Shown here one piece after another: positions 1 to 58,460 of a DNA stretch of 58,460 bases. Numbering within the stretch: position 1 is the stretch's first letter; every line of letters begins with the position of its first letter. A model generated the notes under the pieces. It had not been told where the DNA came from and ran no database searches. It saw nothing but the letters and a program-made list of their open reading frames with translations. The position numbers were made by a program, and so were the translations under genes. Source of the DNA: a virus (lineage: Duplodnaviria > Caudoviricetes); the IMG/VR virus record IMGVR_UViG_3300028840_003750, positions 1-58,460 of that record; one strand, 5' to 3'.

Positions 1-144
1 AATGCACCTCACCCTGTCTGGAGGCTAGCTGTGCCTGAAGACGAAGGATACTATTGCAGCTGTGGTCGCTTCGTGGTAGACAGCTTCTGTGATTCGTGTC
101 AGGGAGCCGACGAGCTGGAGGCTTGCAGTAGGACACCAGAGCAT
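1..144. repeat. Terminal direct repeat (circular overlap), copy 1
   Basis: Bases 1-144 are identical to 58317-58460, and ORFs run continuously across the join. Confidence 0.97.
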
Positions 145-294
145 GAGCAGCAGCTACTGTGTGATGCTAAAAACTTACCAGTACGGAATATAGATGACGT
201 ACTGAATGATTTAGCATGCGAAATGAAGAAAGACCTGGCAATTCCTAAGCTTGACAGCTGCACAAATGAAGAGCTATTAGAGGAGCTTTTATGA
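31..294 (+). CDS. Small Cys-rich (CxC...CxxC) hypothetical protein
   Basis: GTG start after GGAGG (20-24); overlaps the DnaA_C stop across the join and the next start (ATGA). Confidence 0.7.
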   Translation: MPEDEGYYCSCGRFVVDSFCDSCQGADELEACSRTPEHEQQLLCDAKNLPVRNIDDVLNDLACEMKKDLAIPKLDSCTNEELLEELL

Positions 295-638
295 AAGCCT
301 TTATAACAGGAAGCCATGCCTATGGTATTCCAACAATATTCAGTGATGTTGATCTAGGTGTGCTGGTAGATAAGAGCGTGGATACTCTGCTGTTTCAGCT
401 AGCTGAAGGTGATTCATCACTTGATCCGGAGCTAGGCCAGGAGAATGGCTATGGCGGTACTCTCAGGTTTGGCGATCTGAACCTAATCGCATTTACGAAG
501 CTTTGGGAATACGAAGCATGGCGAGCAGCAACAGAGCTGCTGTACCATTGGTCCTGCTACAATGGGCCGGTTTCCAGGGAGCTGGCCATTGAGACAATCA
601 AAACGGAAAAGAAAAGACGATGCCAAAACGATCACTAG
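291..638 (+). CDS. Minimal Pol-beta-superfamily nucleotidyltransferase
   Basis: ITGSHAYG...SDVDL matches the hG[GS]x9-13DhD signature; AGGAG RBS. Confidence 0.7.
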   Translation: MKAFITGSHAYGIPTIFSDVDLGVLVDKSVDTLLFQLAEGDSSLDPELGQENGYGGTLRFGDLNLIAFTKLWEYEAWRAATELLYHWSCYNGPVSRELAIETIKTEKKRRCQNDH

Positions 639-2065
639 TAGTCGACATTGCCGCAGTGTTTGCCCGTAACTGGGCTATTCAAAAGGCGAAAGATCAGCCT
701 GAAAAAGCCAAGGAGAAAACCATTGAGCATATCGAGAATGTGTCAGATGGTGAGGATATCAAGATCCTAGCCTGCGATTGTCGTGGACCATATTGGAGGC
801 AAGTCGAAGAGCGTGGCGGATGGATTTCGTATAAGGGGAACCGTGAGCCCAAGAGCGATGAGTACAAGGAGATCCTTCGAGCCACAGCGAAAGAGCTTAA
901 GGCCCGAGGTTTTACTGTGCTATCGCACGATCTGTATGAGGCAGATGACATCTGTGCTACCATTGCAGATCAGGCAGAAGATCTAGGGATCAATGTTCGG
1001 CTGGTTACATCCGATAAGGACATCATGCAATGTCTCAGAACACCACAGGCTACGGCTGGACACGTCGACCTGATCAACGTGGCAACAACAGCTGAAGGCA
1101 ATCCGCTTTGGACTGCTGGTCGATGGTTCGAAGAGACGGGAATCAAACCGGAAGAGGTGCCTGTTTATCTCGGGCTGATTGGAGATACATGTGACGGTCT
1201 TGGTGGTGTCTCTGGGATTGGTAAGAAAACAGCCATAGGGATCATCAAAAAGGCTAGATCTAATCTCAAAGAAAAGATCGAGTCTGGGGATCATGTTCCC
1301 TATGTCATAGCAACTGATCTAACTGTTGCAGATATGACTGATAAGCAATGGGATAGACTCCAGACAACTGGGGAGGTAGAAAAAGATGGCACCATTGTTT
1401 TACCGGACTTCTACCATCAGGTAGAGCTGAACACTCTTACCACCAATGTTCCCATAGATGTAAAGGCAGCAATCGAAGGGCGTAAACCAGTGCAGCAGTC
1501 AAGCAAGACTGCTGCCAAAGATACCAGCGAAAAGCAACCTGGTAAAGAGGACGATATCCAGGATACCTCTCAACCTGTCAAGCTAGCACAGCCAGAGCCA
1601 TTGAAGCTGCCAGAGTCACCCAATCTCGAAGCTGGTTTGCTAGTAGCTCAAAAAGCTGTTGAGCCGATTGGTTTCGATGGGTGGAACGATCGTCAAAAGT
1701 ATAGCTACTCTTCAGCTTATGCTATTCAGCAAGCATGCGCTAAAGCATTGGTAGCAGCTGGATTGCTTGTTCGCCGCTACACATGGCGATACGATCAGCA
1801 ATCGCAAATGGTTATCTCGTATATCAAGGTTAGTCACCCTGCCAGCGGAGAGCATGAGTATCATGAGCTACCGTTCCCAGTAATAGAAAACAAGGGCCGA
1901 CCATTTGATAAAGCGCTCAATGCAGCACTGACAACTTCATGGGGTTTTTGGCTCCTTGGATTCCTTAACCTTGCCCGCAAGGATCAAGAGGAGGTTTGCG
2001 GGCGAGACGATCAAGACTACCAGCCACAGCAGGGAGATAAGTGGCATAACAGACAATACGATTGA
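620..2065 (+). CDS. 5'-3' exonuclease (PolI-N/T5-FEN family) fused to a C-terminal ERF-like ssDNA-annealing domain
   Basis: FEN motifs VVD, YKGNR, EADD, SDKD, GDTCD and GVSGIGKKTA in about aa 1-280, a P/Q/K-rich linker, then ERF-like YSYSSAYAIQQACAKALVAAGL...ALNAALTT. Confidence 0.75.
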   Translation: MPKRSLVVDIAAVFARNWAIQKAKDQPEKAKEKTIEHIENVSDGEDIKILACDCRGPYWRQVEERGGWISYKGNREPKSDEYKEILRATAKELKARGFTVLSHDLYEADDICATIADQAEDLGINVRLVTSDKDIMQCLRTPQATAGHVDLINVATTAEGNPLWTAGRWFEETGIKPEEVPVYLGLIGDTCDGLGGVSGIGKKTAIGIIKKARSNLKEKIESGDHVPYVIATDLTVADMTDKQWDRLQTTGEVEKDGTIVLPDFYHQVELNTLTTNVPIDVKAAIEGRKPVQQSSKTAAKDTSEKQPGKEDDIQDTSQPVKLAQPEPLKLPESPNLEAGLLVAQKAVEPIGFDGWNDRQKYSYSSAYAIQQACAKALVAAGLLVRRYTWRYDQQSQMVISYIKVSHPASGEHEYHELPFPVIENKGRPFDKALNAALTTSWGFWLLGFLNLARKDQEEVCGRDDQDYQPQQGDKWHNRQYD

Positions 2066-2350
2066 GGAGGTGATGACTATGCGGTAGGTCAATCACTGTG
2101 TTCGATGCGAGGCAGCAAGGGTGCTAGCTGCATTCTAATGAGAAGTGACCAAGGCACATAGAACGAGCACTGGTGGAGTCACAGCCAGGGAGTCAACGCC
2201 AATACCAGATTGGAGTGATATAAGCAGGGAAACCGTAATCGTTTGCAGCGATAGGCTGATCAAGGAGCGAGTGTTCTCGCGTCAGCTGAATCCAGGAAAC
2301 TGGACCCAAACCCCTGTACAGGTAATGCTGTTAGGGGGTTATGGGTCAGA
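2066..2350 (+). ncRNA. Candidate structured non-coding RNA
   Basis: Consecutive stems: GTGATGAC/GTCAATCAC, GTGTTCG/CGAGCAC, GCAGC/GCTGC, GCTGA..GCGAG-TGTT-CTCGC..TCAGC, TCCAG-GAAA-CTGGA and GACCCA-AACCCCT..AGGGGTT-TGGGTC. Confidence 0.5.
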
Positions 2351-2952
2351 GCATGAGTGATCTAACTAAGCAGCTTGATATGCAAATGTGGGATCCTTCA
2401 TTTCAACAGATGGCAGATCAACAAGCTGGCGATCCACCAGACTTAAAACCAAAGCAAAAGAAAATGGCAGACGGACTCAATCGTGTAATTCTTCTCGGAA
2501 ACCTGGGCGCAGATCCTGAGCTTCGCTATACGCAAGGCGGTACAGCTGTGCTCAATCTACGCCTTGCCACAAGCGAGACATACGTAAGCGACGGGAACAA
2601 GAAGCAACGCACAGAATGGCACAACGTTGTTGTATGGGCAAAACGAGCCGAAGGGCTTAGTAGAATACTTTCCAAAGGTGATAGGATTCTAGTCGAGGGA
2701 TCGATCAGAACCAGCAGCTACGAGTCTCGAGATGGTAGCGGAAAACGTTACAAGACAGAGATTCACGTTAGCAATGTGGTTCTTAGCGGTGGTAATGGGA
2801 GCAACCAACAGCAGCAGCCACCACAGCAGCAAGCCAAAGGTAATCGTCGTCCACCACAGCAGCAAGCCAAAGGTAATCGTCGTCAACCGAAGCAGCAGCC
2901 CGTTGAAGATGCTGACTTTGATTCAGAGGATTACGATGACATCCCGTTCTAA
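2341..2952 (+). CDS. ssb: Single-stranded DNA-binding protein (core starts at ATG 2464)
   Basis: LNRVILLGNLGADPELRYT...TEWHNVVVW...VEGSIRTSSY OB-fold and acidic DDIPF tail. Confidence 0.95.
   Translation: MGQSMSDLTKQLDMQMWDPSFQQMADQQAGDPPDLKPKQKKMADGLNRVILLGNLGADPELRYTQGGTAVLNLRLATSETYVSDGNKKQRTEWHNVVVWAKRAEGLSRILSKGDRILVEGSIRTSSYESRDGSGKRYKTEIHVSNVVLSGGNGSNQQQQPPQQQAKGNRRPPQQQAKGNRRQPKQQPVEDADFDSEDYDDIPF
2818..2883 (+). repeat. Perfect 33-bp tandem duplication in the SSB linker (PPQQQAKGNRR x2)
   Basis: CCACCACAGCAGCAAGCCAAAGGTAATCGTCGT at 2818 and 2851. Confidence 0.95.
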
Positions 2953-3340
2953 GGTGTGCAATCAATGCGGTCAGCTAAGGCCGCTATCAGCGTACTATCG
3001 CCACAAGAAAACCTCTGACGGTTACCTGCACCAGTGCAAGCAATGCGTACGTAGCAGGGTACGCAGCAACACATTGAAGCGCAAGGGCGATAAGACCTGG
3101 CGAGCAGCTCGCACAGCTATTGATCGCAGATGGCGTTCTGCTAATCATGCTAAGGTTGCTGCTCATAGGGCGGTAAGACAAGCCCTGAGAAGTGGCAAGC
3201 TTCGCCAGGAACCATGTGCTGAATGTATAGCTGAAAAAACGCAGGCGCATCACGATGATTACAGCAAACCTCTAAGCGTGGTGTGGCTCTGTGCTAGCTG
3301 TCATGCGGCCAGGCACGCTAGGAAGCGCGAAGCAGCTTAA
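2936..3340 (+). CDS. HNH endonuclease with N-terminal zinc finger
   Basis: CNQC...CKQC, CAEC, AHHDDYSKPLSVVWLCASCH; start refined to ATG 2936. Confidence 0.85.
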   Translation: MTSRSKVCNQCGQLRPLSAYYRHKKTSDGYLHQCKQCVRSRVRSNTLKRKGDKTWRAARTAIDRRWRSANHAKVAAHRAVRQALRSGKLRQEPCAECIAEKTQAHHDDYSKPLSVVWLCASCHAARHARKREAA

Positions 3341-3377
3341 GTCTACCGGCTAAGTAGCTGAAACTGCTAGGCTTTCA

Positions 3378-3441
3378 GAAAAAGTTGCAGCTCATGTAGT
3401 TTTTTTCTTGCATCGTTCTTGACAGATGCTAGATTAGCCAC
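3378..3441 (+). promoter_or_regulatory. Early sigma70-like promoter, copy 1
   Basis: A-tract/T-tract, TTGCAT(3408)-16-TAGATT(3430) with an extended TG. Confidence 0.65.
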
Positions 3442-3636
3442 ATGAGGCAAAGTCAAGTAGTCATTGGCCATGAGTATGAGTGCAAAGTTTCTGGGAACCT
3501 TGTCATTGTCAAGGTGCTAGAAAAGGTTGAGTGCTCTTGGAGCAGAAAGAAGACAAGGTTTAGGGTGGCCCTTTCCAGCACTGGAAAGGTGCTTCCTAAG
3601 CTCCGAACAGCAGCCGCTTTAAGAAAGCTTTGGTAG
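3442..3636 (+). CDS. Hypothetical early protein
   Basis: ORF directly after the promoter (possibly leaderless). Confidence 0.7.
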   Translation: MRQSQVVIGHEYECKVSGNLVIVKVLEKVECSWSRKKTRFRVALSSTGKVLPKLRTAAALRKLW

Positions 3637-3651
3637 GAAAGGAAACGTAAC

Positions 3652-4062
3652 ATGAGCACAGCTAGAATCGTCTGGGAGCAAACAAGGGCCAGCGGAAGGC
3701 GTACTTCGTGGGCCAAGTGGTTCACCGATCTTGCACTTTCTAAGGGCGCAAAAGCATTTATTGGTGGCGAGTATCTCAAGGATGGTGTTGAAACCGATCT
3801 TGAGATTGGTACTCTTGTTGTTGAGGTAGTACCAACTGGAAGCGTAAAAAATGGTAGCAATGAAGCACGTATATACCGTGTTTCAGCAGATGGTTTGGAG
3901 CGCACAGGTGTTGAGGTAGACTATAACACAAGGTGGTTGACCCTCAAAGATGAGGTGATAAGACTAATGGCAGAAGAGACATTAGCAGAAAAAGACAATC
4001 CACTAGCTGAGTTTTCTGTTGACGATCTGCTAGCCGAGCTACGCCGGAGAAATGCTATCTAA
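3652..4062 (+). CDS. Hypothetical early protein
   Basis: AGGA RBS; 136-aa ORF. Confidence 0.8.
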   Translation: MSTARIVWEQTRASGRRTSWAKWFTDLALSKGAKAFIGGEYLKDGVETDLEIGTLVVEVVPTGSVKNGSNEARIYRVSADGLERTGVEVDYNTRWLTLKDEVIRLMAEETLAEKDNPLAEFSVDDLLAELRRRNAI

Positions 4063-4170
4063 CTCTGACTACTTCGCCATGGTGAAACGCGAGCGCAGCT
4101 GTCGTTCTAGGCGGATGTTTCTCACGTTGATCATACTGCTGTCACTGCTAGCTCTAGAAAGGATGGGAGC

Positions 4171-4521
4171 GTGCAAGATCGAGGGTACTTCGCCTGCTGT
4201 CTCCGAACAGCACGGCTAGCAGCTGGCCTACAGCAGCGTGAGCTAGCCAATCTGTCACAGATCCAGCAGCACAACGTGGCTGAGGCTGAGTCTGGTAGGG
4301 TGGCTCTGCAAGAGTCTACCCTAGCACGCTATGCCAGAGTGCTAGGGCTCAGCCTGCCTGACCTAGTCTCGCCGGCTAGGCTGGAGCAGCGTCTAGCCGA
4401 GCTGGAGCAGCTAGATCTGGACGATGTCCCGACGGCCAACGGGGTCAGGTTTCGGCTCAGGCAGGAGATCGACGCTGCCATTGACCAGGGACGCTACTGG
4501 CTAAGTCTGAAGAAACGTTGA
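4171..4521 (+). CDS. XRE-family HTH transcriptional regulator
   Basis: LRTARLAAGLQQRELA...VAEAESG...TLARYARVLG. Confidence 0.85.
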   Translation: MQDRGYFACCLRTARLAAGLQQRELANLSQIQQHNVAEAESGRVALQESTLARYARVLGLSLPDLVSPARLEQRLAELEQLDLDDVPTANGVRFRLRQEIDAAIDQGRYWLSLKKR

Positions 4522-4537
4522 GCTTTTTAGGTAGCCA

Positions 4538-4622
4538 GAAAAAAAGTTGAAAAAGTTTCTCTTTTTTCTTGCATCAGCCTGAGCAGCTGCTAAGATGTAT
4601 GTAGTTAGCAAGGAGATAGCAG
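4538..4622 (+). promoter_or_regulatory. Early sigma70-like promoter plus RBS, copy 2
   Basis: TTGCAT(4569)-16-TAAGAT(4591), then AAGGAGATAGCAGATG; 31-bp core identical to 8189-8219. Confidence 0.8.
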
Positions 4623-4892
4623 ATGAACACAGCAGCCACCATCAAGACTCACACCATCGAGCCCAGCGCCAATTACAGTTGCCAGACATGGCACACCTTC
4701 GAGGTAACCGTTGGACGTAAGCTCTACCACGCCGAGGTGCTGGTGTCTGACCTAGGGAAAAAACTCTACCCCATCACCTACAACTGTTACCGCGATGGTG
4801 GGTCCAACCAGACTCCCCGGGGTAGCCAGGTTCGCCGCACTATCGAAGCTGCCTGCAACGCTGCTGCTACCGACAAGGTACGCGAGAGGTAG
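4623..4892 (+). CDS. Hypothetical early protein
   Basis: Follows the promoter and AAGGAG RBS. Confidence 0.8.
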   Translation: MNTAATIKTHTIEPSANYSCQTWHTFEVTVGRKLYHAEVLVSDLGKKLYPITYNCYRDGGSNQTPRGSQVRRTIEAACNAAATDKVRER

Positions 4893-4932
4893 GCCCGAGC
4901 GGCAAGCTAATTCGCAAACGACAGGTGCAAGC

Positions 4933-5187
4933 ATGAACACCTACCTCAACCTGATACTTAACCCCGCTGGCCAGCCCGTGGAAGCCAATGTGAGCCACCT
5001 ACCAGCCCACAAGCTGCCTCCCGTTCGCTACCGCACCGGCGTCCACACTCACCAGCAGCTCGTCGAGATCGACGACTGCCGCACCCTAGCCGAGGCGCAC
5101 GAAGCTGCTCGCCAGCTGTGTAAGAGCTGGGACCTTGACCATGTGCTCGAGCTGCTAGACAACCACACACCTAGTTCAGCCGCTTAG
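4933..5187 (+). CDS. Hypothetical protein
   Basis: Start refined to ATG 4933 after AGGTG. Confidence 0.6.
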   Translation: MNTYLNLILNPAGQPVEANVSHLPAHKLPPVRYRTGVHTHQQLVEIDDCRTLAEAHEAARQLCKSWDLDHVLELLDNHTPSSAA

Positions 5188-5193
5188 AATCCA

Positions 5194-5382
5194 ATGGCAC
5201 AGCTAACCGTTTATACACGTTTACGATCTGGTTATACCAGGACCTATTTAGCACCTAACCATAAGGTGCTAGAATATTGCCTGCGTCTAAGCAAGGATCC
5301 TAATTGCCAGCAAATAATCGCAACCACCACTTGGTGGATTTGGGAACGCGGATATCATGACACAGCTAACCGTCAAAGCTAA
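5194..5382 (+). CDS. Hypothetical protein
   Basis: Fills the gap; its start MAQLTV nearly duplicates MTQLTV of the next gene. Confidence 0.5.
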   Translation: MAQLTVYTRLRSGYTRTYLAPNHKVLEYCLRLSKDPNCQQIIATTTWWIWERGYHDTANRQS

Positions 5383-6964
5383 AGACCTGCTACCCGGAGA
5401 CACTCTGCTCGACAGCTCGAACGAGCCTGTTAAGGGCGACTTTGGGAGCTTCTTCTGCTGTCTCGGCTCTCGTGAGGTAACCATTGAGCGTGACGAGCAG
5501 CAGCAAGCTGTTGAGACCTACGAGATCCCTAAGTATCGCATGGATCATCTTCGCTCCAAGGTCAAACGCTACAGGCGCCGAGCCGAAAAGCTCGGGCTCG
5601 AGCCCTTCGTGCTGGTCGAAGAAGAGCCTGTGCAGCGCCCGATCTATGCTCCCGAAAAGCTGAGGCAAGCAAAGTGGATCATCGGCTATCAGCTGGTGGT
5701 ACCTGTGCAGCTCATCGGCAATGCTCCAATACTTAGCGGTTGGCAATTCGTTGCCAAGATTGAGCACACTGAAGCTGGAAATATCATCTCATGTGCGCCG
5801 AGCTATCACGATCGGAATGTGGTGCCAAACGAGATGAGAGATGGTAAGCCAACCTGCGACCATTGCCACACGAGCCGCCGACGCAAGGAGACTTTCGTTG
5901 TGTGTAAGATAGGAGACGAGCTAGCTACACCTCTCGAAGAGCTTAACGGAATCGGTAGTACACCTCTTGCAACCGAGGTATATAAGGATGGTATGCTAAA
6001 GCGTGTAGGTCGCAGCTGTCTCAAAGACTTCTGCGGAACCAAAGATGCCGCTGCTGCCGTAGCTATCTGGTCACTGCTAGAAGATGTGAAGCTAGCCTCA
6101 GATCCGGATAGCGATTGGGGAGACTGCGGAAGCTGGGCTATCCACCCTGAAACAACCCACTACATCGCTTGTGCCTTCCGAGCCGTCCGTACGCTCGGAT
6201 GGGTAAGCTCAAAAGGCACCTTCTTTGGTGGCCCGAGGCCGACTAAGGACGAAGCTTCTTTTGCTGCTACGCCGCTATCACCTCTCGTTCAGGACGAGAA
6301 AGAAAAAGCAGCCTGGAAGGAAGCGCAGCCAACAGACCTTGACAAGCGCGAAGCTGCCGATGCTGTAGCTTGGGCTAAGTCGCTGGACGGAAGCAATGAC
6401 TATCAGCACAATCTCAAGGTAGCCGTGTCAATCGACTTTGCCGAGCACAAGCGCTACGGGCTGCTAGCTAGCCTTGTGGTAGCATACCGCCGCCACCTTG
6501 ATCAGGAGATCGAGCGTGCGCGCGTCAAAAAGCTAGGCGAAGGTAGCAATCACTTCGGTAAGGTTGGGCGAAGGTATGTACGCAAAGTAACCCTGCAGAA
6601 GTACTTTCAATGGGAGGATAGATACAGCTTCGAGCTTCGATGCGTGCACACGTTCGAAGATGAGGATGGCAATCTGCTCAAGTGGTTTGGGTATCCTCGC
6701 ACAATCTACCTTCCAGCTCCCGATCCGGAGCCTGGATTAACCGAGCAGCAGAGGCGACATCATGAGCTAACCGCCAATGGTAAAGAGCTTGAGATTGGCG
6801 ATAGCTGCTGGCTATCGTTCACCGTCAAGCGACATGGTGAATACAAGGACACCAAAGACACCACGATCTATCGCTGCCGTACAGCAAGCGGACCAGATGT
6901 CTACAAGTGGCTCGGGCCAGACGGCGAGATATTCAAAACCAAGAAGGAGATGAAAGCGGCATGA
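5357..6964 (+). CDS. Large hypothetical phage protein (CDHC...C zinc site, OB-like C-terminus)
   Basis: 535-aa ORF; CDHCHTSRRRK...VGRSCLKDF; C-terminal FTVKRHGEYKDTKDT. Confidence 0.75.
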   Translation: MTQLTVKAKDLLPGDTLLDSSNEPVKGDFGSFFCCLGSREVTIERDEQQQAVETYEIPKYRMDHLRSKVKRYRRRAEKLGLEPFVLVEEEPVQRPIYAPEKLRQAKWIIGYQLVVPVQLIGNAPILSGWQFVAKIEHTEAGNIISCAPSYHDRNVVPNEMRDGKPTCDHCHTSRRRKETFVVCKIGDELATPLEELNGIGSTPLATEVYKDGMLKRVGRSCLKDFCGTKDAAAAVAIWSLLEDVKLASDPDSDWGDCGSWAIHPETTHYIACAFRAVRTLGWVSSKGTFFGGPRPTKDEASFAATPLSPLVQDEKEKAAWKEAQPTDLDKREAADAVAWAKSLDGSNDYQHNLKVAVSIDFAEHKRYGLLASLVVAYRRHLDQEIERARVKKLGEGSNHFGKVGRRYVRKVTLQKYFQWEDRYSFELRCVHTFEDEDGNLLKWFGYPRTIYLPAPDPEPGLTEQQRRHHELTANGKELEIGDSCWLSFTVKRHGEYKDTKDTTIYRCRTASGPDVYKWLGPDGEIFKTKKEMKAA

Positions 6965-7149
6965 AACATCAAACTCATTACATAGTCCAGTCGGCAAAAG
7001 CACCTATGCCTAGCTCGTGTTTTGATGCCTATAACTACTATAGGCTAGCGGTGCTTGAGGTAGATTCTGATCTGTCTCAGGTATCTATGATCTCAACTCA
7101 TGCCCGTGGTTGCCATAGAGTAGTCCAAACATGTTTGCGAAAAGCTTAA
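6961..7149 (+). CDS. Hypothetical protein
   Basis: ATGA coupling; AAGGAG upstream. Confidence 0.6.
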   Translation: MKHQTHYIVQSAKAPMPSSCFDAYNYYRLAVLEVDSDLSQVSMISTHARGCHRVVQTCLRKA

Positions 7150-7211
7150 CTGGCAGATCGATACAATATGGGTTTCGAGACAATAGCTGACTTTATTGGT
7201 AGGAGATAGTC

Positions 7212-7523
7212 ATGATTATCGTTCAGGGATGGTACAGGAAGCGACCTGGTAAGCAGATCAGAGAAGCAAGTCAAAGCTCGATTGGAATCAGTAGGCTCGC
7301 TTCAACGCGCATAATGTCAAGGGAAGATGGCCTTGGACCTATGCAGGTTGTTATTAGCTTTACTTGTGGTGATGAGAATCTTAGGATCTCGATTCACCCA
7401 GAACAAGCTCGTGAGATTGCTAATGATCTGCTATCTCAGGCAAGGGAAGCTCAATCAATAAACGATGAAGATCGTATGCTCGCCAGCATGACTAATCCGA
7501 AAGGGTACGAGCTGGAGATATGA
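7212..7523 (+). CDS. Hypothetical protein
   Basis: AGGAG RBS. Confidence 0.75.
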   Translation: MIIVQGWYRKRPGKQIREASQSSIGISRLASTRIMSREDGLGPMQVVISFTCGDENLRISIHPEQAREIANDLLSQAREAQSINDEDRMLASMTNPKGYELEI

Positions 7524-7738
7524 CTCTGATAGAAACAACCATGGTAAGCTCGCCATGGTGCAGCTACTTCCGGCGCATCGTGGCTCTCGTTCGCGGTGTG
7601 CCTGTGGTGTTCGTGTCATGGCGTGAGAAGCCATGGGAGATCTACTCAGTAGACTCAACTGGACTAGAAGAGTTTGCCGGTTATACTTCGCCGAAGATGG
7701 CTAGGCGTCTCAACCTGTACGTGCAGATCGAGGTTTGA
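7520..7738 (+). CDS. Hypothetical protein
   Basis: ATGA coupling; GGAG RBS. Confidence 0.65.
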   Translation: MTLIETTMVSSPWCSYFRRIVALVRGVPVVFVSWREKPWEIYSVDSTGLEEFAGYTSPKMARRLNLYVQIEV

Positions 7739-7740
7739 TC

Positions 7741-8148
7741 ATGGGAGACTATCGAAAGCTGAGCTACCGTGGGAAGTGGTATCTCGTCAAGAAAACGCCG
7801 ATCATCTGTAGCACATGTACTGTCTACAGCTGCTGGGAAGAAAGCCCCAGCGGGGACTTGTTTCGTTACCCACATAGTACCCTGGCTAGCATCGATCACA
7901 GTACCCTGACGAGCATCGATGGTAAACCGGGTTGGTTGGGCTCAGTGTCTAGCAGAAGGCTTCCACTAGAGATCGACGATCTCCAGGGCGATGAGCGGAT
8001 CGAAGCCTGTAGAGCCTACCATAAAGCCAACTACAGCGAAGCCTACCAGGTGATCCTAGCTGCCTACCCCGAGGCTTCTGTCGGCGGCAAGCGCAGCATG
8101 GGTGAGATCAGAGTCTGGGGAGAAGCTGTAAGCTTCTGGAATTACTAG
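7741..8148 (+). CDS. Hypothetical protein with an 8-aa tandem repeat (HSTLASID/HSTLTSID)
   Basis: GAGG RBS; imperfect 24-bp tandem repeat at 7873-7920. Confidence 0.7.
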   Translation: MGDYRKLSYRGKWYLVKKTPIICSTCTVYSCWEESPSGDLFRYPHSTLASIDHSTLTSIDGKPGWLGSVSSRRLPLEIDDLQGDERIEACRAYHKANYSEAYQVILAAYPEASVGGKRSMGEIRVWGEAVSFWNY

Positions 8149-8164
8149 CTAAAATGGCTGGTGA

Positions 8165-8249
8165 GAAAAAAAGTTTCATCTGATGATGTTTTTTCTTGCA
8201 TCAGCCTGAGCAGCTGCTATGATGTAGGTAGCTACCAAGGAGATAGCAG
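8165..8249 (+). promoter_or_regulatory. Early sigma70-like promoter plus RBS, copy 3
   Basis: TTGCAT(8196)-16-TATGAT(8218); AAGGAGATAGCAGATG as in copy 2. Confidence 0.8.
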
Positions 8250-8465
8250 ATGCGACAATCAAGGCAGAAAATTAGGCAGGAGATCAAGGAACTAGAAGCT
8301 CTCCCAAACCCAACTCAGGATGATATCGACAGAATTTCGAAACTCTCAGATACTCTGGCCTTTGGATGGATGCTGGACCGCCGCAGTGCAGTGACTGGCC
8401 GCCTCCGGAGGAGGATCTCGGCTATCTTTGAGATGTATGAGGAAGCTGCTAAAGATGGCAGCTAG
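8250..8465 (+). CDS. Hypothetical early protein
   Basis: Follows the promoter and RBS. Confidence 0.75.
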   Translation: MRQSRQKIRQEIKELEALPNPTQDDIDRISKLSDTLAFGWMLDRRSAVTGRLRRRISAIFEMYEEAAKDGS

Positions 8466-8470
8466 GCACC

Positions 8471-8605
8471 ATGATGGATGCAGCCGAGAGTAACTCAGAT
8501 GTCACTATCAAAGATGCTGTTGACATCGCTGCTGAAGCAGCTGATGATGCTATCTTTGAGCTGTACGAGGAGGCTGCCAAGGTAGCAGCTAGACACTATG
8601 ACTGA
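8471..8605 (+). CDS. 44-aa acidic protein sharing the AIFExYEEAAK tail with the upstream gene
   Basis: Hand-translated as MMDAAESNSD...AIFELYEEAAKVAARHYD; not in the ORF track. Confidence 0.5.
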   Translation: MMDAAESNSDVTIKDAVDIAAEAADDAIFELYEEAAKVAARHYD

Positions 8606-8987
8606 GCTATCTTCCCTCACGATCGCCCTTGCGCAGAGCATTGCCAAATCGCAAGGGAACGATCTTCTGCTAAGGCTGTGCAAACGGGCTCGGGTAACAG
8701 AGCCCGCAGCGAATGCTCTAGCCTCATGGATCATCAACAATATCTCTGAGCCTAAACCTTGGGCTATCGTTACAGCCGGAGGGGATGATGCTCACAGTTG
8801 CAAGGGGTGGTATTACTACCTCGAAGAATTTCCAGAGGCCGGATCTATCGGCCCTAACGAGACCAGGAAAGAAGCTGCCAAGATGGCAGAGTCTGATGGC
8901 TTGCAGGTACGTGCACAGATAGCGCAAGACTGGCTCTATGAGCCGGAGTCTGTGGAGCTAGCGCTTTCAATTGACGGAGACGAATAA
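8598..8987 (+). CDS. Hypothetical protein
   Basis: In the operon; TAATG coupling to the next gene. Confidence 0.7.
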   Translation: MTELSSLTIALAQSIAKSQGNDLLLRLCKRARVTEPAANALASWIINNISEPKPWAIVTAGGDDAHSCKGWYYYLEEFPEAGSIGPNETRKEAAKMAESDGLQVRAQIAQDWLYEPESVELALSIDGDE

Positions 8988-9268
8988 TGTTTAACTGCTA
9001 CAGCGACAGATGGGACCCTACCGGATCTGACTATGATAGCATTGATCAGTTCATTGACATGTGCTATGAAGTTTTTGGCGAGACACCAGAGCTACAGCAA
9101 TGCGGCAGTTTGAGTCTATGGTATGATGGCGACGAGCTTGTGCTCGCGTCGGACGACTACTGCACCTGCGAGTTATGCGACGGAAGTGGCAAACAGAACG
9201 CTACGTTGAAGTGCTCGCTGTGCGAAGGTCGCGGGCTACGCAACTTTCAGATGGGAGCAGCACAATGA
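8987..9268 (+). CDS. Hypothetical protein with DnaJ-type zinc finger
   Basis: CELCDGSG...CSLCEGRG (CxxCxGxG twice). Confidence 0.75.
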   Translation: MFNCYSDRWDPTGSDYDSIDQFIDMCYEVFGETPELQQCGSLSLWYDGDELVLASDDYCTCELCDGSGKQNATLKCSLCEGRGLRNFQMGAAQ

Positions 9269-9501
9269 GCGAGCACGACTTTTGCAGAGCGCTTCTAGCA
9301 GAGGCGCGGAAAGACGCCAATAAGGAACGGGTAACCATACCGCATATGTACTCCTACAATGTAGGGTTTGGTGGGTACCAGGTCTTTGGCGAAACGAATC
9401 ACAGGTCTGAGCTAGCCTGGGAAGGCGATGCTTGCTGTGCATGGTATGCGCGAGCGCAAGCGATCATACAGCTGATCGATGACGCTACGGGAGCCAGCTG
9501 A
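9265..9501 (+). CDS. Hypothetical protein
   Basis: ATGA coupling; GGGAG RBS. Confidence 0.7.
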   Translation: MSEHDFCRALLAEARKDANKERVTIPHMYSYNVGFGGYQVFGETNHRSELAWEGDACCAWYARAQAIIQLIDDATGAS

Positions 9502-9683
9502 TGAATCTGTATATACTGGAAACTGAGCTAAGGTGGGCTCATTCTCATATAAGCGAAGCTGTAAAACACAGTGAGCAATTACCTGCAGAAGCACGAGACA
9601 GGCTAAGATCGGCACAGAGAGCGCTAGATGACGCCTCTGCAGCTGTTCGTATGGCTGTGCTTAAGGATAGGACCATCCGATGA
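9501..9683 (+). CDS. Hypothetical helical protein
   Basis: TGATG coupling. Confidence 0.65.
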   Translation: MNLYILETELRWAHSHISEAVKHSEQLPAEARDRLRSAQRALDDASAAVRMAVLKDRTIR

Positions 9684-10054
9684 AGCACCTGGCACGGAAT
9701 CGGCTGGTCAACGCCGTGGCTGCCGTGGCAGCCCGCTGCGGCCGGCTGGACGAGGCCGGTGAGCTAGGTAGCATCGGGCTAGCGATGCTCCGCTCGGCTC
9801 GCCACAGAGCGCTCTGTGCGGGCTGTCAGCTCGATGACGTGGACATCGCGACCCTTGACGGGCTGGACGACGGCCGGCACTCTGCGAGCGTCTGTGGCTG
9901 CTGTGGCCGTGTCTACAGCTGGCGCACGTGGACACGGCTCCAGATCTGCGGCGAGCTTGATGACCGAGATGAGCCGGCCGGCGAGCTAACCGACTGGCGA
10001 CACTGCTGGTGTGGCTCTACTCTGATGGTAGAGATATCTGAATTTTCAGCTTGA
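9680..10054 (+). CDS. Hypothetical protein: helical domain plus zinc ribbon
   Basis: CGCCG...CWCGST; the N-terminal helical domain resembles the C-terminus of 43054-43509. Confidence 0.7.
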   Translation: MKHLARNRLVNAVAAVAARCGRLDEAGELGSIGLAMLRSARHRALCAGCQLDDVDIATLDGLDDGRHSASVCGCCGRVYSWRTWTRLQICGELDDRDEPAGELTDWRHCWCGSTLMVEISEFSA

Positions 10055-10126
10055 CTTTTCAAGCTGCTATAGCTAGAAGATAGGACATCGCGGCCGATGC
10101 CGCACAACTGAAACGGAGACGAGCAA

Positions 10127-10603
10127 ATGGCAAAGATGACCAAGAAAGAGCAGAGGGAAGCAGAGAAGGCGAAGCAGGAGGAGATCTCTGGTCTTCTGAA
10201 GGAGTGGAAGGAAGCTCGGGAAGCCTCCAAGGTGGAAGAGCAGCAGATCAAGGATCGGATGGGACGTCTGACCGCCAAGATGGTCCGCACGTCAGAGTTG
10301 CGCCAGCGCTGCAACGAGCTGGCGCAGAAGGTGTATGAGCTAACCAAGGACGACGACGGCAAATCCCAGCCGGCCGGACAGGGATCGGATGGTACCATCT
10401 ACACGGCGCACCCAAAGGACGTTACCTATGGTGTGATCGATGATCATGGTGATCTGGTCATGTCGCAGTTGCTTGACGATGAGGATTATCCGATGATCGA
10501 CGCCGACGGCGAGCCGGTGCTTGCCCCCAAGTCCGAGACGATCACTGTCTACCAGGTCAGGACACACATACCGCAGCAAGCCGGGCGGAAGCTCAGCCTG
10601 TAG
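10127..10603 (+). CDS. Hypothetical coiled-coil protein
   Basis: GAAACGGAG upstream; terminator downstream. Confidence 0.8.
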   Translation: MAKMTKKEQREAEKAKQEEISGLLKEWKEAREASKVEEQQIKDRMGRLTAKMVRTSELRQRCNELAQKVYELTKDDDGKSQPAGQGSDGTIYTAHPKDVTYGVIDDHGDLVMSQLLDDEDYPMIDADGEPVLAPKSETITVYQVRTHIPQQAGRKLSL

Positions 10604-10633
10604 CCAACGGCCTACCCAACCAAAACCCATGAT

Positions 10634-10660
10634 AGCCCTGGCGAAAGCTGGGGCTTTCGT
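10634..10660 (+). terminator. Intrinsic terminator ending the early arm
   Basis: AGCCCTGGC-GAAA-GCTGGGGCT followed by TTCGT. Confidence 0.7.
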
Positions 10661-10672
10661 GATTTTAGAGCT

Positions 10673-10707
10673 AAATAAAAAACAGCCCGCGACCAAAAGC
10701 CACGGGC
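10673..10707 (-). terminator. Likely intrinsic terminator ending the late arm
   Basis: GCCCG/CGGGC stem followed on the - strand by TGTTTTTTATTT. Confidence 0.55.
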
Positions 10708-10743
10708 CTAGGATGTTCGGACTCTAGCTATGACTAGTCCGAG

Positions 10744-10947
10744 CTACAGATCTTCATCTGGTAATGGCGCATCGTTGTCCTGGGTCTCATAGTAAACACC
10801 GCGATAAAGTATCAATTCACGGTTGGGGCTTTCGGTACCTTCAACTATCGCATTAAACCTGCGACGTCTACTTGATCTGCGAGCTTCCCATGCGCTACCT
10901 ATAAGCGCTCCTGCAATTAAGGCTGCTAGTATGGGGATTATGCCCAT
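10744..10947 (-). CDS. Small single-TM membrane protein
   Basis: MGIIPILAALIAGALIGSAW followed by RRSSRRRR. Confidence 0.65.
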   Translation of the reverse strand: MGIIPILAALIAGALIGSAWEARRSSRRRRFNAIVEGTESPNRELILYRGVYYETQDNDAPLPDEDL

Positions 10948-11582
10948 AATTGCTTCCTGTTAATGATTCCCCAGAGAAGAAACACAAGGGCGATCCCTAC
11001 GGTTACCGCGTTAGCGGCAACAATGAAGCTCCAGTCTTGGAGCACGTCACCACCTATCCAAGGTAGTGTAATTGTTGCAGACGGTCCTGCGATTAGCGCC
11101 AAGCCAGCTAGGTGCGCTGGCGACCTACCCTCATCATCCAGGACCCGACCTGAGCGCCACCATGCTACCACGCAACCCAATGACGTAACGACGGCCCCTA
11201 GCTCTACCAAGTCGTAGATCCTGAGCAGCGCCGGTCCACGCAGGTTTGGGTAGCCACTAGCGCAAGCGGTGGTAAGCAGAAGCCAGGCGGCTCCCGTAGC
11301 GAACAGCGCCCCTTGTCGTTTATACCCGAACACTACCACGGCCATCGCCGGGAGCATCAGCAGACTCGCTGTATACAGCCCCACATCACCCCACCACGCC
11401 ACCAGCCACCAGCCAGCCCGCACCCCCGGCGGCGACGGTAGCAGCAGCACCTGGGCCCACCGCAAACCGTCGGTTACCAGCACCGCTCCGAGGTAGCCGG
11501 CGATGGCCCAGAAACGACCAACGACCGCTGCCAAGGCTGCGGCGCCGTACAGGGCCAGGGTGGCTATGGTCAAAGATGACAT
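10938..11582 (-). CDS. Multi-pass (about 7 TM) membrane protein
   Basis: Series of hydrophobic segments; GC-rich. Confidence 0.8.
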   Translation of the reverse strand: MSSLTIATLALYGAAALAAVVGRFWAIAGYLGAVLVTDGLRWAQVLLLPSPPGVRAGWWLVAWWGDVGLYTASLLMLPAMAVVVFGYKRQGALFATGAAWLLLTTACASGYPNLRGPALLRIYDLVELGAVVTSLGCVVAWWRSGRVLDDEGRSPAHLAGLALIAGPSATITLPWIGGDVLQDWSFIVAANAVTVGIALVFLLWGIINRKQLWA

Positions 11583-11584
11583 CG

Positions 11585-11746
11585 CTACTCAACCAGGCTT
11601 AGCCGGGTGCGCTCGACGATCTCAGCGACTTGCTCAAGGTAGCGATCGATAGCTTCCCAGTTACGTGCAGCGCTGGATTCCTTGATGCGGTCGTTTAGCC
11701 AGATAAGGGCTAGCTCTGGTTGTGGCGGGCATGTTCCGTGAGGCAT
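11585..11746 (-). CDS. 53-aa peptide MPHGTCPPQPELALIWL...
   Basis: Hand-translated; TAGGAG RBS; fills the gap exactly. Confidence 0.65.
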   Translation of the reverse strand: MPHGTCPPQPELALIWLNDRIKESSAARNWEAIDRYLEQVAEIVERTRLSLVE

Positions 11747-11755
11747 TGTTTTCTC

Positions 11756-12070
11756 CTATGATGAATCAAAAGATGTTGCTCTTACATGTAAGCTACGCTC
11801 GGCAGCTGCTTCTATTGCACCTGTCCCATAAGCGCGAAACCACCATGTATTCTCTTCATCAATACTTTGCTCGGCATAATAAACGCCGACTGATTGTTTG
11901 GTAACACTCAACGATTGCTCGGCTTCGCTTGGACTGCGAGCTAGTATAGCTATAGATGTAGGATCTGATGGTGCTCCAGCTAAGTCCACGAAGCTAGCTG
12001 TGATACGCACTAGATCGCCTATATCAGCATCAAGCTGAGATAGCTCTATTGCACAATCGCCTATAGCCAT
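11756..12070 (-). CDS. Ig-like/BppU_N-like virion protein
   Basis: DIGDLVRITASFVD...GVYYAEQ...WWFRAYGTG beta-sandwich pattern. Confidence 0.55.
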   Translation of the reverse strand: MAIGDCAIELSQLDADIGDLVRITASFVDLAGAPSDPTSIAILARSPSEAEQSLSVTKQSVGVYYAEQSIDEENTWWFRAYGTGAIEAAAERSLHVRATSFDSS

Positions 12071-12831
12071 TAGCTTGGTATGAAGTAGGCAGGCTCAATA
12101 CTTGCCTTGAATTTTACGATGTTTGAGGCGTCACCAACGAACTGGTAACGAGCACTGTTGCCAGTTACGTTTGCGTAGAATGTCCAAGAAAAGTCATCCT
12201 TGAATAACACGGTATCTATCCTACCAGGAGATATAAGAACAGGAGCAGCAGCCCCAATACGCTTCCAGGCACCATATGTCTCAGCATACATAGCATCGCC
12301 TGTTACCGTATCCCATGCATTGAATCTAACACGAACACCAAGTGTGCTATTCTCTGCTACCGGGAATGTCCAAAAAGTCTCTGTACCACCAGCTGCAACC
12401 TGACTTGCTATAACCTGCAAACTGTTTCTGATATACTCATTAACAGGCTTGATCATACCGAAGGCAGAGCTTGATACGTTGTTAGACTCGTTTTGCTCAA
12501 GAGCTGTAAGTACCTCTTTACCATTGATTGGTACATAGAACTTACCTCTGATAAACAGATCTGGTATACCAGCAACAATGCATTGAACTACACCAGCTGT
12601 GCCATCTTCGAGAGCAGTACCTGAATATGTCTGACCTACAGATCCGCCTTGGGTAAATGTGTAATCACTGATTGCTTTAGTATCATCTGTTGATACTACG
12701 CTCCAAGCAACAGGTGATACTCCGTTAAGATCAACAATCTCGCATACAACAGGATCGCCAGCTTCAACAGCTACTGACTCTGTAATTGGTTGACCGTTAA
12801 TGGTAAACTCTGGATTAGGTTCAGCTGGCAT
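12070..12831 (-). CDS. Putative tail/fibre-associated protein
   Basis: Beta-rich; coupled within the tail operon. Confidence 0.55.
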   Translation of the reverse strand: MPAEPNPEFTINGQPITESVAVEAGDPVVCEIVDLNGVSPVAWSVVSTDDTKAISDYTFTQGGSVGQTYSGTALEDGTAGVVQCIVAGIPDLFIRGKFYVPINGKEVLTALEQNESNNVSSSAFGMIKPVNEYIRNSLQVIASQVAAGGTETFWTFPVAENSTLGVRVRFNAWDTVTGDAMYAETYGAWKRIGAAAPVLISPGRIDTVLFKDDFSWTFYANVTGNSARYQFVGDASNIVKFKASIEPAYFIPS

Positions 12832-13895
12832 TACTCAAAGCCATATCTGTGTGTTGTTTCTATTGCTCCCATTGGCTCATTTGGTATAGCTACAGGAGCT
12901 AGAGCAGCAAGCGCATCAAAGTATTCAACAACAATATTATCAAGCAAAGACGGTACGTTCAGAGCATTGGTATTGTCTGGATTGTTATGACAAGCAGGAT
13001 TAGCTACTAAAACACGATGCCGCTCATAGCAGCGCTCTCTTAGATCTGCGCTTAGTACGGTAGCAGTCCCTATACAAGATGCAGGCTGTGCCAATGGGAT
13101 GTTTTTCAGATCATCTTCATTATGCCATGGTCTAGATAGTAGTACTGAACCATCTTCAAAGTGCTGCAGAAGCAATACCCTAAGCTCATTGAGCAGTGAT
13201 ATTGCACCCTCTTGAGAATCGGCATCTGTTCTTGATGCCATATTAGTATCATCTGCATTTTGATGAACACCGGGTGGGGGAACACCTGCTCTTATTCTGT
13301 GAGCCTCATAGTTGGTCCTGAGATCATTAATGCCAGTCTGCAGATCTGTTCCCATAGAAGATACACTTGATCCTACTATGGCCGAAAGCGCATACAGTAC
13401 ACTACTTTGCAATGATGCTATGCGAGACTTTTCATCAGCTGGATCTTTAAGAGTTGCAGCCCTAACAGTATCGTCATTAATGGCAAGCTTAAGCGTGGCG
13501 CCTTGTCCACTACCTATTAGCAATGGTAGTGTAACAGGTGCGCTTATACTTATACTGCCTATATAGCTAGCGATTAGCTCCCATCGCTCCTCACCTGACT
13601 GATCACTAGGAAAAGACGGTATACCGATCCATTGTCTAAGATCGTATACTGTTACACCATATTCTCCTGGCTCATCGAATACAGTCTGATTGCTTTGGAT
13701 TCTATTTTCAGCTATATCAAAGACACCGTTTGGAACAATGTCTGTATCTTCTATGATTAAGTATCCAAGAGTCTTCGATGATGCAGACGGAGCAGATGTA
13801 ATCTCTACAACCTGAACTTCACCAATAGTACTAGATTCGCTAATTGTAACAGTATCACCAGGTAACGGATACTGCGGACTCACGTTGATAGTCAT
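12831..13895 (-). CDS. Putative virion protein with His-containing helical repeats
   Basis: NDLRTNYEAH..HQNADD, NELRVLLLQH..HNEDD and DLRERCYERH..HNNPD. Confidence 0.6.
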   Translation of the reverse strand: MTINVSPQYPLPGDTVTISESSTIGEVQVVEITSAPSASSKTLGYLIIEDTDIVPNGVFDIAENRIQSNQTVFDEPGEYGVTVYDLRQWIGIPSFPSDQSGEERWELIASYIGSISISAPVTLPLLIGSGQGATLKLAINDDTVRAATLKDPADEKSRIASLQSSVLYALSAIVGSSVSSMGTDLQTGINDLRTNYEAHRIRAGVPPPGVHQNADDTNMASRTDADSQEGAISLLNELRVLLLQHFEDGSVLLSRPWHNEDDLKNIPLAQPASCIGTATVLSADLRERCYERHRVLVANPACHNNPDNTNALNVPSLLDNIVVEYFDALAALAPVAIPNEPMGAIETTHRYGFE

Positions 13896-14462
13896 CTACG
13901 CCTGCGGACCTGGTGTTACGTTTACAGTATGCTGGGACAATCTCCACTCACTCCCATCAAAGTAGATCTTTGCAGCACAGTGAACAGTTGTTCCAAGCGT
14001 TGCTATAAGATTGCCAGCTGGAGGTGTTGGCAAAGATCCGTCAATGTAAAGCTCGACATTAGCAATTGAAACCGAGCCCTGTATTAGGATCATCCAATCA
14101 CCCTTGGTTGCACCAAAGTTTTGAACCTGATGCTGTCTCGGAGCAGATGATACAAGATATGGATTGATTCTACGTATCTGACCCTGCAATGCAGAAGATG
14201 CCCCAGTGATCTTTAGGGTCTGACCACTAGCATTTGTAACTATTCCATACCTTAGAGTTTCCCTACCAATAACCCTAAGCTGCCGATGAACATCTATGTT
14301 ACCAAGTGCTCCGCCATTCGTATCAGATATATTAATGTCTGATAAAGGTAAAAGGTTTCCACCGCGCTCGCTTAATGCACGGGTTAGGTTGATGTCCCAT
14401 TGTGTAAGGTGCTTACCTCTAAGGCATTGATCAAGCTGAGGGTTGGCTCTTGTAAATGTCAT
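13896..14462 (-). CDS. Putative tail fibre/receptor-binding protein (paralog of 14459-15022)
   Basis: Shared motifs DINxxDxxGGAxGxIDVH, GAxxGDW and IYFxGxxWxL. Confidence 0.6.
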   Translation of the reverse strand: MTFTRANPQLDQCLRGKHLTQWDINLTRALSERGGNLLPLSDINISDTNGGALGNIDVHRQLRVIGRETLRYGIVTNASGQTLKITGASSALQGQIRRINPYLVSSAPRQHQVQNFGATKGDWMILIQGSVSIANVELYIDGSLPTPPAGNLIATLGTTVHCAAKIYFDGSEWRLSQHTVNVTPGPQA

Positions 14463-15022
14463 GCCGCAGGCCCAGCTGATGTTCCGCCGCCATACATTGC
14501 AAGTGCCCAGTCTGTTCCTGTGAAGTATATGGTAGCAGTTGAATGCACACCAGGTAAAGATGCTATAATTGGCTGTGCATAGTCTACGCCGTCAACCCGT
14601 AGATTGATAGCGCTAGTACCGCCAGCTGGGCGGATAAACTCTATCCAATCACCAGCGATTGCGCCAGTGTTTGACATTCTATGATCCTTAGCTGGCTCAC
14701 CACTATGATCAACGAACCTGCGATACTGGCCACCAGATATACCAAAGTCTTGGTTATTTGTAACCGTTATATCAGAGCTAACCTTGTAGGTACTACGCGG
14801 ATCATCGTCTCCCTTAAAGTGTATCTGCCCATGAACATCGATGTCACCAAATGCCCCACCAGCTCCATCTGTCACATTGATATCAGCTGTAGGCTCATAG
14901 CTTCCACCGCCAGATCCATCAAGAGAAGCTGCTTGAGCTTCATCTAGCTGCTGCGCTTCAGATCCAGTTAGCGTAGCAACATCCGCTGGCCATCCGCCTG
15001 GTTTGATTAGAGGGTTACCCAT
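14459..15022 (-). CDS. Putative tail fibre/receptor-binding protein (paralog of 13896-14462)
   Basis: Same shared motifs; directly follows the gp48-like gene. Confidence 0.6.
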   Translation of the reverse strand: MGNPLIKPGGWPADVATLTGSEAQQLDEAQAASLDGSGGGSYEPTADINVTDGAGGAFGDIDVHGQIHFKGDDDPRSTYKVSSDITVTNNQDFGISGGQYRRFVDHSGEPAKDHRMSNTGAIAGDWIEFIRPAGGTSAINLRVDGVDYAQPIIASLPGVHSTATIYFTGTDWALAMYGGGTSAGPAA

Positions 15023-15666
15023 TATCCAACAACAGACTGATTGACTATACCTACACCAAGCAGGAATGTATCATCTGTCCCTATCACGTATGTTTGCCAT
15101 GATGGTCTTAGCTCATCAATTGTCTCAATAACCTTGTTTCGCAGATCAAGAAACTCTGATTCCAGTAGTCCGCTCTTGTTGAGCTGTATGCCAATCGTAG
15201 CGTAGTTTGATGACCACTCATAACCAGGCGGACCGGGGTTGATGCCTGGCCAATACGAAACGATATCTGACGGATCTACACGCCTCCCAGCTGTAAAGTT
15301 CTTTCCAGCTATAAGCTCTGCCGCATCAAACATGCCTTGAACATCATTACCACCAAGACCTCTTAGCTTCCCAGCTAACCTGTTACGTCTTTCGATATCT
15401 GGTGTTCCAATAGCTGGTTTAATCGTACAAGCCTCCTCCCACTTGGGAAGATTCTCATACATACTTAATGGGAAGTTTTGCTTTCCAACGCGTCTATTGA
15501 CGCGCCAGATCATTTCTACAGCACGGGCGTCAGCTCTAGTCTCATCGAAGATCTCAGTACCTTCAGACACATCGAGGTAACGGCGCATTGAATCTAACAA
15601 TGCGCCGTGCTCAATGTCCAAGGTATCATCCTTGGCACCGATCCTTATTGGGAGAGTCCAAGTCAT
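15022..15666 (-). CDS. Baseplate protein, Mu gp48/DUF2313-like
   Basis: ENLPKWEE...ERRNRLAGKLRGLGG...IDELRPSW. Confidence 0.7.
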   Translation of the reverse strand: MTWTLPIRIGAKDDTLDIEHGALLDSMRRYLDVSEGTEIFDETRADARAVEMIWRVNRRVGKQNFPLSMYENLPKWEEACTIKPAIGTPDIERRNRLAGKLRGLGGNDVQGMFDAAELIAGKNFTAGRRVDPSDIVSYWPGINPGPPGYEWSSNYATIGIQLNKSGLLESEFLDLRNKVIETIDELRPSWQTYVIGTDDTFLLGVGIVNQSVVG

Positions 15667-15668
15667 AG

Positions 15669-16193
15669 CTAACGTAGTGCTAGCTGCACCTCGAACGGAT
15701 TACTAGAATTGTTTCCGACATCCGCAAGAACAGGCGGAACAGCATGCTCCTGAATCGTCTTGATAGCTATCACATTACCTGAAAGTGAAAGAACCTTCGC
15801 TGTTACCTCGTCAACAGGATCAAGTGCGATTGTACTTGGTCCTATTACATGACGAAAGGAGACAATCTCAGTAATACCTAAACCGTCAACCTGCGATGCT
15901 GGGAATGTCACAGTATAAAGACCAGTTGCAGTTTTGGTAACAGTTGGTCTAGATGATGCGCCTCCGCCCCAAACTGTATCGTGTACTATGGTAGTGCTAG
16001 GTATATTAAAAGGTGGGGTACCGCCAGACACAGTTAGAAAGCGAACCCAAGCACGTCCAACTGTTTGACTAGTTTGAGCAGAATCCTCAAGCAGTCTGTT
16101 GTATTCATCGTCGGAAACGTCTGTTAACGGGTCCTCTTGCGGTTTACCATTTCGCTTAGGGCCACCAAGGTTAGCTATGGTTTTAGCAAGCAT
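15669..16193 (-). CDS. Putative tail/baseplate protein
   Basis: RAWVRF...VTKTATGLYTVTF fibre-like motif; position in the operon. Confidence 0.55.
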   Translation of the reverse strand: MLAKTIANLGGPKRNGKPQEDPLTDVSDDEYNRLLEDSAQTSQTVGRAWVRFLTVSGGTPPFNIPSTTIVHDTVWGGGASSRPTVTKTATGLYTVTFPASQVDGLGITEIVSFRHVIGPSTIALDPVDEVTAKVLSLSGNVIAIKTIQEHAVPPVLADVGNNSSNPFEVQLALR

Positions 16194-17710
16194 TATACCT
16201 GTGCTCTGAATGATAGAAAGTTTAGCCCAAGCTGTCTTGGTGGGGCATGCACAACAGATGGCACAGATGGCTTGGTACGTGTCACAGTTGTTAACGCCTC
16301 ATATCTGGCAGCATAGCTAACATCTGAGATCTCAGAATGCCCAGACTGCAGATCAATAAGAGCTAAAGATGTCAAAGGTGACGGTCTTGCTATTGATTGC
16401 TTTGGCTTCCTTATGGCATACTGAAGGATATCAGGATTCTCTGTTTTCTCACCAGGGCCTAGCTGTTTAACTGACGAAATGAAGTCTTCTGCATACGACT
16501 GCAACAGCTCTGCTCCAGCTGATACATACATACCGACTTGAACATAAGACAGGTCAGGGGTGAACCCAGAATCTATGTTAACATTGTACGCTCCAGATGA
16601 GCCAGATACGAAAAGAATCGCATGCTGCTTAATCTCTTTTGCTACAGGATCCCAAATTGCAAACCTCTTACCTGCTACCGGTGGATCTACAGAAGTGCTA
16701 TCAACTGTCAACGTATATGAGCTAGGAATGGCTGTGACACGGGCAAAAACACCAGGGATCTCATTTGTACTTGGCCATGGGTTGGCATCAAACCACCCTC
16801 CACCCTCACCACCTACGTTCTGAGGCTTCGGTAGCGCTATGTTAATGATAATATCAAGTGGCTCAATAGCTATACTTGTAAGATTAAGGTTTGCGCTACC
16901 TGGCATCTCTGCCACTATCGCAGCTGCAACCTGATTCTGCGTAGCAGTGTTAAGCACAGGATCGTCAGCTGAGCCCACGATTGCAACGTCATAGCTGGCA
17001 GCACCCCTTGCTGCCTCATATACTGCTGCAAACTCTACCGCTGTGCTAGCATCTTCTGCCAATGTTGCAACATGTGACCAGTTACCACCAACAGCTGGGA
17101 ACGACAATCTGCGAATCAGTCTGGCCCGTAGCACCTCCTCACTATCAGCATTTCTACCACCGTCTAAACCTCCAGCTGTTACCTCGCACTTCTGCCCAAG
17201 GAATGCAATACTGGCACTATCCCATGTAAGAACTGTTCCAGCATCTTGATCTGTCTCTGGTCCTGTTCCTTTTGCCTTAAGCTCAACCTGTCCTTCGTCG
17301 GCAACTGCCCCGAAGTCCTTAGATACCTCATACTTTTCACCGTTTGGGGCAGTGGCAACGAAACCATCTGGTATGGGTACTGTGCTAGCAGGTGCGTTAA
17401 CGGTGACTTTAGCGAAGCCAGTTGACCCGATAGCTGGTCGTGGGAATACACCAAACGTTGCAGCCCAGGTAATGAGAGCATCACCGGTAGCGTCTACTGG
17501 GTTAGTATTTCGAAGCTCTACCTTACCATTGCCAATGGCAAGAGATACCCTTTGAGCTACAGCCCAGGCACGCTCATAAAGCTCACTACCTTCTGCTACA
17601 TTAACTTCTACCCCACGCTTACCATAAGCGTAACGTAAAGCGCTAAGCAGTGTAGCCAACACCTCTTTAGGTGTTGGGTACTCTGCTCCGATTGGTAGCT
17701 CGTTAGCCAT
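16193..17710 (-). CDS. Baseplate J-like wedge protein (Mu gp47)
   Basis: ATGDALITWA, GGLDGGRNADSEEVLRARL and GGN. Confidence 0.9.
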   Translation of the reverse strand: MANELPIGAEYPTPKEVLATLLSALRYAYGKRGVEVNVAEGSELYERAWAVAQRVSLAIGNGKVELRNTNPVDATGDALITWAATFGVFPRPAIGSTGFAKVTVNAPASTVPIPDGFVATAPNGEKYEVSKDFGAVADEGQVELKAKGTGPETDQDAGTVLTWDSASIAFLGQKCEVTAGGLDGGRNADSEEVLRARLIRRLSFPAVGGNWSHVATLAEDASTAVEFAAVYEAARGAASYDVAIVGSADDPVLNTATQNQVAAAIVAEMPGSANLNLTSIAIEPLDIIINIALPKPQNVGGEGGGWFDANPWPSTNEIPGVFARVTAIPSSYTLTVDSTSVDPPVAGKRFAIWDPVAKEIKQHAILFVSGSSGAYNVNIDSGFTPDLSYVQVGMYVSAGAELLQSYAEDFISSVKQLGPGEKTENPDILQYAIRKPKQSIARPSPLTSLALIDLQSGHSEISDVSYAARYEALTTVTRTKPSVPSVVHAPPRQLGLNFLSFRAQV

Positions 17711-18105
17711 TATGGTATAACTCTTTCGTATGTATCGTCAATACCAGTGTTAAGGTCGATAAAGTCTACGCGCTCTCTAACAGAGCCAGCCATCTGACCT
17801 TGCTCAACAATGATGTTTTTGATCAGTATTGCGCCTTCTGTTACGAGCTTCTGAAGTTGCTGCTGTATCTGACTGAACCTAAGAGACAGCGCCTGATCTG
17901 TTATAACCCTAGGGATAGAAGCGTCATCAATAGCAACAGCCATGATGACACGTTGCCTAGTTGATGGCATCTGATCTGGATTACCATCATCTATCATTAT
18001 ATACCTACGCTTAACGAAGTCTACCTTACGAGATGAGTGTAAGGTTGTACGATTAGGCGAAGGTAGAGAGCCAAAGCTCTCATATGGCCCTTGAGAGTAC
18101 CCCAT
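17710..18105 (-). CDS. Baseplate wedge/sheath initiator (Mu gp46/gp25-like)
   Basis: Size, position before J, and LQKLVTEGAI motif. Confidence 0.6.
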   Translation of the reverse strand: MGYSQGPYESFGSLPSPNRTTLHSSRKVDFVKRRYIMIDDGNPDQMPSTRQRVIMAVAIDDASIPRVITDQALSLRFSQIQQQLQKLVTEGAILIKNIIVEQGQMAGSVRERVDFIDLNTGIDDTYERVIP

Positions 18106-18710
18106 TAGTTGAAGTGTATGACAGCTTTTACTAGCACATTTGTTCCAGCATTGACTGATTGAATGCTATGCCCTATCTCGCGAAAGTGCTCTGGTGGCGG
18201 GAATGTTAGATCATGATATGCTCTACCTTTGATAGATGAGCATCCAAGCCAGTCACCGCGCTTTACGTTAACGCCATCTTCCAAAAGCACCTCAGCAATA
18301 CCTGCAACAACAACCCTGCAAAGAAAACCATCATCAATACCATCCTCGTATACAATACCTATAGCTTCAAGTCGTGTGCTTTGAAGCTGAAAAGCATTAT
18401 TAGAAGCAGGCGATGCCTCTACAACTGATCCCTTTACAGATTGTAATCCTGTCTTGTTCAAAAGCCTAACGGTGTATCCACCTTCAATTGTAACAACATT
18501 ATCAAGCAGGTATGAGCTAATAGCTTCAGCATCACGAGCTGCGGCAGCTGACATTGCTTGCTTAACTGGAAGCTGCCTAACATATGATGGTAAATTGCTA
18601 CCATAGTCTTGCTCGTAGCCAGCCATGCGAGACTTGTATATGTACCCAGCTAATCCAGATATATTAGCTGTGCCATCTGCATTGATAGAAGCTGTGCCAG
18701 TCTCAATCAT
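18105..18710 (-). CDS. Virion protein with capsid-cement/fibre-like C-terminal domain
   Basis: NKTG..SVKGSVV, AIGIVYEDG, VVVAGIAEVL and EHFREIGH. Confidence 0.55.
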   Translation of the reverse strand: MIETGTASINADGTANISGLAGYIYKSRMAGYEQDYGSNLPSYVRQLPVKQAMSAAAARDAEAISSYLLDNVVTIEGGYTVRLLNKTGLQSVKGSVVEASPASNNAFQLQSTRLEAIGIVYEDGIDDGFLCRVVVAGIAEVLLEDGVNVKRGDWLGCSSIKGRAYHDLTFPPPEHFREIGHSIQSVNAGTNVLVKAVIHFN

Positions 18711-19015
18711 TGGTCAAGCGGACAAGTTGGAATAGGTAATGTAGGTATCTCAGGCTGCGGTGCCACAAGACTTATACCTTGTATAGATGGATCAGGTATA
18801 TCTATATCAATACCTGGTATGTTTGTCTTTATGGGTAATGTAGGTATCTCAGGCTGCGGTGCCACAAGACTTATACCTGGTATAGATGGATCAGGTATAT
18901 CTATATCAATACCTGGTATGTTTGGTTTAATCGGTTGTATTGGTATCTCAGGCTGTGGTACTGAAAAGCTTACGCCTGGTAGAGATGGATCAGGTAAGCT
19001 GCATAAGCTAGACAT
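18707..19015 (-). CDS. Pro/Ile-rich protein built of 33-aa repeats
   Basis: About 2.7 copies of PDPSIPGISLVAPQPEIPTLPIKTNIPGIDIDI; 99-bp DNA period (18735 vs 18834). Confidence 0.75.
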   Translation of the reverse strand: MSSLCSLPDPSLPGVSFSVPQPEIPIQPIKPNIPGIDIDIPDPSIPGISLVAPQPEIPTLPIKTNIPGIDIDIPDPSIQGISLVAPQPEIPTLPIPTCPLDQ

Positions 19016-19016
19016 G

Positions 19017-19700
19017 TCACAGTGTCATTGTCCACTTAGCTGACCCTACTCCTGCGTTTCCGCTTGGTCCGACAACAACACTATTAAAAGGAGCAGTAGG
19101 AGCTATCCCTGGAACTGGCGGAGCTGGTGTAATCACGTATCCAAAATGTCCACCCATGGTGCCACAGTTGAATGAGTTTCCAAGGAAGTGAATACCTTGA
19201 GCATTGATAGTGATCATTGATGACTGTGAGCCATTACCAGCGCTAAGCTGTATACTGTCACCTGTCATTGATATCCAGCAATTGCCATTGAATGTCTGAA
19301 CTACACCGTTGGCGCCGTTCATCTCAAGCGTCATAGTTTTACCAGTGCTCTGATTCTTGCTTATGATAAACACAGAATCACTTTCACGCTTGACTAGTAT
19401 CCTTGCCTCACCCTCTGTTACTATGACACTATCACCAGGCTGAAGCTCACCAACCTTTGATGCATTGCGGTTGTCGCGAAAGTCTAGCACAATTCCCTGG
19501 TCGCCATCCCTAACATAGAATGCTTGAGCAGAATCGCCATTATCAGATGGCTCAACTGGCCTTGAGTAGAAGTTGGCAGGACCATACACCGGGGCATCAG
19601 CTAGGTACCCAAAGCCTTCGGTTGCATTGCCTAGCTTGGCGCGCACCTCACCATTTGTAACAGTTGTTTCAACAACGTCTGCTACTCGTGTGTCTATCAT
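19017..19700 (-). CDS. Baseplate spike (Mu gp45/gpV-like)
   Basis: YGPANFYSRP...DNRN...GELQPGDS, then beta-helix-like repeats. Confidence 0.8.
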   Translation of the reverse strand: MIDTRVADVVETTVTNGEVRAKLGNATEGFGYLADAPVYGPANFYSRPVEPSDNGDSAQAFYVRDGDQGIVLDFRDNRNASKVGELQPGDSVIVTEGEARILVKRESDSVFIISKNQSTGKTMTLEMNGANGVVQTFNGNCWISMTGDSIQLSAGNGSQSSMITINAQGIHFLGNSFNCGTMGGHFGYVITPAPPVPGIAPTAPFNSVVVGPSGNAGVGSAKWTMTL

Positions 19701-20440
19701 TGCTGCTGTGCCCTGTAAAGATCAATCCACTGAATGGCGCCATCAGAGATTCTCTTTACGTACAGATTGCAATAGCTAAACAGCTCTCTGATCTTTTGCG
19801 TTGTTATTGATCCTGCTCCAACCTCATCTATACCAAGCTGAGTACGCTGTAAAAGCACAGTCCCGCTATAGCTTTCAGTAAAGGTGCTAGGCTTTTGCCT
19901 GATCGATAGGTATTGCTTTGATAGAGTGTCTGTTTTTTGCTTCAGATACCAGTGATACTCATTTGCCCCAAAGGCAGAGTCAGCTGCTCCGCTATTGATC
20001 GATACCTCAATCTCTGTACCATCGTATGGCTTTGGTATCCCGCTAAAGCCAGTATCAAAGCCACCGCTACGAACAAGATTTATTATTGGATGAAACTCAG
20101 CAGGGTAGCTTTCAACTTCATCAGCGTCACGATATATACTAGCCAATACAGAGGCTACAGTTTCGGCTTGCAGTGTCTCATTGTAAGATAAGGTTATCAA
20201 CAATGGCTGGACACTAGCTATGGTATACCTTCCACTGTTGATGGGCGCATTGATCACATCCAGCCTCATGTCGGCTAGGTGCCCATCAGCTGTGAAGTCT
20301 CCTGCTCCCTGCGATATCGTTGCTGGTGGACCAGGCGCATAGGTAAACGTGCCAGCTGACTGACCATATAGCTGGTTGCTCGTGGCGCCACCTATCCCGA
20401 ACAGATATCGGAACTGTGACCATGTAGGGATTACAGCCAT
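19697..20440 (-). CDS. Putative virion protein
   Basis: Between hub and spike; ATGA coupling. Confidence 0.6.
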   Translation of the reverse strand: MAVIPTWSQFRYLFGIGGATSNQLYGQSAGTFTYAPGPPATISQGAGDFTADGHLADMRLDVINAPINSGRYTIASVQPLLITLSYNETLQAETVASVLASIYRDADEVESYPAEFHPIINLVRSGGFDTGFSGIPKPYDGTEIEVSINSGAADSAFGANEYHWYLKQKTDTLSKQYLSIRQKPSTFTESYSGTVLLQRTQLGIDEVGAGSITTQKIRELFSYCNLYVKRISDGAIQWIDLYRAQQQ

Positions 20441-20477
20441 GCTTGACAGGTGCTAGTAGGTGCTAGTAGGTGTGCTA

Positions 20478-20493
20478 TGTTTCACGTGAAACG
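20478..20493. promoter_or_regulatory. parS-like site overlapping an antisense promoter
   Basis: TGTTTCACGTGAAACG overlapping tgcTATGTT and the GGAGGA RBS. Confidence 0.8.
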
Positions 20494-20499
20494 GAGGAG

Positions 20500-20799
20500 A
20501 TGATGAACGCTACAATCGCTAATTCAGCCGTAATCCCTGAAACCATTACTGAACCTATTCGGGTTGAGATTATCGGGGAACCAAATCCCTTGCTGCCTAT
20601 CAGACCGATGCGGCGACACGGTAATTGGCAGGTTGAGATAGAACCATGTAAGCAGTCAGAAGATGTTCTTGCTTTACTCCAAGCCCCAATCGGAACGGCC
20701 TACCAGGCTGGCTTCGTTGGGTGGCACCGCGGACAGGTTCTCGCATACGGCGTTAAACCACGAGATGCTGCTGAAGCGTTGCTCGCAAAAGCAGCATGA
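20500..20799 (+). CDS. Antisense cassette A hypothetical protein
   Basis: GGAGGAG RBS; flanked by two parS-like sites. Confidence 0.7.
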   Translation: MMNATIANSAVIPETITEPIRVEIIGEPNPLLPIRPMRRHGNWQVEIEPCKQSEDVLALLQAPIGTAYQAGFVGWHRGQVLAYGVKPRDAAEALLAKAA

Positions 20800-20804
20800 G
20801 CTAA

Positions 20805-20822
20805 ATGTTTCACGTGAAACAT
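20805..20822. promoter_or_regulatory. Perfect parS palindrome
   Basis: ATGTTTCACGTGAAACAT, an 18-bp palindrome containing the consensus TGTTTCACGTGAAACA. Confidence 0.85.
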
Positions 20823-22040
20823 CTATGCCTCACCAAGGATTAGCGAGCCCTTCGGGATGAGCGTCAGCCGAGTCCGCTGGCCGCGTAGGTCAGCGGACTT
20901 AGTGTTTTCCAGGATCCAGAATGGCTCATCGATGTCCTCTTCTGGGATCACAACCCTAGCTGTTGTCCCGGAAGTCCAGATAGCCCCAGTTGAGCTAAGC
21001 ATCCCTTCTACCGCTCCGGTTATCTGAAAGCCGTTTTGTGACCTGGCACCATGCATCGTGGTAGCCATGATAAGTGCACGTTGCCGATCCGATGCGCGCT
21101 TATCGAATTTGTATAACGGTTTGAAAGCTGCACCACCTTCGCTCTTATAGGTATGCCTACCAGCTGGTATTGTCTCTAGCTGCACCTTTGGAAACGGTGA
21201 GCCTTCTGGACGTGGCGCTCCATCAACTATGATGCCAGCTGTAGGGGCGGTGGCGCTCTTTTGGCCTACCTTATCAGCTTCCTTACCTACTAGGACTATT
21301 TCGCTGTATTGCCCATCATTGGTTTCCCTAACCATGGGTGGGGGGTTATTTATAAAGAGATCGCTATTAGGTATTCCTGCAACGTTACTGTGGCAAATTG
21401 TGTATGATGGATCTTGCTGAAAGTCAGGCTTCGCTAACAGCAATCCGCCATTGACGTCTACTATTAGAACTAGCCCAAAGCGTGCATATATCCTAGCAGC
21501 AAAGGCATATGCCTTTTCGCCATCTCCAACCTGAATATCCTTCTTTTTCAGCTCGGTAGTGATAACGTTAGCTTGCTGGTTAGTGATAGCCTTTCCTGTC
21601 ATTGCTGATAGGTTTTCAGCCGCTGCGATTCGTATCTGATCAAACCCATACATCTCAAGAGCAGCTAGCACAGCGTCAGCTACCTGTGTTCTCTCGTTGA
21701 AGTTTCGGGCCAAGTATGGATCAGCGCTTCCCTCAAACGGTGTAACCAGGACAGTCTTTGCCTCAATGCTGTACTCTGGTCCGGTGTTAGGATACACCCG
21801 ATCGGCTGTAGTGATCAGCATCGTTGCTTGTCGCACGCCGTTTAGCTTCAGCGCTACAAGCCGACCCTTAGTTAGCAGTCTTCTAGCCTCGGGACGCTGC
21901 GCCTTGTTCGGCCGCGCTTGGATGCTCAGTGTCTTTAGCGGATCGAGGTAATTATCTCTCCACTCAAAGCGAGTCCACGACGTGACAGAGTTTCCCTCGT
22001 TATCGATCAGCTCGATTGAAACTCTGTTCTTGTCAGTCAT
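20823..22040 (-). CDS. Baseplate hub (Mu gp44/gpP-like)
   Basis: GEKAYAFAARIYARFGL, YSEIVLVG, V.G...GAIWTSG and TRLTLIP. Confidence 0.85.
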   Translation of the reverse strand: MTDKNRVSIELIDNEGNSVTSWTRFEWRDNYLDPLKTLSIQARPNKAQRPEARRLLTKGRLVALKLNGVRQATMLITTADRVYPNTGPEYSIEAKTVLVTPFEGSADPYLARNFNERTQVADAVLAALEMYGFDQIRIAAAENLSAMTGKAITNQQANVITTELKKKDIQVGDGEKAYAFAARIYARFGLVLIVDVNGGLLLAKPDFQQDPSYTICHSNVAGIPNSDLFINNPPPMVRETNDGQYSEIVLVGKEADKVGQKSATAPTAGIIVDGAPRPEGSPFPKVQLETIPAGRHTYKSEGGAAFKPLYKFDKRASDRQRALIMATTMHGARSQNGFQITGAVEGMLSSTGAIWTSGTTARVVIPEEDIDEPFWILENTKSADLRGQRTRLTLIPKGSLILGEA

Positions 22041-22076
22041 TGTTAACCGTGCTATGTTTCACGTGAAACGGAGAAG
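22030..22076 (+). promoter_or_regulatory. Antisense promoter with embedded parS-like site (22055-22070)
   Basis: TTGTCA(22030)-17-TATGTT(22053) with extended TG, TGTTTCACGTGAAACG, then GGAG. Confidence 0.8.
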
Positions 22077-22199
22077 ATGATGAAGACGAAGAGATTTGTA
22101 GAGCTGCCCTGGAAAACCTACAAGCGTATCTTAGCACTCAAGGAAGCAACAGCTGCTGACTCAGCTAAATGTGTAGTCTTGAACGATTGCAGGAGCTAG
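22077..22199 (+). CDS. Cassette B 40-aa ribbon-helix-helix-like microprotein
   Basis: Hand-translated as MMKTKRFVELPWKTYKRILALKEATAADSAKCVVLNDCRS. Confidence 0.5.
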   Translation: MMKTKRFVELPWKTYKRILALKEATAADSAKCVVLNDCRS

Positions 22200-22205
22200 T
22201 TACAA

Positions 22206-22601
22206 ATGCCAAAGCATATATGTCCTGACTGCAAACAGCCAAAGAAAACAGCTAAATCCAAAAGGTGCAGATCGTGTGCTGGAAAGCATCGTAAGGGTAA
22301 ACCTTACAAGGTAGTTAGCTTTACCATTGAACCAGAGCAAGCTACGTGCAACCTTGCATTCAAGCAAAAGCTACCCAAAAACAGGCTATCAAAAAGAGAA
22401 GTGCTACACATGGCTATTGAGCTATCTGGGCTAGCTATAGATCTATGTGATTTTGAATGCTTGGCATTTAGCCCAAGTGTTTCAGATGAGCTTAATGCTC
22501 TTAGGAAATATGTAAAAGCTCGCGCTGCCCGCTATGGTAGAATGCTTTCGTTTGAGCTAGCTCATGAGGTAAACGATGCCACGAAGACGAAAGCTATCTG
22601 A
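22206..22601 (+). CDS. Cassette B zinc-finger protein
   Basis: CPDC...CRSC. Confidence 0.7.
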   Translation: MPKHICPDCKQPKKTAKSKRCRSCAGKHRKGKPYKVVSFTIEPEQATCNLAFKQKLPKNRLSKREVLHMAIELSGLAIDLCDFECLAFSPSVSDELNALRKYVKARAARYGRMLSFELAHEVNDATKTKAI

Positions 22602-22845
22602 GCTTCCAGTAAGGACATCTAGATTTAAGCACACTTGCTGCGTATGTCTCGACGATATCACTACTAGCCAGCGTTATCATGACGGTGGATACTTCAGACG
22701 CTCACATATATGGTGCGCTATCAAGGCTGAAAACGATCACTCAATAGTCAAGAGTAAAGAAGAGATCAATGAGGCAATAAGGCTGAAGTACGATGCTATA
22801 GCAAAGCAGGTTTACGCTAAGCACGATGCTAAGCATAGTACTTGA
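22576..22845 (+). CDS. Cassette B zinc-binding protein
   Basis: CCVC...HIWC; GAGG RBS. Confidence 0.65.
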   Translation: MPRRRKLSELPVRTSRFKHTCCVCLDDITTSQRYHDGGYFRRSHIWCAIKAENDHSIVKSKEEINEAIRLKYDAIAKQVYAKHDAKHST

Positions 22846-23710
22846 GCAATGTTCCAGTAGGAATACCTGGCGAGCTGGCTGCCACAGGATTAAGCTCAAT
22901 AGCCTCCTCTAGGCTCATCCCATACTGACGCGCAAAGGCGTCAAGTGTTGTTGGGTTGACTACAATGAATCCGTTTTGCTTTCGCGCCTTATTACCTAGG
23001 CTTTTAGCCGTGTCGTCAAGGGCAGCCCAGAATTCCGTTAGTGCGTCAATAGCACCCGTGGCTACGAAGCTGTTAACAGCTATGGCAGTGTCAACCATAA
23101 GCTCAACTACTGCCTTTGCCTTGGTAATCAATGATAGCACATTGAGCTGAGCTAGGAATATGGCAGACTGAATAGCCCTGGCCATCTCTTCTAGCGAAAG
23201 CTCGAATGACTCAGAAGGCACCTCGATATCAATAGCTGATGCTGCGGTATCAGCTGCTGCTGCTACTGTAGCCAGGTCAGGTATATTGACGAAAAACTCC
23301 GATTGCTCGGCAGCTGGATCTTCTACATGTTTTTCAAAGTTGATCTGTACAGCTGCTCCAGCCCTATCCTGTGCTGTGATTCTTACGTTTCCACCTTTTA
23401 CAATAGCCTCATAGTTTCCCCTAACCGGATGCTCTAATGGTCCTGGTTTACCGTCAGATAGAATGGCCCACCATTCATTAAAGTGATTGGGGAAAGCGCC
23501 ACTGTATAGAGTGTTGTAGAACAGTAGAGTTATTGGGGTTGGCGGATGTATATCACCTGTATCTTCATGTCCTGCGCCGTCTACGTATGGCCATTCAATA
23601 CGGTTTTGCCTACGTCCAAACTGAAAGCTAATATCAGTATAACGCGAATGTGTAGATCCTCGCCACTTCAATGGCGGCAATCCCTCGATAACATTCCACG
23701 GATCTGTCAT
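22829..23710 (-). CDS. DNA circulation-like protein (Mu gpN) with LysM-like C-terminus
   Basis: WRG, EWPYVDGAGHEDTG, PGPLEHPVRG and ELNP...IPTGTLL. Confidence 0.85.
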   Translation of the reverse strand: MTDPWNVIEGLPPLKWRGSTHSRYTDISFQFGRRQNRIEWPYVDGAGHEDTGDIHPPTPITLLFYNTLYSGAFPNHFNEWWAILSDGKPGPLEHPVRGNYEAIVKGGNVRITAQDRAGAAVQINFEKHVEDPAAEQSEFFVNIPDLATVAAAADTAASAIDIEVPSESFELSLEEMARAIQSAIFLAQLNVLSLITKAKAVVELMVDTAIAVNSFVATGAIDALTEFWAALDDTAKSLGNKARKQNGFIVVNPTTLDAFARQYGMSLEEAIELNPVAASSPGIPTGTLLKYYA

Positions 23711-23712
23711 AG

Positions 23713-25977
23713 CTACAGCGCTTCTGCCAAAGAAGATACATCTGCAAATCGTCTCAATGCTGCTATTGCGGTATCGGCAGTATTTGCAAAAAGCCCAAGC
23801 TTTTGATTGGCTTCATCTGTATCAATGTCAACCATCTTTCCGCCAGGACCTCTTGCAGCCTTCTCTTCTGGCGTAAGATCTCTTTGCCCAATTGTTCTGC
23901 GAGCTGTCTCGGTTTGAGCAAGCTGAGCTATCAATCTCTGCTGCTCAGCTTGCTGCGCTTCGGTTTCACCACCAAAGAAGCTACGTCCAAGAAATCCACT
24001 GACACCAGGTTTCTGTAATGCATATAGACCCCGTCCGGTCATCTCTGCTGTTGTTGGGTCGGCTGCAACACTAGCTGCTATTTGCTTAGCAACTGTCTCG
24101 TTTACCCCTGCAGAGGTAAACCTCTTTACAAATTCCTGCTGTGTTATATCAGACACATCGCCTTTGAATACACCTTCTCTAGCCCCAGCTATCTGTGCCT
24201 CTGCCTTTAACCTTCTTTCACCAAGGGCTACAAGCTCAGCTCTGGCTTCAGGCGCAGCTCTGAAACCGGCTGGCCCACCAACTCGTCTTGTTAATCTCTC
24301 CTCTTCAACCTTTATCTTTTGCAGCTCTCGTTGACCCTCCTTTATTGCCATCTCTGGAGTTTTCGGCTTCTTGGATATGATTCCTAAAGCCTCAAGACCA
24401 TCAACAGCTAATCCTGCAGCTTCAGCCATGGCAGTAAAAGCTCTACCTGCGCCGCTAAAGTCTGTTGTCTCAATGAAACCAGCAATCTGCTGTATCGTAT
24501 CTGTAATAGCTGGTGTAAACTCTGAGTTAACCTGCGCAACAAGAGACTCCCATGCAGCTGTTAAGTTTGCGCTTGTCTGCTGCTGAGCAATACCTAGATC
24601 TTCCTCTATCTCTGTTCTTGCAGCTGATACGTTAGTAACATTGTCGATCTCTTGACGCAAACGCTGCATTGCAGTAGCGGTAGCAGCTGCCTCTTGCTCA
24701 GGTGTTGCCTTACCCTTGAATGGTGCTAGCTTTTCTTGACGTACCTTATTAAATAATGAGATCAGCGGGGAAACAGCACGGATCCCGCGAACGTCAAAGA
24801 TCTTTTGAAGCTGAGGTAGATTGCCCCTTGCGCCACCAATGATCTCAACAAGAAGATCCTGTATGTCCCTAGTCTGAGTCTTGCCCTTGTCTTTGAATAC
24901 TGAGACACCTGTCTCCTTTTTGATCATAGCCTCTTTTGCTACGACCTGCTTAAACATATTTTCAACAGCTGTTGCGGCTTCTTCACCGCTTGGTGTGGCA
25001 CGTCTGGCGATCTGTGTTAGTCCACCAAGTGTAGCTAATCCACCGGTCCCTCTAAGACCAAACCTGGCTGCAGCAGCAGCTATCTTGGGAAACTGAGCGG
25101 CTGCGTCCTCCATCTCAAAGGCGCCACGTTTACCCTGGATAGCCAAAAGAGCTAAAGCGTCTCCCATGTCTTCTACTGACTTAATGTCGAATTTCTCGAA
25201 CATGTCAGCGGCAGCCGAACCTATCGCTTCAAACTCAGTGCCTGTTGCTACAGCTATCTCAGCAAATACCTTCCCATATTCCCTAGCTAGTTCTAGCCTA
25301 CCAGTCTTGGAAACGAAACGCTCCTGAGCAGCTATAACACCACCAGCTTGTGCACCCCTTACATCTTGCGCTATACCCTCAGCCTCACGTCTTAGGGTTC
25401 GAGGATCAACCCTCCCTCCAACGGTGGTACCCTTAATAGCTAGCCTGGTAGCACGGTCCTGCAGCGCTATACCCTGGCGAGCAGCTAGCCCCGCTACACC
25501 GGTAGCGGCCAGCCCGATGGCGCCGATCCCACGGAGCGCCCCGCCAGCAACCCGGCCAGCGATCTGCCGAATCATCCGCGAGCGGGAGCGCTGGCGGCTC
25601 TGCGCTTGGCGCTGCTGTCGCCGGGCAGTGCGCTCTGCCTCCCGCCGAGCACGGCGCTCAGCCCGCAATCTGGCCCGCTCCTGCTGTTTCAGGAGGCGCA
25701 GATGGTGCCGTGCTGCCCGCTGCTGCGCCTGCCGTTGCGCTCGCTCTACACGCCGCACAGAAGCGAGCTGAGCCCGCTCCGTCGCCTTGACGGCCTTGAG
25801 CTGCTCCCGTTGCCGAGCTGCTGCTGCCTTCCGCGCCTCGGCCGCAGCACCACGCCCCATGCCCGTCGATCGCCTGACAGTGCGCTTGGTCCGCTTGGCT
25901 GACTGCTCGATCGAGCGGAACGCTCGACGCACCCCAGCCTGACCAGCTGCGCTGAAAGTGTAGCGGATATCAGGCAT
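23713..25977 (-). CDS. Tail tape measure protein
   Basis: 754-aa Ala-rich helical protein; QGKRGAFEMEDAA and EAATAVEN. Confidence 0.9.
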   Translation of the reverse strand: MPDIRYTFSAAGQAGVRRAFRSIEQSAKRTKRTVRRSTGMGRGAAAEARKAAAARQREQLKAVKATERAQLASVRRVERAQRQAQQRAARHHLRLLKQQERARLRAERRARREAERTARRQQRQAQSRQRSRSRMIRQIAGRVAGGALRGIGAIGLAATGVAGLAARQGIALQDRATRLAIKGTTVGGRVDPRTLRREAEGIAQDVRGAQAGGVIAAQERFVSKTGRLELAREYGKVFAEIAVATGTEFEAIGSAAADMFEKFDIKSVEDMGDALALLAIQGKRGAFEMEDAAAQFPKIAAAAARFGLRGTGGLATLGGLTQIARRATPSGEEAATAVENMFKQVVAKEAMIKKETGVSVFKDKGKTQTRDIQDLLVEIIGGARGNLPQLQKIFDVRGIRAVSPLISLFNKVRQEKLAPFKGKATPEQEAAATATAMQRLRQEIDNVTNVSAARTEIEEDLGIAQQQTSANLTAAWESLVAQVNSEFTPAITDTIQQIAGFIETTDFSGAGRAFTAMAEAAGLAVDGLEALGIISKKPKTPEMAIKEGQRELQKIKVEEERLTRRVGGPAGFRAAPEARAELVALGERRLKAEAQIAGAREGVFKGDVSDITQQEFVKRFTSAGVNETVAKQIAASVAADPTTAEMTGRGLYALQKPGVSGFLGRSFFGGETEAQQAEQQRLIAQLAQTETARRTIGQRDLTPEEKAARGPGGKMVDIDTDEANQKLGLFANTADTAIAALRRFADVSSLAEAL

Positions 25978-25980
25978 ATC

Positions 25981-26007
25981 GTGCTATAGTTTCAAGCGAA
26001 ACGGAGC
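25981..26007 (+). promoter_or_regulatory. Antisense promoter with degenerate parS-like site
   Basis: GTGCTATAGTTTCAAGCGAAACGGAG; 13/16 match to TGTTTCACGTGAAACG. Confidence 0.6.
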
Positions 26008-26011
26008 AATC

Positions 26012-26101
26012 ATGATGGGTTGTAGCTTAGTGCCACAAGGGCTTGTGTGCATACCAAGAGCACCTAACGACGATGGTGTAATCGTAGAGTGTTGGCTCTA
26101 G
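26012..26101 (+). CDS. Cassette C 29-aa micro-ORF
   Basis: GGAG RBS; its TAG stop interlocks with the opposite gene's stop in CTAG (26098-26101). Confidence 0.45.
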   Translation: MMGCSLVPQGLVCIPRAPNDDGVIVECWL

Positions 26102-26457
26102 CGACGTCTACCAGCTCGGCTAGTGATCCGTCGGATCATAGCATCGATATCCATACCTGCTATGATACCGATCTGCGTGAAGTTTGAGAAACCTCTAGCT
26201 TGCACGAAAATCCCATATAGCACGCTAGCGCTTCCCATTGCCAGCTCTACCAGCCACCCATCTCGTGAGTTGCTAAGCTTTTTGGCAGTAGTTGCTTTGC
26301 GTAAGTTGGTTGTACGGTCCTGGTAAGTCTTGGTAGCTAGCTCTTCTGCCGCTGCTGCCTCTGCTATAGCCATTGCCTCAGACTCGATGCTATCGAGATC
26401 TGAAAGCGCAGAAGCAGCATGCTGACTGACATTGTCAGTCTGTCTTACCATTATCAT
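26098..26457 (-). CDS. HK97 gp10-like tail/neck protein
   Basis: YQDRTTNLRK...YGIFVQARG pattern. Confidence 0.45.
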   Translation of the reverse strand: MIMVRQTDNVSQHAASALSDLDSIESEAMAIAEAAAAEELATKTYQDRTTNLRKATTAKKLSNSRDGWLVELAMGSASVLYGIFVQARGFSNFTQIGIIAGMDIDAMIRRITSRAGRRR

Positions 26458-27337
26458 CTTTGGTCACGTCTATGTATTTGTCTTGCAATGCGCAACCTGC
26501 ATGATGATGTGGACCAGGTGTTGACGGATCTGAACATAGACAAGAGCATAATATACGCTCATCGTCTGCCTGGTTATCGATCTCAGGCTCTGGCTTATGC
26601 CAATCACCTACCAGATCCTGACATACCTTTTCCCATCCTTCTTCGCCATTAAGCGCAGCCTTCATGGCATCGACTGCTGCTAGCCGATCTGTATCCCAGC
26701 GCATAGTAAACAGGCATAGAAGATTGGTTAGCACCTCCCTGTTATACATTGCTAGCAACGCTTCTGGCATGTCGGCAATGTCAAATGCCGCCACAAGCTT
26801 TTCTCTTTCTTCGTCAAGATCAAGCTCCTCGGCAAGAGGTAGCCCGAGCATGCGAGCTATAGCCTCATTATAGAGGTTTACCAGCCCGTTAAGTGAAAAC
26901 GTATCAAAAATATCACGCATGAATGTAGGCGTGATAAACGAGCGTTTAGACGGATTTTCTGGATCTCGAGCAGCTCTGAACAGAGCCTGGATTGTTCCCT
27001 CATCTACGGTTACAGCAGGATCCTCTCTGAATGAATCAGAGCCTTTCCCAGCATGCTTAGCCAACGATGCTGTATGAGCATGAGCCGCTACAAGAGCTAG
27101 ATTGTCATCTGTCTTCTTGTTGAGCCTAAAGACAATATCAAGAGGGAAGTCTGTTCCGTCATGATCGACTAAGCTACCTAGTACAGCTGATGCGTCAACC
27201 TTCAGCTCTTTTTGCTTGGCTGAATGCAACGCAGCTGATAGCTTGCTTATATGACGCTCCTCACGCTTTGGGGCACCTGGCTCATCTCTTGAATACTTCT
27301 GTCTAAGCGTGTCCTCAATACCTTGATTGTTTGGCAC
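26435..27337 (-). CDS. Putative tail assembly chaperone
   Basis: Position between tube and tape measure. Confidence 0.5.
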   Translation of the reverse strand: MPNNQGIEDTLRQKYSRDEPGAPKREERHISKLSAALHSAKQKELKVDASAVLGSLVDHDGTDFPLDIVFRLNKKTDDNLALVAAHAHTASLAKHAGKGSDSFREDPAVTVDEGTIQALFRAARDPENPSKRSFITPTFMRDIFDTFSLNGLVNLYNEAIARMLGLPLAEELDLDEEREKLVAAFDIADMPEALLAMYNREVLTNLLCLFTMRWDTDRLAAVDAMKAALNGEEGWEKVCQDLVGDWHKPEPEIDNQADDERILCSCLCSDPSTPGPHHHAGCALQDKYIDVTKDDNGKTD

Positions 27338-27339
27338 TG

Positions 27340-27957
27340 TTATCTCAGTTTCATTGGCCTAGAAAACCTAGGCTTAGGTGGTGGCTTGTGCTTTTCAGAC
27401 AGCTTCATAGCAGCCATAACACATAGCCAATGTCCGTCTGTTAGCTGCTGCTGTGGCAGCCCATAGTATCTATCAGGCTCTGGCGCCCCTGTCCAGCCAT
27501 TTTTGCATTGAGCTAACGACACTGCTTGCTGTACATTGCTGATATGCTCAGCCCCGATCGCAAGAGTCTCGATCCACGCTTCTGAGTCAATTCTGCCGAA
27601 TGTTGGAGATACATCAAGCAACGGTTGAACTACAGCTGAGGCTAGCAGATTGAAGTCTACAGTGTGTAGATCCATTATCTCGCCCAGTGATCCAAACACA
27701 GGGATATCACCCTCATGTAAGCTTAGTACTATAAGCCTTGCCTGAACGATTGAATCTCTGATAACCTTAGCCTCTGAATCGCTTTCGTCAAAAGCCTCCT
27801 CTATCTCGATGCTTGTTAGCCCATAAACGAAAGTTGGGCACCCTGGCCGCACAATACCCGGAAACGGAAGCGAAACAGGTAAGCGCGGCCTAGGTGCCCG
27901 GTTTAGCAACCGGAACAAGCGCTCCGGAGACAGGTGCTGTGGTGGCTGCCGTAGCAC
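27340..27957 (-). CDS. Putative tail assembly chaperone
   Basis: Position; YYGLPQQQLTDGHWL. Confidence 0.5.
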   Translation of the reverse strand: MLRQPPQHLSPERLFRLLNRAPRPRLPVSLPFPGIVRPGCPTFVYGLTSIEIEEAFDESDSEAKVIRDSIVQARLIVLSLHEGDIPVFGSLGEIMDLHTVDFNLLASAVVQPLLDVSPTFGRIDSEAWIETLAIGAEHISNVQQAVSLAQCKNGWTGAPEPDRYYGLPQQQLTDGHWLCVMAAMKLSEKHKPPPKPRFSRPMKLR

Positions 27958-27971
27958 TTGGCTACACTATG

Positions 27972-28352
27972 CTACTCCCACTTGGGAACCTTCCCGACTG
28001 ACTGAAGCTCGTATGCAGCGGTTGTCGCAGTCCCGGTACCACTTGAGATTGTAATAGATCGCACAAGGAATGCAGCGTTGATCTCCTTGGTTGACCCAAT
28101 CTGCTGTACTACAACGTTTAGCTCAGCATACTCAAGCTTTGCTTTTACCAGATCAACCTCCAGACCAAAGGCTGGGTTAATTGCATTAGTGCCACTTATA
28201 CGGCACTTCTGCGGACCAGGGCTAACGCCAGCTGCTCCCTCTACAACAGTATCAACATCCTGATCGTTATCTCCCCATTCAACCTGAGCATCAGTGTTCT
28301 CGGCAAAAAGAACACCTTCGATTGTTATGATTAGCTGAGTATACAGTGCCAT
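27972..28352 (-). CDS. Tail tube protein
   Basis: 126 aa directly after the sheath; VDTVVEGAAGVSPGP. Confidence 0.75.
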   Translation of the reverse strand: MALYTQLIITIEGVLFAENTDAQVEWGDNDQDVDTVVEGAAGVSPGPQKCRISGTNAINPAFGLEVDLVKAKLEYAELNVVVQQIGSTKEINAAFLVRSITISSGTGTATTAAYELQSVGKVPKWE

Positions 28353-28360
28353 AATGACCT

Positions 28361-29929
28361 CTAGTAGCTCGGACCGCCTTCGCCGATCTCAGCTTCCCAT
28401 GAGATTCGATGTAGCACAGCCTGAACGGTACACTTGGTCGGAAAACCACCGCGACCATTATGGTTCACCTGGATAGAATCGATCATCTCTTGCACCCTAT
28501 CAGGTCTAAGCAATGGCCCATCGTAAACCCCAAGCGGGTTATTGCCAGCCATATCCTCAATAAGAAGCTTGAGCATTGAGCGAATATGGCGCGGGATAGA
28601 TGTTCTTGCCGGCGGCGGCTGATTACCAATAGGATCATCTGCAGCATTAGGTTGTTTAGTGGAATCCCATCTCTGGGCAGCAACAGCCCAGAACAGAGTG
28701 ACCACAGAGAAGATATGCCCCTCTCTTGCACGATAATCAGGAAGAAGACTATCGCTCAATGAGCGTGTTAAAACGGTCCTTGTTAGCTGGGGTGTATTGT
28801 TCCCAATAACCCGCATGCTGGAGATACCAGCATTCAGATCTGCCTTTACCTCTGCAGCATTATGACGATCAGACACATTGAAAGGAATTGGAATGCCACT
28901 AGTAACGATTTCGTTACAATTAGCTGCCGGGTATGCAATCTCTCGCTGACGTAGCAATGAGCAGAAGTGTGCCGCAAGCATTGCGGTTGTTAAGTCCGAC
29001 CCTTGCTGTCGAATAGCCCTGGCCTGGACAGTGTTACACTGAGCTGATTGAGTAACAGAAGCACCTTGCGGCTGTGTACACACTAGACCAAAGTGAGCTT
29101 GCTGATCTTTTGCATTCACAGGCAGCAGCTGAGCTTTGAGCATAGCGAGGTACTCGCCAAGCCCGTTATCTGTTGCTGTTAGCGTCGTGCTAGCTGTCTT
29201 GGCAAGCACATGGTAGAACCAATTACCAGTGGCGATATTAGCAATGGCGGCTGACCAATCATCGTCTCCACCACCTGCTGTTATCGTGCTCTTTGCAAGT
29301 GACTGAGTATTACCAGTACCAGATAGCACCTTTATCCGAATGCCATGAGTCGCATCTGCCCCGATGATCTGATCTCCCCTTGGGCCTTTCTGGGCAGCGA
29401 TTACGTCAACCTTCCAGTCAGGTCCAGCGCCATCAATGGCGGCAACAGCTGTTACCTGTAACCTACCCTCATCCCAGCCATTCAGGGCATCCGCCAAACC
29501 CTCAGCAGTAGTCTGCTGATTATCACCATCTTCAGCTGAATATGTTGGGTACTCACTATGGCAATGCAGCTGCCAAGTTGTAGCCTTATCGGATACACCG
29601 CTTACTACTAGCTTTACTGCAGCATTTGCCCCTGCTGACTCAGTTGCAGCACATGCCCAGATTGTCTGATCTTGCGGTTGAGATACCTGTTGCCTATACA
29701 TGGCATACAGCTCTGACCGATCTCCGAATCTAGCACGAGCATCAGCATCATCTCTGATTGGATTGTCTTGATCTACAACATCCAATGGCTCAGAGCCGGC
29801 CGATGTACGGTTGCCAACTAGCAGCACGCCACGCTCCGGGGCTTGTCCAGCGCTTGGACCAATGGCGAAAAGATACTCCCGATAAACACCGGGAGTCGGA
29901 TCAAACGGATCTCTGCCTGTAAGAGTCAT
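28361..29929 (-). CDS. Tail sheath protein (Mu gpL-like)
   Basis: PGVYRE, VLLVGN, FGDRSELYAM, AAQKGPRG and LNAGIS. Confidence 0.9.
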   Translation of the reverse strand: MTLTGRDPFDPTPGVYREYLFAIGPSAGQAPERGVLLVGNRTSAGSEPLDVVDQDNPIRDDADARARFGDRSELYAMYRQQVSQPQDQTIWACAATESAGANAAVKLVVSGVSDKATTWQLHCHSEYPTYSAEDGDNQQTTAEGLADALNGWDEGRLQVTAVAAIDGAGPDWKVDVIAAQKGPRGDQIIGADATHGIRIKVLSGTGNTQSLAKSTITAGGGDDDWSAAIANIATGNWFYHVLAKTASTTLTATDNGLGEYLAMLKAQLLPVNAKDQQAHFGLVCTQPQGASVTQSAQCNTVQARAIRQQGSDLTTAMLAAHFCSLLRQREIAYPAANCNEIVTSGIPIPFNVSDRHNAAEVKADLNAGISSMRVIGNNTPQLTRTVLTRSLSDSLLPDYRAREGHIFSVVTLFWAVAAQRWDSTKQPNAADDPIGNQPPPARTSIPRHIRSMLKLLIEDMAGNNPLGVYDGPLLRPDRVQEMIDSIQVNHNGRGGFPTKCTVQAVLHRISWEAEIGEGGPSY

Positions 29930-29935
29930 TACCTG

Positions 29936-30280
29936 CTACCTCCCACTGCTAGGCGGTGGGCTTGTTTGAGCAATAGAAGCAATAAGCTTTTCATGAGCTT
30001 CATTACGCGTTTTGAAGATTCCTCTTTCAAGTATCTCAAGCTCACCCTGTTTTTCAGCCTTAAGCAAATACCTGTTGTCTACCTTATCGGTAAACTCAGG
30101 GAAAACCTCAGCTACTGGCTCATACAGCTCATGAAGCTTATACCCTTCATAGGTTGGGCTATCATAACCAGTTACCTGGATACCTGGCTTTCGCTTCATA
30201 CCAGCAAAGCGCAATGGCCTACCAGAGGGGTGCATTACAAGATGAGGTGGAATACCCCTCACCAAAAGATATCGCATCAT
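29936..30280 (-). CDS. Small protein upstream of the sheath
   Basis: Coupled ORF; RYLLKAEKQGEL. Confidence 0.6.
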   Translation of the reverse strand: MMRYLLVRGIPPHLVMHPSGRPLRFAGMKRKPGIQVTGYDSPTYEGYKLHELYEPVAEVFPEFTDKVDNRYLLKAEKQGELEILERGIFKTRNEAHEKLIASIAQTSPPPSSGR

Positions 30281-30828
30281 GGTGTCATACTCCCGGCCCT
30301 AAGCAGGTGCCATTGAGTGTCTTGAAAACGGAGATCAACGAACCAAGCCTTAGAAGCTGGAAGCGTTATCAATGAAACACTGGGCCCAGAAGGCGCAACC
30401 TCGGAAAAAATCTCATATGTATAAGCCTCAGTGTCTAGCCTTGTAATAGTCAGCTTTGTCCCATTTTGCACTAATGCAACGTTGGGAGCATCAGCTGTAT
30501 ATGCGCCTATTGTAAGCTGACGATTTGCAGTAAGCGTATTAGCTGGCAAAAAACGAACGAGCTTCTTGTCAGCTCGTATCGTTGCATCTTCATTCGCTAG
30601 ATTATCACCAGCATCATCTTGCTCAACTGGCACCCATCTTCCAGCATTCCCGCCAACATGGTTAAGGATATAGTAGCCATCTGCATAGCTAGCATCGCCT
30701 GGCACCCATTGCCTAAGCAGATTAGGCGCATCTAGCGTGATTGCGTAATGAGGAACAATCGGGCCCGGCCGCGCTGATAGGTTTTCAGCGGTTGGATAAA
30801 TCTCAATCGTGCGTATTGAAAGCGCCAT
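30277..30828 (-). CDS. Putative virion decoration/fibre protein
   Basis: WVPGD...DG..I......GRW motif shared with 40105-41445. Confidence 0.55.
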   Translation of the reverse strand: MALSIRTIEIYPTAENLSARPGPIVPHYAITLDAPNLLRQWVPGDASYADGYYILNHVGGNAGRWVPVEQDDAGDNLANEDATIRADKKLVRFLPANTLTANRQLTIGAYTADAPNVALVQNGTKLTITRLDTEAYTYEIFSEVAPSGPSVSLITLPASKAWFVDLRFQDTQWHLLRAGSMTP

Positions 30829-30834
30829 CGAAAC

Positions 30835-30863
30835 GTGCTAGGCTAGAAGGTGAAACGGAGGAA
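30835..30863 (+). promoter_or_regulatory. Antisense promoter/RBS of cassette D
   Basis: GTGCTAGGCTAGAAGGTGAAACGGAGGA. Confidence 0.65.
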
Positions 30864-30866
30864 GAT

Positions 30867-31151
30867 ATGAGCGGTTTCCAATGCTACTGCTTCAGTCATG
30901 CTGACAAGGTTATAGCTGAAGGATTAGATGATGCTTGGACTATATGGTGCGAGCATACAGGCGAGTCAAAAGAAGACTATGTTGAATACGATAACCCTCG
31001 TCTAATGAGACTAGATGAAAAGATAACCATCTGGTGCGAAAAGGATGGTAACATATCAGAGCCTGGAAATGGCGCCATACCTCTTAGCTATACTGTTGCT
31101 TTTTGGATAGCTATGGAAGGTCGTGGTTTTCTTTGCTCAACAGAGTGGTAG
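30867..31151 (+). CDS. Cassette D hypothetical protein
   Basis: GGAGGA RBS; start refined to ATG 30867. Confidence 0.75.
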   Translation: MSGFQCYCFSHADKVIAEGLDDAWTIWCEHTGESKEDYVEYDNPRLMRLDEKITIWCEKDGNISEPGNGAIPLSYTVAFWIAMEGRGFLCSTEW

Positions 31152-31153
31152 CT

Positions 31154-31459
31154 ATGCTTGAACCAGTTAAGACCATCCTGGTAGTAAAAGACAATGCTTC
31201 ACCGCAGCTATGCAGGGTCAGTGAAGCTAGCTTTCGTTTACATACCAGGTTTAGACTTGCCGATGAGGCTAGAGAGTATAGACAATACCTAGGTGAGCTT
31301 TTCGGATGGGTACCAGAAACAACCTACATATGCTCAATATGTGGGAACGAGAAAGACAGGGCGATGGGCTATTATGGCCCAAGTAATACATGCGTAAACT
31401 GCTATGTAGCTAACGGGAAAAGATACCCAAACAGGTGGATAGATCCATTCAAAGACTAG
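31154..31459 (+). CDS. Cassette D zinc-finger protein
   Basis: CSIC...CVNC; its stop interlocks with the opposite gene in CTAG (31456-31459). Confidence 0.7.
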   Translation: MLEPVKTILVVKDNASPQLCRVSEASFRLHTRFRLADEAREYRQYLGELFGWVPETTYICSICGNEKDRAMGYYGPSNTCVNCYVANGKRYPNRWIDPFKD

Positions 31460-32217
31460 ATCCCATCTGGTGTGTAGCTACCGTCTGGATAGGTAAACGT
31501 CCTTTCCAGCACAGGTACGCCGTCATGACAGATGCTCACAGGGCTATCTGCTATTGGTATAGTTACGCTTGATTGTTTGGTTAGCTCTTCTACCTCAACG
31601 ATGGCTACCAGAGCAGGATAGTCCTTGCCGCTTGCTTTCGCTCCAACCTTAAAGACAGAAGCGTCATCAATACCGATCCGTCTAATTGCTCTGCTACCTA
31701 TGAAGCGAAAGTCCCATGTAGCTGTATCCCCTATCAGATCTTTGACATAGGTTCCAGTTGCTACTCCGTCATACCCAGACTGTGGGAATGTCGGGTGAAA
31801 CCCATCGTTGCTACACTGTGTTAGCACAGAAGCAACAGCATTCAATAGTCCTGTTCGAAGCTCCAACGCTGCACGACTAGGCAGCTCTTCAGCAATATAC
31901 ATTAGATGTATATTGCGTAGTCGTCGCACTATGAACGTGGTGAACAGTGACTCTGTGCTTTGACCTGGCCACCATATATACAGCGATGGGACAGGTCGCT
32001 TAACCTTATGTCCCCTTGGCTCGTCAGGATCGAAGTCGAAGGCATGTTTGCTAGGAACAGCTTGTGATGATGTGCCGTTGAGCTTGGCTAGCTTGGTGTT
32101 TAGGTTTGCATTGAGACAATGAGCATAGAAGTCCAGCAGCAAAGAGACAACAGGATCTGATAGCTTCTCCTGTGCTCTCCCAGCTGGTATCGGTAGCTCT
32201 AATGCCCCTACGCTCAT
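31456..32217 (-). CDS. Putative tail terminator/neck protein
   Basis: Position upstream of the sheath; PSLYIWW. Confidence 0.5.
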   Translation of the reverse strand: MSVGALELPIPAGRAQEKLSDPVVSLLLDFYAHCLNANLNTKLAKLNGTSSQAVPSKHAFDFDPDEPRGHKVKRPVPSLYIWWPGQSTESLFTTFIVRRLRNIHLMYIAEELPSRAALELRTGLLNAVASVLTQCSNDGFHPTFPQSGYDGVATGTYVKDLIGDTATWDFRFIGSRAIRRIGIDDASVFKVGAKASGKDYPALVAIVEVEELTKQSSVTIPIADSPVSICHDGVPVLERTFTYPDGSYTPDGI

Positions 32218-32960
32218 ATTGTGCTTACTACGGCTCCGTCTGATACTCTACGCCAGTTTGAGCTATCACTAGTAGCCATAGTGCGGCCACCTACATCGTC
32301 TGTTACTATGCAAGTCTGACCAGACGGAGATGGGCTCTTGTAGCCTGGGTTTGAGACATTTGTAAGCTCATCGACTGTGTACGCAGTGATCTGTAATGTC
32401 CCGTCCCTTACCTCTAGACCACGAGCGATAACACGCGACCCGTCAGTTGTAGCAATCTGAACTGCAGGGTATAGCTGAAGCCTTCTAGCTGATGCACTAA
32501 ACCTTACATACGGACTATCAGCGTCATCATGAATACCTATAGTCCCACGAAACGTTAAGTTGCTATCACGAGCTGAAGCTAGGTTATGCCAAAATGATAG
32601 TGGACGCTTCTTTATACCATTATAGAAGCAATCTATGTGGATCTCCTGCTGCTCCTGATCTATTCCGTCAGGAGGCGGTGGACTGTAATAGCTACCCTCA
32701 ATAGCAATAGCTAAAGCTGGGATAGAAGGACTAATCGGATTGGTATTGTTGTCAATGTTAACACCAAACCATCCGACAGTGTTCTTTTTGAATGTAGGCG
32801 CTGCAGGATCATTGTCGAATGTCCTAAACAGCACTCGTCCAGTATAGTCACCAGCATCATAGATGTGAGAGCTATACTGATCACCAGTATCAGGTGCTAT
32901 ACCCATCAGAAGATTCCTTAGTCTTTTAAAAAGACCTAGCCCTAGCCCAAGTCTGCTCAT
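32214..32960 (-). CDS. Putative head/collar fibre protein
   Basis: N-terminal LGLGLGL; C-terminal YTVDEL...TMATSDSSNWRRVSDG. Confidence 0.55.
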   Translation of the reverse strand: MSRLGLGLGLFKRLRNLLMGIAPDTGDQYSSHIYDAGDYTGRVLFRTFDNDPAAPTFKKNTVGWFGVNIDNNTNPISPSIPALAIAIEGSYYSPPPPDGIDQEQQEIHIDCFYNGIKKRPLSFWHNLASARDSNLTFRGTIGIHDDADSPYVRFSASARRLQLYPAVQIATTDGSRVIARGLEVRDGTLQITAYTVDELTNVSNPGYKSPSPSGQTCIVTDDVGGRTMATSDSSNWRRVSDGAVVSTI

Positions 32961-33610
32961 TAGATGTAGACTGTAATAGGATCGGAAGTGGTTCCAGGAC
33001 CATACACACGCCCAAAAAACACATCATGTCTCTCCCCGTCAGCTCCTGGCAGTAATCCCCTATACCTGCTAAGCACGGTAGGGTCTGAGGGCACATCTCC
33101 GTCATAACCTAGGCGGATGTTACCAGTTGAGCCATGTCGGATCTGTCTCCCAAAGGCAGGTCTAGCCCTTCCAACATCAGCAAAGTCGAGCATGATATCA
33201 CGAACACCAAACTCAAAAGACCCGCCACCAAGCAGCTGAGCAGGTACGACTAACTTAGTAGGCTTCAATATACCTTGCTCAATCCCACATGACACTGTCT
33301 CTCCGCCGTCTGTATCTGTTAGGTATACTCTAGCGGTTGCTTCCACCCCATCCCAGTTAGGTCCTGTAAAAAAGATTGGATCAGTCGTGTTATACCTACC
33401 AGCTGCTACAGACGTTGTAACAGATACACCACGAGGTAGGCGCCAATCATCAAGAGACATTAGCGCTCCGTTAAGAGCTGCCCCGGTATACTCCTGCTCT
33501 GACGTGCTTGTCCCGATGCTTGTCTTGATCCCATTAGGATCTACGATCTCGGAAAGCGCAAACACATGCGCCATCTTGGCCGGATATAGTTTCTCTGTAG
33601 CAGCTCCCAT
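32960..33610 (-). CDS. Putative virion structural protein
   Basis: Coupled in the head-neck region. Confidence 0.55.
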   Translation of the reverse strand: MGAATEKLYPAKMAHVFALSEIVDPNGIKTSIGTSTSEQEYTGAALNGALMSLDDWRLPRGVSVTTSVAAGRYNTTDPIFFTGPNWDGVEATARVYLTDTDGGETVSCGIEQGILKPTKLVVPAQLLGGGSFEFGVRDIMLDFADVGRARPAFGRQIRHGSTGNIRLGYDGDVPSDPTVLSRYRGLLPGADGERHDVFFGRVYGPGTTSDPITVYI

Positions 33611-34071
33611 TAGAACACACCTCCGGCGAAAGTCATACGTTGCTCTTGCTCTTCATCATTCGGATCTGCAGGGTAAACCTCAGCACCCTCATTGTATGCC
33701 TGACTCTGCTCTTGATCAAGCTCGATCTCCCTTAGCCTGAGATCCATGAGCTTTTCCTTTAGCTCTTCTTTTCGCTTATCCCATCCGCCTCTTGTGTACT
33801 CAGGATGCCGTCTACCCATACGGATCTCAAATGCATCCAGGCATACTGTTACCAGATCTCTGGGCATAGGATCTAGTGCTCTGATCTTTGCGATAGAGTC
33901 TGCCCCATATGTCTTACGAAGCTGTGTCTCTACGTCAAGCCCTTCAGCATCATCAATGAACGCATTAACATTGTCTTTCCAATGCCCATCCTGCTCATCG
34001 TCGAAAACGTCTAGCATCAGCTCACGAGTGATTCGACGTTTCACGTTTTCGATGTTGATGTAATAGCCCAT
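33610..34071 (-). CDS. Head-tail adaptor (Mu gp36/DUF1320-like)
   Basis: YYINIENV, FIDDAE..VETQLRKTY, PRDLVTVCLD and LMDLRLREIELD. Confidence 0.7.
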   Translation of the reverse strand: MGYYINIENVKRRITRELMLDVFDDEQDGHWKDNVNAFIDDAEGLDVETQLRKTYGADSIAKIRALDPMPRDLVTVCLDAFEIRMGRRHPEYTRGGWDKRKEELKEKLMDLRLREIELDQEQSQAYNEGAEVYPADPNDEEQEQRMTFAGGVF

Positions 34072-34073
34072 TC

Positions 34074-34101
34074 GTGTTATGTTTCACGTGAAACGGAGGA
34101 G
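34074..34101 (+). promoter_or_regulatory. Antisense promoter with embedded parS-like site (34080-34095)
   Basis: GTGTTATGTTTCACGTGAAACGGAGGAG. Confidence 0.8.
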
Positions 34102-34104
34102 ATA

Positions 34105-34245
34105 ATGAAAGTTCTAGCTTCGATCCACACACCGCAAAATGAGTCTAGGGAGACACCAGATCCTGAGCTATTAAGGCCATTGCTTTGGAATGCGAAAAGA
34201 TCCCACGATAGACGAAAAAAGGATGGGATTTATAACCACCGCTAG
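34105..34245 (+). CDS. Cassette E 46-aa micro-ORF
   Basis: Hand-translated as MKVLASIHTPQNESRETPDPELLRPLLWNAKR..., after GGAGGAG. Confidence 0.45.
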   Translation: MKVLASIHTPQNESRETPDPELLRPLLWNAKRSHDRRKKDGIYNHR

Positions 34246-34311
34246 GACGGGTGTTTATGGTGTCAACTTGTTCCAAGAGAATGGCAAAGATGGTTTCTTG
34301 GAACTAGCTAG

Positions 34312-34539
34312 CTATGCAGCAGCCCAACCTTCCCAGGTAAACCCTTCCTCGATCAGCTCGTCTAGCATTCCCTCTGGGAAGCTACGAGTCTGACCTTGGA
34401 TAACGAATACCTCTGTCCCATCTTGTAGCTCTGTCTCGTATGGTCCTGGTCCTGACCAATGTAATCGCACATAGTGCTCGCCCTTGACCTTTGGCCTACC
34501 AGGATACTTTTTCGGATCTGCTTTCTTGAATTCAGGCAT
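34312..34539 (-). CDS. Small protein downstream of the capsid gene
   Basis: GAGGG RBS; 75 aa. Confidence 0.65.
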   Translation of the reverse strand: MPEFKKADPKKYPGRPKVKGEHYVRLHWSGPGPYETELQDGTEVFVIQGQTRSFPEGMLDELIEEGFTWEGWAAA

Positions 34540-34565
34540 TGCTTCCGTTCCCTCGATATGGTGCC

Positions 34566-34617
34566 TAGCGCTGGCGGTAGCTAAATGTCTCTGATAACAT
34601 GCTACCGCCTAGCGCTA
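34566..34617 (-). terminator. Long hairpin after the major capsid gene (attenuator or processing site)
   Basis: TAGCGCTGGCGGTAGC / GCTACCGCCTAGCGCTA inverted repeat; no clear U-tract. Confidence 0.5.
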
Positions 34618-34630
34618 TATAGCACAATCT

Positions 34631-35938
34631 CTAGCCGATGGGCGTCTCGTAGAGATAGCCACAATCGTTACAGATAACGATCTCTACCTCGTTGGTAGCT
34701 ACCTTGACGTAGAACACCCCAGCTGTTCCCTTGCGCCCATCAAACCACTGTGTGGTAATGATACCATCCTGTGAGAATTGTACATTGGGAGCACCGGCCA
34801 TTGTCCACCGTAGGAATGCACAGAAGAAAGCATTCTTCCTGGTAGCCTGCCCAACTGGCACACGGAGCAAGAACCACTTATCAGGCCAGATGCGCTGATA
34901 GGTGGCCGTCTTTGCCTCATTGCCAGTTGCCTCACGCGCCTCACCGATAACGTATCGATCAGCTCTAAGGAACTGAGCAATCATGTCAGGTGTTGCAAGC
35001 CCTGGCGAGCTGCCATTGTATTGGAACAGCCCAAGCATCTGCGGATGACGTGATAGGACATGATACACAGCCAACGAGCTACCCATGACAAGCTCGGTTG
35101 GTCCAATGCCTTCCCAAACCGCAGCACGGGCATCCTGCATATTCTTGATAGGATATCCGCCACCAGCACTATCCCAGCGATTAGCAGCAGCAATCGGCGT
35201 TGTATTTGTAGACGCATAGTTGCTAGCAGTAGTAACGAGATCTCTGGTTCGCTGCTCACGACGAAGGTCCAGAGTCTGGAGAACGGTTTCCTGATCGGTA
35301 GCAAGCACGTCATAGGGAGCGTCAGCATTGGCTACATCTTCACCATAAGACTTAGCCTTATGGCCCCTACCCTCGGTAGTAAAGAGCCGATTCCCGATGT
35401 CCCATTCAACCTCATTGGCATCGCCACCCTTACCAAGAGCATCATCAGGAGCCTGAAGAGCATTTCGCTTGCTCCAATCAGGGATCTTGTCTGTCTGCTT
35501 TGGCACTGGAACAACAGCGCAAAGCATAGGCCAGATATGCGACTGATTAGCATAGGCAACAGAAAGATTCGTCAGCAGCTGATCATGGTGCAGATTACCA
35601 GCAGTAATTACACCCTTCTCATGCGATGCACAGATATCGCTATACCACTTCTGAGCATCAAGGATCTTTCGCACATTACGTTTTGATCCGCGACCATGCG
35701 CGAGATCCTTTAGTACAGCGAGCTTGTGACGATACAGCTCTTCTTGTCGTTCTGCGTTAGGATTGCGGGTGTACTTGCTAAGAAGCGACCCTGCATTCTG
35801 TGGCAATCCTTTGCGTCCAAGACCACCATTGATCAGATCTGCGATCTCAGACATCTGTGCATCAGACAGCTGGATATACTCCTGACCAGTGATCGGATGT
35901 CGCTGGATACCACCTTGAATTCTAGGATTAGGAGACAT
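34631..35938 (-). CDS. Major capsid protein
   Basis: LLTNLSVAYAN, VPVPKQ, LRREQR, WDSAGGGYPIKNM and DCGYLYE; position. Confidence 0.85.
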   Translation of the reverse strand: MSPNPRIQGGIQRHPITGQEYIQLSDAQMSEIADLINGGLGRKGLPQNAGSLLSKYTRNPNAERQEELYRHKLAVLKDLAHGRGSKRNVRKILDAQKWYSDICASHEKGVITAGNLHHDQLLTNLSVAYANQSHIWPMLCAVVPVPKQTDKIPDWSKRNALQAPDDALGKGGDANEVEWDIGNRLFTTEGRGHKAKSYGEDVANADAPYDVLATDQETVLQTLDLRREQRTRDLVTTASNYASTNTTPIAAANRWDSAGGGYPIKNMQDARAAVWEGIGPTELVMGSSLAVYHVLSRHPQMLGLFQYNGSSPGLATPDMIAQFLRADRYVIGEAREATGNEAKTATYQRIWPDKWFLLRVPVGQATRKNAFFCAFLRWTMAGAPNVQFSQDGIITTQWFDGRKGTAGVFYVKVATNEVEIVICNDCGYLYETPIG

Positions 35939-35964
35939 TGTATTCTTTCTCTCTTTCCTTGCTG

Positions 35965-36390
35965 TTATGTGCTGATACGGTTCACGGTGATTAGCTGTGC
36001 ACCAACCGTATCTCCTACTGTGCCAGTCTGCATGAATAGCACATAGATGTTATTGGCAGTAGCTCCGCCAGCAGCTTGAGCAGGCGCATCTGTCCAGCCA
36101 TCATTCCCAGATGACCATACTCCCTTCTTGCCACGGGTACATCCACCAGTGCCTACCCTTACACGAACAACCGGAGCAAACAGATTGACTGTTACCTGTA
36201 CACCATCTCCGCCTGTTACAGTTGAATCAAAGACCCCAAAAAACTCATCAGAGTCTGCAGAAGGGTCCTTGGCATGGTTTCCCGTTCCGTCCCATACAGC
36301 CGGATAACCACGGGTTGCTGTCTCACCGGTCTTTACCCCAACGGTCCACTGTGTCAGGTTGTACGTAAGCTGAATCGCTGTTCCGCTCAT
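35965..36390 (-). CDS. Head decoration/cement protein
   Basis: Size, position before the capsid gene, VRVGTGGCTRG. Confidence 0.7.
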   Translation of the reverse strand: MSGTAIQLTYNLTQWTVGVKTGETATRGYPAVWDGTGNHAKDPSADSDEFFGVFDSTVTGGDGVQVTVNLFAPVVRVRVGTGGCTRGKKGVWSSGNDGWTDAPAQAAGGATANNIYVLFMQTGTVGDTVGAQLITVNRIST

Positions 36391-36418
36391 AATCTAATAT
36401 CTCCTATACCAAGTCTAC

Positions 36419-37849
36419 CTAGCAGCCAGCCTCGGCGTCAAGTGCATCGCTTGCATCAGATCCGTCGCTGGTCGACCTATGGCTATTACCAGCATCAGGA
36501 TCGGTATCGTTACCAGCGCTGCGCTCAGTGTGAGTCATAGGCTGGCGCTGCTCGAGCATGCTCTTGTAGAGCTTTGGGTTGGTGCGACGAAGCTCCAAAA
36601 AGTTATCCTTTTCGGCAGGTGTGATCCTAACACCAACCTCCTTATCAACCTCAGCCTCGATCTCAGCCTCTTCCTTGGCCTTCTTGGCATCTGAGATCTC
36701 TTTCTCAGCATTCTCAGCTCGAGCCTTTGCCTCATCACGCTCATTTACCAGCTGCTCGTTCTGGCTCTTGTAAGCGCTGTTCTCAGTCTTCAGCCTCGCC
36801 ACTTCCGCATCTGCGGCTTTAAGCGCGGCTTTCGTTTCCTCAAGTGTCTTGTCGGACATATCCGCTCCTTGGTTGTTATCATCGCCGCGCACCGGCGATG
36901 GTGAGTCTTTTTGCAGATCATACGGCTCTGACCGCTCCCATGGCGGCTGCATATCAAACTGCTTATAGTGCCTGCCTAGGTGGCTACGCACGCCAGCTTT
37001 ATCAGAGTCTGGAATATTCACGCCACCGCGCGCACCTTGAATAGCATTTCCAGCTGCTATAACGCCTCCTCTATGGGTGCGAAGCTCGCCATCCATAACG
37101 TCATGGTGCGGTAGCTTGTAGCTATCAAACACCTCTGGGTTTGCGCTATCATACCATGTAAATGCCCGGCGATACTTACCCCAGTTGATACTATCTTCAC
37201 CGCCGGCCCATGCTCTAACACGCTTCTCAGCTGCTTTTGAATCCCATGTTCCAGTGATAACAGGGTACCCCTGGTATGGTACAACAGCTCTGCCAATGAC
37301 CACTACACCGTCAAGATGCTGCTTAATATACTCAAGCTCAGCCGATCTCTGCTCAGCCAATGCATCAGGGTTTGACCCAATCGGGGTAGCGCTTACCTCA
37401 AGCAACAGGTTGTCACTGAGCACAACAATGTCGCGATCGTCCCTTACCTCTCTACGGATATCGCGCGGCCGAAACCCTACCGAGACAGCTCTTTGAACAC
37501 CTTCAGCAAATAGCAACAGTACGCTATGTGCATGCTCATTAGCCTCCTTCGAGGCCATGATTATATCAAGCGCAAGCCGTGCTTGTGGTGTACCTTCGTT
37601 TTCTACCCGGTAGTTTTCACCCCTGCCTATGGGACGAGTATCTGGTTGAAAGATCTTGTTGTGGTTCCAGAGAATGACGGGGTTTGGACCGAACCTTGAA
37701 AAGTCCCAGATCTGCTCTACGATCTCATCATGCCCATCAATAGCCTCGGTTGAAGCAACCACTGGCACGCGTCGCTTCTTGACGTCAATTGCCTTGGTAT
37801 CGACAAGCAGATCTTTTCGGAAGATAGACATTTGATAATCAGCCACCAC
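36419..37849 (-). CDS. HK97-type prohead protease, extra domain and coiled-coil scaffold
   Basis: NPVILWNHN, PIGR, AVSVGF and LLEVSATPIGSNPDAL; C-terminal coiled coil. Confidence 0.9.
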   Translation of the reverse strand: MVADYQMSIFRKDLLVDTKAIDVKKRRVPVVASTEAIDGHDEIVEQIWDFSRFGPNPVILWNHNKIFQPDTRPIGRGENYRVENEGTPQARLALDIIMASKEANEHAHSVLLLFAEGVQRAVSVGFRPRDIRREVRDDRDIVVLSDNLLLEVSATPIGSNPDALAEQRSAELEYIKQHLDGVVVIGRAVVPYQGYPVITGTWDSKAAEKRVRAWAGGEDSINWGKYRRAFTWYDSANPEVFDSYKLPHHDVMDGELRTHRGGVIAAGNAIQGARGGVNIPDSDKAGVRSHLGRHYKQFDMQPPWERSEPYDLQKDSPSPVRGDDNNQGADMSDKTLEETKAALKAADAEVARLKTENSAYKSQNEQLVNERDEAKARAENAEKEISDAKKAKEEAEIEAEVDKEVGVRITPAEKDNFLELRRTNPKLYKSMLEQRQPMTHTERSAGNDTDPDAGNSHRSTSDGSDASDALDAEAGC

Positions 37850-37903
37850 GATGAACTACTGCTCTAACTGCGGCATCCTTTGACTCAAGAAGCTTTCGGA
37901 GAG

Positions 37904-38353
37904 CTACTGTTCGTTCAGGACCCTGTCATGTACCTCGCCTAACGACCTTGCGCCACGCTGGCCAGCTTCAACGGTAAGTGTCTGCCCGAGCACAGCCTTA
38001 GCCATCTCAGCGCCCATGAAGTCTGCTAATAGCTTATGAACACCCTTTGCGCCATCTGAGATATTGAATCGAATCAGCTTGCCATTGTCGTCAATCTCTG
38101 CGCATAGTGGACCCCAGCCATTAGCATCAATACCAAGTATGCCATTAAGAACACCTAGTAACCCTACACGATTGATACCATCATTAACACCAAGACGATC
38201 AATAGTATCTACTTGACAAGTAGGATGATCCGCCAACCTATTGTTACATGGTACTCTCGAGATTATGAGAGCCATGACAGCTTCTGAATCTGCCTCAACC
38301 ATCGAGTTGAGCCGCTCAATGATCTCATCAAGTGTTAGCTGTATCTGGCTCAT
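37904..38353 (-). CDS. Hypothetical protein ending in a 50-aa copy of a portal segment
   Basis: C-terminal FNISDGAK...EVHDRV matches the portal at 49/50 aa. Confidence 0.75.
   Translation of the reverse strand: MSQIQLTLDEIIERLNSMVEADSEAVMALIISRVPCNNRLADHPTCQVDTIDRLGVNDGINRVGLLGVLNGILGIDANGWGPLCAEIDDNGKLIRFNISDGAKGVHKLLADFMGAEMAKAVLGQTLTVEAGQRGARSLGEVHDRVLNEQ
37920..38068. repeat. 149-bp direct repeat of portal 38844-38992
   Basis: 7 mismatches, all within 37931-37960; 37961-38068 is identical. Confidence 0.95.
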
Positions 38354-38531
38354 CTTTGGTTACATATTGTGCAGGTAAATGATCTGGCAAGTAGCAAAAG
38401 AAGGCAGGTCCTAGCCCGATAGCACGATGCTTATAGCTACCACGATCAGCTGTCATGGTTTTACCGTATACTACCTTAACAGTAGCTACACTATCAGCTG
38501 CCTTGGTACCACTATCCTTCTTCTCCGCCAT
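38328..38531 (-). CDS. Hypothetical protein
   Basis: Overlaps the portal 3' end and the next gene. Confidence 0.55.
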   Translation of the reverse strand: MAEKKDSGTKAADSVATVKVVYGKTMTADRGSYKHRAIGLGPAFFCYLPDHLPAQYVTKDEPDTANT

Positions 38532-39922
38532 AGCGCTTTGCTTTCTTCTTGCTCAGAAGTCTCACCGCCAAACGAGCTACCACCTAGCAGCATATCTCCC
38601 TGCTCAGGCATTGGAATACCTAGCTTGTCATTCGGGTACCCTACTGGGATCTGCGCTCCTGCTTCAACAAGCTTCTTAAGCCCATCGGAGAAGCTAGACA
38701 TGTCAATGGCATCATCTGTGTTGAAAAAGAAAAGAGGCAACGGTGTCTCAGGTCCTCTGTTGAGCCATATGATCCACCTAATAAGATCCCGCATTAATGT
38801 AGCTGCCTGGCTTATAGCGTCATACTCTTTCCTATCTTTCCGTACCCTGTCATGCACCTCGCCAAGAGATCTTGCACCACGCTCGCCAGCTTCAACGGTA
38901 AGTGTCTGCCCGAGCACAGCCTTAGCCATCTCAGCGCCCATGAAGTCTGCTAATAGCTTATGAACACCCTTTGCGCCATCTGAGATATTGAAGCCCTTAA
39001 GGTCGATCTCCATGTCGTCACGAATAGCAGCAATCCCGCTAGTCGTCATACGACGCATCACATCAATAAGATCTTCTCTATCAGTTTTCCCGGCTGGTGA
39101 CGTCTTGTTCTTACCACCTGGGTATTTACCTATACGCCATGGCTTATAGGTAAGCTCACCTAGCTCTATCCAATCAGCTATAGCCCAGTTGCGAAACAGT
39201 GCAGCCCATATGAGACACCGTGCCAACCCTTCCCTGGCACGAATGTCTCCATTAACCCTGGGCAGATGGGTGATAAACTCACCCGGTTTCTCTGCTGTAA
39301 GATCGATCCCATTGAGACGATGACCTACTGAAAACGTATCGTTGAATACCAGTCTACCATCTATCTCACGAAACTCAAAGCGACGCTGTCCTATTGGCCA
39401 GAAGCCTTTAGGCATCATCCAATTGCCTTGCCTAATCCAAGCGATCTCACTAGTGGCATGACCGTGGTAGATAGAACCTTGCAGGTGGCTAATGGTATCA
39501 GTCAGGCCCTGCATATCCTGACCTTCGCCATTAGCTCTACCTAGTGCATCTTCGACTAGATGAGCATCACCTATTGCATCGTCTGTAGGCTCTTCATCTC
39601 GCTCCCTCCATGGTACAATGGTATAGCCTAAAGGAGCTAATGAATTCTCCCTTGTCTCAAGGATAGATTCAAGAGTACAGTCCTTTTGGCGAGACTCATT
39701 TCCAAGATCTACGATCCGATAGATGATGCCTTGGTCAGCCTCCCGGTAGATCTGACTGACCTGTGATGGTGTTAGATTCCCTCCTATCCTTTGCTGCTGG
39801 TGTGATAGTGGCAGATCCGGTACGAACCTGTCAATTGTGGCAGTGGCAGCTGCCTTAGCCCCACCTACAACCTTGTCACGCAGTGTGTCTATACTGCGCT
39901 GTATGAGCTGAGCTATACCCAT
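38486..39922 (-). CDS. Portal protein (Mu gp29/DUF935 family)
   Basis: GLARCLIW, W..LGE....PWRIGKY, AKAVLGQTLT and SLGEVHDRVR. Confidence 0.92.
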   Translation of the reverse strand: MGIAQLIQRSIDTLRDKVVGGAKAAATATIDRFVPDLPLSHQQQRIGGNLTPSQVSQIYREADQGIIYRIVDLGNESRQKDCTLESILETRENSLAPLGYTIVPWRERDEEPTDDAIGDAHLVEDALGRANGEGQDMQGLTDTISHLQGSIYHGHATSEIAWIRQGNWMMPKGFWPIGQRRFEFREIDGRLVFNDTFSVGHRLNGIDLTAEKPGEFITHLPRVNGDIRAREGLARCLIWAALFRNWAIADWIELGELTYKPWRIGKYPGGKNKTSPAGKTDREDLIDVMRRMTTSGIAAIRDDMEIDLKGFNISDGAKGVHKLLADFMGAEMAKAVLGQTLTVEAGERGARSLGEVHDRVRKDRKEYDAISQAATLMRDLIRWIIWLNRGPETPLPLFFFNTDDAIDMSSFSDGLKKLVEAGAQIPVGYPNDKLGIPMPEQGDMLLGGSSFGGETSEQEESKALWRRRRIVVPRQLIV

Positions 39923-39957
39923 CTGCTGTTAGCTCATTTGGCTCAAGTTGACAGTGC

Positions 39958-39992
39958 TTGACTCAGGCTGCGGCATGTGCTATTGGAGCCGT
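39958..39992 (+). promoter_or_regulatory. Antisense promoter of cassette F
   Basis: TTGACT(39958)-17-TATTGG(39981) inside GTGCTA, followed by GAAAACGGAAG. Confidence 0.55.
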
Positions 39993-40121
39993 ATGAAAAC
40001 GGAAGATTGCAAGACTTGGTGCGCCAAAGACTATGTTGGCTCTACAAATGTCTACCAAAAACCTGCCTTGATCGAGGTGGCTAAACTACAGCAAATCCTG
40101 GCTATCAACCAAAAGCAATGA
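39993..40121 (+). CDS. Cassette F 42-aa micro-ORF
   Basis: Hand-translated as MKTEDCKTWCAKDYVGS...NQKQ. Confidence 0.4.
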   Translation: MKTEDCKTWCAKDYVGSTNVYQKPALIEVAKLQQILAINQKQ

Positions 40122-41445
40122 TGTCGATCACATCGCCTGACTGATTATTAGGTGATCCGCCACCAGCAAGAGTAAGTGAGACTGCATTACCTGTGATCGT
40201 GTATGCTTCGTCTTGCGGCCGGCTCCGGTTCACCAGAATGCAGTGGCTTGGGGCAAAGGTAAAGTATGCCTGAACGTTACCTTTTGCAATATCAGCTGCC
40301 GTTAGAGTGATCGAGGTCATAGCGGCCGGAACAGGACCTTGCTCCTGACCTTGACGCATTGTAGCACCGTCCCAAATGTCAGTGCCGGTTGTAAGCGTTT
40401 CTGTCGTAGCTGTAGGAGTATCGCTAGGTGCAATACTACCACCAGCAGCATCAGCGCTGATAACCACAACGTCACCTGTGGTAACACCAGCACCAGCTAG
40501 GAACGTCTCAGTTACAGCACCGTCATATGTGATATTCGGAGCGTCAATTACTCCGTTCACAGCATTGATGAAGTTGGCTCGAGATACAGCCGAGCTTGCA
40601 CCTTGGTATACCCAGATATAGCCAGCGGTACCACCGGAAGGAGGCGTATTAGCATTGAACTCGTATACGTCTGCTCCGATGGTAACGGTATCACCAGCGG
40701 CAATCGGACCAGGTGCACCAAGCATCCTGATACGGTTCTGCATTGGCATACCAGGTCGATTACCACCTAGCTCTTGAGTAATACTCTCGAGATCATCTGT
40801 GGTGAAGTATTCCCCAGCGTCATCGGCTCCGAGCATACTTGCACCGAGACCAGTGTCATTGGATGCAAGCTCAGCAATTGTAGGAATCAGACGCAGCCAC
40901 CTACCATTAGCAGGAGTGTCATCTGGCACTCGCACATAGTCAGAGGCACCAGCGCTAGACGTAGCATCATACAGCCACAGAGAACCGTCGGCATAGGCGT
41001 CATCATCAAGCACAATGGCGATCTGTCCGTCAGCTCGAGCTGTAGCAGAGTAGGCCGTCTGTGCTGAGGTATCGGCGAACACCAGCGCGATCCTTGCCCC
41101 AAGGTCGGCCGTCACAGCCTCAAGGTCAGAGCCGGCAAACCGGTCCGCAGTGTCCGTCACAGCCACTTCATCAGCGTCCAGCCCGGCCGAACCACCGGGC
41201 CGCACAAGGTTGATCCAGCGCCCAGTAGCCGGCGCATCGTCGGGTACAAGCACCGTGTCGCTGGCTCCGGCAGTGCTCGTGACATCGAACACCCAAAGCG
41301 AGTAATCACCGCTCACAGCTGTGATTACGCCGTGGGCGCGGCTGTAGGCGCTCTTGTCCTGTGCGGTCAGTGCAGCCTGTGAGGCGACGGGAGACGCGAT
41401 AACGAGGCCGGTTGTGTCGTGGGTACGAGCGGTCGGAGTGGTCAT
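40105..41445 (-). CDS. Ala/Gly/Thr-rich virion protein with a duplicated N-terminal module
   Basis: LWVFDVTSTAGASDTVLVPDDAPATGRW and LWLYDATSSAGASDYVRVPDDTPANGRW. Confidence 0.7.
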   Translation of the reverse strand: MTTPTARTHDTTGLVIASPVASQAALTAQDKSAYSRAHGVITAVSGDYSLWVFDVTSTAGASDTVLVPDDAPATGRWINLVRPGGSAGLDADEVAVTDTADRFAGSDLEAVTADLGARIALVFADTSAQTAYSATARADGQIAIVLDDDAYADGSLWLYDATSSAGASDYVRVPDDTPANGRWLRLIPTIAELASNDTGLGASMLGADDAGEYFTTDDLESITQELGGNRPGMPMQNRIRMLGAPGPIAAGDTVTIGADVYEFNANTPPSGGTAGYIWVYQGASSAVSRANFINAVNGVIDAPNITYDGAVTETFLAGAGVTTGDVVVISADAAGGSIAPSDTPTATTETLTTGTDIWDGATMRQGQEQGPVPAAMTSITLTAADIAKGNVQAYFTFAPSHCILVNRSRPQDEAYTITGNAVSLTLAGGGSPNNQSGDVIDIIAFG

Positions 41446-41478
41446 GGCGGGTTTCTTTCTGTCAACTCGTGACAACCT

Positions 41479-41503
41479 GTGCTAGGCTAGAAGTAAAACG
41501 AAG
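41479..41503 (+). promoter_or_regulatory. Antisense promoter of cassette G
   Basis: GTGCTAGGCTAGAAGTAAAACGAAG; first 15 nt identical to 30835. Confidence 0.65.
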
Positions 41504-41537
41504 CCGGCTCTGCAGTGAGCCGAGGGAGATCTTTGAG

Positions 41538-41855
41538 ATGAGAATGGCAGATCCAGCTGTCCAAAAAACATACGATATCTGTCTAGAAGTATTAGCTGAA
41601 AGAGCTAGGCAGAAACGAAAAGGCTACAGCCCAGATCATGATGACGATCATGACGATGAAAGCCTATTGCAAGCTGCTAGATGCTTCCTGTTTGGAACAC
41701 CATATAGTAGAGTTGATCACAGAAACACAGAGCTAGCTGGACCACCATGGCCATGGGATCCTGTGTTTGACACCAGGGCAAAGCACTCTAGACGCAAACA
41801 GCTCATCATTGCTATGGCTCTGATCTGTGCTGAGGTAGAAAGGCTTGACAGATGA
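41538..41855 (+). CDS. Cassette G conserved-type phage protein
   Basis: ERARQ..KGYSPDHDD...WPW...ALICAEVERLDR motif. Confidence 0.75.
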   Translation: MRMADPAVQKTYDICLEVLAERARQKRKGYSPDHDDDHDDESLLQAARCFLFGTPYSRVDHRNTELAGPPWPWDPVFDTRAKHSRRKQLIIAMALICAEVERLDR

Positions 41856-42112
41856 TGCTAGGGAAACAGAGCGAGTTTCAGGTCGTCGCCTACGAACGGA
41901 AGTCGAAAAAACGATGCTCTATTAAGCTAATATATAAGCTCTCACAGCTCTGCTATGTTGACGTAGTCAAAAAAAACAACCGTGCAATCGCGATAGGATT
42001 CAATGAAGCTGGGGCAGCAGCAGGATATTCTGCTAGCAACTGGTCACAAGAGGAGATTAGCTCAGCTAAAGCCTATGCCGAAAGAATAGCAGAAGCGAGA
42101 TTGGTAAGGTAA
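41852..42112 (+). CDS. Cassette G hypothetical protein
   Basis: ATGA coupling. Confidence 0.65.
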   Translation: MMLGKQSEFQVVAYERKSKKRCSIKLIYKLSQLCYVDVVKKNNRAIAIGFNEAGAAAGYSASNWSQEEISSAKAYAERIAEARLVR

Positions 42113-42113
42113 T

Positions 42114-42365
42114 ATGACGATACGAAGAGAAACAGAGCTAGCAATCCAGCGATGGCACCACTTTCGTCTGCTTGACGTGGACAATACCAAAGCAGGCCTA
42201 GAGTCTGGCTCTGGAACTACAACCACAGATGGCAAGCTGTTTATTGGCTATAGGTTCTACCGTATAATAGCAAACATGCTATGTCGCCCGAAAAACTCGC
42301 TAGAGCAAGCAACTGTTGACATGCTAGAAGCAATGGCAAAGGAGTACGACAATGCCAAAGGTTGA
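42114..42365 (+). CDS. Cassette G hypothetical protein
   Basis: AAGG RBS. Confidence 0.65.
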   Translation: MTIRRETELAIQRWHHFRLLDVDNTKAGLESGSGTTTTDGKLFIGYRFYRIIANMLCRPKNSLEQATVDMLEAMAKEYDNAKG

Positions 42366-42552
42366 GATCAATCTAACCGAATATGAGCATCATAAGCTCA
42401 TATTGATAGCAGCTGCTAAAAGCAAAGATGGTAAAACCGTAACAGTTGAGCAATGCGTCAAAGCATTCGCTCGAAGCTGTCAACCTGGTGGTGGACCTAA
42501 ACCTTGGAAACATCCTATGGTAAAAGCAAATGAGAGAGTAGCTTATGAATAA
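42352..42552 (+). CDS. Cassette G ribbon-helix-helix-like protein
   Basis: MPKVEINLTEYEHHKLILIAA...TVEQCVKAFAR; AAGGAG RBS. Confidence 0.6.
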   Translation: MPKVEINLTEYEHHKLILIAAAKSKDGKTVTVEQCVKAFARSCQPGGGPKPWKHPMVKANERVAYE

Positions 42553-42750
42553 GGTTATCGAATGCTCTGAATGTAATAATCTGCTGCATGGTGGAATGAT
42601 CCACAACGAGGACCACATACGCTATATAGATGCACTACATGTGACTATCTGCTAGCTTACCCTAGCGGTGTCTTTGCTCACAGTGAAAAGGTATGCTGGA
42701 CGTGTATACACTGGGGATCGCCAGATGATAGAATTTGCAAAGCGATGTAA
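42545..42750 (+). pseudogene. Possibly frameshifted zinc-finger gene
   Basis: MNKVIECSEC in one frame, SAAWWND...RCTTC...CWTC in another, switching near 42578. Confidence 0.35.
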
Positions 42751-43051
42751 GCTATGCAAAACATTTTCATGGCGTTATGCGGAATACTGTCCACGATACA
42801 GATGCTACGGTGAGCTAATAGACATTATTGTCAAGCGGTATCGAGTATTAAAGCTTACTGAGTTTCCACCTGGCTGGAAACAGTTTAACGGCAGATGGCC
42901 AGCTGAGTGGGTTGAGCTACCAGAATCCCCTCACAACATCCCAACGACGTTGCCAACCATGAGCAAAGACAACTCTTGCCCAAGACGTGCTCCTATATGC
43001 TTCGGAGAAGAGGAAACAAGCTTATACCAAGGAGCGAGACAGAAGCGATAA
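42725..43051 (+). CDS. Cassette G Cys-rich protein
   Basis: CKLC...CPRYRC. Confidence 0.6.
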   Translation: MIEFAKRCKLCKTFSWRYAEYCPRYRCYGELIDIIVKRYRVLKLTEFPPGWKQFNGRWPAEWVELPESPHNIPTTLPTMSKDNSCPRRAPICFGEEETSLYQGARQKR

Positions 43052-43053
43052 AG

Positions 43054-43509
43054 ATGCCTAAATGCCACTGCGGTGGACGAGTAGTCGCGAGACCCACTAC
43101 GAATATGTTGAAACAGATCTTTGGGATAGATAAAATGGGAGCAGCTAGATACTACACATGTAGTTGGTGCGGTGTTAGAATTGACAAGGTGGAAGGCGAG
43201 CTTTCAGACTATGAGCTGCCTGAGCCAGCTGATTGGAGGATTTACTCTATACAAGATCTTGTTAGAGCACACCAATTTGGACGTTGCCCAGGACGCCAAG
43301 AATCTAAAAACCGCTACAAGTCTAGCTTGCTTGATCAGATTGAGTCATACGCTGCAGAGATTGGTCAGCATGCATCAATAGCTAACGGAGAGCCAAAGCG
43401 CAAACTGATAGCACTACGTCGAAAGGCGAAGCTAGCAGGTGTAAGCATTAGAGATATTGGTAACGCCACATCTAAAGGATGGGGAAAGCACTCTGGATTA
43501 GTATGCTAA
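43054..43509 (+). CDS. Cassette G zinc-ribbon plus helical domain protein
   Basis: CHCGG...CSWCG; the C-terminus resembles 9680-10054. Confidence 0.7.
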   Translation: MPKCHCGGRVVARPTTNMLKQIFGIDKMGAARYYTCSWCGVRIDKVEGELSDYELPEPADWRIYSIQDLVRAHQFGRCPGRQESKNRYKSSLLDQIESYAAEIGQHASIANGEPKRKLIALRRKAKLAGVSIRDIGNATSKGWGKHSGLVC

Positions 43510-43566
43510 CCGAATCCCCTACCAGGCGACCGTGAGTTTGAGATTGCTAAACAGACTGTTGAGCTA

Positions 43567-45198
43567 TCAACCAAAGCCACGACCACAATCCCAGCGTAAT
43601 CCACCATCAGCAACAGGCTGATTCTCAGGTGTCTCAGCGGCCAGCTCACCAGCACCGCTTGGGCTATACACAGCCAAGCATAGTGCATCTGCAAAGTCAG
43701 GTGACCAGCCCAAGCGCTTCTTGATCTCTTTCTTCCCCTCTAGCTTGATCCTACCATGCCGATCAAAGTCATACTTCGGAGCTATCAGCTCTCTATGGAG
43801 TATGTCATGCTCAGGTATGGCTCCAGTTTTCAACCATTCTGCGCACTCAAACCATAGCTCTGTGCGAAGGTTGAAGTACTCTGCTTCGTTGTAGGCAACC
43901 TCGGCTACGTTGATCTCGACTACCTCAACAAGAGGATAGCCTCTTTCGTCTCTTGCATAGTGTAGAAAGTCAGCTACACCTGCACCGTAGCCTATAACGT
44001 CAATCTTGACTAATGGGATTTGCTCTCCCTTGACGTGGAAGCGTCTGGCAAGGGACAGTAGCATTCCCCCGACTTGGTATGAGTCATATCCAGAGACTGA
44101 CTCAATGCCATTCCCTCGATCATCGCGCAAGACAGTCTTGCCGCGGCGAGCAACACCAACGCTGTTATCATCGCCGAAGCGAGCAATATCCGCTCCAAGC
44201 TCGAGCCTGTCTTCTTGGTCATACGCTAAAGAGACGTGTACATCAGAGCTATGGCTCCGACTAGAATTATCCAAAAGTATCGATCTACGAATGTCTGTCG
44301 GTTCATGCCAATCCTTGAAGCGCTCCACAGCTTGTTCAACTAGTCCAAGCTTGATTACAGTCCTAGCGTCCTGAGATGGGAAGTTGCCCTTTACCCTCAC
44401 CTGTGTGCGAGGATCATTTTCACCCCATGCCTCTATGCGCTCATCAACCCAATATTTAGTAGCAAGCCCAGGAATAACGACTTTGCTTGCCTTAACGTTT
44501 GGGCTATCCTCGCTTGAGATATGATATGTGTTCCAGGCTGCTTTCTGAGAGTGAAAGGCATCGAAGAAAGTTCCACTGACCTGAGTTGGATTGCCAAACA
44601 TAACGACCTTAGCAATGCTAATGTCGCTGTCTGACCCTCCGGCTAGGTTGCCTTCTATTGCTTCAAAGATCTCCTCTGGAACACCGCTTGCCTCGTCAAT
44701 GAGAAACAGTATAGCCGATCCTGAGAAGCCTCCGAAGTTCTCTGTTTGGTCTGTTGAGAAACAGCAGACGTCCCTACCGTCTGGCCATTCAATACCAGTG
44801 TTAGGGCTCTTTGCCACATGAGGCAGCTGATACTTTCCGCGCCGCCTAGCTCTGCCCTTAAGCGCTCTTACCTCTCGCCATAGGATCTTTTCTACCTGGC
44901 GATGAGAGCTGCTTGTACCTATAACCCTGCCATTAGGAAAGCAGATTGGAAACCAGTATGCTAACAGTGAAGCTGTGTTGGTCTTTGAGACCTTATGACC
45001 TGAGCGCCATGCTACCCTATCGTGCTTAGCTACAGCGCGAAGCACCATAGCTTGCTTGTCCCATGCTTTGATCCCAAAGACATCAAAGGCAAACTTGACT
45101 GGGTCAGCTCTCCACTCTGCTAGCTCTGTCTCTTCCTGCTCTTCTTGCTCCAGTCGACGGAGCATTAGCTCGGCAGCGCTTAGCCCTTGAGCTATCAT
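43567..45198 (-). CDS. terL: Terminase large subunit
   Basis: Walker A variant SGHKVSKT, Walker B FLIDEASG, GNP, GADIARFGDD and SPDFADAL. Confidence 0.95.
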   Translation of the reverse strand: MIAQGLSAAELMLRRLEQEEQEETELAEWRADPVKFAFDVFGIKAWDKQAMVLRAVAKHDRVAWRSGHKVSKTNTASLLAYWFPICFPNGRVIGTSSSHRQVEKILWREVRALKGRARRRGKYQLPHVAKSPNTGIEWPDGRDVCCFSTDQTENFGGFSGSAILFLIDEASGVPEEIFEAIEGNLAGGSDSDISIAKVVMFGNPTQVSGTFFDAFHSQKAAWNTYHISSEDSPNVKASKVVIPGLATKYWVDERIEAWGENDPRTQVRVKGNFPSQDARTVIKLGLVEQAVERFKDWHEPTDIRRSILLDNSSRSHSSDVHVSLAYDQEDRLELGADIARFGDDNSVGVARRGKTVLRDDRGNGIESVSGYDSYQVGGMLLSLARRFHVKGEQIPLVKIDVIGYGAGVADFLHYARDERGYPLVEVVEINVAEVAYNEAEYFNLRTELWFECAEWLKTGAIPEHDILHRELIAPKYDFDRHGRIKLEGKKEIKKRLGWSPDFADALCLAVYSPSGAGELAAETPENQPVADGGLRWDCGRGFG

Positions 45199-45372
45199 AA
45201 AAGAAACTTGGGTGGGCTGACTTTCAAACGGAGATCTGGAAGAACCAAAACCCTAAGCCAGCTCCCCAAGCTTCCTGCAATTCTGCACAATCACTGTAGC
45301 CTTGCTAGGATTGCACAGGGGTTGTAATCTACCACATAGACACCATGTCAACGTGGTTGTTGGTCGACCGCG

Positions 45373-45774
45373 CTAACTCTTGAAGTAGCTCGCTATGCCA
45401 GATGCTACAACCCTACCGAGGAAGTCATCGCACGAACAGCTAGCGATACTCTCTCCACAAGCTGTGCAATACGGTAGCTGCTCAGTAGGCTCAACATTGT
45501 CAAACCAAACCATTAGCTCGTCGGCTCGCCTAGCCTCTGGCGTATTGAAGTAAGCATGAGCGTACTGCTCAGCTGTATGATGCGCACCTATCTCCCCAGT
45601 TACTGTGAGACAGTAAACATCAAAGTCTTCTTCTTTCAGCCTAATGAGGTATTCTAGGTTACCGTGCTTTGATGCGAGATCTTGCATTTCGCCAAAGCAT
45701 GTGCAGTCAGTAGACTTCTTATTGTCTATTGGCTTATACTGTGGCCACACACTGCTATTATTAGGATCTGGCAT
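45373..45774 (-). CDS. Hypothetical protein with C-terminal Cys cluster
   Basis: CTAC...CSC. Confidence 0.65.
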   Translation of the reverse strand: MPDPNNSSVWPQYKPIDNKKSTDCTCFGEMQDLASKHGNLEYLIRLKEEDFDVYCLTVTGEIGAHHTAEQYAHAYFNTPEARRADELMVWFDNVEPTEQLPYCTACGESIASCSCDDFLGRVVASGIASYFKS

Positions 45775-45923
45775 TTGCTAATCCGTTTCATTGCTGCCCA
45801 GTAAGCTACCCGTTTCCAAAGCTGTCTCTCAGCTCGCTTGCTGCAACGTCGCATGCGTCTAGATCTGTCATCGACATGTGGTGATAGATGATGCCAGATC
45901 TTCCAGTGTCCAATAGGTCTCAT
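45726..45923 (-). CDS. Small basic hypothetical protein
   Basis: ATGA coupling. Confidence 0.5.
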   Translation of the reverse strand: MRPIGHWKIWHHLSPHVDDRSRRMRRCSKRAERQLWKRVAYWAAMKRISKCQILIIAVCGHSISQ

Positions 45924-46123
45924 TGACTATCCAGCCATTTCACGCCTTCAAAAAAGACATAGTCATACCTTGGATGTCTGTATGTGCTTTGCTCTTTTCT
46001 TAGCCTCTTCTGCTTGACCTTTTCAGCCAACCTCTTCTGAATCTTCTCACGAAGACTATGCAGCTTTTGATCTTCAATGCACATGCTGTGTTCGCATTGC
46101 ATCCTCATGGTCAGCCCAAGCAA
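45920..46123 (-). CDS. Small basic hypothetical protein
   Basis: In the operon; start uncertain. Confidence 0.5.
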   Translation of the reverse strand: MLGLTMRMQCEHSMCIEDQKLHSLREKIQKRLAEKVKQKRLRKEQSTYRHPRYDYVFFEGVKWLDSQ

Positions 46124-46679
46124 GAATCAGCTTCTTGTGAAGCCATCTTTCTGGACTGCCTTTCGGATAAACATCATCTGGGAAACATGACAGTGCTGCT
46201 ACAAGATCACCTTTATCGATCAAGCTATCGCGTTCAAAACTAAAACCATGCTTTGATAGCAAATTGGTAATAGCTGAAACCTGTGAAGCTATCAAACCTG
46301 TAAACCATTCGTTGATAACAGGCTCTGCTAGCTCAAGATATGCTTGAACGGTAGTCTGCACCTCAGCATGTATCTTGATCTCTTTGGTCACAGCTCCGTC
46401 GAAGCGTTCCCACAACATCTCTATACGACGCGGGTCACCACCTTCAAGAGCATCGTCAAGCAGCTTCTTGATAAGCTTGTATGGTAGCCCACGCTCTGGC
46501 TCACCTTCTTCATCGAGACCTCTGCGCTTTGAATACTCGTCTCGTATGACCTGTAGCGCTTGGGTCATGGTCATAGGATAGCGTGCATCCTTGCGTATCC
46601 TTCTAGGTCGACCCTTTGGCTTTCCACCAGGGTTAGGACTCTTACCCTTTTGGAATTTGGTATCCTTGACCTGAGACAT
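46074..46679 (-). CDS. Probable terminase small subunit (DUF5681-like N-terminus)
   Basis: FQKGKSPNPGGKPKG...ALEGGD..IEMLWERFDG; upstream of TerL. Confidence 0.65.
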   Translation of the reverse strand: MSQVKDTKFQKGKSPNPGGKPKGRPRRIRKDARYPMTMTQALQVIRDEYSKRRGLDEEGEPERGLPYKLIKKLLDDALEGGDPRRIEMLWERFDGAVTKEIKIHAEVQTTVQAYLELAEPVINEWFTGLIASQVSAITNLLSKHGFSFERDSLIDKGDLVAALSCFPDDVYPKGSPERWLHKKLILAWADHEDAMRTQHVH

Positions 46680-46775
46680 TCATCCGATCACTTGCTATGT
46701 CAAGTAGCTCAGCTTCAAGCTACTTTCAACCTGAGACATGCCTGAAACCTATGTGCCGAGCTGTAGTAAGACTCT

Positions 46776-47231
46776 CTACATACCCATACATGACTTGCAT
46801 CGTCCACAGGTGCAATTGTCTATACCAGACCCAGTGTATGTTGGCTCAGTTGATCGCATCTGTCTGACGATTGGCTCATTGAGCTTTCTTTTGGCTTCAC
46901 GATCCTTACGCTCTATTTCTTCACTGACCATTCGCAGCACCTTACTAGGAAGCAGTTCCGAGATTTCAGATCTGACAGCATCATACCTGCTTACAGCATC
47001 ATCAAGCAGCTGCCTGAGCTTCGATGACATTTCAGAAGGCTGAACACCTTTAGGAACATGCACCTCAACATAGCTGGCAAGAACATTAGGCCTACTTGCC
47101 TCAATATGTAGCTTGGTTATATGCTTCCAAATGTCATGCTCAAGAAGATCACTATACTGAAAGCTACCATGACGCCACCTAATAGTAACAACATGACCAG
47201 AGCAGCCAGTGTTATGATCTACCATCTTCAT
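46776..47231 (-). CDS. Hypothetical protein with C-terminal Cys cluster
   Basis: CTCGRCKSC. Confidence 0.65.
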   Translation of the reverse strand: MKMVDHNTGCSGHVVTIRWRHGSFQYSDLLEHDIWKHITKLHIEASRPNVLASYVEVHVPKGVQPSEMSSKLRQLLDDAVSRYDAVRSEISELLPSKVLRMVSEEIERKDREAKRKLNEPIVRQMRSTEPTYTGSGIDNCTCGRCKSCMGM

Positions 47232-47251
47232 TAAAATGCTTGGCGTATCAG

Positions 47252-47566
47252 CTAATCAGAAACGCCACCAAGACGACCACATGCATCTAGCGCATTTGGT
47301 AGCCACTTACACTCTTTGATAGCAAAGATCCTGTTGATGCACATAGAGGCAACTTCATCAGTATTAATGATCCCAATGTCATCCATCAGCTCGGGACAGC
47401 TGAGAGATATAGGATCACAGTCAAGCTGCTCGTTCCTAACTAGCATTGCAGCACGGATAAGCTGACAGTAGTCTGGCTCTACTGTAACAGAATCTTCTCT
47501 TACAGTAGCAACACAAGAAATAAAGAAACATGTTCCTAAAAGGACAATCCTATCAACCTTGTTCAT
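47252..47566 (-). CDS. Putative Cys-rich lipoprotein
   Basis: Hydrophobic N-terminus ending in FISC. Confidence 0.55.
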   Translation of the reverse strand: MNKVDRIVLLGTCFFISCVATVREDSVTVEPDYCQLIRAAMLVRNEQLDCDPISLSCPELMDDIGIINTDEVASMCINRIFAIKECKWLPNALDACGRLGGVSD

Positions 47567-47919
47567 GGCTTATCCCTATATGCTTTACCGCATATCTCAG
47601 ATGCCTGACCAGCTAACGAATCGTCAACTCCAAAGACATGATCTAGTTTCTCACCTTGCCAATCATCGAAGGCAGAGTCACCCTCCTCATATATACGCAA
47701 GGCAACACATGCAACCTGTATAGCTTCAGATCTTACCTCTGAAACAGGTTTCTTCTTTAGGTAAGCTTCGGCTAGCTCTCCTATCTCTTCTTGCAAAGCT
47801 GCTAGCAGATGGCGATTACCAGGGAACTTGCTCCTAGCAGACTCAACCTCATATGAGAGACTGATCAGAGTCTCGGTTGAAGGACCTTGCGCCAGCTCTC
47901 TACCAGTTCCCCTTGCCAT
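47563..47919 (-). CDS. MazG-like NTP pyrophosphohydrolase
   Basis: LQEEIGELAEA...EAIQVACVALR. Confidence 0.75.
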   Translation of the reverse strand: MARGTGRELAQGPSTETLISLSYEVESARSKFPGNRHLLAALQEEIGELAEAYLKKKPVSEVRSEAIQVACVALRIYEEGDSAFDDWQGEKLDHVFGVDDSLAGQASEICGKAYRDKP

Positions 47920-47967
47920 GTAGCACCCTTATTTATCGTAGGTGGGGTGAGTTGTCAGGAGGTTACA

Positions 47968-48201
47968 CTACCGAGACGAACGAGACTCAAGCTCCTTCTC
48001 GTAAGACAGGATTGACTCGTACAGATCCGGAGCGTCGCGACGAAGTCCGGCCCTCGTGATCCGGTAGCTGTCTCCTACCGTGGAAACACTTAGCTTTCCC
48101 TTTTTAATCCACTTATATACGGCCTGTCGAGACAAGCCTATAAGCTTGGCAAAAGCTGCTACTGACCACCAGATCGCAGGCGTTTTCCCGCTGTCTCCCA
48201 T
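47968..48201 (-). CDS. Excisionase-like (HTH_17) DNA-binding protein
   Basis: SVAAFAKLIGLSRQAVYKWIKKGKL...GDSYRI. Confidence 0.8.
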   Translation of the reverse strand: MGDSGKTPAIWWSVAAFAKLIGLSRQAVYKWIKKGKLSVSTVGDSYRITRAGLRRDAPDLYESILSYEKELESRSSR

Positions 48202-48719
48202 GACTCAACCGCTTGCTCCAGCAGGAAATCCGCCTCCCTGCGCATTTTTTCTACCGTCTCGCTTAACGGGGACGTGATCACCTTCCCCCGTGGTAGCTTA
48301 CCAATCAGCCACTTTGCTACCCTGATAGCATGACACCGCTGCATATCCAGCTCTGACCTATACCAATCCTGTACAGTAGATGTCATGAGAACAGGACCAG
48401 CTAACAGACCAAACATAGAAGCTAGCTCATCAGGTTGTCTGCCACAGTAAGCTATTAACAGCACACATCTGTGATCACGTGACATACCACGAAGTTGATC
48501 CTGTGTGCGACCTAGCTCCATTGAAAGAGACAGTAGAGATATCTGCTGAGAGTGAGCATCATCAGATGTAGCATATGTCTTGCTACCTATCTTGCCAGCC
48601 ATCATGGCGTCAACCATGATGCCCCATGAGCTGCTCAACAGTGTTGAGCCACTATAGCAGTCTATTGCCTGATAGTAGCTTCTGAGCCTAAGCTCATCTC
48701 TTCCGGTCAACCTGCTCAT
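48159..48719 (-). CDS. Hypothetical protein, possible late-transcription regulator
   Basis: Position before the late genes; LRGMSRDHRCVLLIAY is sigma4/Q-like (weak). Confidence 0.45.
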   Translation of the reverse strand: MSRLTGRDELRLRSYYQAIDCYSGSTLLSSSWGIMVDAMMAGKIGSKTYATSDDAHSQQISLLSLSMELGRTQDQLRGMSRDHRCVLLIAYCGRQPDELASMFGLLAGPVLMTSTVQDWYRSELDMQRCHAIRVAKWLIGKLPRGKVITSPLSETVEKMRREADFLLEQAVESWETAGKRLRSGGQ

Positions 48720-49034
48720 TCAGTTAAGCTGATGCTCCTCTAGCTCTGGCATGCGTCTAAACTCACATGTCTCGTCACAGACTTATTCCAGTTGCGGCGA
48801 TAGGTGTCGGCACAACCATCTGTCTCAGATAACATGTTCAATGGCGATCGGTTGTAATTGTGGCCGGCTAAGCTGTCCTCTTGAGGTTAAGCTAAAGAAG
48901 ACATGATTGACAATCCACTACGGGTCAATGCTACCTAGCCGAACACTCCCTGTTTTTACAGACAACGTTGGCTGGATTACCTGGCAAGGGTATGGTAGCT
49001 CTGTGCCTACCTGTCGAGCTACACTATCAGCCGG

Positions 49035-49107
49035 AGCTAACGAGTGGAATCGAACCACCAACCCGATGCTTACAAGGCATCTGCTCTGCCTATTGAGCTA
49101 CGCCAGC
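49035..49107 (-). tRNA. tRNA-Thr(TGT)
   Basis: GCTGGCG/CGTTAGC acceptor, GATGC-CTTGTAA-GCATC anticodon arm, GGTTCGATTCC T-arm. Confidence 0.9.
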
Positions 49108-49288
49108 ATGGCTCATCACCGCCGGTATGCGCTATTGTCGACTGCGCCTAACTTGTACCTGGCTCAAGGTAATGCTTCGGAAGCCTCCGATAAACGACAC
49201 TTCAGATCATAGGCACTTCTCCGTCTAATCTAGAGCAGCTGCAATCTACTTTTTGGTATCTACAGCAGCTGCTAAGCTAAAAATAGTT

Positions 49289-49400
49289 GACTACACATGA
49301 TGACCTCACGTTGCAGCGCGAGTGGTTTGCCACTTGAGACTTTCTTATAGACTGTGCCTATCCAGGTATAGTCTACCCAAGCTTAGTGTCATGTGTAATC
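49289..49400 (-). ncRNA. Candidate multi-branch structured RNA between the tRNAs
   Basis: 12-bp closing stem GATTACACATGA/TCATGTGTAGTC enclosing TAGACT/AGTCTA, AGTGG-CAAA-CCACT and CTCGCG/CGTGAG. Confidence 0.45.
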
Positions 49401-49402
49401 GG

Positions 49403-49477
<75 letters not shown>

Positions 49478-49589
49478 TTAGCGCTACACGAGCTGCACCC
49501 CGTGTAGCAAGATCTCAACGCACCCAGAACCAGAAAGAACATAGGCGCGTCAAGAGCCATTGATCACTCTACCAAGTTGACGCCAGTTG

Positions 49590-49841
49590 TCAACCTAAAT
49601 CTTCGCTAGCGTCGTTTTTCTTCGGCCGCACGAGCCGCAGCCGCGGACCGCTCTCCTTCCGTACCGGTCTTACGCACCGGCGCACGTCATACGCTGAGAG
49701 CCGCCGTCGCGCCTCACCAACAGCCCGTAGCCATTCGCAGCTGTCAACATGCGAACCATTGCTCTTACACTTATGGTTACTGCAACCATTGCGGCTCAGC
49801 TCATTAAGCAGCTTCACCAGCAGCTCTCGCTCCAGAGACAT
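49590..49841 (-). CDS. Hypothetical protein
   Basis: In the operon; C..C..H...C. Confidence 0.6.
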   Translation of the reverse strand: MSLERELLVKLLNELSRNGCSNHKCKSNGSHVDSCEWLRAVGEARRRLSAYDVRRCVRPVRKESGPRLRLVRPKKNDASEDLG

Positions 49842-49843
49842 AG

Positions 49844-50533
49844 CTACAGCTCTACCTTGAGCTTGTTAGCAAGCTCTGCCATACGATCCCATTTCTCTCT
49901 TCCGAAAGCCAATCCAACATGCAAAACACTTACAGCATATGAGCTGTTGGAAACCATCTCAGACACCAAGCATGCTAGCTCAAGATGTTCTTCATGCTCT
50001 TCGATGATCTCTTCACCCAACATGCCTACCATCGCTTCAATGAACCGCTGCCAATGCTTTAGCGCTTCCCTTCTTTCAGGTGACCAAAGGATCATTGGTA
50101 CACCGTCACAAGTCGGACAGCTCTCACGCTCTGCTATAGTGATCTCTACAGCCTGATAACCTGGTAGCTTGTTGCCAGGCTTTCGCTGATCATAATACAC
50201 GCGTAGCCTTTTGCTACGATCATCTATTCCAAGAAAGTCACACACGCCATCCAGACAGCTCTTTAGACTACCTGGAAGATTATCCCATGGATCAAGCTCA
50301 TTGTTGGCTATGCGCACAAGCAAAATGTCAAGCTTAACACTAGGATCTCTAAGCTTCTGCTGTAGCTCGATAACATCATATCTCAAGCGCAAAGAATCAC
50401 GAACAGGTCTCCGCTGTCTCTTGGCTTTTTTACCAACTACATTATAATGATCCTTCTTGTTGGCACGTGATTCTAGTATGAGTGGTATCTCAATCGGACC
50501 TATCAGAATCATCATTAAACCACTAAAAAGCAA
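49844..50533 (-). CDS. RusA-like Holliday junction resolvase
   Basis: LDPWDNLPGSLKSCLDGVCDFLGIDD. Confidence 0.75.
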   Translation of the reverse strand: MLFSGLMMILIGPIEIPLILESRANKKDHYNVVGKKAKRQRRPVRDSLRLRYDVIELQQKLRDPSVKLDILLVRIANNELDPWDNLPGSLKSCLDGVCDFLGIDDRSKRLRVYYDQRKPGNKLPGYQAVEITIAERESCPTCDGVPMILWSPERREALKHWQRFIEAMVGMLGEEIIEEHEEHLELACLVSEMVSNSSYAVSVLHVGLAFGREKWDRMAELANKLKVEL

Positions 50534-50963
50534 GAGACGACTGATCGTAAGCTATAATACCAAACCCACATCTTCGAGCATTATCAGTAGCCTCACGAAC
50601 AGTTTCCCAAGAACCGTAAATCTCGCTAGGATCAACAGAATCATAGAATCCATAACCTGAATCCTTAGACGTCACAACGGCTGCAACACCATAGTCCTTA
50701 TACACTTCAACATCAGCTGCAAAAGCAGATGCTTGCTTGCTAGGCATACCTATAGTACGAGCATACCTATACCGTCGCACAAGATTATCTTCGGCAAGCT
50801 CCTGCTCCTGACATCTCCTGCATAGTGGATGCTTCAGCCTCTCTTTAAGCATGAATACGCTAGGAGCTATCGCACCTAGCAGCCCAACCACAATAACAGG
50901 ATTCTTGCTAGCACAACTGGCGCATAACCCTTGCAAAACTCTCACAAGCTCATACCACTTCAT
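50523..50963 (-). CDS. Hypothetical zinc-binding protein
   Basis: CASC...CRRC; start refined. Confidence 0.6.
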   Translation of the reverse strand: MKWYELVRVLQGLCASCASKNPVIVVGLLGAIAPSVFMLKERLKHPLCRRCQEQELAEDNLVRRYRYARTIGMPSKQASAFAADVEVYKDYGVAAVVTSKDSGYGFYDSVDPSEIYGSWETVREATDNARRCGFGIIAYDQSSLAF

Positions 50964-51345
50964 ACCGTTTCTCTCCGTATACCCAAACGTCAAAATCATT
51001 GCACCTAGCAATGTTGATCATATGCCATGTACCATTGCTACCAGGAAGTGGAAACCCAAGAACCTTACACCAGTATCCACAATCCCTAAGATATTTCAAA
51101 ACCTCTACCATACGAGTGTTTCTCTTAGGGCCGGCTAATCTGCCTTCTAGCTCCCACCGGGCAGCCATTGGTAAAACAGACCAGCGATATTCGCTTGCTA
51201 TGATTCCAGCAATCCTATCAACACCACGACAATCACCATGTATCAGCACATGGTGCACACCACGTTCATAGTGCGCCATCATCTGATCGTGGATTACCGT
51301 TCTGTCAACCCAGTCTCTGCTTCCTGTTACAAGGATTGCTTTCAT
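50950..51345 (-). CDS. SLOG-family YspA/DUF2493 protein
   Basis: ILVTGSRDW, LIHGDCRGVD, AGPKRN and GSNGTWHM. Confidence 0.85.
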   Translation of the reverse strand: MKAILVTGSRDWVDRTVIHDQMMAHYERGVHHVLIHGDCRGVDRIAGIIASEYRWSVLPMAARWELEGRLAGPKRNTRMVEVLKYLRDCGYWCKVLGFPLPGSNGTWHMINIARCNDFDVWVYGEKRYEVV

Positions 51346-53096
51346 CAGCTTTCTTTCAGTGATTCCTTGAACCACTTGCAATCAAGACTGTTGTGCGTAT
51401 CAGTTTCACAGCTATCACACCAAAGCGCACTTGGCTCAGGCCTTACCTTAGCTCCACCTATAGCCATATCACCCCCCAGCTTCTTGATGAGCTGTCCTGC
51501 TTGCTCAGGTGCTTGCTGTTTAGTAAAAGGCTTACTTGTAACATCAGAGCTAACCGAAAGCGTATTGGTCATCTCTTGCAAGGTAGCACGTCTGGTTTTC
51601 GGATCTGGCCCGGAAGGTGGAACATATCTCTCTTTCTTCCTAGGCTTAACTGGCTCTTCTCTTTCTTTGGCCTTAGCCCTAGCTGATGCATACTCATGCT
51701 CATGCATGGCTGTCAGATGACGTAAGTGCTTGATGCATTCCCTGCCTGACTTAAGCTCACCAGTCTCAAGCTTGTGATCTTGGGCCTCTTGTGCAACTAT
51801 ACCGATACACTCGAAAACACGTTCAACTGTTAGCTTGTTTGGACTGTTAGGTCCTAGCCTAGCAGCATGCCAGTTTGCTACACCTACCCTGTCACCTATC
51901 CCGTCTAGGGTGGCATGGGACAGCAATGCTTCGAGGATAGCTTGCGCTCGCTCATCATTAATACCAGGTGATAAGCCATCATGCCTTGCCATCTGCTTTC
52001 CCAGCTGGTGACACGCGCTACACAACTTGCCGTTTCCCCGATAGCGATCTTGTGCTCGACCGCATCGTCGGCAGCTGCCCTGAGAGCCGTCAGAAGGGCT
52101 CGGAGACTCTGAGGGGTCAGAGCTAGGGTCGACCCCGGATCGACGCGTCTCGGGCGAAGTCTGGCTGAGTGTTGCGGGATCCTGCCCCAGCTGCTCGGCG
52201 AGCCGCCGTCGCTTGTGCTCTCGGCAGGCTTGCTGAGCTTCACCCCTGGAGCCGTAGGTATCGCATTTCTTGCAGATGCCTGTTGGATCTGGAAAAAGCC
52301 GACCTAGGTGCTTCGCAGCCCAGTTGACTTCTGTCTCGTCACCTTGACGAATCCGCCGAGAAACGTAAACCGTGTAGTCTCCACAGTCAGAAACCCACTC
52401 ATCGCCCCGCTTGCGAAAAGCCATCAGAACCTTCTTCGCCGTCGTCTTACGCGCGCGTGCGCGCGAACCCTTCGACGTAGGAGAAGGGTTATTTGCTTCT
52501 GCTTCTGCTTCTGCTTCTGCTTGTGTGATGTTACATGACGGATACGTGACGTCACGGTGTGACGTTTCAGCGCGTAGCTGTCTTTCCCTTTCCCGCTTTG
52601 CTTCGATGCGAGCAAGAGCAGCTGCGGGGGATTCTGAGCCCTGATGGAGGTATAGATCTTTCAATCTTCTTTTTCTATCTCGATACCGCCTAGCACGATC
52701 AGCTGCGGTGTGATCTTTTTCCCGATACTTGTCAAAATTCAAAACGATATAGCCACCGGAAACCCTAGCCATACGGCGACCATCAAACTCAGGAGACCTT
52801 GACTCTGGATCCGGACTACACAGAACCTTAAGGGCTTTGATACCCTTATCTCGATCCACTCCTGCTCTGTTAGCTATACCAGGTCCAGCAGCTTCAACGA
52901 AGCCATACCATCCACGTGGTATAATCCAGCTATCAGGATCTAAAGAATCAACCTTAAGAGGCTCTGTTTCAGCTTTTAACTCTCTAGGTTTAGCCATAAG
53001 TAAAGCTGTGATGAATATGTCACGCTCTGTCTTCATAACCCAGAGCGAGCTATCTAGAATCCCTGTGTCTAGCTTAACATATGGCATCGGTATCAC
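51345..53096 (-). CDS. Putative replication initiator protein
   Basis: N-terminal YVKLDTGILDSSLW wHTH-type domain, ADRARRYR, QAEAEAEAEA linker. Confidence 0.65.
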   Translation of the reverse strand: MIPMPYVKLDTGILDSSLWVMKTERDIFITALLMAKPRELKAETEPLKVDSLDPDSWIIPRGWYGFVEAAGPGIANRAGVDRDKGIKALKVLCSPDPESRSPEFDGRRMARVSGGYIVLNFDKYREKDHTAADRARRYRDRKRRLKDLYLHQGSESPAAALARIEAKRERERQLRAETSHRDVTYPSCNITQAEAEAEAEANNPSPTSKGSRARARKTTAKKVLMAFRKRGDEWVSDCGDYTVYVSRRIRQGDETEVNWAAKHLGRLFPDPTGICKKCDTYGSRGEAQQACREHKRRRLAEQLGQDPATLSQTSPETRRSGVDPSSDPSESPSPSDGSQGSCRRCGRAQDRYRGNGKLCSACHQLGKQMARHDGLSPGINDERAQAILEALLSHATLDGIGDRVGVANWHAARLGPNSPNKLTVERVFECIGIVAQEAQDHKLETGELKSGRECIKHLRHLTAMHEHEYASARAKAKEREEPVKPRKKERYVPPSGPDPKTRRATLQEMTNTLSVSSDVTSKPFTKQQAPEQAGQLIKKLGGDMAIGGAKVRPEPSALWCDSCETDTHNSLDCKWFKESLKES

Positions 53097-53533
53097 ATAT
53101 CTGAAAGCACAGATTCCCAGGAGATAAGTATCTTCTCAGTTGACCATGGTTCAATATGTATGATGCTCCAGTCTATACCAGCATCATACTCCCATCCGTA
53201 GTCAGTCCAGTGCTTGGTAGCCCAGTATGTGGCGTAAACCAAGAACGGCTGCTCTGGTGCTACGCCTAGCTCAAGCATCTGCTTTACTACAGCTTCTTTA
53301 GGCGTTCCACTGAAACAATATTGGTACCCAAGCAACGCATCTAGCAAACCTACTGATTCGATCTCGTGGTATAGCCAATGGTTTACCGGTGGACCATGAG
53401 ACTCTAGATCGCAATATGTATCAAACTCAAGGTCACTAGGTGTGATGCTTACTTTGAAGATCGCCACATCTTGAGTATATATAGCATCGTCGTATAGCAC
53501 AACTAGGTGTGCCTCATTCTCACACATAAGCAT
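53093..53533 (-). CDS. Hypothetical protein
   Basis: In the operon. Confidence 0.65.
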   Translation of the reverse strand: MLMCENEAHLVVLYDDAIYTQDVAIFKVSITPSDLEFDTYCDLESHGPPVNHWLYHEIESVGLLDALLGYQYCFSGTPKEAVVKQMLELGVAPEQPFLVYATYWATKHWTDYGWEYDAGIDWSIIHIEPWSTEKILISWESVLSDM

Positions 53534-53536
53534 TAG

Positions 53537-53791
53537 CTACCTTCGCCATGGTCCAAAGCTATTAGCCATCGTTGTCCCCATAGCATCGACCGGCGTCTCA
53601 ACCTGTACCCCTCTTGCCTTCATTGCATCGAGAGCTTCTTGCTCATCTTCTAATATTTGCTCATCATGACATTGCTTATGCACATCGTGCTCATGACCAT
53701 CATCTCCGGTTATGGTTATGTATTGACGGCCACCAGCATTCAGCTTTCGAGAGCAATACCAGCAGAAAACTGTCTTTGCTTTTGGTTTCAT
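53537..53791 (-). CDS. Small zinc-binding protein
   Basis: CWYC...HKQC. Confidence 0.65.
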   Translation of the reverse strand: MKPKAKTVFCWYCSRKLNAGGRQYITITGDDGHEHDVHKQCHDEQILEDEQEALDAMKARGVQVETPVDAMGTTMANSFGPWRR

Positions 53792-54000
53792 CTTATACCT
53801 GGAAGCTTTTCACCGATGTAATCAGGTAGCTCCTCTATTGCCTTACGCTCAAGTCTTTGCTCAAGCTCTCTTGCTCTACGTATAGCATCGTTCAGCTTAA
53901 CCATTTGGTTAATCTTATACTCTCCTGGTGAAGCATCCAATCCGTCAATCAATATACGGAGAATCTCAGCCAGCTCTGCTTTTGATACACCTAGTCCCAT
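53788..54000 (-). CDS. Hypothetical protein
   Basis: ATGA coupling. Confidence 0.6.
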   Translation of the reverse strand: MGLGVSKAELAEILRILIDGLDASPGEYKINQMVKLNDAIRRARELEQRLERKAIEELPDYIGEKLPGIR

Positions 54001-54563
54001 ACGTCTAGATCCTTTAATGGTCTGAGCTTGGTTTCCTTTTTGAGGCCAATATCATCTGGACTAAATGGCTGTCCACTTTGCGAGCTTCCAATGCAAAAGA
54101 AACGCCTCCCACATTGAGCTGCCCATGAATCAATCATTCTCAATCTGCTTAGTATGAGACTCAAGGGAAGTGATGATCCCCATGCTCCAACAACCACTTT
54201 ACCACGCCGTATACCTTCTCTTAGATACAAATCTGCACAACAGCCAATTAGCTCAACACCTGAGCCGGACATTGTCTGAATTGATTCAGGACCAGCAACC
54301 ATGCGGGAGAATAGAAACACAGCAATGAATCCGCCAAAGCGAATCTTGAACATATTGGACGCTGTCTGACTCCAATGTTTCAAACGTCTGATAGTACGAT
54401 CGTATATATGGTTGCTGTCTTTGATACCCGGATTGCTAGAGTTTGGTGCAGTTGGGTGCAGTAGTATCCACGTGATCAGATCTCCTTGACCCTCCCATAT
54501 ACATGACAGCTCATAGCAGTGAGGCGGATTGACAACTTCCAATATACTGTCTTTGGTTTTCAT
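53991..54563 (-). CDS. DUF1643-like protein (diverged)
   Basis: WILLHPT, DRTIRR, VFLFS, VVGAWG and CIGSSQSGQPFSP. Confidence 0.65.
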   Translation of the reverse strand: MKTKDSILEVVNPPHCYELSCIWEGQGDLITWILLHPTAPNSSNPGIKDSNHIYDRTIRRLKHWSQTASNMFKIRFGGFIAVFLFSRMVAGPESIQTMSGSGVELIGCCADLYLREGIRRGKVVVGAWGSSLPLSLILSRLRMIDSWAAQCGRRFFCIGSSQSGQPFSPDDIGLKKETKLRPLKDLDVWD

Positions 54564-55534
54564 AAAATCCCTGGCAATCCAATTTGAACGGCCTTGCTAA
54601 TGTTCACAACACTTGCCTTGTAGTATGACTCTTTCAGCTCGATTGAGATCCCACGTCTAGGTGGATCCATACGACGAGCTTGATATACAGTTGAGCCAAT
54701 ACCACCAAACGGATCAAGCACGATGTCATCAGGGTTGGAGTAGAGGAAAAGCGCACGCTCTATGATCTGCAGCGGCATAGCACATACATGCTTAGCATCA
54801 TCATGGTGGCGAGCAGCTCTGACATTAAGAGTGTCGGCTACGTTGATATCAGTCCAAACAGGGCTAGCAATTCGTTGCCAACGCTGATGTGAAAGCTTGT
54901 CACCTGGGTACTTGGTAGGATCTGGCTCATCAAACCCTACCCAATGATCGACACCATTAGGGTGAGCTATAGGCTCTTCATTATCACCTGGCTTTCGAAA
55001 ACAGATTAGCCATGATGGCATGCCAGCTCCACACCGTGAGCTGTCTTTGCAAAGCTGCTTATGAAGCAATCTTAACGCCTTGGTTCGCTGCATTTCTAGC
55101 AATGGATCTCGCCATGTAACGAATTCGCTATGAAAGATGAACCCACACTCCTCCATAGCATAGATGGTATGACCCCTGAGATCCTTAACTCCGATATAGC
55201 CATCCCTGCAAAGCATTGCAGGTACATTCTGCACGTCAATACAGACAATGCGACCTGGCTTCATAACACGAATAAGCTGGCCGAATATGAGTCCGAGGTG
55301 TTCCCAGAATTGCTCAATGGTTGAATTGCCAACATCTCGCTCTGAGTCAGTGTAGACATAGAGATCAAGGAATGGTATAGACGTGCATACCATTCCGATC
55401 GAGCTATCCGGCAAGGCGCGAAGCACAACCACGCTATCACCATGATAGATAGCATAGCTGTCTGTCACACATTGATTGAGCACAAGGTGACTACCGGGTT
55501 TTCCAGAAACGTCTGTGAAGTTGATTGCTGTCAT
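54560..55534 (-). CDS. N4/N6 DNA methyltransferase (beta class)
   Basis: Motif IV variant TSIPF, then HVCAM, YSNPDDIVLDPFGGIGST and IELKESY; ATGA-coupled to the helicase. Confidence 0.9.
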   Translation of the reverse strand: MTAINFTDVSGKPGSHLVLNQCVTDSYAIYHGDSVVVLRALPDSSIGMVCTSIPFLDLYVYTDSERDVGNSTIEQFWEHLGLIFGQLIRVMKPGRIVCIDVQNVPAMLCRDGYIGVKDLRGHTIYAMEECGFIFHSEFVTWRDPLLEMQRTKALRLLHKQLCKDSSRCGAGMPSWLICFRKPGDNEEPIAHPNGVDHWVGFDEPDPTKYPGDKLSHQRWQRIASPVWTDINVADTLNVRAARHHDDAKHVCAMPLQIIERALFLYSNPDDIVLDPFGGIGSTVYQARRMDPPRRGISIELKESYYKASVVNISKAVQIGLPGIL

Positions 55535-56961
55535 CTTATCTCCTGACTTGTCAACCATGATGGTATCGTCATATTAACATTAGGCTCATAGGCAACGGTT
55601 TTCTTCTCAGATCTTTGAAGATTGGCACGATTGAGATCTCTCATGTGCCTCACCATCTCAGCTGCCATTTCAGCTGCCTGTTTCTTCTTACGAGCCAAGT
55701 TGGCAATTATTGCACCATCAGCATCAGTGCCAATCATGTGACTATGCACTGTCCGGTTTTGCCCGAATCGATGACAGCGTCTCTCAGCCTGATAGGTCTT
55801 TTCCCAGCTATTGCTAAGACCCACGAAGATCATTAAAGCGCAGTTTTGGAAGTTCATTCCAAGACCTGCAATCTCAGTTTTGGTTATGAGACCCTGATAT
55901 TTACCTTCAGCAAAAGCGAAAAGCCGATCCTCTTTCTCTCTAATTGGCATTGTGCCCCTTACTTCTACAGCAGAAGGTATAGCTTTAGCAAGAGCACTAC
56001 TCTCATCGTTGAGAGCACACCAGACTATGAATGGTTCATCACAGCTTTTTGCAATACGAGCTGCTTCATTTACCCGTTGAGCTATAGTAGCTCTCCGGAC
56101 TTTGGTTTGCTTTTGCATTCCCCTTGCTTCCTCTGTCCAAAGCTTTAGCTGCTTATCATCAGGGCTAATAACGCTGTGAGCAATCGATCCATTTAGCTTT
56201 ACAATGTGAGCATGGGTTTGCAAAGGTGGTAGAATGAATCCCTCATCGCTGTAACCTAGATCACCAGGCGTTCGAAGATAGATAGCCCAGCTCGATAGCC
56301 ATTCCCAGAATCTTTTTCGAGCATGCCCAAGAAGCTGTCTATCCTGAGTTGAGGTTTTACCTTTGGAAAAGAAAGTGGCCTCCATCTCTGGTAGGGTCAT
56401 AAGCCCAAGCCAATCGGATTGTCCGGCAAGCTCTTTCAGATCATTGGGGGCTGGCGTAGCAGATCCGGCAATCTTGAATGGCACATGCCTACAACGCTCT
56501 ACCATCTCCTGCCTTGTTTTGCCGTTGAAGTTTTTGAAGATTGAGCTTTCGTCTGCTCCTACTCCAACGAAGTGTCCAAAGTCGAATAGGTGAGCACGCT
56601 CATAGTTGGTCACATAGATACTACAATCATCTGTACAATGATCCTGTGACCATACACGTTTGCACGGTATACCAAACTTGCGCCCTTCTGCCTCAAACTG
56701 AGGAGCAACTGCACATGGTGTTAGGATAAGAACCTTGCCCCCAGTATACTCAGCTACCAATCTGGCCCATTCAAGAAACTGCAGAGTCTTTCCGAGTCCA
56801 CAATCCTCGAAGATGGCACCCTTCCCGATACGAGCTGCCCATCTGACCACATCACGTTGAAAGGGGAACAGTCGATCGTTTATATCTCCCGGACGCTCGA
56901 TGCCAGATGCTTTGACGATCAGCCGCTTTGACTCTAAAAATTGCTTATAGCTATTGGGCAT
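55531..56961 (-). CDS. SNF2-like superfamily 2 helicase
   Basis: DCGLGKT, DESS, SATPAPN, GMNFQ and QAERRCHRFGQ. Confidence 0.9.
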   Translation of the reverse strand: MPNSYKQFLESKRLIVKASGIERPGDINDRLFPFQRDVVRWAARIGKGAIFEDCGLGKTLQFLEWARLVAEYTGGKVLILTPCAVAPQFEAEGRKFGIPCKRVWSQDHCTDDCSIYVTNYERAHLFDFGHFVGVGADESSIFKNFNGKTRQEMVERCRHVPFKIAGSATPAPNDLKELAGQSDWLGLMTLPEMEATFFSKGKTSTQDRQLLGHARKRFWEWLSSWAIYLRTPGDLGYSDEGFILPPLQTHAHIVKLNGSIAHSVISPDDKQLKLWTEEARGMQKQTKVRRATIAQRVNEAARIAKSCDEPFIVWCALNDESSALAKAIPSAVEVRGTMPIREKEDRLFAFAEGKYQGLITKTEIAGLGMNFQNCALMIFVGLSNSWEKTYQAERRCHRFGQNRTVHSHMIGTDADGAIIANLARKKKQAAEMAAEMVRHMRDLNRANLQRSEKKTVAYEPNVNMTIPSWLTSQEIR

Positions 56962-56966
56962 TGTTG

Positions 56967-57143
56967 CTACCAGGTATCTCTCGGATTACCGCAAAAAGCA
57001 TCATCATGCTTGGCTGCTTCCCGGCATTGCGCACACAGCCCATCGTGCATACATCTGGCACATCCCTCTTGGCTACATTGCGTGCAATACTCCTCTTGCC
57101 GATGAAGGCCTCGTGTATGGCCGCATGTTGGACAATCACTCAT
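56967..57143 (-). CDS. 58-aa Cys-rich protein
   Basis: Hand-translated as MSDCPTCGH...CTQC...CARC...CAQC; GAGGA RBS. Confidence 0.6.
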   Translation of the reverse strand: MSDCPTCGHTRGLHRQEEYCTQCSQEGCARCMHDGLCAQCREAAKHDDAFCGNPRDTW

Positions 57144-57313
57144 TAGCTATTCCTCATTGGCTCAAGGGAAAGCTTCCAGCGACAACCATGCCACTGGACT
57201 GTCACTAATCCGTTGTGGTGAATTCGGCAGCTGAAGCCTTCCACTTTTTCAATAGTCTCCTGCAGAATCCGAAGGGCTTTTCGCCTAGTCCAGTATTTAG
57301 CTCTGTTGCTCAT
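57143..57313 (-). CDS. 56-aa hypothetical protein
   Basis: Hand-translated as MSNRAKYWTRRKAL...; GAGGT RBS; TAATG coupling. Confidence 0.55.
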   Translation of the reverse strand: MSNRAKYWTRRKALRILQETIEKVEGFSCRIHHNGLVTVQWHGCRWKLSLEPMRNS

Positions 57314-57507
57314 AGCTACCTCTCAAGCTGATGTGTCGAGTTTCTTTCGTAAGCTGCCTTTCGCATGTAGCTGATACAGACCCCAATAGACATTACACTG
57401 CCCCAGGTTGAAGCGCCTTTTTCCTGGAAAGTCTTACTTCAAGAATACCATCCAAACAAATGGTTACGCTTATTGTCTTTGGCCATTTGGTAAAAGAGTA
57501 TCCTTCA

Positions 57508-57783
57508 TTAAGTTCGCAGACGCATCTTACTTTTATCACATTGCTCCTCGAAAAGCATAGCTGCTTGCGTTAGACCATCAAGCTTGCTTTGATGGTAATC
57601 AACTACCCTTGCTTGCCGAATGTGCAAAGCGAGATCATTCGAGTCTATTCCCCGAAGCTTACCAAGCTCTTGCCTCCAGAGCTCAGTCTCTTGAGCTACA
57701 AGCTCCCAAATCTCATCTGCCGCCAAACGGCGTGTAAACGGCTCGGACACAGCTGAGCCGAAATGCACGATACGTGCCATCAT
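57508..57783 (-). CDS. Hypothetical protein, first gene of the - arm
   Basis: ORF at the divergence point. Confidence 0.55.
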   Translation of the reverse strand: MMARIVHFGSAVSEPFTRRLAADEIWELVAQETELWRQELGKLRGIDSNDLALHIRQARVVDYHQSKLDGLTQAAMLFEEQCDKSKMRLRT

Positions 57784-58003
57784 GGGAGCTGGCGGAACGA
57801 GCCGCTTAGGCGAGCTAGCGTGTAAGGATCTCCGCGTAAATAGCTACGCACAGGTGCGAAAAGTATGTAGCTTGATCAGAATTTTCAACAGGTTGCACAC
57901 CGTTTTAGCTGGCATGTAACCTGCAATGTAAGCCATCACACAACGCAAACCTTATTAACATGAGGATAGTTCAATGGTGGCGCAACCCGGCTAAGGGAAT
58001 AGT

Positions 58004-58354
58004 ATGTCAGAGCTAGAAAAAGACGTCGTTCAAGAATCAGAGCTTGTGCACGAAGTGCTTCAGCGCTGTGCTAGGCGCCGGATCATGCCTGTGATAGATG
58101 AGGTGTGCATAGAGTATGGCGTCACGAATCGGGAGATTGCCGGACGCCAGCGTTCAAAGCTGTTCAATGCAGCCCGTGCGTACCTTTGGTATAGGCTATA
58201 CCAAACAGGGAGCTTCTCCTACCCTGATATAGGATGGATATTCATGAGGGATCATACCTCTATAATCAATGGGGTGGCAAAGCACAGGAAACGCCCAAGA
58301 GCTGAGCTGCACCCTGAATGCACCTCACCCTGTCTGGAGGCTAGCTGTGCCTGA
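58004..58354 (+). CDS. Stand-alone DnaA domain IV (Bac_DnaA_C) HTH protein
   Basis: YGVTNREIAGRQRS...ARAYLWY...SYPDIGWIFMRDHTSIING. Confidence 0.85.
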   Translation: MSELEKDVVQESELVHEVLQRCARRRIMPVIDEVCIEYGVTNREIAGRQRSKLFNAARAYLWYRLYQTGSFSYPDIGWIFMRDHTSIINGVAKHRKRPRAELHPECTSPCLEASCA

Positions 58355-58460
58355 AGACGAAGGATACTATTGCAGCTGTGGTCGCTTCGTGGTAGACAGC
58401 TTCTGTGATTCGTGTCAGGGAGCCGACGAGCTGGAGGCTTGCAGTAGGACACCAGAGCAT
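58317..58460. repeat. Terminal direct repeat (circular overlap), copy 2
   Basis: Identical to 1-144. Confidence 0.97.

Follow-up and report, generated by a model that had tools for sequence, protein, structure and literature searches.

Seven + strand cassettes interrupt the virion operon of an uncultured myovirus, and the dyad of the motif that they share (its N10-13 stretch plus the GAAAC part) is, judged by its sequence, the consensus chromosomal parS fused to a Shine-Dalgarno (SD) site. With a probability of roughly one half, we regard the cassettes as accessory units of the moron or PeSL kind that would be transcribed from their own sigma70-type promoters, some of which would be bound by host ParB. 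Because the variable part of the motif is parS, a point overlooked in the earlier sequence-only reading of this DNA, the likely mechanism changes.

Reversed cassettes in the virion module

The source record holds a complete virus of 58,460 bp, and this whole stretch is the window analysed here. Its virion genes, assigned by PHROG/Pfam matches, are located as follows:

10938..45198, - strand: virion module, from the large terminase to the baseplate/tail genes, interrupted by the seven cassettes
43567-45198, - strand: TerL
38486-39922, - strand: Mu-like portal
34631-35938, - strand: major head protein
28361-29929, - strand: sheath
23713-25977, - strand: tape measure
20823-22040 and 22829-23710, - strand: baseplate hub

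All seven cassettes proposed by the sequence-only reading lie between - strand virion genes:

20441..20822, + strand: c1, with tandem GGTGCTAGTA repeats, an extended -10 TGC-TATGTT (20473-20481) and the SD GGAGG; one ORF of 99 aa at 20500-20799, with its own frame scoring best by codon usage
22030..22845, + strand: c2, with a -35 TTGTCA (22030-22035), a 17-nt spacer and TGC-TATGTT; ORFs at 22077-22199, 22206-22601 and 22576-22845
25962..26101, + strand: c3, with a TGC-TATAGT -10, a degenerate parS and an SD; one ORF of 29 aa at 26012-26101, whose stop interlocks with a - strand stop (CTAG)
30816..31459, + strand: c4, with a -35 TTGAAA, 17 nt, TGC-TAGGCT, a half-parS, an SD and a CTAG interlocked stop; ORFs at 30867-31151 and 31154-31459
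34055..34311, + strand: c5, with a -35 TTGATG, 17 nt, TGT-TATGTT and an SD; one ORF of 46 aa at 34105-34245
39958..40121, + strand: c6, with a -35 TTGACT, 17 nt and TGC-TATTGG; one ORF of 42 aa at 39993-40121
41460..43509, + strand: c7, with a TGC-TAGGCT -10 at 41480-41488; seven ORFs from 41538 to 43509

The distance from the start codon of the neighbouring - strand gene to the motif is 8, 3, 6 and 2 nt in c2, c3, c4 and c5, and 31, 54 and 33 nt in c1, c6 and c7 (that of c7 measured from the ATG at 41445, the start common to the relative L004), in agreement with the 2-8 bp and about 30-55 bp noted before. The cassettes had also been described as abutting or overlapping the upstream structural gene at their 3' ends, and overlaps are indeed present for c2, c3, c4 and c6 (17, 4, 4 and 17 nt), while c1, c5 and c7 leave gaps of 23, 66 and 57 nt to the convergent gene. 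Cassettes c3 and c4 do end in interlocked CTAG stops, at 26098 and 31456 respectively, and the reported lack of an obvious terminator applies to five of the seven cassettes but not to c1 and c2, each of which has a 3' hairpin:

20870-20900, + strand: terminator-like hairpin after c1, lying within the - strand hub gene at its 3' end, with 13 pairs (8 G-C) and a T run on the + strand only
22926-22943, + strand: weak hairpin after c2, the second of the two terminator-like hairpins of the cassettes

Predicted promoter anatomy and parS identity of the dyad

The motif GTG[CT]TA-N10-13-RAAACGRAG has six matches in the window, on the + strand only (20472, 22049, 25981, 30835, 34074 and 41479), compared with a mean of 0.003 matches over 300 dinucleotide shuffles. 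A seventh site (c6, 39977) is only approximate, as it has a spacing of 14 nt, reads GAAAACGGAAG and lies inside the ORF, so that the claim that the motif opens every cassette stands for 6/7. The motif resolves into three parts, an extended -10 (TGn-TAnnnT), a dyad, and an SD site followed by ATG, and a 36-nt module (family D6) occurs in three copies that are 94-100% identical. TGn directly precedes the -10 hexamer in 7/7 cassette promoters and the hexamer is TAnnnT in 6/7, that of c6 being TATTGG. A TTG is found exactly 17 nt upstream of the -10 in four (c2, c4, c5 and c6; c1, c3 and c7 are without), versus 3/114 TGYTANNNT sites genome-wide, a background in which the cassette sites are counted too (binomial P = 1.6e-5). 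The -35 TTGTCA of c2 sits within the first codons of the hub gene, c7 has a TGTCA-N5-TGACA dyad at -35, and the ATG of c6 comes 6 nt past the -10; its mRNA is possibly leaderless. As proposed earlier, the tgcTAnnnT -10 recurs in the early-arm promoters, in which TGCTAnnnT was found, and a related module precedes the last gene of the + arm:

10060..10126, + strand: TGCTATAGCTAGAAG, a hairpin and then TGAAACGGAG, with the ATG at 10127

SD-like sites are present ahead of 10/16 cassette ORFs, including the first ORF in 7/7 cassettes, and ahead of 12/19 + arm genes, compared with 6/36 and 4/20 - strand genes. These features support the view that the cassettes are putative promoter-bearing + strand units with one common regulatory module, resembling the + arm.

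The palindrome in the motif core equals TGTTTCACGTGAAACA, the consensus chromosomal parS and binding site of ParB/Spo0J, which is given as the parS consensus 16-mer in the available text of PMC10197239. Scanning the window for TGTTTCACGTGAAACA with <=3 mismatches returned four matches (0, 1, 1 and 1 mismatches) where 0.16 were expected, and 0/100 shuffles reached four; since these sites are partly copies of one module, they amount to about two independent events. The full, degenerate and half-sites, listed without strand, are:

20806-20821: perfect parS, 16/16, in the 23 nt that separate the stop of c1 from the convergent stop of the hub gene
20478-20493: parS-like, 15/16, TGTTTCACGTGAAACG, in the c1 promoter from the -10 to about +6
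22055-22070: parS-like, 15/16, over -10/+1 of the c2 promoter
34080-34095: parS-like, 15/16, over -10/+1 of the c5 promoter
25988-26003: degenerate parS, 12/16, AGTTTCAAGCGAAACG, in c3
30850: half-parS GTGAAAC, in c4

In the three sites embedded in promoters (c1, c2 and c5), which run from about -9 to +7, the final A is replaced by G. The portion of PMC7022226 available lists TGTTNCACGTGAAACA and GTTTCACGTGAAAC as parS of B. subtilis, C. glutamicum and M. smegmatis, and against TGTTNCACGTGAAACA the palindrome scores 16/16 at 20806 and 15/16 at 20478, 22055 and 34080. The same text reports that ParB binds GTTTCAC half-sites, which also occur in this phage, and that ParB at the intergenic parS3/parS4 of P. 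aeruginosa represses adjacent genes. Unlike chromosomal parS, the phage sites lie inside a virion module and not near a chromosomal origin, their replicon is a tailed phage, and three of them join a -10 element and an SD, always in the same register. Searches of all six frames of the phage with ParB_N, HTH_ParB and AAA_31 gave no match at E <= 1, and a phage-plasmid partition locus of the N15/P1 type was rejected for want of a phage-encoded ParA/ParB in this six-frame search. In other metagenome runs, short contigs match the phage only at these ~20-nt places, and some of them carry 2-3 copies 14-20 nt apart, as expected of parS clusters in other replicons. No parS with <=2 mismatches was found in 77 related loci (677 kb), and the site is therefore not needed by the phage group.

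Coding content and presence in relatives

All cassette ORFs look protein-coding, as judged by codon usage, SD sites and, for four of them (c1, c4a, c7a and c7d), homologues or PHROG matches. Codon-usage scores were positive and best of the six frames in 18/18 tests (17 ORFs and one alternative start), and ten spurious antisense ORFs that served as control all had negative scores in their own frame. The c1 ORF has two small homologues (54% and 44% identity) and c4 has one (57% identity), and the 131-aa ORF of c2 is without homologue among 5.8 billion proteins. The suggestion that ORFs of only 29-46 aa point to transcription itself as what matters is not supported, since even the smallest cassettes show a codon signal and have both SD and ATG.

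Cassette c4 is missing from 8/8 relatives that hold both flanking genes, and in L010, L014 and L020 the head gene and the g153 homologue lie too close together for c5 to fit. Cassette c6 is missing from the closest relative L004, where a 27-nt gap marks that junction, as well as from L010, L011, L016 and L071; in L027 its place is taken by a co-oriented gene. The c7 promoter block of L004 is ~90% identical and its cassette measures ~560 nt, versus 2033 nt here, with other cargo. The prediction that promoters stay while cargo varies is thus borne out for c7, the only promoter for which a close relative allowed the comparison, but c4-c6 are missing from relatives, and for this reason the layout reads as a recent acquisition rather than a conserved control architecture.

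Likely mechanism and competing explanations

We propose that the cassettes entered the virion operon in reverse orientation where one gene meets the next, and that each would be transcribed from its own predicted host-type sigma70 promoter, for which the adjoining structural gene often supplies a TTGnnn 17 nt ahead of the -10. The mRNA would have a short leader and a strong SD. As the phage encodes no ParA/ParB, we infer that it is host ParB that probably binds at the phage parS sites. It would occupy four of them (those of the c1, c2 and c5 promoters and the perfect site closing c1), occlude these three promoters and load as clamps midway along the virion module. How much ParB there is per phage parS copy would then set how strongly the cassettes are expressed, and possibly also late-gene expression or where the genome is positioned. 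ParB cannot account for all seven cassettes, because c3, c4, c6 and c7 are without full parS, and ParB bound to parS usually represses only mildly, which counts against a role for ParB. What host ParB binding would gain the phage is not evident if infection is purely lytic.

Morons of lambdoid and other phages are extra genes between conserved genes, with their own promoter and absent from relatives. The cassettes likewise lie between conserved genes behind promoter-like sequences (7/7), and c4, c5 and c6 are missing from relatives; unlike morons, only 2/7 (c1 and c2) have a terminator-like hairpin, all seven sit reversed in one operon with one common module, and lysogeny is not evident in this phage. 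The second likeness is to the PeSLs of T4-type phages. In these, according to the available text of PMC2839356, a sigma70-like promoter is combined with a stem-loop, which can lie across the -10 or behind it, and with the SD and start codon of an ORFan; PeSLs stand at variable locations, and their cargo differs between close relatives. The same order is found in the repeated cassette module, with its palindrome at or after the -10 and ORFans behind it. Unlike PeSLs, the cassette modules face backwards inside a late operon of a phage that is not T4-type (its head genes are Mu-like), have coding DNA of the neighbouring gene upstream in place of an AT-rich region (three early-arm modules, D5/D11, do carry an AT-rich inverted repeat), and contain a short palindrome that is weak as a terminator (-7.6 kcal/mol, no T run) and equals parS.

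This likeness, together with the two dyad copies flanking c1 and three phage-encoded HTH proteins, would fit an improbable alternative in which the dyad is unrelated to ParB, serving as a phage-repressor operator or as a PeSL-type mobile stem-loop whose promoter cassette spreads by recombination, and the parS match is coincidence. The hairpin is weak, however, and one 16/16 and three 15/16 matches to one universally conserved 16-mer are very unlikely by chance. Furthermore, the same palindrome is enriched in the unrelated Arthrobacter phage Emotion, which has seven parS sites with <=2 mismatches, two of them perfect (0.02 expected for the 12-mer), no ParB_N found, and no DNA-binding protein in common with this phage by tblastn. 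That the motif is instead a - strand late promoter producing leaderless mRNAs of the structural gene 2-8 nt away is scarcely credible: the four adjacent structural genes are without SD and TATAGC lies 5 nt ahead of the tape-measure ATG, but most - strand structural genes (30/36) have no SD, so that its lack here is not special, the reverse complement is without a suitably spaced TAnnnT in 3/4 (by eye), and the motif ends in SD and ATG on the + strand.

We consider it unlikely that parS serves mainly to let the phage genome ride the host ParABS/SMC system, for partition in an episomal-prophage or carrier state or for positioning or condensation of replicating DNA, with the promoter overlap incidental because intergenic space is scarce. 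The perfect site at 20806-20821 does lie outside any promoter between convergent stops, three sites fall within 1.6 kb in a centromere-like cluster, and integrase, transposase, ParA and ParB were not found in the phage. The natural centromere sites of N15 are located in promoter regions. This phage-plasmid uses four separate IR centromere sites, and its ParB-family protein SopB can silence a nearby promoter (available text of PMC7205306), and it resembles our phage in having several single sites on a phage genome; it differs in encoding its own SopAB with its own site sequence, whereas our phage has sites of the host-chromosome type and no partition genes. Three of the four sites are in exactly the same register over -10/+1 and fused to an SD, an arrangement that looks like regulatory design, and no plasmid replication or immunity module was identified in the phage beyond an XRE-type HTH. 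To our knowledge, the phage-plasmids known so far carry their own ParAB.

Quite unlikely, too, is the excludon-like scheme of the sequence-only reading, in which early promoters would fire head-on into the late operon and antisense transcription would silence the virion genes until switched off. Comparable opposed transcription is known from Listeria excludons, and Rho is expected to cut untranslated antisense tails short, which speaks against the scheme here. The geometry would allow it in that 7/7 units oppose the operon, four overlap the 3' end of the convergent gene (by 4-17 nt), 5/7 are without a terminator-like hairpin, and the promoters and the use of SD sites are like those of the + arm. 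In the Pseudomonas phage PAK_P3, early RNAs antisense to structural genes have been described, with a proposed shut-off of late genes (available text of PMC4933390), and possibly early transcription opposed to late structural genes could damp late expression here as well; the PAK_P3 RNAs are mostly non-coding and within genes, whereas the cassettes are coding and between genes. Also against the scheme are the SD, ATG and codon signal of every cassette, the + strand hairpins after c1 and c2, and the absence of c4, c5 and c6 from relatives with the same virion operon.

Returning to host ParB, we suggest only tentatively that a captured host centromere sequence may have been wired into the promoters, with host ParB borrowed for repression or silencing and perhaps for partition too. 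Cultured Arthrobacter phages, with seven parS sites and no ParB, may do likewise independently. If this is true, replication would titrate ParB away, yielding a switch that senses copy number and controls both the antisense cassettes and the late operon.

Genome arms and the virion-region cassettes

The virus record is complete (58,460 bp, with a terminal overlap of 144 bp), and its genes are arranged on two arms:

58004 round to 10603, + strand: early arm, with an exonuclease-ERF fusion, SSB, an endonuclease, an XRE-type HTH protein and a DnaA-C-like HTH protein
about 57.8 kb down to 10.9 kb, - strand: helicase, DNA methylase, two tRNAs, then the virion genes

The - strand virion genes encode the large terminase, a Mu-like portal, a protease/scaffold protein, the major head protein, sheath, tape measure and baseplate. 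Megablast of the window returned no match and no close cultured kin were found, the head protein being at most 28% identical to that of B3-like Pseudomonas phages. No integrase or transposase was found among the window genes, and an Rfam scan of the window detected the two tRNAs and nothing else.

Several local features of these arms were also recorded. The exonuclease-ERF fusion is a single 481-aa ORF (620-2065, + strand) in which a 5'-3' exonuclease domain is linked to an annealing domain of the ERF type. A 158-nt duplication with 94% identity (37911-38068 and 38835-38992) is the place where the assembly graphs of two runs break, and the 149-aa gene after the portal gene has a C-terminus that copies part of the portal gene's interior (Portal_Mu match). 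A 102-aa gene of the virion module consists largely of three 99-nt tandem repeats (18731-18996, - strand; 76-96% identical). Directly after the head gene (34540-34630, - strand), GTGCTATATAG is followed by a long G+C-rich hairpin, retained in the relative L005, before a 75-aa gene, and the two elements may attenuate the late operon or serve as a promoter within it. At 49264-49345 (+ strand), a terminator-like hairpin (49319-49336) comes no more than about 50 nt after a promoter-like TGCTAAGCT; the pair faces the gap between tRNA-Thr and tRNA-Met and might produce a small antisense RNA.

Seven + strand cassettes (c1 to c7) interrupt the virion genes, and each lies exactly between - strand genes, as the sequence-only reading had it:

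20441-20822, + strand: cassette c1
22041-22845, + strand: cassette c2
25978-26101, + strand: cassette c3
30829-31459, + strand: cassette c4
34072-34311, + strand: cassette c5
39923-40121, + strand: cassette c6
41476-43509, + strand: cassette c7

That reading was also accurate on how far the motifs lie from the divergent start codons, on how the 3' ends overlap or leave gaps, and on the two interlocked CTAG stops. Its shared start motif, GTG(C/T)TA-N10-13-RAAACGRAG, gave six matches as a regular expression, all on the + strand, versus 0.003 per dinucleotide shuffle; in c6, the remaining cassette, the GTGCTA part is present and the second half is approximate and lies inside its ORF. The copies in c1, c2 and c5 are 94-100% identical across 36 nt, from GTG to ATGAA. 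The further claim that no obvious terminator ends the cassettes holds for five of seven only, because + strand hairpins lie downstream of c1 and c2, the latter weak and the former as follows:

20870-20900, + strand: strong hairpin with a T run, after c1

Contigs of four metagenome runs, compared with the window over a stretch that ended before c7, had no indel or rearrangement at c1-c6. A look-up of RNA runs listed none that contains the window.

Coding content of the cassettes and their occurrence in relatives

We scored the cassette ORFs by codon-usage log-odds, with 21 confident genes as the training set. The score was positive and the best of the six frames in 18 of 18 tests (17 ORFs and one alternative start; 0.02-0.20), with held-out real genes (n=14) at 0.14-0.34 and stop-free antisense ORFs within structural genes (n=10) all negative in their own frame. 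Scores below those of core genes are as expected for acquired genes, and as judged by codon usage the cassettes code for proteins. Several products are small, Cys-rich and zinc-ribbon-like and match no family. The c1 protein has two homologues of the same length (54% and 44% identity) and repeated matches within one 2839-aa protein, the c4 ORF c4a has one homologue (57% identity), and of the c7 ORFs, c7a matches nine PHROG families of unknown function and c7d is conserved in the relative L004; the 131-aa ORF of c2 is an orphan, with no relative among 5.8 billion proteins. Shine-Dalgarno (SD)-like sites precede 10/16 cassette ORFs, 12/19 + arm genes, 6/36 virion genes and 4/20 other - strand genes, and the cassettes thus resemble the + arm in SD usage. 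Over the whole window such sites occur at about 63% of + strand genes (22/35) vs about 18% of - strand genes (10/56), and stop and start codons overlap in many genes of the - strand.

Close relatives were limited to two short contigs, L004 and L005 (portal identity 76%); queries with the sheath, hub and g253 (a window gene) proteins found no further ones among viral or metagenome contigs, and exact motif scans of viral contigs gave no match or the L004 contig alone. L004 is without c6, its portal gene and its homologue of the window gene g456 being 27 nt apart, and its version of c7 measures about 560 nt with two ORFs vs 2033 nt with seven ORFs in the window. The c7 promoter block (about 52 nt) is about 90% identical in L004 vs about 72% for the flanking gene, and L005 carries a small co-oriented insert downstream of the head gene. 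In 71 more distant loci (portal identity at most 49%), with synteny mapped by tblastn, virion gene order is unchanged. In 8/8 distant loci holding both neighbours of c4, these genes adjoin or have no more than about 100 nt between them; the neighbours of c6 abut in four loci (L010, L011, L016 and L071) and flank a co-oriented 376-aa gene in L027, and the space of c5 holds a homologue of the window gene g75 and nothing else. The terminase-portal junction is variable among relatives and is filled by co-oriented genes in L010. From this comparison, which covers c4-c7, we regard the cassettes as lineage-specific insertions.

Cassette promoters and parS sites

GTGYTA consists of TGn and the first bases of a TAnnnT hexamer, i.e. 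an extended -10. A TTGnnn lies exactly 17 nt upstream of the -10 in c2, c4, c5 and c6; in c2, c4 and c5 this hexamer falls within the opening codons of the adjacent structural gene. TTG occupies this position at 3/114 TGYTANNNT sites genome-wide, a background set that includes the cassette sites. RAAACGRAG ends in the SD GGAG, with ATG 6-9 nt downstream, and the predicted cassette mRNA leaders are about 12-15 nt. Inspection by eye of the motif as a - strand leaderless promoter judged it weak. The likeness proposed between the cassette and early-arm -10 elements extends to TGCTAnnnT, common to both; the early arm otherwise has a different repeated module, composed of an AT-rich inverted repeat (AGAAAAAAAG...CTTTTTTCT), CTTGCAT, TGCTAnnAT and AAGGAGATAGCAGATG:

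3380-3431, + strand: early-arm module, copy one
4537-4625, + strand: early-arm module, copy two
8164-8252, + strand: early-arm module, copy three

A third motif variant, TGCTAGGCTAGAAG, occurs in c4 and c7 and again in the promoter (10060) of the last + arm gene. At 20449-20475 (+ strand), 2.5 tandem copies of GGTGCTAGTA lie between a TTGACA hexamer and the c1 -10 and yield as many as three TGCTA -10-like elements in staggered positions. A TGTCA-N5-TGACA dyad (41462-41478) covers the -35 region of the c7 promoter, and its L004 counterpart (about 1075-1091, - strand) has conserved arms and a different spacer, which suggests a second, different operator.

Four cassette promoters contain GTTTC-N4-GAAAC, and a fifth copy, a perfect 18-nt palindrome, lies where c1 ends, in the gap separating two convergent stops. 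A full-text literature search with the 12-mer of the dyad had ParB/parS papers among the matches listed. TGTTTCACGTGAAACA is the consensus for locating chromosomal parS sites (PMC10197239, in part), and a published table lists it for Bacillus, Corynebacterium and Mycobacterium (PMC7022226, in part). The best matches are:

20806-20821: perfect parS, 16/16 to TGTTTCACGTGAAACA
20478-20493: parS-like site in the c1 promoter, 15/16
22055-22070: parS-like site in the c2 promoter, 15/16
34080-34095: parS-like site in the c5 promoter, 15/16

At the level of sequence, the dyad core of the motif is identical to chromosomal parS. Matches with at most three mismatches are expected 0.16 times in the window, and the four sites are partly duplicates of one another. 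The c1, c2 and c5 sites share a single register, from inside the -10 hexamer to the first SD G (about -9 to +7); c3 retains a remnant (12/16) and c4 the right half-site GTGAAAC. DnaA box, Rex, CRP and LexA operator assignments of the dyad were abandoned after the parS identity was found. Unrelated short contigs from other metagenome runs match the window, outside the phage's own contigs, only at these places of about 20 nt, and some carry two or three copies of the palindrome 14-20 nt apart. Such sites, with up to two mismatches allowed, are absent from 77 related loci (677 kb), and no ParB_N, HTH_ParB or ParA-type ATPase occurs in any frame of the phage.

BLAST with the palindrome matched 97 Arthrobacter phage records. 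Phage Emotion (OQ709216.1; 45 kb, 68% G+C), unrelated to the window phage, has seven parS sites, two of them perfect, at:

4447, 6604, 18000, 19679, 20041, 25113 and 44984

Most of them are intergenic and adjoin terminator-like hairpins. ParB_N was not found in Emotion, and tblastn of all window ORFs against it revealed no common regulator. The match in Arthrobacter phage Rizwana lies within a gene.

Candidate roles of host ParB at the cassettes

ParB-parS is known for segregating chromosomes and plasmids and also has side effects on transcription. We propose that host sigma70 RNA polymerase would transcribe the cassettes and that host ParB would bind the four parS sites, occlude the c1, c2 and c5 promoters and load sliding clamps onto the virion region. 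The outcome could be repression, relieved as replication titrates ParB, or, with equal likelihood, the phage DNA might be silenced, condensed or partitioned. In P. aeruginosa, genes next to intergenic parS sites are repressed by the ParB bound there, and plasmid ParB homologues silence flanking genes (both PMC7022226, in part); SopB of N15 silences the promoter adjoining its IR sites (PMC7205306, in part).

An excludon-like silencing of the late operon by antisense transcription, as the sequence-only reading had proposed, appears unlikely: the cassettes are built to make proteins, two of them have hairpins, and the same operon runs without cassettes in related phages. Its head-on geometry is nevertheless real, cassette and late promoters active simultaneously must interfere, and the early antisense RNAs reported across structural genes in PAK_P3 (PMC4933390, in part) are a precedent.

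Closest in form to the cassette module are morons and the promoter-early stem-loop (PeSL) cassettes of T4-type phages (PMC2839356, in part). Unlike PeSL, the cassette module has no strong terminator stem-loop, AT-rich upstream region or T4-type genome around it, and its palindrome matches chromosomal parS, whereas the early-arm modules (terminator-promoter-SD) are very like T4 PeSL. Unlike known phage-plasmids, the window phage has no ParAB of its own. The open-access full-text literature searched gave no account of phage genomes that carry host-type parS sites.

If host-type parS sites do serve a phage, whether as operators of its promoters or as a centromere borrowed from the host, this would be a novel means by which a virus senses the state of its host or its own copy number, with no phage-own regulator required, and would account for the tolerance of head-on accessory cassettes inside a virion operon. 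With the same sites in Arthrobacter phage Emotion and its relatives, the idea is open to culturable systems.

Follow-up and report, generated by a model that had tools for sequence, protein, structure and literature searches.

What does a phage without a ParB protein of its own do with four copies of the bacterial centromere site parS, three of which overlie the start sites of predicted promoters? The question is raised by a window of 58,460 nucleotides (the whole stretch of DNA analyzed here), which is the complete 58-kb genome of an uncultured tailed phage, a Mu-type-portal myovirus.

Sequence and position of the parS-type palindromes

The motif TGTTTCACGTGAAACR occurs exactly at 20478, 20806 (on both strands), 22055, and 34080, and GTTTCACGTGAAAC is found four times in the 58-kb genome, at 20479, 20807, 22056, and 34081. 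No copy of TGTTTCACGTGAAACR arose in 100 dinucleotide-preserving shuffles, and none is expected by chance. The whole virus record contains four copies of the 14-mer core and none of its reversed control. Alignment with the 16-bp chromosomal parS consensus, as used in PMC10197239 (TGTTNCACGTGAAACA), left no mismatches at one site and one mismatch at each of the other three. In sequence terms, the four palindromes are matches to chromosomal-type parS.

All four sites are intergenic and stand exactly where they had originally been predicted; three of them cluster within 1.6 kb (20478 to 22070), and the fourth lies 12 kb off. Palindrome 1 (20478 to 20493), which shares 15 of 16 letters with the perfect site, is flanked by a minus-strand start at 20440 and a plus-strand start at 20500, palindrome 3 (22055 to 22070) falls in the gap between 22040 and 22077, and palindrome 4 (34080 to 34095) in that between 34071 and 34105. 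These three overlie the -10/+1 regions of the predicted promoters of cassettes A, B, and C, respectively. Palindrome 2 embeds the perfect 16-mer in ATGTTTCACGTGAAACAT, the perfect 18-bp palindrome at 20805 to 20822 that, as had been claimed, closes cassette A; it is set between the convergent gene stops at 20799 and 20823. Neither a promoter nor an RBS borders this site, which argues that the palindrome is a unit of its own and not a promoter by-product.

A decayed copy at 25988 to 26003, within promoter module D, carries CAAGCG in place of the central CACGTG, where both of its mismatches in the 14-mer core reside. This copy had been described as a 13/16 variant. It is indeed present but weaker than that figure, with four mismatches to the perfect 16-mer; it was missed by a search allowing up to three mismatches and, with its four mismatches including the core, falls outside the parS consensus. 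At the RNA level, the hairpins of sites 1, 3, and 4 are weak, devoid of T-runs, and no better than those of shuffled sequences (z about -0.6 to -0.8). A role as RNA hairpins was rejected for these sites, and their weak folding argues for a function at the DNA level. Only the extended hairpin of site 2 proved stable (-9.2 and -13.3 kcal/mol; z, -2.8 and -3.9); it, too, has no T-run.

Promoter and leader modules

Sites 1, 3, and 4 are each part of a module of ∼35 bp made up of an extended -10 (TGnTATGTT), the palindrome, GGAGrAGAT, and then ATG. TG(C/T)TATGTT starts at 20473, 22050, and 34075, and GGAGRAGAT at 20493, 22070, and 34095. The alignment bears out the composite of -10, palindrome, and RBS, put at ∼28 bp in the original prediction, as a real element of ∼28 to 35 bp at these three sites. 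All module copies read on the plus strand. Module A (20472 to 20502) runs from GTGCTAT through the palindrome and GGAGGAGAT to ATG, module C (34074 to 34107) starts with the variant GTGTTAT, and module B (22049 to 22079) is the sole one with a -35 element that passes the scan (TTGTCA at 22030). Specifically, the -35/-10 scan was passed by the 22055 site only, one of the three, with TTGTCA, 17 nt, and TATGTT accompanied by TG. The predicted promoters of modules A to C are consensus matches only.

Three more copies of the module, at 25981, 30835, and 41479, lack an intact palindrome. It is decayed in module D (25981 to 26014). Module E (30835 to 30870) shares the GTGCTA start and the GTGAAACGGAGGA leader and has no left half-site, and module F (41479 to 41503), which repeats the 15-mer of 30835 exactly and heads a plus-strand block at 41519 to 43509, has no palindrome. 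In the paralogous modules D, E, and F, the -10 and RBS halves are thus present and the CACGTG core is absent, a pattern that, for relatives, had been named beforehand as counting against the proposal. The right half-site lies in the conserved leader, and the -10 supplies TGTT, so that a few extra bases suffice to complete the palindrome. The three promoter-borne copies could be recent duplicates. Variable positions in the alignment of modules A to C number 3 of ∼21 in the flanks versus 0 of 14 in the core, a difference that is not significant.

Two tandem 10-bp repeats at 20450 to 20469 (plus strand) resemble the -10 part of the module. TAGCAC, a word that precedes minus-strand genes, was set aside as a candidate late promoter because AGCT-rich words are over-represented across the whole genome and because it is simply the complement of the plus-strand -10. 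Shine-Dalgarno use is low in this genome (35 of 98 starts), which would not be Firmicute-like.

Orphan cassettes antisense to the structural operon

The modules head short orphan genes inserted in antisense orientation in the tail/head operon. This structural operon (10744 to 41475, minus strand) is interrupted by the cassettes and comprises genes for baseplate J (16193 to 17710), a gpP-like protein (20823 to 22040), a DNA_circ-like protein (22829 to 23710), the tape measure (23713 to 25977), the sheath (28361 to 29929), and the Mu-type portal (38486 to 39922), all on the minus strand, along with a large-terminase candidate (40105 to 41475) that is assigned by position and has no family match.

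The cassettes and their genes are all on the plus strand. Cassette A, an insert with approximate limits at 20450 and 20819, carries a 99-aa gene (20500 to 20799) with two small homologues (54% and 44% identity). Its product was modeled with a confident fold (pLDDT 81) for which no PDB match was found (best E-value, 0.8); it has no HTH and no sign of DNA binding, and a single-protein search of IMG/VR yielded no relative locus. Cassette B (22077 to 22845) contains three ORFs (40, 131, and 89 aa) without a family, and the 131-aa protein had no homologue in a set of 5.8 billion proteins. Cassette D has a mini-ORF of 29 aa (26012 to 26101), cassette E (30868 to 31459) has two ORFs (30868 to 31151 and 31155 to 31459), and the cassette C gene (34105 to 34245) encodes 46 aa with no family. 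Searches of Pfam and PHROG gave no family for the cassette proteins. Downstream of cassette A, a terminator-like hairpin (20870 to 20900, plus strand) with 13 pairs and a T-rich tail falls within the 3′-terminal part of the baseplate gene, which is on the minus strand.

The sites are accessory among relatives

A metagenome scan retrieved a single close relative, L061, and the comparison with it covers the cassette A junction with sites 1 and 2. L061 joins 20449 directly to 20822, a junction that falls at the borders of cassette A and has no palindrome; the cassette and two sites are missing. Low-depth contigs of the same runs also lack the insert. At the cassette D junction, a relative has 897 letters versus 297 in the window. 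In the distant relatives L055 and L045, the flanking tail genes are adjacent, with no cassette between them. The palindrome, with up to two mismatches allowed, was found in none of 51 related loci. Retention of the palindrome in relatives, one of the checks suggested beforehand, is contradicted by the nearest one, which is devoid of cassette A and both its sites. Since cassette A is absent from the nearest relative and modules D, E, and F are coreless, the parS-type sites are accessory, not backbone, features. With sites 1 and 2 missing from L061 and no palindrome in the 51 related loci, phages of this type can evidently do without the sites.

Among named relatives of the portal, the nearest share just 31% identity, and no near-identical phage was found in GenBank. 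The gpP-like protein had no tblastn match among GenBank phages, and single-protein locus searches of IMG/VR returned two short portal relatives only and none for the gpP-like protein. The window sequence itself was found only in sediment and seawater metagenome runs, none of them an RNA run.

Partition genes and recurrence of parS in viral contigs

Six-frame HMM searches of the genome detected no ParB_N, no CbiA or AAA_31 (ParA types), no tyrosine integrase, and no rve transposase, and Pfam scans of 103 ORFs revealed no partition family, which confirms the claimed absence of ParA, ParB, and integrase. The ParB_N search is functional, as it detects this domain in three other viral records. The accompanying proposal of a plasmid-like prophage found no support, as genes for lysogeny or partition were not detected. 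The lack of ParB_N in the six frames also speaks against operators of a phage- or plasmid-type ParB/KorB that would be read by the phage's own protein.

A survey of IMG/VR revealed that canonical parS is far commoner than its control in viral contigs, nearly always without a viral ParB, and enriched upstream of gene starts. At least 119 contigs, for the most part unrelated, contain the perfect 16-mer versus 2 with the reversed control palindrome, an excess of at least 60-fold. Among the matches listed, 33 of the 119 loci hold 2 to 6 copies, and GC content spans 0.30 to 0.72. ParB_N was sought, at a threshold of E ≤ 0.01, in 83 of the at least 119 parS-bearing loci and was absent from 80 of these records; it was detected in 0 of 33 multi-copy and 3 of 50 single-copy records, and the domain is missing from 19 of the 21 records with a completeness of 90% or more. 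Proteins of this phage match only 5 of 124 such loci among the matches listed. With so few shared proteins, there is no sign of a common reader encoded by the phages, and what unites these loci would be a conserved host protein. A Shine-Dalgarno sequence and a start codon within 3 to 45 nt accompany 53 of 179 sites compared with 496 of 3,580 random positions; the sites are thus enriched twofold near gene starts. Examples with the same layout are among these loci, and L124 has a parS-flanked ORF. Collectively, the survey suggests that the use of host ParB by phages is general; as most bacteria share this site, it should be open to testing with model ParB proteins.

Candidate readers of the sites

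We moderately favor the interpretation that the sites genuinely serve to dock host ParB; the bound protein would also cover the -10/+1 regions of the cassette promoters. Recruitment of host ParB, as originally proposed, holds up as the most economical reading because of the recurrence of the 16-mer, the rarity of ParB_N in the contigs that carry it, and the precedent of phi29. The Bacillus phages phi29 and Nf have host-type parS sites read by Spo0J (ParB) (Meijer et al. 2005, as cited in PMC2731898), and the five sites of phi29 are used through the host protein (PMC2731898; PMC9437464). Like phi29, the phage studied here has neither ParB nor ParA and bears several host-type parS sites (four, compared with five), the host partition protein being the presumed reader. 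The two differ in that, as described in PMC2731898, parS of phi29 serves prespore entrapment while Spo0A boxes control transcription, whereas here three sites overlie the -10/+1 regions of predicted accessory antisense promoters. They also differ as phages, a 58-kb Mu-type-portal myovirus versus a 19-kb protein-primed podovirus. The use of parS via host ParB is therefore known from phi29; the promoter-embedded, cassette-bound layout is new, and literature searches (supplementary files apart) found no description of parS over a promoter on a ParB-less phage.

Promoter repression by a ParB-family protein is known for KorB on plasmid RK2. Chromosomal ParB represses promoters at or near parS in P. 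aeruginosa (parS3/parS4; 10.1101/151340) and in S. pneumoniae (PMC4488948). By likeness to these systems, a ParB-family protein bound at or near the promoter would lower its output here as well, with the difference that there the protein and its sites share a replicon or a cell, whereas here an invading phage that encodes no such protein carries the sites.

The repeated promoter and palindrome bordering small orphan genes also resemble PeSLs (promoter-early stem-loops), the mobile regulatory cassettes of T4-type phages (PMC2839356; PMC4122927). According to PMC2839356, these units pair a promoter with a stem-loop and mediate the formation of indels and mini-circles. On this account, the module would serve recombination or shuffling, site 2 would act as a transcript-end hairpin, and parS identity would be incidental or secondary; such a role can coexist with ParB binding. 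It is consistent with the exact excision of cassette A between its bordering repeats in L061 and the low-depth contigs, the length difference at the cassette D junction, the uninterrupted tail genes of L055 and L045, the orphan nature of the cassette genes, and the stable hairpin of site 2; the cassette A indel between close relatives is bounded by the repeated module. Nevertheless, the stem-loops of PeSLs terminate transcription efficiently and belong to hyperplastic early regions of T4-type genomes (PMC2839356), whereas here the palindrome is parS and folds weakly as RNA, without T-runs, at three of the four sites. Moreover, any palindrome would do for shuffling, yet the exact universal parS is found, in at least 119 contigs versus 2 for the control; the palindrome-free junction of L061 indicates insertion and not simple exchange between resident repeats; and the genome is not of T4 type, with a Mu-type portal/tail module and cassettes antisense within the late operon. 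We thus regard PeSL-type shuffling as an unlikely main explanation. Morons are autonomous promoter-gene-terminator units between conserved genes. Cassette A is similarly built: its single gene follows a promoter-like element and is itself followed by a terminator-like hairpin, both signals being consensus matches only, and the unit is absent from the closest relative; to our knowledge, classical morons have not been described as sharing a host-centromere operator.

The palindrome might instead be the operator of a dimeric regulator encoded by the phage, e.g., the XRE-type protein (4171 to 4521), the HTH_17 protein (47968 to 48201), or an unrecognized one. HTH proteins and PHROG matches to repressors or regulators exist in the genome, and placement over -10/+1 is the classic operator position. 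This reading is distinctly unlikely given that the same 16-mer is present in many phages with hardly any proteins in common with this one, that neither a copy nor a half-site arrangement is found near the regulator genes (other half-sites are scattered singles), and that the cassette A protein has no HTH or fold match. As for other host regulators with palindromic sites, we know of none with this half-site order. Finally, the sites may be neutral duplications of one promoter module, with no dedicated binder and a coincidental likeness to parS. The palindrome's overlap with the leader and the -10, the palindrome-free modules, the relative without two of the sites, and the fact that scanning very many windows meets some coincidences are all compatible with neutrality. 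However, the most perfect palindrome is that of site 2, which lacks promoter and leader flanks, and the excess of the parS 16-mer over its reversed control in viral contigs is likewise at odds with coincidence, which we consider very improbable.

Proposed mode of host ParB docking

If the sites are docking sites for host ParB, the host protein would read the four parS sites of a phage that has no ParB of its own. The module (TGnTATGTT, parS, the strong Shine-Dalgarno sequence GGAGGAGAT, and ATG) would drive the orphan cassettes antisense to the late operon, and a ParB dimer on the site would span the -10 as far as about +8, which would keep the cassette promoter closed. Antisense transcription would thereby be kept out of the late operon, or cassette expression would be tied to the free ParB of the cell. 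Site 2 lies 328 bp away, at the far end of cassette A, and could add another point of nucleation. Loading of host ParB would also provide the phage DNA with a host-type centromere, as in phi29. ParB binding and its effects on repression, segregation, or titration are what we infer from the arrangement of the sites.

The gain from this single window is modest, as its kind is already known. If host ParB sits on these promoters, a universal segregation protein would be a transcription switch borrowed by phages, and this borrowing would govern accessory genes, beyond the carriage of DNA into spores as in phi29. A bolder and rather improbable extension is that the parS-promoter module is a widespread cassette moving between phages, which places accessory genes under host ParB. 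Such genes would be silent while ParB is plentiful and come on once ParB is titrated by the hundreds of new parS copies on replicating phage DNA, or once the ParB/CTP state of the host changes, ParB being then a sensor of copy number or cell state for unrelated phages across many bacterial phyla.

Intergenic parS-type palindromes in the phage genome

The record is complete (58,460 bp, with direct terminal repeats), and searches of the whole window for TGTTTCACGTGAAAC(A/G), which matches the chromosomal parS site of ParB/Spo0J, returned exact copies at 20478 (site 1), 20806 (site 2), 22055 (site 3), and 34080 (site 4), versus 0 in 100 shuffles. All four map within short intergenic gaps, and site 2 is the center of a perfect 18-bp palindrome (20805-20822), as originally predicted. 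The variant proposed at 25988 is a decayed copy, because it carries 2 changes in the central CACGTG and 4 mismatches to the perfect 16-mer; it was not among the matches to this 16-mer at ≤3 mismatches.

The structural module is encoded on the minus strand as one unit (∼41475 to 10744) that includes a large-terminase candidate (assigned by position; no family match), a Mu-type portal, sheath, tape measure, DNA_circ-like, gpP-like, and baseplate J genes. This unit is interrupted by short plus-strand genes, hereafter cassettes, at 20500-20799 (A), 22077-22845 (B), 26012-26101 (D), 30868-31459 (E), and 34105-34245 (C). A Shine-Dalgarno (SD)-like word occurs at 35 of 98 gene starts and at all six listed cassette starts. 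The cassette proteins searched had no Pfam or PHROG family match, and a homologue search with the 131-aa cassette B protein retrieved none. The 99-aa cassette A protein has two small homologues and a confident predicted fold, for which no PDB match was found.

A promoter/leader family with and without the palindrome

Sites 1, 3, and 4 (modules A, B, and C) share a ∼35-bp element consisting of GTG(C/T)TAT, GTTTCACGTGAAAC, GGAG(G/A)AGAT, one purine, and ATG. The anticipated fusion of promoter, palindrome, and RBS thus holds as a consensus, but only the 22055 copy has a −35 that passed the promoter scan. TGnTATGTT reads as a putative extended −10, from which transcription is predicted to start ∼7 nt downstream. 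The 5′ end would then fall within the right half of the palindrome, so the plus-strand mRNA would lack the hairpin. RNA folding of the palindrome was weak at sites 1, 3, and 4. Site 2 is a palindrome without a promoter.

Three additional plus-strand module copies lack the intact palindrome: in module D (25981) its core is decayed; module E (30835) keeps GTGCTA and the GTGAAACGGAGGA leader without the left half-site; and module F (41479-41503), which has no palindrome, exactly repeats the first 15 letters of module E, belongs to the same leader family, and heads the plus-strand block 41519-43509. Because of these copies, the promoter/leader forms a family with or without the palindrome. Retention of the −10 and RBS halves without the CACGTG core, named in the original prediction as evidence against it, is what these paralogous modules display. 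The stretch 30835-31459 counts as a sixth antisense cassette, devoid of the palindrome.

Accessory cassettes and their junctions

No close cultured relative was found, and the palindrome core was absent at ≤2 mismatches from all 51 related loci (2 portal relatives plus 43 viral and 6 MAG loci from the sheath profile; sheath identity ≤50%, GC mostly 58 to 71%). In two compared loci (L055 and L045), the flanking tail genes adjoin without a cassette. L061 was the only close relative (75% identical in nucleotides, 82% in protein); it joins the equivalents of 20822 and 20449 directly, a joint also found in low-depth contigs from the two runs in which the window occurs. The sites appear dispensable in this relative. 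The tape-measure upstream junction (25813-26111) spans 897 letters in low-depth related-phage contigs from these runs versus 297 in the window, indicating a different, larger insert. On these comparisons, the cassettes, parS sites included, are accessory and exchanged at fixed junctions. Two tandem 10-bp repeats resembling the module −10 (20450-20469) directly follow TTGACAG, a word that recurs at the cassette-less L061 junction and upstream of gene 3442-3636.

parS sites across viral contigs

The perfect parS 16-mer was detected in at least 119 IMG/VR contigs, compared with 2 for a reversed-letter control; among the loci listed, 33 have 2 to 6 copies and GC ranges from 0.30 to 0.72. ParB_N was tested in 83 of the 119 listed loci and was absent from 80, including all 33 multi-copy records, and from 19 of the 21 records ≥90% complete. 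It matched 3 of 50 single-copy records at E ≤ 0.01, one over the curated cutoff. Proteins of the window phage have matches in only 5 of 124 parS-bearing loci. Many surveyed sites show a parS-SD-ATG layout, an SD plus start within 3 to 45 nt following 53 of 179 distinct sites versus 496 of 3,580 random positions (∼2-fold). An unrelated 12-kb viral contig (L124) carries five parS copies in 0.9 kb (10500-11470), one of them preceded by a TGTGCTAGGAT-type −10. An ORF of 149 aa in this contig is bracketed by parS, as cassette A is. Exact matches to the module 21-mer were found in 5 other contigs, whose contexts are unrelated. In a 25-kb viral contig of an unrelated genome (L007, 2290-2360), this 21-mer (TAT, parS, GGAG) precedes ATG and sits inside a longer imperfect palindrome.

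Host ParB as the putative reader of the sites

Six-frame searches of the window for ParB_N, CbiA, AAA_31, tyrosine integrase, and rve gave 0 matches, and Pfam scans of 103 ORFs revealed no partition or lysogeny families, in agreement with the predicted absence of ParA, ParB, and integrase. Among the proteins encoded by the phage are an XRE-type HTH protein (4171-4521), one with HTH_17 (47968-48201), and one with a DnaA_C domain (58004-58354); neither a palindrome copy nor an ordered half-site was found near their genes. A phage-encoded protein is a less likely reader of the palindrome. The only factor shared by these parS-bearing phages appears to be the host's ParB, which is conserved and specific for this site. 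Phage phi29 is reported to use five parS sites and host Spo0J for prespore entrapment (PMC2731898; PMC9437464), a precedent for putative host-ParB use by the window phage, and parS-bound ParB is described as able to repress adjacent bacterial promoters (10.1101/151340; PMC4488948). On these grounds, we slightly favor host-ParB docking as the role of the sites, which would double as operators over the −10/+1 region of antisense cassette promoters. ParB binding, repression, segregation, and titration at these sites are what we infer. Phages with host-type parS are a known kind; the promoter-embedded, cassette-bound layout is new.

Counting against the ParB reading are the absence of the sites from the nearest relative at cassette A, the core-less paralogous modules, and the fact that the −10 and conserved leader supply part of the palindrome letters. 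The palindromes could also be neutral duplications. Alternatively, the repeats may serve PeSL-like shuffling, which agrees with the indel evidence (PeSL as described in PMC2839356) and may coexist with ParB binding. Overall, the predicted feature is real and its interpretation as host-ParB recruitment is supported in part.

Other genome features

A 481-aa protein (620-2065) combines the N-terminal part of a 5′-3′ exonuclease with an ERF-type single-strand annealing domain. An inverted repeat (34555-34625), possibly a minus-strand attenuator or terminator, lies in the gap that follows gene 34631-35938 (435 aa), by position the likely major capsid gene. Genes for tRNA-Thr(TGT) (49033-49107) and tRNA-Met(CAT) (49404-49474) are on the minus strand. 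AGCT-containing words are strongly overrepresented across the window (94 CAGCTG sites and 58 GCTAGC sites, respectively 6.8 and 4.2 times as many as expected from base composition), possibly reflecting codon bias or a modification/restriction signature.
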